Shown here: piece after piece, positions 1 to 25,245 of the stretch
Position numbering within the stretch: position 1 is the stretch's first letter
Layout of the letters: each line of letters starts with the position of its first letter
Source: Pachysolen tannophilus NRRL Y-2460
Taxonomy: Eukaryota
Length of the DNA stretch: 25,245 bases
Assembly: GCA_001661245.1 (NCBI GenBank)
Contig: KV454013.1
Span: 625,981-651,225 of the forward strand
Direction: 5' to 3'
Made by a program: the position numbers and the translations under genes
The notes under the pieces: model-generated
The model's database searches: none
What the model saw: only the letters and a program-made list of their open reading frames with translations
Told to the model about the DNA's origin: nothing

Positions 1-1
1 C

Positions 2-142
2 TATCTATTGAGTTGTAGTAAGACTTTTGTGTTAGGTGGCATTAATGAAAGTGATAAATCTGAAGTTGTAGATGGTAATAAGGATATAATCTTTGAAGTT
101 GTTTGCCATTTTTCATCACATAGAATTTCCCCATACATATAA
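2..142 (+). CDS. Possible 3' end of an unidentified gene entering from the left edge (…YLLSCSKTFVLGGINESDKSEVVDGNKDIIFEVVCHFSSHRISPYI*)
   Basis: Frame 2 is open from the window edge to TAA 140-142, with codon usage like the local genes. It is followed by A-rich terminator-like DNA and would be convergent with RHO2. No motif recognised. Confidence 0.35.
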   Translation, partial: YLLSCSKTFVLGGINESDKSEVVDGNKDIIFEVVCHFSSHRISPYI

Positions 143-652
143 ATTTTAGTAAAGATCAAGTTCCATTGAAACTTTAATGATTGTTGAAAGAACAAATGCG
201 AAAACAACCATTATTAGTCAATTATACAATAAATGTAAGTAGAAATAAGATAGATGGTCAAAACAATAATTAAAAATTTTTTTCTCTAAAAAAGAAAAAA
301 AACACCAAAGAAAAGAAAGAAAGAAAGAAAGGAAAAAAAAATTATTAGAGTATGTATATAAAAAAAAAAGACCCAAATAAAATTCAAACGAACGACAGCC
401 GTGAACCTTTTTTCAACCATTTTGTTTTCCAATAAAAATAAAGAATATTTTAGAGTGAGAAATGAAACCTTATTCGTTAGGAATGATTATTCAAATATAC
501 AATAATCATAAATGAAAGATTAATAATATAATAATTAAATAAATTTGTGTTTTAATTTTTTTTTTTTTTCTTTCGTTCGCAAAAAAAAAACAATCTCTTC
601 AATTTTTAGAGCTTTGTATGTTCTTACCCACTCCCAAATCATTAATTTTTTA

Positions 653-1222
653 TTATAATATATTACAACACGAAGAACTAGAGCTGTCAGTATTGAGCAA
701 TAAACTCATTCTAGCGGCATATTCAAAAACATCATCAACACCTTCTCCATTTAAAGAAGAACATTCAATGTACTTCTTTGCCCCAATTTCTCTAGCAACT
801 TGTTCTCCCCTTTTAAACAGTACAGACCTTTTCCCTTCAACTGTTTCATCATCTCTTAAATCTTTTTTCAAGCCGACCAATAAGACCGGTGTGTTGGGAC
901 AATATTTGGAGACTTCATCAATCCATTTTGTTGCAGCATTTTCAATAGAATCCGGCACATCAATGGCAAATCCAATCAATATCACACTTGCATTTGAATA
1001 AGATAACGGTCTTAATCTCTCGTATTCTTCTTGTCCTGCTGTATCCCATAATGCCAATTCCACGCTTTTCCCATCTACCCTGCATCTAGTGACGTAGTTT
1101 TCAAAAACCGTAGGATGATACTCTGTTGGAAACTCTCCTAGCGTGAAAACGTATAACAATGAAGTTTTACCACATGAGCCATCACCAACTATCACAATTT
1201 TTCTTCTTATTGGATCTGACAT
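653..1222 (-). CDS. RHO2: Rho-family small GTPase Rho2
   Basis: IRRKIVIVGDGSCGKTSLLYVFTLGEFPTEYHPTVFENY is typical of Rho2. Also LWDTAGQEEYERLRPLSY, and a C-terminal CCNIL (CaaL box plus a palmitoylatable Cys). Confidence 0.95.
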   Translation of the reverse strand: MSDPIRRKIVIVGDGSCGKTSLLYVFTLGEFPTEYHPTVFENYVTRCRVDGKSVELALWDTAGQEEYERLRPLSYSNASVILIGFAIDVPDSIENAATKWIDEVSKYCPNTPVLLVGLKKDLRDDETVEGKRSVLFKRGEQVAREIGAKKYIECSSLNGEGVDDVFEYAARMSLLLNTDSSSSSCCNIL

Positions 1223-1868
1223 ATAAGAAAATTTAAACTATCTAAAATCTTAATTATTATACCTGCTGCGTATTATACGAAAATGTTTTTCGTCAGGGAA
1301 TCAAATGTTAAAATTAATAATAGTACAATGGATTCAAATCCAAATGTACACAACAAGCCACAGATCAATTATACTGATCCTAGCAAAACGAACAGAACTG
1401 GAAATAGTTTAATAAACAACAGCTCTATTTAAGTTAATAAAAACACTTTTTATGATGGTCAGATGTTGTATTGATAAAATTTTGTTAACTTTTTTGGTAT
1501 GCACGTAAAAAAAAAAAATGATAAAATGAAAAACGTTTTTTTATCTTATAATCTCTATCTATCTTTGGGCTAAATATAAATATAAATATAAATATAGATT
1601 TAAAACAGTGGGTTTTTCTTTTTTAATAATACTCTAAGGTTAAAAGTATGTGAAAAGAAAAAAAGATCTTACTTAAACTATCTTAATAGAACACTATAAA
1701 AATTTACCAAAAAACAGGTTCATAAGAAGAAATAGATCTTATCTCAATTCTTTTTGCCAACAAAAGGAAAAGGAAAAAGAAAACCAAAAAAAAAAAAAAA
1801 AAAAATTACACCTTTAGATAAAACATAAAGAGGGAAAGCTAAGGAGATTAAGCAAGCCATAACTTATT

Positions 1869-3186
1869 TCACCAAATATTATTTTCCTTGACTCCGGAAT
1901 TGCCAAAGCCGTGATTGGTATTTAGAAACAAGTTTCTCTGTGCAGTACTTCCGTTTAATGGATTTGAAGTTGCATGATTAGTTGTAGAAAATGTATTAAA
2001 ACTATTCGTAGCTGATGACATTAACTTCGTATTGCTGTTGACATTGTTAATGTTATTGTAGTTCAAGCCCACTTTAATATGTGATACAGACCCAAAATCA
2101 TCGTAAATAAATTCAAACCAATAATTTTTGTTCAGAGCTGATTTTCTACTTAAAGCTTTTAAAAATGAATTTAGCGACAAATTTGGATAATTTGGAAGAT
2201 AAGATTGTCTTGTAGTGGAAAATAACATTGATGTTGGAATGATATCATTACTATTACCGTTAAATTTGTTCCCACTGGAAATTCTCAGAAAAGCTTGAAT
2301 TGCAGCAAACTGAATAATATCAACGTCATCCTCGGTTACCTGATGCTCTAACGATGAAATATTAGTTTCCGGTAAAGGATTTATCTGAGAAGCAGCAGGT
2401 ACAGAAGGTACAGAAGGCGCAGAAACACCAAAAGAACTTTGTGACACTGAAGGTGCTGGCAGCTTCCATATAGAGTTCACTATCGAAGCAGAACTATTTT
2501 CATTCTGCTGATGCAGATGCTGCTGTAAAGGAACACTAGTGGAATGAGATGGAGCAGTTGAAGTTATCGAGGGATTACTCCAAATGGAATTGTTACGAAT
2601 TTGTCCACCAGCAACAAATCCTCCAACATTTTCATTCTGAGACGATGCTAGAGGTAACACGTCGTTTGTCCAAATATCTTTTTGACCCCATAAACTGCCA
2701 CTATTATTAAATCCACCTAAAAGTAGATTACTGTTAGAAGAAGATCCAACACTGTTATTGGTTGTAGGGAATCCACTTCCAACCACATTAGTTTCGGGTA
2801 TTGAAGTTGTTGTTCCATTATTTATAAACCGACCAAAACTATTCAACGAATTCGTGTCTATAAATGGAGTAAAAGAAGACAGATTACTGTTATTAGCAGC
2901 CGGGTTCACATTATTGTATAACGGGAATTGCGAATTTAAATTATTACCATTTGCCGTAGTGTTATTTAATGCAATGTCATTCAATGCATTCGGCGGAGAA
3001 CTCCAAGTACTGCTACTAGTATTATTTGTATTTTGAACAATATTTTGTTGAGGACTATTAATATTCGATATCAGTAAGTTCATCAAACCAGGAGGAGGAG
3101 GTGGCGGTGTTGTAAAAGTTTGATGAGACAGTGGGTTTAACTGTTGTTGCTTACTGCTTTCATCGTATAGTATTTGCTGCTGCTGC

Positions 3187-3217
<31 letters not shown>

Positions 3218-5768
3218 GCGGAATCAGAGACAGTAATGAAGTTGAAGATGACAAATTCATCTGTGAGTTCGTGGACATTAATGGAATGCCAGAAAGAGAA
3301 GGCGAAACATTACTAATTTCCTGTTTGTACAAATTTTCTAACAAAGAGTTTGATGACTGTGGATCCAGCAATAAAACATTTTTCATTTCTTGGGCTGAAT
3401 CTAACTTCTGATCTTGTTGTTCTTGTTGCTCTTCTTGATCACGCAGTTTCTTCAATTCTAATTTTCTTTGTATTTCAACTTCTTCTTCTTTTTCTTTCTG
3501 CTCTTTCTGTAATGCTGCCTTCTTACTCTCTTCCTCTTTCTTCTTCTTCTTTTCTTCTCTCTTTAAGCGTTCTTTTTCTTCTTTTGATCTTCTGAGTCTT
3601 TCTAATTCAGCATTTTTCTTTTTTTGTTCTTCTAATTTCTTTTTCCTTTCTTCTTCTCTCTTTTTTCTTTGTTCCTTGGCTTTCTTCTCTTTTTCTTCCT
3701 GTAATTTCCGTTCAAGCTCTGCTTTTTCAATTTCTTTTCTTTTCCGCTCTTCTTCTTTTGCCAATTGTTGAAGTCTTTTTTTCTCCTTAGCCTTTTCCTT
3801 TTGTCTTTGTTTCTTCTCTTCTTTTTCTCTTTTCCTTTCTTCTTCAGCTTCTAATTCATTAAGTAAAGTTTGCGTCCTTTCTTCCGCTACTTTTTCACGA
3901 TATTTTTTCAAAAGACGTTCGTGAAACATTCTTGTTGTGAAGATTTGAATCATTTTACGAGCTTCTTCAAGTCTTTTTTCTTCATCGATGTAGTCCTCTT
4001 CATCTTCATCGTCAAGTTCATCTTCATCGTCTTCATCTAATTCATCATCTTCACCTAACTCATCATCCTCCAACTCATCTATATCTTCTTTATCGTTGTA
4101 GCTCTCTTCAAAAATTTCATTATTTCTTTTCTTATAATCAAAAACATTTTCTGTCAGTGCAGGTAGAGAAGATGATGCTGGTGGATGATGTAGATCAAAT
4201 TCATCATTGATACTCAAGTTTTTAATATCTTGTAATTCTTCAATCTTTGGATGATCTTGTTGCTGTTGTTGAAAGCCATCATTATTCATTCTATTTTCAG
4301 CTAATTTTTCCATCATATCTATAAAACGTTTCCCATCATTTTTCAATAAATCCTCCGCTACTGACATTACGCCATTATTTTCTTCGCCAGGGGAGATACC
4401 GTTTCCAGAGTTTGTAGCCAAATTGAAAATTGAATTCATGAATTCTTTGTTGTCTATAGGAGAGCGGTTGTCAATATTTTTGTTGCTTTCATTATTGTCG
4501 TTATCATTTTTGGTAATCTTGTGGTTGAGTTCTTGATGAAAATCTTCATTATCATGATGCTCACCGTTATGCAAATGCGAATGTGTATGCTGATGTTGGG
4601 ATGGAGCGGCACCACTTGCGTCAGTAAATTCTTGAGTAAAGTCACTCGAATGCTCATGATGCGAGTCGTTATTCCCAGTAAGATGAGAGTGTGCGTGTTG
4701 GGGTTGATAATGTTGACAATGCTCTGCATGTTCTTCTTCATTATCATCGTAGCTTTCTTCTTCTTCGTCATCATCTTCATATTCATCTTCTTCGTATGAA
4801 TCTTCATGCTGATACAGTTGTTGTTGATGCTGTGGTTGCAGTTGCTTGCGGCCATGACGGTAACTGCTATGGTGATGGTGATGGTGGTGGTCATGATCAT
4901 GATCATGATCATGGTTATGGTTATGGTTATGGTTACACTCATCATAATCACCTTCATCTTCTTCAAACTCGTCTAAATTCAATTGGAATGACTCTTGGAA
5001 ATCAGTTTGTTGTAATTGAGCATAATAACTATCATATAAATTTTCCAACTCTTTTTCGATGGCATTTTTTTTTCTTCCACATACAGTACAATTACATACA
5101 ATTTTCTGTTGTTCTTTAATAGCTTTCAAGATAGTATCTTTCTCTATATTCACCAATTGTTTCTTTTCTCCGTTTGGTAGATTTATCCAAAAATTTTGGA
5201 GTTTTTCCTGTTCTTCGAGATTATTGGACTCCCAAATATTCTCATCGTTAGTAGCCGAGTGACGTTTCTGCCGCTGTTGCTGTTGTTGTTGTTGTTGTTG
5301 TTGTTGCTGCTGCTGTTGATGCTGTTGATGCTGTTGTTGTTGATGTTGATGTTGCTGTGACAGTTGCAGTGACGGCGGTAGAGTCTGTTTCTTTTTCTTC
5401 TTTGCATCCATCCCAGTAACAACAACTCCTCCATCTGGACCACCTGTAATGACTCTAGAAGTTGGGTACTCAGAATTCGAATCGTTAAGTTGAACTTGCA
5501 GTTGCCTAGTATTAACACCATCACCACCATTCAACGAGCCCTTCTTCTTCTTCTTCTTCTTTTTCTTATTACCCACAACACTGGGTCTCTCTATACTTGC
5601 TCCAGTTCCTCCATTTGCTCCATTTGCTCTGTTTCCTCTGGTTCCGTCACCAACATGGTTTTCGTAATCAAAATGAACATCATTACCAGCTATAAATGAG
5701 GAAGAAGCCGAAGCTGAGCTTCCAGGCGTATGATTTATGTCTATTGACTTCTGGAATTTCGCCATCAT
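1869..5768 (-). CDS. NST1: Stress-response / P-body-associated protein Nst1
   Basis: Conserved Nst1 blocks IWE…EQEKLQNFW…LVNIEKDTIL…CNCTVCGRKK, SVAEDLLKNDGKRFIDMMEKLAE and RLEEARKMIQI…YREKVAEER, followed by a long K/E coiled coil. First ATG is at 5768 (the track starts at GTG 5771). Adjacent to RHO2, as in S. cerevisiae. Confidence 0.92.
3175..3218 (-). repeat. CAA/CAG trinucleotide repeat encoding polyQ in NST1
   Basis: (tgc/tgt)n run on the + strand; polyQ in the translation. Confidence 0.9.
4870..4935 (-). repeat. Hexamer/trimer repeats encoding the HNHNHNHDHDHDHDHHHHHHH tract in NST1
   Basis: (ggt/gat), (catgat)n and (atggtt)n arrays on the + strand. Confidence 0.85.
5275..5357 (-). repeat. 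CAA/CAG/CAT repeat encoding a Q/H-rich tract in NST1
   Basis: (tgt/tgc/tga)n run on the + strand. Confidence 0.9.
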
Positions 5769-5875
5769 CACTTTCCCCAGAAACTGCTTTTAAAACCCAC
5801 TTCCTAATAATCAAAGTAATAAATCAAAACAAAATTGAAATTAGTCAACTAATAATATTATTTAATAAAATTATA

Positions 5876-5931
5876 TCATATATATATATATATATTTATA
5901 TATTATTATATATTATAGATATATTATAGAT
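5876..5931. repeat. Degenerate (TA)n microsatellite upstream of NST1
   Basis: atcatatatatatatatatttatatattattatatattatagatatattatagat. Confidence 0.8.
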
Positions 5932-6559
5932 ATTGTTATGTTCTTTTCAACGTTTTTTCTTTATTTAAAGAAAAAAACCCGTAAAAATTGAAGAATTTTT
6001 TAAAAACACAAAAAGGCTGTTGAACAGAACAAAGAATAACTTTCATTAGACCAAAGGCGGTTTGGATAAAGGAAGCTATAGTTTCTCAATAAGTTACTAT
6101 ATGGAAGGTATGGGTTCTTGGCTTTGTAATTGATGGGTTAAGTTTCATTTTACAGTATATGATTTGTAAATATGGTATAAACTAGTAGTAGTGGATGAGT
6201 GTTGTGGTATTAAAGGTGGTGATGATGATAATAGAAAAAATATCAATGTCAATGTCATTGTCATTGAAATTGATGGCTTTTTTTTTTGCAGATGTAAGTT
6301 GGCTACTTATAGCCCACCCACCCATCTGTTACCTTATCAATCGATATCACTACTTGCTAGTGTGTAGCAAGGGTTTTGGTGATTGGCGTTCTTGTTCCTT
6401 TTTTTATTGCTTAAAAAGTATAAAAAAAAACAAGTCTTAAAAAAAATGCAGGCACATTTGATTTTGTAAGACGTAATCTGTTTTAATCACCCATTCAGTT
6501 ATTGTATATCAATCTACAAGTTGGTCTCATATCTGCTCCATTCAATTATTTATAAGTAT

Positions 6560-6586
6560 AAATAAATAAATAAATAAATAAATAAA
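6560..6586. repeat. (TAAA)n microsatellite upstream of YVC1
   Basis: aaataaataaataaataaataaataaa. Confidence 0.8.
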
Positions 6587-6696
6587 TATAGAATATTTTA
6601 CCATATTCTTTTTATTTGTTTTTTTTGTCTTTTTGGCTTTACTATTATTATAATTGTTGTTGTTGTTAATGATTATAGGAATTTTTTTCAACTAAG

Positions 6697-8685
6697 ATGA
6701 GTTTAGATAGAGTTGATGACTTTGTTGAGCCACCAAGAGATAAACATGATTTTGATTTAGAATATTTGGCGCCTAACCCACGTCAGATCTTAAGAATTTC
6801 AATGAATCTTAAGTACTTGATTGATAAAATTATACCTATAGAATATCCTATTTCTGAAATTCTTGCTCCTAAATCAAGAATTTTGAATGGGAAAGTTATA
6901 AGACAAACTTATGAAGCTGCCGGTGGTGTTGGCAATGGAAAACATGGAACATCTTCTCAAAAATATAGAGCCGCATTAGTTTTTTGTTTGTTGAAAACTT
7001 GTGAATGGTATTGGGAATTAAGAACTAATGAATTAAGCGATTACGAATTATATACAGCAAGAGCATTTGCTGCACAACAATTGGCTAAGATAATCATTGA
7101 AAATGAAAGGGATGAAAGATATTTGTTTATATCAATGTTATGCCAACGTTACTCGATCAATTCTAATAACAAAGATTTACCACCAAAGAATGCTTTAGAA
7201 GCAGCTGTTGATATGCATAGTACTATAGTTATAAGTTCATCTGGTTATCAAAGATGTATAAAATGGTTATGGAGAGGTTATATAATTCAATCTTCTTCAC
7301 ATCCTTCTAAATATATCATGTATAATGCATCAGGAAATGCAAATTTTAGTGTACATTTTAATCCAGATAGAATCAAGACACCATTTTATCAAAATACTTT
7401 AGAAATCATTTTTTCATTGATTTATTTATTTTTATACACAATTATAATCAATATTGATACTGAAAATCGAATCTTAAATTTTTTTGAAGTTTCTTTTTAT
7501 ATATTAACTTTTGGTTACGTTTTTGATGAAATTGGGAAACTTTATTTGGTTGGTAAGAATTATGCAACTTTTTGGAATGTTTTCAATGATATAATGTATC
7601 TGATAGTTATAGCTTCGATAGTTTTAAGAATCATAGCATTGACCACCGATAAGAATTCAACTTCAATTCATTATGATCAAATCTCTTTTAGAATTTTATC
7701 AATGCTGGCACCTTTTGTATGGTCAAGATTATTGTTATACCTTGATACACAACAATTCATTGGTGCAATGTTGGTAGTTATTAAACATATGATGAAAGAA
7801 AGTGCAATATTCTTTTTCTTGTTATTATTCGTATTAGTTGGATTCTTGCAAGGATTTTTGGGTCTAGATCAGGCAGATGGTAAAAGAGATGCTACAAGTT
7901 TAATCTTTTCAGTATTATTTAGAACTGTTATTGGAGGTCCTAATTTTAATGCATTTGGTGAATTTGCATTCCCATATACAGATATACTTTATTATTTTTT
8001 CAGTTTTATGGTACTTGTCGTTTTATTGAATGTCTTAGTTGCTTTATATTCAACAGCATATTCAAATGTTGTTAGTAATGCCACTGATGAATATTTGGCA
8101 CTTGTTGCTCAAAAGACTTTGCGTTATATTCGATCCCCTGATGAAAACGTTTATGTGCCACCTTTAAATTTGATTGAAATATTATTTGTTCAACTTCCTT
8201 TCCAATGTTGGATGAAACGTTCTGATTTCAGAAATTTAAATAGAATTGTTATGACTATACTTTATTCTCCATTTTTATTTTTTTCAGCTTTACAGGAATT
8301 GAAAGATGCAAGAAGAATTCGGTATAACAGACTGAAAAATTATGCAGATGATGCAAATGAAATTGATACTCCTTGGTCTCTAACTGATGGGTTTGAAGAG
8401 ACAGAGGGCTCAGATCTGGATATCCAAAGTCATGATGATAGAATAAACGAAGAATTAAGGGTCCAGAAGAATGCTGAAATAGAAGATCCAGAATTTCAAC
8501 CAAATAGAAACAAATGGATTAGAGAAGTTAGAAAATTATCTCAACCAGTTGCTAAAGGGTTCGAGACTGGTATTGGATGGGAGTGCTACGATATTTACCG
8601 TAAAGTAGATGAATTGACTGAATTAGTCAAGATTGTGGTAAAGGAGAACCAAGATTTGAAAAAGAAGAAAGTACTGGCTACTTAG
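6697..8685 (+). CDS. YVC1: Vacuolar TRP cation channel Yvc1/TRPY1
   Basis: Motifs NLKYLIDK, AVDMHSTIVISSSGYQRC, APFVWSRLLLYL, KHMMKES.FFFLL, LRYIRSPDENVYVPPLNLIE and DDANEIDTPW; multiple transmembrane helices. Confidence 0.95.
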   Translation: MSLDRVDDFVEPPRDKHDFDLEYLAPNPRQILRISMNLKYLIDKIIPIEYPISEILAPKSRILNGKVIRQTYEAAGGVGNGKHGTSSQKYRAALVFCLLKTCEWYWELRTNELSDYELYTARAFAAQQLAKIIIENERDERYLFISMLCQRYSINSNNKDLPPKNALEAAVDMHSTIVISSSGYQRCIKWLWRGYIIQSSSHPSKYIMYNASGNANFSVHFNPDRIKTPFYQNTLEIIFSLIYLFLYTIIINIDTENRILNFFEVSFYILTFGYVFDEIGKLYLVGKNYATFWNVFNDIMYLIVIASIVLRIIALTTDKNSTSIHYDQISFRILSMLAPFVWSRLLLYLDTQQFIGAMLVVIKHMMKESAIFFFLLLFVLVGFLQGFLGLDQADGKRDATSLIFSVLFRTVIGGPNFNAFGEFAFPYTDILYYFFSFMVLVVLLNVLVALYSTAYSNVVSNATDEYLALVAQKTLRYIRSPDENVYVPPLNLIEILFVQLPFQCWMKRSDFRNLNRIVMTILYSPFLFFSALQELKDARRIRYNRLKNYADDANEIDTPWSLTDGFEETEGSDLDIQSHDDRINEELRVQKNAEIEDPEFQPNRNKWIREVRKLSQPVAKGFETGIGWECYDIYRKVDELTELVKIVVKENQDLKKKKVLAT

Positions 8686-9048
8686 ATCTTTTTCGTTATC
8701 ATTACATAGATACACTATTCAGTTCTTTTTAAGAGAAAGAGAAACCTTTTCCTTAATTATATATTTTCTTCTAGTGACTGTGACTTTTTTTTTTCTTTTG
8801 CGTTTTATGTTGGAGACTTCAGTTACGAGATAAACTGTCATTTAGAGTAAACTCCATTTTATAGGAGCTGTGTTTGTTTTAACAATACTTTTGAAATTAA
8901 GTAAAAAACTATGTAAACTTCGTGTATATATTGTACGCCGCATTCTGTACAGTTTTCTGCTTAAGTGAAAACTCCGTTCTCATATTGATATCTATCAAAT
9001 TATTTATTCGAAATACTTTTTCTTTTTGTTGGCATTATTTTGGTTTCA

Positions 9049-10317
9049 ATGCTGCAACAAACTGCTGATGATATAGAAGAATATAATGCATTGACATCAG
9101 TGTTGTAAGTTTTATACATAGGAGAAGGTTTAATTAACAATTGAAAACCCACTAACTTTTTATTAATTAGATCATCTTTCTATGAGTATGGGAACTGGGC
9201 AAGACGTACATTTTTAATTCCAAGAAGGCTTAAATGGGAATCTTTATCAAGGGAAGAGCACGAATTATTACCGTGGTTTGAAGATCATTTAAATTATTTG
9301 GAAAATTGTATTTTACAAAACGAAATATTTACCAAGAATCTAGCTACAACTATTGCTGGCAATTGGCAAGTTTCTACTGATCCAACCAGTTGGCATAATT
9401 GTAAGGTGAGTGATTTAGATAAAGTGAAATCTGTTTTAAACCAATTTGTGAGAGAATGGTCTGAAGAAGGAATTGAAGAAAGAGATGTTAGTTTTAATAA
9501 AATTTTAAAAGAGTGTGTACTGCTTTATCCTGATTTACAACAGAGACCAAATTTAAAAGTATTAGTTCCAGGTGCTGGGTTAGGAAGGTTAGTTTTTGAG
9601 TTTGTTAAATTGGGATTTCAAACTCAAGGGAACGAATTTTCATATCATATGCTTCTAGCATCGAATTTTATATTGAATCATTCGTATGTTGCACATCATC
9701 ATAACATATATCCACATATTCATAAATTTTCGAATCATGCCAAGCGGATCAATCAGATAAGACCAGTTTCTATACCAGATAGTGATCCGCATGATATTAA
9801 TAGAATGTCTAATGAAGGCAGTGGAATTCAATATGATGAATTAATGTCCATGTGTGCTGGATCTTTTATTGATCTATATGGACCATCTAATTTAAATATT
9901 TCTGAAACTTATTCAGGTGATAAGTCGGCACTGGATTTTAGGAAATTAAATGAAAATAATTTTCAAATAATTGCTACATGTTTTTTTCTTGATACAGCGA
10001 CTAATATCATTGATTATTTGAAAACAATTCATCACTCTTTAGACCCTCAAGGATATTGGATCAATTTTGGTCCCTTTTTATGGCATTTTGAAGATGATGA
10101 TTCTATAACCAATGAAGTAAACAAGGATAATCAAATGAAACCTACACCATTAAAAGGATTAGAATTGACAAGAGAAGACTTGATTGAATTGGTGAAGAAA
10201 TGTGGATTCAAGTTTTTAAAATATGAAAATAATATAGAAACAACTTATGCAAGTTCAAAAGATTCTTTAGGAGGGTATAGATATGAATGCGATTATTGGC
10301 TATGTCAGAAAGTATGA
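9049..10317 (+). CDS. Carnosine N-methyltransferase (N2227/CARNMT1; YNL092W ortholog), join(9049..9104,9171..10317), 400 aa
   Basis: Motifs QFVREWSEEG, VLVPGAGLGRL, QGNEFSYHM, TCFFLDTA and WINFGPFLWH. Splicing out 9105-9170 restores the N-terminus M-CTG-QQTADDIEEYNALTSVLSSFYEY… in frame with the track ORF, which otherwise starts at TTG. Confidence 0.9.
9105..9170 (+). other. Spliceosomal intron, 66 nt, phase 2
   Basis: GTAAGT 9105-9110, branch site CACTAAC 9150-9156, TAG 9168-9170. Removal gives TT+A = Leu and a continuous ORF. Confidence 0.9.
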
Positions 10318-10632
10318 CAAGGGAGAAAGAACGTTAGTTTGATTATATTATATAATTATAGTAATTAACACTATATAACAGTTTAATTGAAACTGAATAT
10401 ATTAGCAAAGAAAGTATGAAAGAAAGAAAGAAGAAAAGAAAAAAAGAAAAGAAAAAAAGAAAAGAAAAAAAGAAAACCACAAACTAACAACCCAGTCAGT
10501 CACTGACAAAAAAAAAAACAGGAAAGAAACAATGTATATGAAAAAAAAAAAAAAAAAAAATAATAGTAATAAAAAAAATATTAATAAAGATAATATCCCG
10601 CTTAATTAATATAGATCCTTCTCTTTTAAAAT

Positions 10633-11421
10633 CTAACATGCACAATTTGCATTATTTGCACCAGCATCGATTGGTGCGTTTAGATCAACTCTACCGTTAT
10701 TATTGTCGTCATTATCACCGCGGCCAGCAGACAAACCCAATCCACCATCATTATTCTTCTTTTTACCACTTGGGATTTTATTACCAATTGCCATAAATAC
10801 TTCATTAACGTTGTATGCGGTTTTAGCACTTGTTTCAAAAAATAACAAATTTTCTTCTTCAGCAAGATTTTGCCCTTCTTCAATACTAACTTTTCTATTA
10901 CTTTCTATTTCTTCTCCTTCTTCATTATTTTTACTAATTAAATCATATTTATTTCCACATAAAGCAATGATAATATCTTTTGAAGCTTGCTCATGTAATT
11001 CTTTAACCCAATGTCTCGCCTTAATAAAACTAGCCGGTTTAGTTATATCATATACAACCAAAGCCGCTTGTGCATTACGATAATACATTGGTGCAAGTGA
11101 AGCAAATCTTTCTTGACCAGCTGTATCCCATATTTCAAATTTTATAGTCTTATCACCAATTGTACATCTTTGAGTTAAAAACGCTGCTCCAATTGTAGGT
11201 TCTATTCAATAAAATTCAAAAATTTTAATGTTAGTAAAAATGAAGTTTTAAAAAAAAAAAAAAAAAAAAAATTATAAATTCACAAATTAAATATAAAACT
11301 TACCTTTATTTTCTTGAAAGTCATTACTGACAAATCGTAGAACAAGTGACGATTTTCCAACCGCAGCTTCTCCTAATAACACTAACTTCACAGCTGTTGT
11401 TGGTTTATTTGCAGAACTCAT
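10633..11421 (-). CDS. VPS21: Rab5-family GTPase Vps21/Ypt51 (pre-duplication VPS21/YPT53 ortholog), complement(join(10633..11201,11304..11421)), 228 aa
   Basis: Exon 1 encodes [39 protein letters not shown]. Exon 2 encodes [11 protein letters not shown]…[28 protein letters not shown]…GNKYD…ETSAK and ends in a CAC (CXC) prenylation motif. Confidence 0.95.
11202..11303 (-). other. Spliceosomal intron, 102 nt, phase 1
   Basis: On the minus strand: GTAAGT 11303-11298, internal poly-T, TACTAAC 11236-11230, TAG 11204-11202. Removal gives G+AA = Glu of the [11 protein letters not shown] effector loop. Confidence 0.95.
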
Positions 11422-11889
11422 TTAAGCTCAAGTTATATTTATCTATCGCACACACTATGAACCTAATAGTTACCGTAAATAAATAAAAAAAAAACCAAAA
11501 AAAAAAGGAAGATTATTATCACCCAAACTGACTAATTGTGATTTAACAGATATATTCAACCACCTATTCTTATTCTATTGAAACCCTATTTTATTTCGTT
11601 CTTTTTATCTATCTGTTCTAAGCTCAATATTTATCAGAGCAGTTCAAATTTTGAAATGAGAGAAAACCTTTTGTAACTTACGACACTACTGTTTTTCTGT
11701 TACTTTTGTTTTATTTGGTGAAGATTAGTTATTACCAACGACGACAACGACGACAAGATTATTCCAATTTTTTAGGATAAGATGAGTTATCTATTATATC
11801 TACAATGGTTTAATGGATATCATATAATACTGAATAAAAAGCAATAATATATATATATATATATTTAACAGAAAATGATGAATCTTGTA

Positions 11890-13674
11890 CTACAATTTCG
11901 GAGCAATGTAACCACCTTTTTCGTTAGTTGCTTTGGTGTTCATCTCTAATCTGCCTTCATCATTAGGAGTTTCTCTATCTTTTCCAAAAAATACCACAAT
12001 CACTGTGAGATCATCTCTATAACGTCTAGATAATGGTGATGGGATACTAGAGAGCATTTCACAATGTTCCTTGGAACCACCATTAGATAAGGCATTTCTT
12101 ATTAAATGAGTTGAAACGTTATTATCTTCCAAAATATAACTAAAATCTTGATTTGTATTTGTTCTTCTAAAAGCTTGTTTTGAAGATTCTGGAGTTGCTG
12201 TTAAATCTACAACTTTTGGTAATTTCTTATCTTCTCCTGTGAAATATGATAATTTAAAATTTTGAACAAAACTAGAACTAGTATTATTAGTTTGAATAAT
12301 ATTTTCTCTATTATTTGTTTCAAAAAATTTATTTTTTTCTGTCCATCTAACAACTAATCCAACAATTTCTTCATTTGTTAACATCTCATATAAACCATCA
12401 GAAGCCATTACTAAAAATTGATTTTTTGATTCATCAATCTTAGTTGTTGTAATAACTGGTTCTGCTGTAACATAAGGTGGACTTTCTAAATTTGGTGGTG
12501 ATTTTCTACCAAAAAATTTATTATAAACTTTCAGTTGAATATCCAGCGACCATTTATATCTTGCATCTCCAAAAGATCTACTTGGTTCTAATGATCCCAA
12601 GATTCTTCCATTTCTAATAGCATTTGGTTCATTTGGATGTTCTGATTTGATTCTTTCAACTTCTTCTGGGTTAGAACCAGTTTGATCAATACTTAATTGA
12701 TTAACTGTCCATTGTGAACCATCTTCATTTAATGATCCTAACAAAGCCCTAGAGTCTCCTGCAACTGCAACTTTTAAAATTTTTGAATGTGTATCATAAA
12801 AACTTAATAATCCACAAGAACCACTTAATGCAGGCATTAATAAATTCAGAACTGATGTTTTATCAATTGTAGAATTAAATAATTTTTCAATAGATTTATT
12901 AACAATTTCATCATCCAATTTTAAAAACCCGGATTTGATAGCATCATCTATAGTTTCAGAACTAGGAACAATTCTTAACTTTCTATCTGGATTGAATTTA
13001 TAAATTTCATCTAATTGATTAATAACATGATCAATTAATTCATCTTTTAATTTGGCAGATGTATTCCATCCAGCATGACCATCAAATACTCCCCAAAACA
13101 TCCAATCAGTATTCACCTCTTGATTGGTCTTATCATCTATAATAGGAACTTGAACAATTTTTTCACTTTTAGCATCTTCAATAGGATTATTACTTGGTAA
13201 TTGAGCCATATCATACCTAGTAACACCTTTCCCACGATTAACCATATAACTTTCTTCTAAAATTAATCCAGAGAAAAAAACTGCCGCTGCAGCAATATTT
13301 TTAACCAGATTTTTCATCTTTTTATTCGTCTCTTCTTCACCAGAGTTTGTCTTGTATTTATTTCTATCAGCAGCCGTTGATAAATTTCTTTGAAGTAGCT
13401 GTGGTACCGACTGAACAGTGGAATTAGTACTTGCACTTGTACTAGTACTTGTACTATTACTATTAGTATTACTAGGTTTCAAAGAAGATGCTGAACCTAT
13501 TGCTACCACTGTATTTGAACCTTGACGAGATGAAGCAGCATATAACCTATTTAAAACTAAAACACTGCAATCACTTTTAGCTTTCAATCTTAAACGTATT
13601 AAACTCCCAATAAAACTTCTTGCTGAATAGAAATTTTTAATAGCTGAATATTTCACTGGAGATTCTAATCCCAT
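11890..13674 (-). CDS. PTC5: PP2C-type pyruvate dehydrogenase phosphatase Ptc5 with mitochondrial presequence and C-terminal PTS1-like PKL
   Basis: Motifs RYDMAQLPSNNPIED, FWGVFDGHAG, PALSGSC, GDSRA, LEPSRSFGDARYK, PPYVTAEP, MASDGLYEML and SRRYRDDLTV. R/S-rich N-terminus; ends in -APKL. Confidence 0.93.
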   Translation of the reverse strand: MGLESPVKYSAIKNFYSARSFIGSLIRLRLKAKSDCSVLVLNRLYAASSRQGSNTVVAIGSASSLKPSNTNSNSTSTSTSASTNSTVQSVPQLLQRNLSTAADRNKYKTNSGEEETNKKMKNLVKNIAAAAVFFSGLILEESYMVNRGKGVTRYDMAQLPSNNPIEDAKSEKIVQVPIIDDKTNQEVNTDWMFWGVFDGHAGWNTSAKLKDELIDHVINQLDEIYKFNPDRKLRIVPSSETIDDAIKSGFLKLDDEIVNKSIEKLFNSTIDKTSVLNLLMPALSGSCGLLSFYDTHSKILKVAVAGDSRALLGSLNEDGSQWTVNQLSIDQTGSNPEEVERIKSEHPNEPNAIRNGRILGSLEPSRSFGDARYKWSLDIQLKVYNKFFGRKSPPNLESPPYVTAEPVITTTKIDESKNQFLVMASDGLYEMLTNEEIVGLVVRWTEKNKFFETNNRENIIQTNNTSSSFVQNFKLSYFTGEDKKLPKVVDLTATPESSKQAFRRTNTNQDFSYILEDNNVSTHLIRNALSNGGSKEHCEMLSSIPSPLSRRYRDDLTVIVVFFGKDRETPNDEGRLEMNTKATNEKGGYIAPKL

Positions 13675-14122
13675 TCTTTAGAGAAAAAAAAAAAAAAAAA
13701 AGTTAAAAGTACAATCCTCAATTTAATCAGTTCAATTGATCTACCACCAATACAACACAGAATCTATTTTACCTTTTATTATTCTTATCATTGCTATTCA
13801 TGTTGTTGTTGTTGTTGTTGATGATGGTTTTGATACCGCCCTGTCGCAAAAACGCACTCTTTCTTTTAGCTATGTGGCTGATAGTTACCTAAAAAAGAAA
13901 GCAAAACCTCCAGCCACTGTGTTTTCTCAATTTGGAAGGCAAAATAAATGTGGCTGAGCAATTGTAAATTTTTTTTTTTTTTTTTTTTTCAGCGCAAAAA
14001 GAAGAAGAAGAAGAGAAAATTGAAGAAAACTAAAGAAAACTATAAAAATATAATTATTTATTCATTGGCCAAAAAAAAAAAGTAAATTATTTAAAAGTAT
14101 AATAGAAGTAATAGAGTCCAAG

Positions 14123-15226
14123 ATGCCTCCAAAGAAGGGAAAGCAAGTGGATAATTCAAAGGCCAAGCTTAAAAAGGCTCAAAAGTCGGCTGAAGATAAG
14201 ACGTTTGGATTGAAGAATAAAAATAAATCAAAGAAGGTTCAACAATTTGTTAATCAGGTTCAAGGACAAGTTAGTGAGGCTCAAAGGAAAAAAGAAGATG
14301 CTGCTGCGAAAAAGGCTTTGGCTGAGAAGAAGGCAGCAGAGGCTGCGAAGTTGGAGGCTGCAAAGTTATTCCAACCAGTTTTAGTTCAAAAAGTTCCATT
14401 TGGTGTTGATCCTAAATCTATATTATGTATTTATGTGAAACAAAAAATGACATGTCCAAAAGGTGCAAAGAAGTGTAAGTTTTCTCATGATATCAATGTT
14501 GAGAGGAAAAGTGAGAAGATCGATTTATATTCTGATGGAAGAGAACAAAAGGAAGTTGATACGATGGAAAATTGGGATGAAGCTAAATTAAGATCGGTCA
14601 TTTTATCAAAACATGGTAACCCAAAGACAACAACGGATAAAATTTGTAAACATTTCATAGAAGCTGTTGAAAATGGTAAGTATGGTTGGCTTTGGATTTG
14701 TCCAAATGGTGGGAATGAATGTAAATATAGACATTCTTTACCGCCAGGATTTGTATTAAAGACAAAAGAACAGAAAAGATTAGAAAAATTAGCGTTGGAA
14801 CAACAACCAAAGATTACTTTAGAAGATTTTATAGAAACTGAAAGAGGAAAATTATCAAGAGATAAATTGACTCCAATTACATTAGAAAGTTTTGCAAAAT
14901 GGAAAAAAACTCATAATCAAAGATTACAATCAGAGAAGGAAAAACAACAACAATTATCAAATGGTAAGAAAGTATTAACCGGAAGGGAATTTGTCATACA
15001 AAGATTTGCCGATAAATTCTATAAAGAAGAAGAAAACGAAAATGATAGAGCATTTGATCTTTCTACGTTTAAAAGGCAAACAGATGATGAAGAAAATGGG
15101 GAAGTTAAAGATTATGGAGATGGTTCTACAGCTTTTGCTCAGTCGCAATTTTCAAATTCTACCACAGAAAAGACAGAAAAACCACAGGAAATTTTACAAA
15201 AAGGGATTGAAACATTAGCTTTGTAG
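14123..15226 (+). CDS. TMA46: Translation machinery-associated protein Tma46 (DFRP1/ZC3H15; two CCCH fingers)
   Basis: Motifs MPPKK, DKTFGLKNKNKSKKVQ, QKVPFGVDPKS, CKHFIEAVENGKYGW.W.CPNGG..CKYRHSLPPGFVLK and ITLEDFIETER. Confidence 0.95.
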   Translation: MPPKKGKQVDNSKAKLKKAQKSAEDKTFGLKNKNKSKKVQQFVNQVQGQVSEAQRKKEDAAAKKALAEKKAAEAAKLEAAKLFQPVLVQKVPFGVDPKSILCIYVKQKMTCPKGAKKCKFSHDINVERKSEKIDLYSDGREQKEVDTMENWDEAKLRSVILSKHGNPKTTTDKICKHFIEAVENGKYGWLWICPNGGNECKYRHSLPPGFVLKTKEQKRLEKLALEQQPKITLEDFIETERGKLSRDKLTPITLESFAKWKKTHNQRLQSEKEKQQQLSNGKKVLTGREFVIQRFADKFYKEEENENDRAFDLSTFKRQTDDEENGEVKDYGDGSTAFAQSQFSNSTTEKTEKPQEILQKGIETLAL

Positions 15227-15299
15227 GGATTAAGCATTCTACAGGATAGACAAAACAACAACATAAAACGGAAAAATTTGGCATTATTATGTTCTCTGC

Positions 15300-15372
15300 T
15301 ATATATATATATATATATATATTAATTATTTAATTTTTTTTNTTTTTTTTTTTTTTTATTTTTTATTTTTTA
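15300..15372. repeat. (TA)n plus poly-T tract between convergent TMA46 and TDP1 (ambiguous base N at 15342)
   Basis: Read directly from the sequence; probable 3'-end formation region. Confidence 0.75.
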
Positions 15373-15561
15373 TTCTCTTAATGTGTATTTCAATACTGCA
15401 ATAATAGTTTCGAATTCATGAGATGAACCTGATTTTAAATAAGAAAACTAAACCTCCGAAGCAAAAAAGAAAAAAAAAACCTAAACAAAGAACTAGCGCA
15501 AAAAATCAAATACTATTACAAAGAAACTACTTACTTAACCTTGAAAAAAAAAAGGTACTTG

Positions 15562-17328
15562 TTACAAGTCAAACTTACACCATGGCTTATCACTTTCATC
15601 ATATTTTTGAGGTGGTAACTTGAATGGCAACCTAATAGGAACCAATTTTTCGTCTGCACCGTCTAATCGTCTCCCTACTGTTTCAAGTTTATTTGTATCA
15701 AAAACAGGAACAAATTTAGCGTGTTCATCAAAAGTTTTGGGATCTAACAAAACTCCAACTTCCCAATTATTACATCTCAATGACCTAGAATCTGAGTTAC
15801 CTGATTTAGATTTTGCTACGGGATAACCCCAAGCCGATTTACTCAAATTCATAGATCCGATGAATATCCACTCTAAAGTTGCAAAATCGTCCTTTGAAGT
15901 GCAATATATTTTAGAATGGTTATTCACAAAAAATTTGTTTGATTCCAGCATACTCCTTTTATAAAAAAAATCTTTCAATAACTCATCATATTGAGATTTC
16001 CCCCTTTTGTTAACATTATCGTAAATCAAACAACCAGCACCCATTAACCCTCGCTGAGCCATAAATAATTCAGACCGTGTTGGAAATAAAATAATAGGCT
16101 CAATTTTTGTCAATAAATTATCAAGCTCATCTCTACCAGGAGCTAGTGGGAAATCTTGTCCCAAAATAAGAGGACACAAGATATGTGTAAAAATATTTGA
16201 AGAACCTTTAATTCCGTACCTAAATGGTCCTGCAATTGTAGAAACTTGAGATAATATTTTTAAATGTTGATCTTCTTTTAAAGTTGGAAATAATTGTTGA
16301 TTTTTAAGATGTTCGTGAAATTTCAAGTATCCAAATTCTCCATGTGAAACTCCTGGTGTAGATGATACAAACGATGCTTTAACACTGCTAAATGAATATT
16401 TTTGAATTTCTTTGACTAAATTTTTCATTTCTTGTCGCTTATATTGTAATAAATAATCACAGAGATCTTTCTTGAAAGGCTCTTGTATCTTATTTTTACT
16501 ATTTGGTTGTAATAATGGCAACAAGTCTGACTTCCAAAAGCAACCACCTAATGCTCCATATTCAGCCAATGTAAAATTCGATGTAGAAATAAATACCTGT
16601 AAATGTCCTGTTGTATGAAAATTAATAACCATTTTAGAATGATGACAAGACCACTCAGTTATTAAACTTTTAACGTCATGGTACACAATGTGTTGACTAT
16701 CATGTATTTCATTATAAACATTTTGAGCTATGATATGAGTCTCAACGTCGGACGATTTGAAACTATTAACCACCAAATCCACATCTAGTTCAAAAGAGAA
16801 AACATAAGTCTTGTATAGAGATTTAGAATCAAAAATTGAACTAATAGAAGTACTATTTGGAGGATGTATGGCAGGAGTATTAAATATTATTATTGGCGAT
16901 TCTTCTGGTATTCTCGTTTCTGTTTTCCTTGATTCAATTCCCAAACTATGAGGTTTTCTTTCATTTTTCACCTGTGACACATTCTCATCATGAGTTTCTT
17001 CAAGTGACTCTGTTTCTGAATATTCGGTATCATCATCATCATCATCATTTATGATCACAACATTATCACTACATTCACTTTTGATATTCGTTTCATTCGT
17101 GTGATCAATTCGTATCTTTCTCTTCTTTGCTAAAGATCTTACCACTTCACCATCTTCATCTGATTGACTATCTATCATTATTGGATCATCATGTTGATTT
17201 AAGAAATTTTCTTTGCCAATATTTGTTCTCTCGCTCTCTTCCACCTCACCTTTTGACTTCAACTTCTCATACTTATTAACCCAATAACTAGCCACAACAT
17301 TCTGGACATCAGACCTTTGTCGGTTCAT
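15562..17328 (-). CDS. TDP1: Tyrosyl-DNA phosphodiesterase 1 (PLD superfamily)
   Basis: Two HxK…N motifs, CHHSKM…ISTSN and NHSKIY…WIFIGSMNLSKSAWG. Also NWEVGVL and the terminal PIRLPFKLPPQKYDESDKPW. Confidence 0.92.
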   Translation of the reverse strand: MNRQRSDVQNVVASYWVNKYEKLKSKGEVEESERTNIGKENFLNQHDDPIMIDSQSDEDGEVVRSLAKKRKIRIDHTNETNIKSECSDNVVIINDDDDDDTEYSETESLEETHDENVSQVKNERKPHSLGIESRKTETRIPEESPIIIFNTPAIHPPNSTSISSIFDSKSLYKTYVFSFELDVDLVVNSFKSSDVETHIIAQNVYNEIHDSQHIVYHDVKSLITEWSCHHSKMVINFHTTGHLQVFISTSNFTLAEYGALGGCFWKSDLLPLLQPNSKNKIQEPFKKDLCDYLLQYKRQEMKNLVKEIQKYSFSSVKASFVSSTPGVSHGEFGYLKFHEHLKNQQLFPTLKEDQHLKILSQVSTIAGPFRYGIKGSSNIFTHILCPLILGQDFPLAPGRDELDNLLTKIEPIILFPTRSELFMAQRGLMGAGCLIYDNVNKRGKSQYDELLKDFFYKRSMLESNKFFVNNHSKIYCTSKDDFATLEWIFIGSMNLSKSAWGYPVAKSKSGNSDSRSLRCNNWEVGVLLDPKTFDEHAKFVPVFDTNKLETVGRRLDGADEKLVPIRLPFKLPPQKYDESDKPWCKFDL

Positions 17329-17573
17329 GATACCCTAGACACTCAATACCGTATGGTAATTAAAGATTTGCCACAACTTAATTCGAAACATCTACAAATA
17401 GCTTACGGTTAAGAAACAAAAAAAAAATATTATATAATAACACTGTGCGGTTAAACAGCGTTTATATCCGAATTTATAAATATATAAAAACCACATTGAC
17501 TAAACCATTAGATATCAAAAGAAAATACAAAGAAATTTATGCAAAATGGAAATGAAATGAAAAATAAATGCAA

Positions 17574-19712
17574 TTACTTGAGGTATTCCGAAACTTTCTT
17601 CAAACACTCATCCTTTATATCGTCGACGTCAAACCAGAATTTGAGGTCGACATCATTCGGTAAATCTTTTACAACCCTCATTATTCTTTCTCTCCATAAT
17701 TCTGCTTTTCTGTCATACTCGATTGTTGTCATATAGTTATCTTGATCGCTTGGCATGACAATAGAGTTATCAAGACTATTTGAAGTAATTTGGGAATAGC
17801 CCAAGGGATCACGATCACGAACTCTTCTTGGTGGCAACGTTGGAGATGAAGATACTGCTAAATGAGACGAGGAAGCAGAAAAAGGAGATGTTGGTCTCGA
17901 ACTGTCTAAAAATGTCGAGCGAGCCGGTAAGGGTGGTCTTGTTTCTTCGATGCTATATCCTTCAAAAGTTCTTGTAAGTTGTCTTGATATTTCAGTGGGC
18001 GAAGGTGAGCCATCAATATTAACAAAATGTTCGACGGAATCAAAGGTATTCTCATGTTCCGACTTACTCGTTTTGTTTCCCCTTAAAGAACTTGGTTTGT
18101 TTGGAATCATTGGGGAATATTTTTTGCTTTGTCGCGGAAGAGGAGCAGAACGGGGTAAAGGAGGAGGAGGTGGTGGTGGATGAGAAAATTCCAAAAGTGA
18201 AGTCAAAGGTGCGCTATGATTTTGGTTGATTGAACTTTTATGGTTATCTTTGATTTCTGAATCTAAATCAATTAAGTCTGAATGAATTTCACTTTTCGTT
18301 GACAGATCTGCTGATAGCGATGAAGCTTCTGTATTTTGAAATCGATCTTTATCTCTATTTGTTAATGCTTTCAAAATTTCATTGTAAACTTTATTATCAT
18401 CTAAATCAGAAAGCGAATGTGGAACAATTCTAATATAAATTGCCAATACTTGTTTTGGGTGATCTTTTGCTATGCTCAAATAAGTTTCCAAATCTTGTTC
18501 TCCTGAATCACCAATCATAATAAACTTTCTATTTGAAAAATCACTAACTATCTTGGAAATTGCTGGTCTCTTACGCTGAGATGACAGTTGCATTAAACTT
18601 GACAATAAATTACCTGTATATTGTTTCAAATGTATAGATCCAATAGGAAGACCAATAGTTTCTATAAATTGATAAATAGGATAATATAATTGCCATGGAG
18701 AATTTGAAACGTAATGAAAAGCACAATTTTTCTTTGCCAATGATGAATACCAAGATGCTATTTTCGGGACTTCACAATCTTTGAATTCTTTTACAAATAC
18801 GTTTCTAAATAAATCTCTCTTATCACCTACAACACCTGTAACTCTCACAGTATCATCAACATCACTAATTATAGATATTCCTTCATTTGGGACAATGTTA
18901 ACTTCGTTAAAACTAAATATACTTTCGTTTTCCACTGCTACAGCTTGGACAACTGAAGGTTCATAATCAGTGACAATTGAGCATTCAAAAGTACCATTGA
19001 CGTCTGCGTTAACATAATTCGAGATCAATTTATCTAAACCTAGTTTCTTTTCGGAACCTATTGTAATTTTTAACTTTGCATAAGATATAGATCTCGATAA
19101 AAATCCTGCTAATCTTTCTTTTAAAATATTTTCTGAATTAGACGCTACCGATGAAGCCGAAGCTGTTGAAACACTAGATGGGCTAGTTTCATCTTTCCTT
19201 AAAGAGGCATATGGTGATTTAGGCTCTGGTTCTGGTTCCAAACTACTTAATAAATCAGGATTATTTACCTTATCACTCAATTGTCCCTGTAATTCTTCGA
19301 CAGCTTCAGGTGGAGCTCCAGTGACTTTTGTCATTTGTCTTGCTAACGACAAAATTAACCTATTTTTCCTTGTCATTGCACCATTACAATAAATCCAACC
19401 TTTAACATCAGTGACATATTTTTTCTCTTTCAGGTTATATCGAGTGTAAGTATTATATAACGATAATTTAGAATTTGCTGGGATTCCTTCTAATTCATCT
19501 GAAATAGTGAATTTTTGAGTTGCAAAATTTGTAATTGACGATGCTATAGTGGGAATATATGTATCTTTAGTTGATTTGACCATACCCATCAATTTCGATC
19601 TCCTTGAAATATTACCGCTATTTTGATTGTTATTGCCACTAATGTTACCATTATCACCATATTGAGGAGGAGCGCTTTCAGGTCTAAAGTCATACTCAGA
19701 TTCTGGATGCAT
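17574..19712 (-). CDS. APP1: Phosphatidate phosphatase App1 (actin patch protein 1), from first ATG 19712; frame remains open upstream to 20012
   Basis: IISDVDDT (DxDxT catalytic motif), FHYVSNSPWQLY, GSIHLKQY, FIMIGDSGEQDLETY and AIYIR; proline-rich PxLPxR motifs. Confidence 0.92.
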   Translation of the reverse strand: MHPESEYDFRPESAPPQYGDNGNISGNNNQNSGNISRRSKLMGMVKSTKDTYIPTIASSITNFATQKFTISDELEGIPANSKLSLYNTYTRYNLKEKKYVTDVKGWIYCNGAMTRKNRLILSLARQMTKVTGAPPEAVEELQGQLSDKVNNPDLLSSLEPEPEPKSPYASLRKDETSPSSVSTASASSVASNSENILKERLAGFLSRSISYAKLKITIGSEKKLGLDKLISNYVNADVNGTFECSIVTDYEPSVVQAVAVENESIFSFNEVNIVPNEGISIISDVDDTVRVTGVVGDKRDLFRNVFVKEFKDCEVPKIASWYSSLAKKNCAFHYVSNSPWQLYYPIYQFIETIGLPIGSIHLKQYTGNLLSSLMQLSSQRKRPAISKIVSDFSNRKFIMIGDSGEQDLETYLSIAKDHPKQVLAIYIRIVPHSLSDLDDNKVYNEILKALTNRDKDRFQNTEASSLSADLSTKSEIHSDLIDLDSEIKDNHKSSINQNHSAPLTSLLEFSHPPPPPPPLPRSAPLPRQSKKYSPMIPNKPSSLRGNKTSKSEHENTFDSVEHFVNIDGSPSPTEISRQLTRTFEGYSIEETRPPLPARSTFLDSSRPTSPFSASSSHLAVSSSPTLPPRRVRDRDPLGYSQITSNSLDNSIVMPSDQDNYMTTIEYDRKAELWRERIMRVVKDLPNDVDLKFWFDVDDIKDECLKKVSEYLK

Positions 19713-20498
19713 CCTAGAGTACCTACCAGGCGTAAAATCGCTTACAAAACTAGAATTTCTCAATAAAAGATTTTTAAAAAGATATGATGAATCTCTCTTA
19801 TTCTTATTCAGGAAAAGCAACGATTGCAAAAAATTCCTCCTATAAATCAATAACTGACTATTCTTTTGCTTATTAAGATGATAATATTTTTGAATGAATA
19901 AATTTCGATGTCTAATAAAACTCGTATACTTGAAAAACACCTGTTTGGCGTCTTCAACTTTGGAAAGAGCCCTTGCTAATTTGATCAAAGTCAGTTGCCT
20001 CACTTTTGAAACCTATTATACAACACTCAAAATCCAAAAACGGAAATAATTATATAAAGCTTTCACAAAACTTCAAATACTTCCATTCACTTCTAGCAAA
20101 ACCAAAAAAAAAAAAAAAACACAATTCTATTCTTAAACAACTATATCAATAATAAATATCTATTATTACTATAACGCATGCCTACAAATTTAATTGCAGG
20201 TTTAACTGAGAGATGATCTATATCTCACGGGGCGGTCAAAAGTTCTCCTCCGAATGCACGACTAAAAAATGGGCGGGTTCGAAGACCACCAAGATCATTA
20301 AGATCATTACGATCATTACGATGACAATAGTTCTAGATGGAATGGTTTCCAGCCAGTATAGAGTGGCTACGTTTGCTATAATGTAGGTGTTAAAATGCTT
20401 TTGGTTCCCATTTTTTCATTAATGCCAGTTTGAAATGCCTAAATAAAAATATTACACACGTATATATATATTTTCCCATTTTTTTTTTTTTTTTTTTT

Positions 20499-22253
20499 TC
20501 AATAGCCCAAGTTGACCTTTATCGCATAAGTTACAGAGAAAGGTAATGTGATGAATAATATGGAGTACTGTGCAATCATGTAGAGTGATAGACAGTCCAT
20601 TTGGATACAGGTTTCTGCACTGGGGTCGGCATATGTTGCGGTGAGGTAAATTTGAATTGTAGCTGATGGTAACGACCATTCCAACAACATGATAAATGCA
20701 GCTAATTTATCATCACTGATCCAGCCTGCACTTTGTAATCTATGAACCCACAAGACACCTATTATAGGCATTATACATAGCCTGAAACTTGTGAGTACTA
20801 GCACACATTTCCAGAAACCAGGAGGAACAGAATTAATTTTCAATCTTGCACCTGTGGAACCTAATAGTAATAAACCAATGGGTACAGCAGCTTGACCTAT
20901 ATAGCTAAAATAATCCATAAGAAATGATAGAGGAGGTTCATCATCGGGGGCATTGGGCATCGAAACTGATGTTGAGACAAACAATGCTTTAACCCATGGG
21001 ATCATTGCTATAGTGACAGATAGAATTAATGCAATAGCACTTGGTTTTAAAAAATTTCTCAAGAAAAATACTAGCCATTGAAGTTTATATTTTTTAACAA
21101 ATGAAATATTTTTACCACTTTCTTCAACATCTTTTCTTGATACTTGTTCAGTTAAAATAGACATTGTAGTAGTTAATGCATGAATATCAGAATTATGACT
21201 ATGAAAAGATTGAACTCTTGAATACTCTCTAACCAAATCATGTGTAGTGTTAGTGCTATTGGCATTTGTGCTTAAAGTTGAAGCATAACTACTAACCGAT
21301 CTCGAACGGTTTCTTGTACTAGATATCGATGCTCTTGTATTGACCCTTCCTTCTGTATCTACTCCTGCTGCTGATCCTGGTTTTGATCCGGCCTTTGATC
21401 CAGCCCTAGACCTTGAGTTTAATATAGGCCCAAAATCATTTCCAGTCAGATTACTGGATCTATGAGACTGGAAAGGTCTTACTTGAAATGTTTCATTATC
21501 ATTTTCAAATTCTTCATCAGAACTATTTATTGATATGGTATCTGTAGGGGTGATAACATTTTCCTCATTACTATTGTTAATACCATCATTAATCAACACG
21601 TCATGGTTCGATGGAGAATGTGTTTCTTCAACTTCTTTTTCAGATTTCGGTCCTTCTTCACTCGGTCCATCTTCACTTGATCCATCATCACCTTCTGGTC
21701 TTACAGAATCCTCAATTTTAGAATCATCATCTTTATCTTTAAAATCATATTCAATTATCTGAAACAATCCTAAATTGAATTGTACAAAGATATAAGTTGC
21801 CAAACAAATACATATATATGAAACACCTTTATCTCCTTCATCTGTAGTGAATACAACCCCACCAGATAAAGTTTGAATATAAGCTATGGGCAAATCCGAG
21901 ACATTTGGCAAAGTATTTCCAGCAATATAACCACCTCTCCAATGTCTTGGTACAGGTAAAAAAAAACTAGTAAGTAAGGCAAAGAAAAACCCAGTACCAT
22001 ACATCACCACAGCATTTAAAACAATTATCCCAATAATCTTAATATCAGAATCGGAAATATTCGTTATAATCTCATCTAAAATCAAACATGGCATCAATAC
22101 CAAGAGAACAATATTTGACAACCCTCTAGTAATCTCCACAGACAAAAAATTCTTCTTCGCCAAGAAAAACCCAGTGAATATAATCAAATATACCTTAACT
22201 ATAGGTTTAACCGCAGAATATATTGCAGAACCTAACGAAATTTTATCAGACAT
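20499..22253 (-). CDS. ECM3: Auxin-efflux-carrier (Mem_trans) family transporter, ECM3/YNL095C ortholog
   Basis: ISLGSAIYSAVKPIVKVY, PNVSDLPIAYIQ, IPWVKALF, PNAPDDEPPLSFLMD and QMDCL; two transmembrane bundles flanking a long hydrophilic loop. Confidence 0.88.
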   Translation of the reverse strand: MSDKISLGSAIYSAVKPIVKVYLIIFTGFFLAKKNFLSVEITRGLSNIVLLVLMPCLILDEIITNISDSDIKIIGIIVLNAVVMYGTGFFFALLTSFFLPVPRHWRGGYIAGNTLPNVSDLPIAYIQTLSGGVVFTTDEGDKGVSYICICLATYIFVQFNLGLFQIIEYDFKDKDDDSKIEDSVRPEGDDGSSEDGPSEEGPKSEKEVEETHSPSNHDVLINDGINNSNEENVITPTDTISINSSDEEFENDNETFQVRPFQSHRSSNLTGNDFGPILNSRSRAGSKAGSKPGSAAGVDTEGRVNTRASISSTRNRSRSVSSYASTLSTNANSTNTTHDLVREYSRVQSFHSHNSDIHALTTTMSILTEQVSRKDVEESGKNISFVKKYKLQWLVFFLRNFLKPSAIALILSVTIAMIPWVKALFVSTSVSMPNAPDDEPPLSFLMDYFSYIGQAAVPIGLLLLGSTGARLKINSVPPGFWKCVLVLTSFRLCIMPIIGVLWVHRLQSAGWISDDKLAAFIMLLEWSLPSATIQIYLTATYADPSAETCIQMDCLSLYMIAQYSILFITLPFSVTYAIKVNLGY

Positions 22254-22669
22254 TACCTTTCAATCACTAAAAACATTTGATCAGAAATTAAAATCCTCTT
22301 TTGCAAAATAATTAAAACAACATCTAATGAAATATCAAAACCTAAGAAGAAAAAACAAAAAAACTACACTCTAAAACAAGCTTATTAAGCCTTCTTCCTT
22401 CTGACTCTAGCTTCTAGTATATTAATCGTAACCATTCCCCTTGTTTATATAACTAATTAAAACATCAACTTATCACCCAAAAAAAAATAATAGTAGTGTA
22501 CAATAGATTAGCTGGTGTTTACCGAAACACAGATAGAAAAGAAGCTCATTTCACAGAAATCTTTAAAGATACAATAATTAGAGGTTTTATAACGAGCCTG
22601 AGTTACAAGGTGACTAGGATTGACTATAGAAGGTTAGAAGGATAGGTAGATTGTTTTGAGGTTTCTAGG

Positions 22670-24580
22670 ATGTCGGTAGAAGTTATTAGTATAGGCAATG
22701 AATTGAAGGATGGTTATAAGCCTACTAATCAATGGGTTAAAAATGGAATCAATTGGTTATCTGATATTGAACTGTTTTATAGAGCTAGAGCTTCGATAGA
22801 GAAAGAGTATTCTTCTAAGTTGCAAAGCTTGTGTGGTGAATATTTCAAGAAGAAGGCCAAAAGTTCTATAAATTTGAGTGTTGGTGATGAACCAGTTATA
22901 ACGCCTGGTTCATTAGAGTGTGCAAGTTTAGTTGCATGGACAGAAATTTTATCTCAAACAGAGACAATTTCTAAAGCACATGGCAAATTATCACTGGATT
23001 TTGAAAAAAATGTAGCTGGTGAATTATTGAATCTTCAGCAGAAATATGAGGGAATAAGAACTAAATTTGAAGGATTTAATAATGATTTGATTAAAAAAAG
23101 AGATGGTTATTATAATGAATTATCAAAAGCTAAGAAAGAATATGATTCTTTATGTCAATCTGTAGAAAATCAAAGAGTTAAATTAGAGAAATCTTCAAAT
23201 ACTGAAAAGACTCAGAAGAAATTGAAAGATAAGGAAATTGATATGAATATTGGTAAAAATAATTATTTGATAAAGATAAATATTGGAAATAGATTAAAAG
23301 ATAAATATTATTATCAAGATTTACCTGAAGTATTGGATGGTTTACAAGATTTAAACGAATCAAGGGTTACTCGATTAAATCAAATTTGGCTTGCAGCTTC
23401 ATCCCTTGAAAAGAAAACATTGGAGAATTGTATTTCATATTTAAACTCTGCCGATAATGTTGTTAATAAAAATGAATGTACTTTAGATACTAATATGTTT
23501 ATTAAGCATAATCTTAACTCTCAATGGAATGAACCACAAGATTTTTATTATATTCCTTCGAGTATATGGCATGATGATGATAAAATGATTACAGATACAA
23601 ATGAATTAATCGATTTGAAAAAACAATTAAATAATTCTATTTCACTTTATGAAAATTTGAAAACAAAATGTGAAGAAGAAAAAAATACTTTAGGAGAAAT
23701 TTCTATTAATAAGAAAAATATAAAATCATCAAAGAAAATGTTATCAAAAGAAGAAATTTTCAATTATGATGATTTGTTGTTGAAATATTTATATCAATTG
23801 GGAATATTTACTAATGATGATACTAGAAAAGTTATTGCAGAAGTTGAAATTGAAACAATCCAAAATGCTGCAGGAGATAAAGTGATGAACCTTGATATTC
23901 CAGTAGAAACGAAAAAAAAATCAAGGTTAGGATTTTTGAAAATAGGTGGAAGTAGCCATCATCATCATCATCATAATTATACAACAGAATCTACCAACAA
24001 TGGTGGTGGCGGTGAGGGTGGTGATAGCGTTGGAAGTTTGACTAGATCCTCAACTATTTCCAACCATACAACTTCCACGAAGCACACAGCAGGAACTTCA
24101 AGCAGAATCTTTGGAGCATTCCGTAACAGAGCCCAAAGTGTTTCTTCAACGGTAACAAATAATTCTTTATCTCTGAGACCTCAAGGTAAAGCTTTATACC
24201 TGTACGATGCGCAAGGTAACGATGAAGTCTCGGTACAACTTGGTGAAACTGTCACTATCTTAGAGTCAGATGATGGCTCCGGATGGACAATGGTCCAAAC
24301 CCCTTCCAACGAACAAGGTTTGGTACCAACTTCTTACCTCGAGATACAGTCTCAAAATACGAAAAAAGTAGGACCAAAAGTTGCTCCAAAAAAAGGTGCC
24401 AAAAAAATTAAATATTGTGAAGCATTATACGATTACCAAGCCCAAGGTAATGATGAGCTAACTTTAAGTGTTGGTGATAAAATCTCAATCATAACCGAAG
24501 ATGATGGAAGTGGTTGGACAGAGGGAGAAATCGATGGAGATACTGGGTTATTCCCAACAGGTTACGTTAAATTCTTGTAA
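22670..24580 (+). CDS. BZZ1: F-BAR / tandem-SH3 endocytic protein Bzz1
   Basis: SIGNELKD, LSVGDEPVITPGSLECASLVAW, KDKYYYQDLPEVLD and WHDD; two SH3 domains (ALYxY…DDGSGW…GLVPTSY and ALYDY…DDGSGW…GLFPTGYV). Confidence 0.95.
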   Translation: MSVEVISIGNELKDGYKPTNQWVKNGINWLSDIELFYRARASIEKEYSSKLQSLCGEYFKKKAKSSINLSVGDEPVITPGSLECASLVAWTEILSQTETISKAHGKLSLDFEKNVAGELLNLQQKYEGIRTKFEGFNNDLIKKRDGYYNELSKAKKEYDSLCQSVENQRVKLEKSSNTEKTQKKLKDKEIDMNIGKNNYLIKINIGNRLKDKYYYQDLPEVLDGLQDLNESRVTRLNQIWLAASSLEKKTLENCISYLNSADNVVNKNECTLDTNMFIKHNLNSQWNEPQDFYYIPSSIWHDDDKMITDTNELIDLKKQLNNSISLYENLKTKCEEEKNTLGEISINKKNIKSSKKMLSKEEIFNYDDLLLKYLYQLGIFTNDDTRKVIAEVEIETIQNAAGDKVMNLDIPVETKKKSRLGFLKIGGSSHHHHHHNYTTESTNNGGGGEGGDSVGSLTRSSTISNHTTSTKHTAGTSSRIFGAFRNRAQSVSSTVTNNSLSLRPQGKALYLYDAQGNDEVSVQLGETVTILESDDGSGWTMVQTPSNEQGLVPTSYLEIQSQNTKKVGPKVAPKKGAKKIKYCEALYDYQAQGNDELTLSVGDKISIITEDDGSGWTEGEIDGDTGLFPTGYVKFL

Positions 24581-24768
24581 AACATAAAAACAAAAAAAAC
24601 AAAGTTAGACAAAAAAAAAAAAAAAAAAACCGAAAAAAACTTTCTTACATTCTTTTAAAAAGGACCCTACTTGTTTTTTTGATACTATTCGCCTTAATAA
24701 ATCATACAGAACTCTTGTTTTATTCGTCAATTTGTAAGTAAGTCTTACCTTTCGATGGGCCAATCTTC

Positions 24769-24807
24769 TAATTACTATTCCTAATTAGGAAAGTCTACTT
24801 TACGCGT
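24769..24807. promoter_or_regulatory. Mcm1 (MADS-box) palindromic site with adjacent TAATTA and an MCB element
   Basis: Perfect 14-bp palindrome TTCCTAATTAGGAA at 24778-24791, TAATTA at 24769-24774 and ACGCGT at 24802-24807. Confidence 0.6.
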
Positions 24808-25166
24808 ACTGTAAATGCAGGAAATTTGAGATTTGTTATAAAGTTGCGTCTAAACAGTTTATTTTCATAATAGTAAAAGATTTAGTTTACTCGGCCTTTG
24901 ACTATAATTGTTATTTATTTTATCCCTTGGCTATATTTATAGTTTTTATTCATTCATTCTTATTTATTATTTCAAACTATCCTTTTTTTAATTTTTTTTT
25001 TTCTTTCTTTGCAATTCATTTTTCTTGAAAAAAAAAAAAGTAGAAATAAAAAAAAGAACATAAACTTCAATTCGACTTGTTTTTATTTTTTTTTTCAGCT
25101 GTTCATTTTAGTTAATAGCATACCGGATTTTCAGGTCAGGTAAATAACAGGAATAATAGCAAGAAA

Positions 25167-25193
25167 ATGGGAGGAGTACTTTCGAGGTTTTGG
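25167..25193 (+). CDS. Probable first exon (MGGVLSRFW) of an N-myristoylated protein; intron starts at 25194 and runs off the window
   Basis: AAGAAA-ATG context and an MGxxxS myristoylation consensus, followed immediately by GTAAGT (the same donor as the two other introns) and T-rich intron-like sequence. Confidence 0.6.
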
Positions 25194-25245
25194 GTAAGTT
25201 TTTGGAAATTTGTTTTTATTTATTTTCTTTTTTTTTTTTTTTGTT

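Follow-up and report, generated by a model that had tools for sequence, protein, structure and literature searches.

The closest described system is the nuclear genetic code of the yeast Pachysolen tannophilus, in which the decoding of CUG as alanine was established in 2016 by tRNA analysis and mass spectrometry (PMC4937558). As reported in that study, the P. tannophilus tRNA-CAG carries G3:U70 and A73, of 907 CUG positions with full support 97.2% were alanine by LC-MS/MS, and 16,824 CUG codons were counted in 5288 genes, with 80% of genes affected. The alanine clade is described as comprising Pachysolen, Nakazawaea and Peterozyma (PMC5951914; PMC11182611), and the code defines the order Alaninales (PMC11182611). 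Pachysolen has been placed as sister to Pichiaceae/Ogataea (PMC4986446), and the division that separates the Ala from the Leu2 clade is reported to lie within the Pichiaceae (PMC5951914). An earlier study based on alignment columns is reported to have assigned CUG in Pachysolen to serine (PMC4986446), so column evidence alone can mislead between alanine and serine.

The window analyzed here is a whole stretch of 25,245 nucleotides with a G+C content of 28-35%. This stretch is present in five sequencing runs, with no RNA run among those listed. Eleven gene models were considered, the identities of which are backed by Pfam matches:

653 to 1222, minus strand: Rho2-like GTPase gene (ORF, Pfam Ras); one CTG, codon 135 at 818-820
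1869 to 5768, minus strand: Nst1-like gene, 1299 aa; 17 CTG, most within Gln-rich low-complexity tracts
6697 to 8685, plus strand: Yvc1 (TRPY1) vacuolar channel gene (Pfam); five CTG, codons 302 (7600), 337 (7705), 546 (8332), 574 (8416) and 660 (8674)
9049 to 10317, plus strand: carnosine N-methyltransferase-family gene (Pfam CARME, splice model); exon 1 9049-9104, intron 9105-9170 (GTAAGT ... ACTAAC ... AG), exon 2 9171-10317; CTG at codons 2 (9052), 136 (9520) and 273 (9931)
10633 to 11421, minus strand: Vps21/Ypt-like Rab gene (Pfam Ras); exon 1 11304-11421, intron 11202-11303, exon 2 10633-11201; no CTG
11890 to 13674, minus strand: Ptc5-like mitochondrial PP2C phosphatase gene (Pfam); four CTG, codons 123 (13308), 276 (12849), 377 (12546) and 381 (12534)
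14123 to 15226, plus strand: Tma46 gene (Pfam); no CTG
15562 to 17328, minus strand: Tdp1 (tyrosyl-DNA phosphodiesterase) gene (Pfam); one CTG, codon 461 at 15946-15948
17574 to 19712, minus strand: App1 phosphatidate phosphatase gene (Pfam); CTG codons 94 (19433), 376 (18587) and 470 (18305)
20499 to 22253, minus strand: Mem_trans (auxin-efflux-carrier family) gene (Pfam); one CTG, located in a Ser-rich loop (codon 269, 21447-21449)
22670 to 24580, plus strand: Bzz1 gene (F-BAR and two SH3 domains; Pfam); four CTG, codons 35 (22772), 109 (22994), 502 (24173) and 511 (24200)

In total, 39 of 6259 codons (0.62%) are in-frame CTG, and nine of the eleven gene models carry at least one. Both values are close to the figures published for P. 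tannophilus (PMC4937558). VPS21, counted as a spliced model of two exons, and TMA46 have none, just as a previous sequence-only reading of this DNA had claimed. That reading had named ten CTG codons (Bzz1 35 and 511, App1 376, Rho2 135 at 820, Yvc1 302 and 337, codon 2 of the methyltransferase, and Ptc5 276, 377 and 381), and all ten are in frame, with position and context correctly given. Its list was incomplete, however, and covered only 10 of the 39 codons: missing were the 17 of Nst1, three of Yvc1, two each of App1, Bzz1 and the methyltransferase, and one each of Ptc5, Tdp1 and the Mem_trans gene.

The residues found opposite CTG in orthologs were tabulated for four proteins, a check that had been proposed along with the ten codons. 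CTG was masked as X before the alignment of Ptc5 (119 homologs), Yvc1 (118), Bzz1 (119) and App1 (136); the 23 CTG codons of Nst1, Rho2, Tdp1, the methyltransferase and the Mem_trans gene lie outside this scoring. The main score uses the 12 of 16 CTG columns with an occupancy of at least 70%. Ptc5 123, Bzz1 502, App1 94 and App1 470 were dropped at this threshold, and the ranking of amino acids is the same if they are included. Alanine obtains the best summed log-odds over the 12 columns (+7.8 bits), followed by serine (-7.5 bits), with leucine at -25.6 bits. As a control, 57 of the 60 other sense codons regain their standard amino acid, the misses being CAC (n=1), CGG (n=1) and ACC (n=6).

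CTG is missing from conserved leucine positions in the 12 columns, and it is enriched at alanine over serine positions of the orthologs, albeit in a small sample. An alanine score of at least 7.8 was reached by 95% of 10,000 draws from true-Ala columns, by 0.54% of draws from true-Ser columns and by none from all non-CTG columns; the alanine-like pattern is far stronger than expected by chance. Alanine is best in 8682 of 10,000 column bootstraps, and it also ranks first at occupancy cut-offs of 0, 0.3, 0.7 and 0.95 and on removal of any single gene. The signal is carried chiefly by four columns, namely Ptc5 276 and 377, Yvc1 337 and Bzz1 511. Upon omission of Ptc5, the scores draw together to +1.3 for alanine and -1.3 for serine.

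At Ptc5 276, alanine is found in 118 of 119 homologs and serine in one, and at Yvc1 337 in 100 of 118, again with a single serine. Both columns agree with the alanine motifs that the sequence-only reading had given for these families, and Yvc1 337 is alanine in S. cerevisiae Yvc1 too (PDB 6whg). For two further alanines that it had named, the counts are 70 of 119 homologs at Ptc5 377 (lysine in 37) and 48 of 119 at Bzz1 511 (SH3; proline in 33). Yvc1 302, named as a possible counter-example where leucine would also fit, lies in a column of small residues (A27, G23, S22, T20, V9 and L3 of 118), although S. cerevisiae does have leucine at this position.

Alanine is not the favored residue in several further columns. 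App1 376 is a proline column (106/136, with S22), Bzz1 35 is mostly glutamate (56/119, with S20), and Bzz1 109 is mixed basic/polar (S17, and leucine in 8 of 119). The Yvc1 546 column is aromatic (F48 and Y38 of 118; methionine in S. cerevisiae). Yvc1 574 depends on the alignment, with Gly 75 when unmasked versus Trp 55 when masked. Some distant homologs have hydrophobic residues opposite CTG: mammalian PDP1 (3mq3, 2pnq) has leucine opposite Ptc5 276 and isoleucine opposite 377. The PDB match for the C-terminal part of Bzz1 covers the second SH3 domain only, so that codon 511 is outside the alignment. Outside the four scored proteins, Rho2 codon 135 is threonine in all five PDB Rho1 alignments listed and lies in a variable loop. 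Methyltransferase codons 136 and 273 are variable in two PDB pairs (Thr/Lys and Leu/Gly), with leucine in the S. cerevisiae carnosine methyltransferase opposite codon 273. Near Tdp1 codon 461, S. cerevisiae Tdp1 has valine or methionine in a poorly aligned region. As the positions compared in these three proteins lie in variable loops, they carry no information on the decoding.

One column was rejected as evidence for leucine. Unmasked, App1 470 appeared as a leucine column (L39 and 62 gaps, of 136), which is an alignment bias: with CTG masked, the occupancy is 57/136 and leucine is absent from the 12 commonest residues, each counted at least twice. Reassigned codons therefore need to be masked ahead of alignment.

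The public protein records for the same DNA, which are annotation and no independent evidence of decoding, have alanine at 14 of 14 CTG codons checked: four of four in P0001 (Ptc5), five of five in P0121 (Yvc1), four of four in P0241 (Bzz1), and codon 269 of the Mem_trans gene in the public fused model P0361. CTG positions are the sole differences between these four records and the standard-code translation, and the difference is always alanine.

A phylogenetic reconstruction from a single gene, Yvc1, pairs the window with a relative (SH-aLRT 99). Both join Komagataella, Kuraishia, Ogataea and Brettanomyces in a group with 95% support, which places them next to the Pichiaceae (Leu2 clade) and apart from the CUG-Ser1 yeasts and from Ascoidea, with Ascoidea rubescens branching away. 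The order labels on the rows of this tree follow general taxonomic background. The relative has 58-63% identity, is known from read assemblies alone, and shows leucine at a position where alanine is found in all of 118 other yeasts. There is a slim chance that the window comes not from P. tannophilus but from a species of the CUG-Ala lineage that is undescribed or has received little study, or that the relative is a further CUG-Ala yeast mistranslated by public pipelines; if so, the known spread of the code would grow a little.

The standard code, under which CTG would be leucine and would sit at variable positions by accident, could draw on the leucine and isoleucine of PDP1 opposite Ptc5 276 and 377, on the leucine of S. 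cerevisiae opposite Yvc1 302, and on the hydrophobic character of the Yvc1 546 column. Against this, CTG does not behave as the other leucine codons (table 1). Its leucine score contrasts with +8.7 to +249.5 bits for the other five, and not one of 10,000 resampled sets of 12 true-Leu columns scored as low. Leucine is the commonest residue in none of the 12 CTG columns, compared to 144 of 195 columns for TTA, TTG, CTT, CTC and CTA, and its mean frequency is 0.02 versus 0.41-0.65 for CTT, TTG and TTA. The standard-code reading is refuted for this window, and an accidental placement of true leucine codons has practically no chance of being correct. Serine is another competitor, either as in Candida/Debaryomyces (table 12) or as in the Ascoidea/Saccharomycopsis clade. 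On this reading, the small sample would have produced the alanine-like signal, since serine and alanine often interchange. Serine has the second-best score overall and is frequent in the Bzz1 35, Bzz1 109, App1 376 and Yvc1 302 (22/118) columns, the margin without Ptc5 is 2.6 bits only, and Pachysolen itself was formerly assigned serine on column data (PMC4986446). Yet serine is the commonest residue in none of the 12 CTG columns, compared to five for alanine, and the full alanine-minus-serine margin of 15.3 bits was matched by none of 10,000 true-Ser draws. Serine is also nearly absent from Ptc5 276 and Yvc1 337, CTG is not enriched at conserved serines, and the Yvc1 tree sets the window outside both serine clades, including the Serinales. 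Together with the alanine in public records and the alanine reported at 97.2% of CUG positions by Pachysolen mass spectrometry (PMC4937558), this renders serine decoding very improbable.

An ambiguous or stochastic decoding as alanine plus leucine or serine, comparable to the Ser/Leu decoding reported in Ascoidea asiatica, would agree with the weaker conservation of CTG columns (mean alanine frequency 0.26, versus 0.40-0.43 in GCN columns) and with a few sites at which a hydrophobic residue is tolerable. Weaker conservation is likewise the expectation for codons that have newly arisen after a reassignment. Moreover, a mixture with leucine would be costly at Ptc5 276, which is invariant bar one serine, and at the near-invariant Yvc1 337, and the published mass spectrometry is reported to have found CUG in Pachysolen no more ambiguous than AUG (PMC4937558). 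Ambiguous decoding is accordingly regarded as most unlikely. As a bolder reading, some residual dual Ala/Leu decoding might be imagined at sites like Yvc1 302 and 546; the published proteomics speaks against it.

The alanine-like behavior of CTG in this window is confirmed as real, and its interpretation as alanine decoding is supported and was previously known. The window almost certainly derives from the nuclear genome of a budding yeast in the CUG-Ala clade (Alaninales), most probably P. tannophilus itself. The sequence-only reading had proposed alanine rather than leucine or serine, which is backed by the column statistics, the public records, the Yvc1 tree and the literature, and it had correctly recognized the code as one already described, i.e. 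NCBI translation table 26. The analysis of the window itself shows the positional signature, where the organism falls in the tree, and the alanine in public translations; the mechanism at the tRNA level and the proof from peptides come from published work. No tRNA genes were found within the window by ARAGORN, and Rfam gave no match. According to the proposed mechanism, the ancestral CUG leucine tRNA would have been lost in this clade, and an alanine tRNA with its anticodon mutated to CAG would have captured the codon. The alanyl-tRNA synthetase reads the acceptor stem (G3:U70, A73) and ignores the anticodon, so the mutated tRNA would still be charged with alanine and CUG would be translated accordingly. 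Old CUG-Leu codons would have vanished and those present today would be new origins, which would explain why CTG is located at alanine, small-residue or unconstrained sites and never at conserved leucines.

For practical purposes, the standard or bacterial code mistranslates nine of the eleven proteins of the window, and 39 residues shift from leucine to alanine under the proper code. The affected residues include the Ptc5 alanine conserved in all but one homolog and the near-invariant alanine of Yvc1. Table 26 is thus the code for downstream use of this genome. There is no scientific novelty in the code as such, since CUG-Ala has been established in Pachysolen and relatives since 2016; a single 25-kb window, however, suffices to recognize it.

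Compared with known systems, the window shares with the P. tannophilus code (table 26, Alaninales) the avoidance of conserved leucines by CTG and its preference for alanine and small-residue columns, the CTG frequency and share of genes affected, the alanine in public translations, and the placement next to the Pichia/Ogataea group. No difference was found in this comparison, which covered columns, tree and records. The CUG-Ser1 code of Candida/Debaryomyces (table 12, Serinales) is similar in that CUG was taken over from leucine by a tRNA whose charging does not depend on the anticodon, and in that CTG is missing from conserved leucine columns. It differs from the window, the CTG columns of which favor alanine by the margin given above and which the Yvc1 tree separates from the Serinales. 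The CUG-Ser2 or stochastic decoding in Ascoidea/Saccharomycopsis is described as an independent reassignment of CUG in budding yeasts (PMC5951914; PMC6041473) and resembles the present case in this respect, but it concerns another amino acid and another clade.

CTG in the window is supported as an alanine codon, the meaning (CUG-Ala, translation table 26) that a sequence-only reading had proposed. The 25,245 bases are AT-rich (28-35% G+C) and carry 11 budding-yeast genes, with names taken from Pfam matches.

Genes in the window (coordinates, strand, Pfam-based name)
653-1222, minus: Rho2-like GTPase
1869-5768, minus: Nst1
6697-8685, plus: Yvc1, vacuolar channel
9049-9104 + 9171-10317, plus: carnosine-N-methyltransferase-family gene, one intron
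10633-11201 + 11304-11421, minus: Vps21-like Rab, one intron
11890-13674, minus: Ptc5-like PP2C phosphatase
14123-15226, plus: Tma46
15562-17328, minus: Tdp1
17574-19712, minus: App1
20499-22253, minus: Mem_trans-family carrier
22670-24580, plus: Bzz1

The predicted short introns at 9105-9170 (methyltransferase) and 11202-11303 (Vps21) carry canonical yeast motifs (GTAAGT, ACTAAC), and a long T run lies inside the latter. A single N is present at 15342 in the Tma46-Tdp1 spacer. Neither tRNA genes (scan of all 25,245 bases) nor matches to Rfam families (search of the whole window) were found.

The presence of in-frame CTG is confirmed. All CTG codons named in the sequence-only reading are in frame in the gene models, with correct coordinates and contexts, and VPS21 and TMA46 contain none, as it had stated. 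Its list is incomplete, since in-frame CTG occurs 39 times in the 6259 codons of the models (0.62%), spread over 9 of the 11 genes. Nst1 (1869-5768, minus strand) accounts for 17 of the 39, corresponding to 1.3% of its codons versus 0.44% in the other ten genes. The majority of the Nst1 CTG codons are located within Gln-rich low-complexity tracts; the protein also contains long poly-Gln, poly-Lys and His/Asn/Asp repeats.

What CTG encodes was judged from alignment columns in four genes. Homolog searches provided the best 120 of 2068 matches for Ptc5, 120 of 1179 for Yvc1 and 120 of 191 for Bzz1, and a representative search the best 150 of 3693 for App1. After removal of the window's own records and of matches with at least 1000 residues (1 for Yvc1, 13 for App1), 119, 118, 119 and 136 of the listed homologs, respectively, were aligned. 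CTG codons in the query were replaced by X before alignment, because a provisional Leu might otherwise pull the alignment. Without masking, MAFFT produced a column at App1 codon 470 (18303-18305, minus strand) in which Leu is commonest (39 of 74 filled cells); this column dissolved once CTG was masked and was rejected. For every codon, per-amino-acid log-odds with position-based sequence weights were summed over columns with at least 70% occupancy. As a control, the standard meaning was recovered for 57 of the 60 other sense codons; the three misses have few columns (CAC, n=1; CGG, n=1; ACC, n=6).

The 12 CTG columns come out as Ala (Ala +7.8, Ser -7.5 and Leu -25.6 bits), as expected from the sequence-only reading, which had itself suggested this tally. 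The other five Leu codons obtain Leu scores of +8.7 to +249.5 bits. Leu is the top residue in none of the 12 CTG columns, versus 144 of 195 columns for the other Leu codons, and none of 10,000 draws of 12 true-Leu columns is as low in Leu score. Ala is the top residue in 5 of the 12, with mean frequencies of 0.26 for Ala, 0.08 for Ser and 0.02 for Leu. The Ala score of CTG is attained by 95% of true-Ala draws, by 0.54% of true-Ser draws and by none drawn from all non-CTG columns. Ala is chosen in 8682 of 10,000 column bootstrap replicates and ranks first at all four occupancy cut-offs (0, 0.3, 0.7 and 0.95). It is also always first when one gene is left out, with the lead over Ser down to 2.6 bits without Ptc5.

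Individual sites (gene and codon number) differ in how clearly they point to Ala.

Residues at selected CTG sites among the homologs listed
Ptc5 276: Ala in 118 of 119
Yvc1 337: Ala in 100 of 118; also Ala in the S. cerevisiae channel structure
Ptc5 377: Ala 70, Lys 37 of 119
Bzz1 511: Ala 48, Pro 33 of 119
Yvc1 302: A27, G23, S22, T20, V9, L3 of 118

Yvc1 302 (7600) had been raised as a site where Leu would also fit, and the S. cerevisiae residue is indeed Leu. The mammalian PDP1 residues facing Ptc5 276 and 377 are Leu and Ile. Three columns are not Ala-like: Yvc1 546 is aromatic (F48, Y38; Met in S. cerevisiae), App1 376 has Pro in 106 of the 136 homologs listed, and at Bzz1 35 Glu predominates. 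Bzz1 109 is mixed (Leu in 8 of 119 homologs listed), and the composition of Yvc1 574 depends on the alignment. Such non-Ala columns dilute the signal without overturning it, because Leu is commonest in none of them among yeast homologs. The CTG sites of Rho2, Tdp1 and the methyltransferase, compared with a few solved structures, lie in variable loops.

The public records of the window's Ptc5 (P0001), Yvc1 (P0121) and Bzz1 (P0241), together with P0361, differ from the standard-code translation at CTG codons only, each time by Ala (4 sites in P0001, 5 in P0121, 4 in P0241, and the Mem_trans site in P0361). The source genome has thus already been handled with table 26, and these residues are annotation, not independent evidence for Ala. 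P0361 (1385 aa; 17574-22253, minus strand) is a public model that joins the Mem_trans carrier to App1, omits the last residues of the carrier and gains about 100 residues by translating spacer that precedes the App1 ATG. The fusion is probably an annotation artefact, since its parts belong to separate Pfam families and form separate ORFs here. CUG-Ala is already known, and public annotation of this DNA already takes it into account. Papers on this code cite Riley et al. 2016 as an independent report.

The group behind PMC4937558 had assigned CUG-Ser to Pachysolen in an earlier column-based study (PMC4986446), so Ala and Ser can be mistaken for one another when few columns are sampled. The final call therefore relies on published tRNA and peptide data plus the signal in the window. 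The Pachysolen tRNA-CAG is described as an alanine tRNA with a mutated anticodon, with G3:U70 and A73 and without a long variable arm, and of 907 CUG positions with full support, genome-wide LC-MS/MS of P. tannophilus NRRL Y-2460 reportedly showed 97.2% to be Ala (PMC4937558). The authors propose that the CUG-decoding tRNA was lost, that CUG codons decayed and that a tRNA whose synthetase ignores the anticodon captured the codon (PMC4937558). CUG-Ala was later extended to Nakazawaea and Peterozyma (PMC5951914) and is listed among the diagnostic characters of the order Alaninales (PMC11182611). In practice, the P. tannophilus genome should be translated with table 26.

The named best matches in the Ptc5, Yvc1 and Bzz1 listings are Ogataea, Kuraishia, Komagataella, Candida arabinofermentans, Pichia and Babjeviella (about 52-65% identity). 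Across three genes the nearest relative shares 58-63% identity; it is known from read assemblies alone. Its Ptc5 protein (P0002) has Leu facing residue 282 (about 12829-12831, minus strand), where all 118 other yeast homologs listed have Ala. This Leu hints at another CUG-Ala yeast with proteins predicted under the standard code. In the Yvc1 tree, the window pairs with this relative (SH-aLRT 99), and the pair groups with Komagataella, Kuraishia, Ogataea and Brettanomyces (95% support), apart from Candida-type yeasts, Ascoidea, Wickerhamomyces/Cyberlindnera and Lachancea. Species names in the tree are those of the Yvc1 homolog listing, and order labels on its rows follow general taxonomy. The placement agrees with the position described for Pachysolen and the Ala clade (PMC4986446; PMC5951914). 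For P. tannophilus, 16,824 CUG codons are given across 5288 genes, and 80% of genes are affected (PMC4937558); the CTG share and the proportion of affected genes in the window come near these figures.

What the first reader, a model, noticed from the sequence alone, without database searches (positions are those of the whole stretch)
19713..20012. APP1 has a 97-codon AUG-free N-terminal extension from AAAA-GTG: candidate non-AUG mitochondrial isoform of a phosphatidate phosphatase
Seen: the frame stays open for 100 codons upstream of the first ATG (19712) to a TAG at 20015-20013, despite AT-rich sequence. It has no Met. GTG at 20003 is preceded by TCAAAA, and no branch-point motif is visible upstream. 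The 97-residue extension (VRQxTLIKLARALSK…FIRHRNLFIQKYYH…IYRRNFLQS…RYSR) has about 20 K/R versus 4 D/E and is rich in L/F/S, like a mitochondrial presequence, whereas the sequence after the ATG is acidic. Established: yeast GRS1 and ALA1 make mitochondrial isoforms from near-cognate starts in A-rich context. Inference: leaky scanning yields a cytosolic actin-patch App1 and a mitochondrial App1 that could act on mitochondrial phosphatidic acid. I know of no description of such an isoform.
Basis: partly seen in the sequence, partly recalled or inferred. Interest (0 to 1): 0.75.

Follow-up and report, generated by a model that had tools for sequence, protein, structure and literature searches.

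The report
Non-AUG long isoform of yeast APP1
The lipid phosphatase gene APP1 of the yeast Pachysolen tannophilus carries an upstream, ATG-less, strongly basic 97-codon reading frame that most likely is translated from a GUG codon into a second, longer protein form, an arrangement that relatives in other fungi also show.

Summary
The window is Pachysolen tannophilus; the APP1 frame is open for 100 codons above its first ATG (19712), bounded by TAA-TAG (20018-20013), with GTG at 20003 in an AAAA context. Openness (P about 1.6e-4), excess basic charge (P about 0.003) and absence of ATG in all three frames are not expected together by chance.

Comparison gives the main support. Many yeast APP1 orthologues have an AUG-started, Met-poor, basic extension of 52-101 residues ending at a conserved internal Met. 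In 12 of 15 Pezizomycotina loci the equivalent extension has no ATG and starts at a conserved CTG/TTG/GTG-GCT with A at -3. There it is under purifying selection (dN/dS 0.15).

The public gene model instead fuses APP1 to the upstream transporter gene through a 522-nt intron that lacks the splice signals of the two real introns in the window.

Best reading (0.6): GUG-initiated long isoform plus leaky scanning to the AUG short isoform. Weak points: no RNA data or transcription start site, no close relative, intergenic-like codon usage, and only modest sequence similarity to orthologue extensions. Mitochondrial targeting is plausible but untested. This is a new member of a known kind.

The parts
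20013..20018 (-). Two consecutive in-frame stop codons (TAA TAG) that close the APP1 frame at its 5' side, 3 codons above the GTG
20001..20003 (-). GTG, the candidate near-cognate start of the long isoform; context tcaaaaGTGagg (A at -3, -2 and -1). It aligns with Met1 of the closest orthologue, P0011
19713..20000 (-). The remaining 96 codons of the extension. Stop-free in frame, no ATG in any frame. K+R 20, D+E 4 (counted from the GTG). Residues 1-68 are predicted helical at pLDDT about 60-69, the rest disordered. Other in-frame near-cognates include CTG 19994, TTG 19988, ATC 19985, GTG 19940, ACG 19925 and ATT 19916
19710..19712 (-). First ATG (context ctaggATGc, A at -3); start of the short isoform. 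It corresponds to the conserved boundary Met of the orthologues
17574..19709 (-). Rest of the APP1 coding sequence (712 aa from the ATG, plus stop): acidic linker, conserved N-domain, catalytic domain, proline-rich C-terminal region
18429..18878 (-). APP1 catalytic domain (Pfam PF09949, residues 379-528 of the stop-to-stop frame, E 1.8e-50) with the invariant DxDDT motif
20063..20086 (-). Nearest upstream ATG. It opens a 7-codon out-of-frame uORF ending in TGA, which is relevant only if transcripts start above it. It is also exon 1 of a rejected mini-intron idea (ATGGAA|GTATTT...TAG)
20050..20056 (-). TATATAA, 47 nt above the GTG. If this is the functional TATA box, transcription starts could fall near or below the GTG; this is unresolved
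   Evidence: sequence only; inference
20013..20534 (-). The 522-nt 'intron' of the public gene model PACTADRAFT_2334, which joins the upstream transporter gene to the APP1 frame. It runs GTAACT...TAG with no ACTAAC, and contains the transporter gene's stop codon, an A21 tract and the whole intergenic region. Judged an annotation artefact
20499..22253 (-). Upstream neighbour, a membrane transport protein gene (Pfam PF03547, E 1.1e-30) with its own stop codon at 20499-20501

Best explanation
The 97 codons between GTG 20003 and ATG 19712 are a real N-terminal extension of the phosphatidate phosphatase App1.

Proposed mechanism:
- A minority of scanning ribosomes initiate with Met-tRNAi at a near-cognate codon. 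The most likely one is GUG 20003, the only near-cognate here with A at -3 to -1, at the position where the closest orthologue has its AUG.
- These ribosomes make an 809-residue long form with a strongly basic, partly helical N-terminus.
- The remaining ribosomes scan on through 288 nt that hold no AUG in any frame, reach AUG 19712 (A at -3) and make the 712-residue short form.

The two-start design is old in the family: AUG plus AUG in many budding yeasts, and CUG/UUG/GUG plus AUG in most Pezizomycotina sampled. In Pachysolen the first start is now GUG.

Shown: the frame statistics, the architecture shared with orthologues, and the conserved near-cognate start and purifying selection in Pezizomycotina.

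Inferred: that Pachysolen mRNAs include the GUG, that it is used, and what the extension does. My guess for its role is delivery of the long form to another membrane. Mitochondria are the leading candidate (about 0.4), given the acid-free, Arg/Lys-rich, amphipathic N-termini of the long forms.
For: In the window:
- The frame is open for 100 codons at about 31% G+C (P 1.6e-4); the other five frames have 5-12 stops.
- Basic excess beyond what the composition gives (P 0.0024 for K+R, 0.0036 for net charge).
- No ATG in any frame for 371 nt above ATG 19712. 0 of 152 coding windows of 300 nt are ATG-free.
- GTG context tcaaaaGTG. TAA-TAG lies 3 codons above it.

Yeast orthologues:
- 24 proteins have 60 or more residues before the conserved N-domain. 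Several are redundant, and 3 (P0046, P0060, P0070) were mis-placed by the anchor pattern.
- In the others the extension is 52-161 residues (52-101 in all but P0089), with K+R 12-31 and D+E 1-8, and ends at a Met followed by an acidic or neutral linker.
- Between Met1 and that Met all 24 rows hold 5 Met in 1885 residues, against 33 expected.
- Pachysolen from the GTG matches: 97 residues, K+R 20, D+E 4, linker 34.
- Gene callers start members of one 90% cluster at either Met (665/666 versus 596/597 aa).

Similarity to the closest orthologue (P0011, the top hit of a full HMMER scan):
- Smith-Waterman score 52, reached by 8 of 5000 (extension shuffled) or 19 of 5000 (P0011 shuffled) controls. The alignment starts at GTG opposite Met1.
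- phmmer ranks it first of 69 (E 0.035), extension residues 6-64 opposite P0011 residues 3-62.

Pezizomycotina (15 metagenome loci with the extension):
- The first codon is ATG in 3, CTG in 10, TTG in 1 and GTG in 1. All 12 non-ATG starts are followed by GCT and have A at -3.
- An in-frame stop lies only 3-5 codons upstream in 3 loci.
- ATG in any frame between the two starts: 12 observed against about 43 expected over 13 loci.
- dN/dS of the ATG-less extension is 0.15 (L007/L008, 102 codons, dS 0.42), against 0.17 downstream.

Precedent in print:
- GTG gives about 20% of ATG activity in the ALA1 context and is among the best non-ATG codons in the GRS1 context (abstract of PMC2909995).
- AUG and near-cognate starts have replaced each other repeatedly in fungi (passages of PMC7049704).
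- UUG, and a predicted GUG, start ISC1 in Kluyveromyces (passages of the preprint 10.1101/2022.03.25.485750).
Against: - No RNA evidence could be obtained and the transcription start is unknown. A TATATAA 47 nt above the GTG leaves room for starts at or below it (inference).
- Codon-usage log-odds of the extension is 0.001. That is below all 90 coding windows of the neighbouring genes (minimum 0.12) and inside the intergenic range (21 of 146 intergenic windows score as high). With stops ignored, frame 0 is no better than frame 2.
- ATG-free stretches are not unusual above genes here: 17 of 204 intergenic 300-nt windows have none, and three other entries in the list have ATG-free leaders of 340-498 nt, one of them computed from a start coordinate 1 nt off.
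- A profile of 13 yeast extensions does not score the Pachysolen extension above shuffles (1655 of 5000 as high; 2143 of 5000 without P0011).
- BLASTP against three long forms is not significant.
- 11 of 13 further Smith-Waterman tests are not significant.
- The conserved yeast motif (Y-K-D-Y-K-A-L-K type) is not recognisable in Pachysolen.
- A Pezizomycotina extension profile does not detect the yeast extensions either (best 18 of 1000). Homology of the extensions between subphyla therefore rests on architecture alone.
- No genome of a close relative was available, so there is no dN/dS for Pachysolen itself.
- With roughly 6000 genes (recalled), about one 100-codon open leader is expected by chance genome-wide from openness alone.
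Confidence: 0.6

Rival explanations
1. Relic. The ancestor had an AUG-started long form. In the Pachysolen lineage the start recently mutated (ATG to GTG), the long form is no longer made in meaningful amounts, and the frame has simply not yet decayed. Only the 712-residue form matters.
For: - Codon usage is intergenic-like.
- The family motif is not recognisable and the profile tests are negative.
- One transition explains the GTG at the position of the orthologue's Met1.
- ATG avoidance is also expected for a plain long 5' leader.
Against: - 51 of 873 possible single-base changes would create an in-frame stop. The frame would stay open with probability 0.18 after 0.1, and 0.03 after 0.2, neutral substitutions per site. 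The loss would therefore have to be very recent on a long, isolated branch: the closest protein found is only about 35-43% identical.
- GTG in this context is itself a working initiator in S. cerevisiae reporters (abstract of PMC2909995).
- Relatives in Pezizomycotina keep a non-AUG start stably under selection.
- The basic excess is intact.
Confidence: 0.18
2. Spliced gene. An upstream exon with an AUG is joined to the frame at or near 20012. This is either the public fused model (transporter gene exon ending at 20535, intron 20534-20013) or a mini-exon ATGGAA (20086-20081) with a 68-nt intron.
For: - The public model PACTADRAFT_2334 (1385 aa, Pfam PF03547 plus PF09949) does the first.
- Both proposals are GT...AG and in frame.
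- Two other genes of the window do have an ATG-bearing first exon and a long ATG-less open frame behind an intron, of 168 and 39 codons.
Against: - Both real introns in the window read GTAAGT...ACTAAC...YAG and are 66 and 102 nt long. On the APP1 strand there is no GTAAGT/GTATGT and no ACTAAC anywhere in 19650-20700.
- The proposed 5' sites are GTAACT and GTATTT.
- The 522-nt intron would contain the transporter gene's own stop codon, an A21 tract and UAUAUA-type 3'-end signals. It would also cut the transporter's last 11 residues.
- Orthologues start their extension within a few residues of the position of the GTG.
Confidence: 0.05
3. Chance. The region is an ordinary long 5' leader or promoter that happens to be open in the APP1 frame; nothing is translated there.
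For: - From openness alone, about one such leader is expected per yeast genome (gene number recalled).
- Codon usage is not coding-like.
- ATG-free leaders are common here.
Against: - Openness and basic excess together are about 1e-6 under composition shuffles.
- They occur in the one gene whose orthologues carry a basic, Met-poor extension of the same length before a conserved Met.
- There is positional similarity to P0011.
Confidence: 0.07

Closest known systems
S. cerevisiae ALA1 (ACG) and GRS1 (UUG): mitochondrial isoforms from upstream near-cognate codons
   Same: An in-frame, AUG-free upstream extension, a near-cognate start in an A-rich context, leaky scanning to the AUG of the cytosolic form, and a basic extension. 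The codon and context data come from the abstract of PMC2909995.
   Different: Those extensions are short presequences of enzymes needed in both compartments, and they are shown by experiment. Here the extension is 97 residues, the protein is a lipid phosphatase with no known mitochondrial role, and nothing has been shown at the RNA or protein level.
S. cerevisiae App1 (actin-patch phosphatidate phosphatase)
   Same: The same family: Pfam PF09949 (E 1.8e-50), the DxDDT motif, and a proline-rich C-terminal region. By recall the neighbourhood also matches: NST1, the CARME gene, a Rab5-type GTPase and the transporter gene lie nearby.
   Different: By recall the annotated S. cerevisiae protein is of the short type, with no basic extension. 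I could not inspect its upstream DNA here.
Neurospora crassa cpc-1: conserved near-cognate-initiated N-terminal extensions in Pezizomycotina (PMC5487733)
   Same: A conserved CUG/AUU/ACG with A at -3 and G at +4, a stop-free extension under purifying selection, and no upstream in-frame AUG (passages read). The Pezizomycotina APP1 loci show the same signature.
   Different: A different gene with a different logic (bypass of an inhibitory uORF). That paper does not mention APP1.
Kluyveromyces ISC1: UUG start in K. marxianus, predicted GUG in K. lactis (preprint 10.1101/2022.03.25.485750)
   Same: A budding-yeast lipid enzyme whose start codon is a near-cognate that differs between species, one of them GUG (passages read).
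   Different: There the non-AUG start is reported as the only start. Here a downstream AUG isoform is expected as well.
PIF1 and fungal aminoacyl-tRNA synthetases: two in-frame AUGs flanking a targeting signal, resolved by leaky scanning (PMC11229318, search listing only; PMC7049704, passages)
   Same: The yeast APP1 long forms look like this design: Met1, a Met-poor basic stretch, then a second conserved Met. PMC7049704 states that weak AUGs and near-cognates have replaced each other many times.
   Different: No DNA of the yeast orthologues was available, so out-of-frame AUGs and the Met1 contexts could not be checked.

Membership tests
APP1-type phosphatidate phosphatase (Pfam PF09949) | Match to the catalytic-domain profile above its curated cut-off | tested here: met
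   171.3 bits against a cut-off of 27.1, E 1.8e-50, residues 379-528, profile positions 1-153 of 154
APP1-type phosphatidate phosphatase (Pfam PF09949) | DxDxT-type catalytic motif | tested here: met
   D384, D386, D387 and T388 are invariant in 8 of 8 aligned proteins and in 36 of 36 (numbered from the GTG)
Near-cognate-initiated N-terminal extension with leaky scanning (ALA1/GRS1 kind) | In-frame, stop-free extension above the annotated AUG, longer than chance allows | tested here: met
   100 codons, P 1.6e-4
Near-cognate-initiated N-terminal extension with leaky scanning (ALA1/GRS1 kind) | A near-cognate codon in a favourable context at the head of the extension | tested here: met
   tcaaaaGTGagg at 20003. 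It is the only in-frame near-cognate with A at -3, -2 and -1.
Near-cognate-initiated N-terminal extension with leaky scanning (ALA1/GRS1 kind) | No AUG in any frame between the two starts | tested here: met
   0 ATG in 288 nt. The same holds for 17 of 204 intergenic windows, so on its own this is weak.
Near-cognate-initiated N-terminal extension with leaky scanning (ALA1/GRS1 kind) | The mRNA 5' end lies above the near-cognate codon | not testable with these tools
   No RNA run was listed for this DNA
Near-cognate-initiated N-terminal extension with leaky scanning (ALA1/GRS1 kind) | Initiating ribosomes or peptides on the extension | not testable with these tools
   No ribosome profiling or proteome data could be reached
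Near-cognate-initiated N-terminal extension with leaky scanning (ALA1/GRS1 kind) | Extension conserved as coding sequence in relatives | tested here: inconclusive
   Met in distant relatives: dN/dS 0.15 in Pezizomycotina and a shared architecture in yeasts. For Pachysolen itself there is only modest similarity to P0011 (8 of 5000), the profile tests are negative, and no close relative was found.
Near-cognate-initiated N-terminal extension with leaky scanning (ALA1/GRS1 kind) | The extension is a mitochondrial targeting signal | tested here: inconclusive
   The first 16 residues are acid-free with net charge +4; the hydrophobic moment is 0.73. Acidic residues appear from residue 17, and the extension is 97 residues long. 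In orthologue long forms D+E is 0 in the first 30 residues in 11 of 13 yeast and 12 of 13 Pezizomycotina sequences. No trained predictor was available.
Spliced two-exon gene (public fused model) | Splice signals like those of the organism's real introns (GTAAGT, ACTAAC, YAG) | tested here: not met
   2 of 2 real introns in the window have all three signals. Neither the 5' site nor the branch site occurs in 19650-20700 on this strand.

The most novel reading that the evidence does not exclude
App1 has an ancient second isoform across the Ascomycota: a basic extension of about 100 residues, started at a weak AUG or a conserved near-cognate codon (CUG in most Pezizomycotina sampled, GUG in Pachysolen). 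This extension sends part of the cell's Mg-dependent phosphatidate phosphatase to mitochondria, where it would turn phosphatidate into diacylglycerol. The S. cerevisiae-centred picture of App1 as a purely cortical actin-patch enzyme has no place for such an activity.
Probability: 0.3. Interest if true: 0.8.

Novelty: new member of a known kind. Interest (0 to 1): 0.55.

Why it matters
- **Annotation.** Gene callers currently handle this locus in three wrong or partial ways: they fuse it to the neighbouring gene, start at the internal Met, or, in Pezizomycotina, would miss the ATG-less part. A recognised non-AUG start would correct the gene model in Pachysolen and in many filamentous fungi.
- **Biology.** App1 is the least understood of the four yeast phosphatidate phosphatases. 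A conserved second isoform with a targeting-type N-terminus points to a second site of action. This can be tested directly by tagging and start-codon mutants in any tractable species that has the long form.
- **Evolution.** The family would be a clear natural series in which AUG, CUG, UUG and GUG replace each other at the same start position. That is useful for studying how start-codon strength tunes isoform ratios.

Tried and rejected
- **RNA evidence.** The one run search listed 4 holders, none on record as RNA ('no RNA holder listed'). The 4 runs are DNA contigs of one sample and could only confirm the letters.
- **Whole genome.** None is held for this window, so there is no genome-wide background for open leaders and no wider intron consensus.
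- **Pairwise BLASTP** of the extension against P0004, P0005 and P0006: E 4.9, no alignment, and E 1.3.
- **An apparent match upstream of the TAG** to one orthologue turned out to be in another frame and was dropped.
- **Profile of 13 yeast extensions against the Pachysolen extension:** not above shuffles.
- **Profile of 13 Pezizomycotina extensions against 15 yeast extensions:** not significant (best 18 of 1000). The same profile was not run against the Pachysolen extension, so that comparison stays open.
- **Further word-indexed homologue searches** added only P0088 and P0089 or nothing. No CUG-Ala-clade relative was identified, and most homologues are unnamed.
- **ESM Atlas on the extension:** no usable hit.
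- **Earlier findings of this scan:** nothing by place, by sequence or by words.
- **Pfam on the extension alone:** no family at E up to 1.
- **Pfam on the upstream gene** stops at residue 541 of 584, so it does not show whether the fused model cuts a conserved C-terminus.
- **Literature.** The supplement of PMC6582344, which lists the S. cerevisiae candidates, could not be read, so whether S. cerevisiae APP1 is on that list is unknown; its main text does not mention APP1. PMC5487733, PMC7049704 and the K. marxianus preprint do not mention APP1 or phosphatidate.
- **Mini-intron ATGGAA|GTATTT...TAG (68 nt):** in frame, but the 5' site is poor and there is no branch site; rejected.
- **Structure prediction** (36-row alignment): mean pLDDT 72. 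The extension is helical over residues 2-14 and 19-68 at pLDDT about 60-69 and disordered from 65 to 131. This gives no information on targeting.
Full report
**What the locus is**

The window comes from Pachysolen tannophilus NRRL Y-2460. The stop-to-stop frame 17574-20012 (minus strand, 812 codons) is 99% identical to part of the public protein PACTADRAFT_2334; the differences are at CTG codons, which this yeast reads as Ala. It carries the APP1 catalytic domain (PF09949, E 1.8e-50, residues 379-528) with the invariant DxDDT motif.

The neighbours are a Rho-type GTPase, NST1, a YVC1-like channel, a carnosine-N-methyltransferase-family gene, a Rab5-type GTPase, a PP2C, a Tma46-like gene, TDP1, then APP1, a Mem_trans transporter and an F-BAR/SH3 gene.

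**Check of the observation**

- first ATG at 19712;
- 100 ATG-less codons above it;
- TAG at 20015-20013, itself preceded by TAA;
- GTG at 20003 after TCAAAA.

From the GTG the extension has K+R 20 and D+E 4, and the sequence after the ATG is acidic.

The features exceed chance:
- Only 31 of 200,000 shuffles stay open, while the other five frames hold 5-12 stops.
- The basic excess goes beyond what an AT-rich sequence gives (K+R P 0.0024, net charge P 0.0036).
- There is no ATG in any frame for 371 nt above ATG 19712. No 300-nt coding window of the neighbouring genes is ATG-free (0 of 152).

Contigs of four DNA runs of one sample agree with the window letter for letter over 19400-20460.

**Points against a coding reading, from the window alone**

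- The codon-usage log-odds of the extension (0.001) is below all 90 coding windows of the neighbouring genes (minimum 0.12) and within the intergenic spread (21 of 146 as high). With stops ignored, frame 0 is no better than frame 2.
- ATG-free stretches are common above genes here: 17 of 204 intergenic windows, and three other entries in the list have leaders of 340-498 nt, one of them computed from a start coordinate 1 nt off.

So the region looks like a leader in its ATG content and codon usage, and like coding sequence only in being open and basic. That mix is what an AUG-free dual-use leader should look like. It is also what a recently disabled extension would look like.

**The public model and the intron question**

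PACTADRAFT_2334 (1385 aa) joins the upstream transporter gene to APP1 at ...LPFS|VSKVR. This implies an intron from 20534 to 20013.

The window holds two genes that really have an ATG-bearing first exon followed by a long ATG-less frame. Their introns, 9105-9170 (+) and 11202-11303 (-), both read GTAAGT...ACTAAC...YAG. On the APP1 strand there is no GTAAGT/GTATGT and no ACTAAC anywhere in 19650-20700. The proposed intron starts GTAACT, and it encloses the transporter's stop codon, an A21 tract and the whole intergenic region.

A second idea, ATGGAA|GTATTT...TAG (68 nt, in frame), fails the same test. I rate splicing at 0.05.

**Yeast orthologues**

A full HMMER scan of 1.84 billion representatives with the first 260 residues gave 66 hits. 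Most alignments begin at query residues 107-197, where the conserved N-domain begins.

Many orthologues have a long N-terminus before that domain. Of 56 proteins with a recognisable anchor, 24 have 60 or more residues before it. Several of these are redundant, and in three (P0046, P0060, P0070) the anchor pattern was mis-placed.

In the others the extension is 52-161 residues long (52-101 in all but P0089), with K+R 12-31 and D+E 1-8. It ends at a Met that follows a basic cluster and precedes an acidic or neutral linker of 14-53 residues. Between Met1 and that Met all 24 rows hold 5 Met in 1885 residues, against 33 expected.

Short-form predictions start at that very Met, and within one 90% cluster gene callers chose either start. 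Pachysolen counted from the GTG fits the pattern: 97 residues, K+R 20, D+E 4, boundary Met after ..RYSR, linker 34.

**Sequence similarity of the extension**

It is modest. The closest orthologue overall, P0011, aligns with the extension from its Met1 opposite the GTG codon:
- Smith-Waterman score 52, reached by 8 of 5000 or 19 of 5000 shuffles, depending on which partner is shuffled.
- phmmer ranks it first of 69, with E 0.035.
- MAFFT places the two N-termini together.

P0004 gives 7 of 1000; the other 11 long forms are not significant. BLASTP is not significant. A profile of 13 yeast extensions does not detect the Pachysolen extension (1655 of 5000 shuffles as high).

**Pezizomycotina**

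A metagenome scan returned 80 loci. 15 of them are from filamentous ascomycetes (G+C 0.48-0.57) and encode a conserved basic extension, of the type ..LLRYLFP...RIYRFIV.., followed by an internal Met.

The first codon of the conserved part is ATG in 3, CTG in 10, TTG in 1 and GTG in 1. All 12 non-ATG codons are followed by GCT (G at +4) and have A at -3, and there is no in-frame ATG upstream. In three loci an in-frame stop lies only 3-5 codons above the CTG.

ATGs in any frame between the two starts number 12, against about 43 expected over 13 loci, some of which are related.

The ATG-less extension evolves as coding sequence. L007 against L008 gives dN/dS 0.15 over 102 codons at dS 0.42, the same as the downstream part (0.17). 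Five further pairs give 0.08-0.23, and three more divergent pairs 0.30-0.41.

This is the classic signature of a conserved near-cognate start. It shows that this gene family makes its long form without an AUG in a large group of fungi.

The Pezizomycotina and yeast extensions cannot be shown to be homologous by a profile test. The link between them is shared architecture and position.

**Mechanism proposed for Pachysolen**

GUG 20003 is the only in-frame near-cognate with A at -3, -2 and -1. It sits 3 codons below a double stop and opposite the Met1 of the closest orthologue.

In S. cerevisiae reporters GTG gives about 20% of ATG activity in the ALA1 context and is among the best non-ATG codons in the GRS1 context (abstract of PMC2909995). 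Swaps between weak AUGs and near-cognates are reported as frequent in fungi (passages of PMC7049704). A UUG, and a predicted GUG, start is described for ISC1 in Kluyveromyces (passages of the preprint).

I therefore propose a GUG-started 809-residue form and, by leaky scanning through an AUG-free leader, an AUG-started 712-residue form.

The weakest link is the unknown transcription start. A TATATAA lies 47 nt above the GTG. If most starts fall below 20003, another in-frame near-cognate (TTG 19988, ATC 19985, GTG 19940, ACG 19925, ATT 19916) would have to serve, and all of these are in poorer contexts.

**The relic alternative**

51 of 873 single-base changes would close the frame. After 0.1 neutral substitutions per site it would stay open with probability 0.18, and after 0.2 with probability 0.03. 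A dead extension would therefore have to be very young, on a branch whose nearest known protein is only about 35-43% identical. I give this 0.18, and pure chance 0.07.

**What the extension does**

- The first 16 residues from the GTG are acid-free with net charge +4 and strongly amphipathic (moment 0.73). Acidic residues appear from position 17.
- In orthologue long forms the first 30 residues have no acidic residue in 11 of 13 yeast and 12 of 13 Pezizomycotina sequences, with K+R 3-10. Short forms start with acidic residues within the first 2-18 positions. This is presequence-like.
- On the other hand the extension is long, stays basic throughout, and in Pezizomycotina keeps specific motifs. 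That would also suit a membrane-binding or regulatory segment.
- AlphaFold2 predicts helices over residues 2-14 and 19-68 at pLDDT about 60-69, and disorder from 65 to 131.

I hold mitochondrial targeting at about 0.4. No trained predictor was available.

**Novelty**

Four full-text searches and look-ups in five papers found no mention of an APP1 extension, a non-AUG start or a mitochondrial form. The candidate list of PMC6582344 could not be read.

The mechanism is a known kind. APP1 would be a new member, with an unusually clear comparative series of AUG, CUG, UUG and GUG at one start position.

**Limits**

- No RNA data.
- No genome of the organism or of a close relative.
- No DNA of the yeast orthologues.
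- One planned test, the Pezizomycotina profile against the Pachysolen extension, was not run.

**Verdict**

The non-AUG extension is the best-supported reading (0.6). The mitochondrial role remains open. Interest 0.55.

Noticed in passing
window 20013-20534 (-) and 20499-22253 (-): The public gene model PACTADRAFT_2334 (1385 aa) fuses the Mem_trans transporter gene to APP1 through a 522-nt intron with non-consensus signals. It drops the transporter's last 11 residues and its stop codon.
   Followed up: yes
loci L001, L002, L004-L016 (metagenome contigs of filamentous ascomycetes): APP1 orthologues with a conserved basic extension. In 12 of 15 loci it has no ATG and begins at A-N-N-CTG/TTG/GTG-GCT. 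dN/dS is 0.15 in the ATG-less part for the closest pair. Gene callers that require ATG would mis-annotate these.
   Followed up: yes
window 9049-10317 (+) and 10633-11422 (-): Two genes with short first exons and canonical introns (GTAAGT...ACTAAC...YAG) at 9105-9170 and 11202-11303. One is a carnosine-N-methyltransferase-family gene and the other a Rab5-type GTPase. They explain the other two long ATG-less open frames in the window (168 and 39 codons).
   Followed up: partly
window 20292-20319 (-): Three tandem copies of a 9-nt unit (GTAATGATC, GTAATGATC, TTAATGATC) in the region upstream of APP1, each holding an ATG. They could be a repeated factor-binding site.
   Followed up: no
window 20479-20499 and 20104-20119 (-): An A21 tract starts at the last base of the transporter's stop codon, and a T16 tract lies about 100 nt above the GTG. 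These homopolymer tracts broke the short-read contigs of two or three of the four runs at these places.
   Followed up: no
window 1223-1720 (-) and 22330-22669 (+): Two other genes, the Rho-type GTPase and the F-BAR/SH3 gene, also have unusually long ATG-free stretches above their start codons (498 and 340 nt).
   Followed up: no
proteins P0005, P0079, P0082-P0087 (one 90% cluster): Within one cluster of near-identical yeast APP1 proteins, automatic gene calls start either at Met1 of the extension (665/666 aa) or at the internal Met (596/597 aa).
   Followed up: partly
window 1-25245: NST1, the CARME gene, the Rab5-type GTPase, APP1 and the Mem_trans gene lie in the same neighbourhood. By recall this matches the YNL091W-YNL095C block of S. 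cerevisiae. The S. cerevisiae side was not checked here.
   Followed up: no
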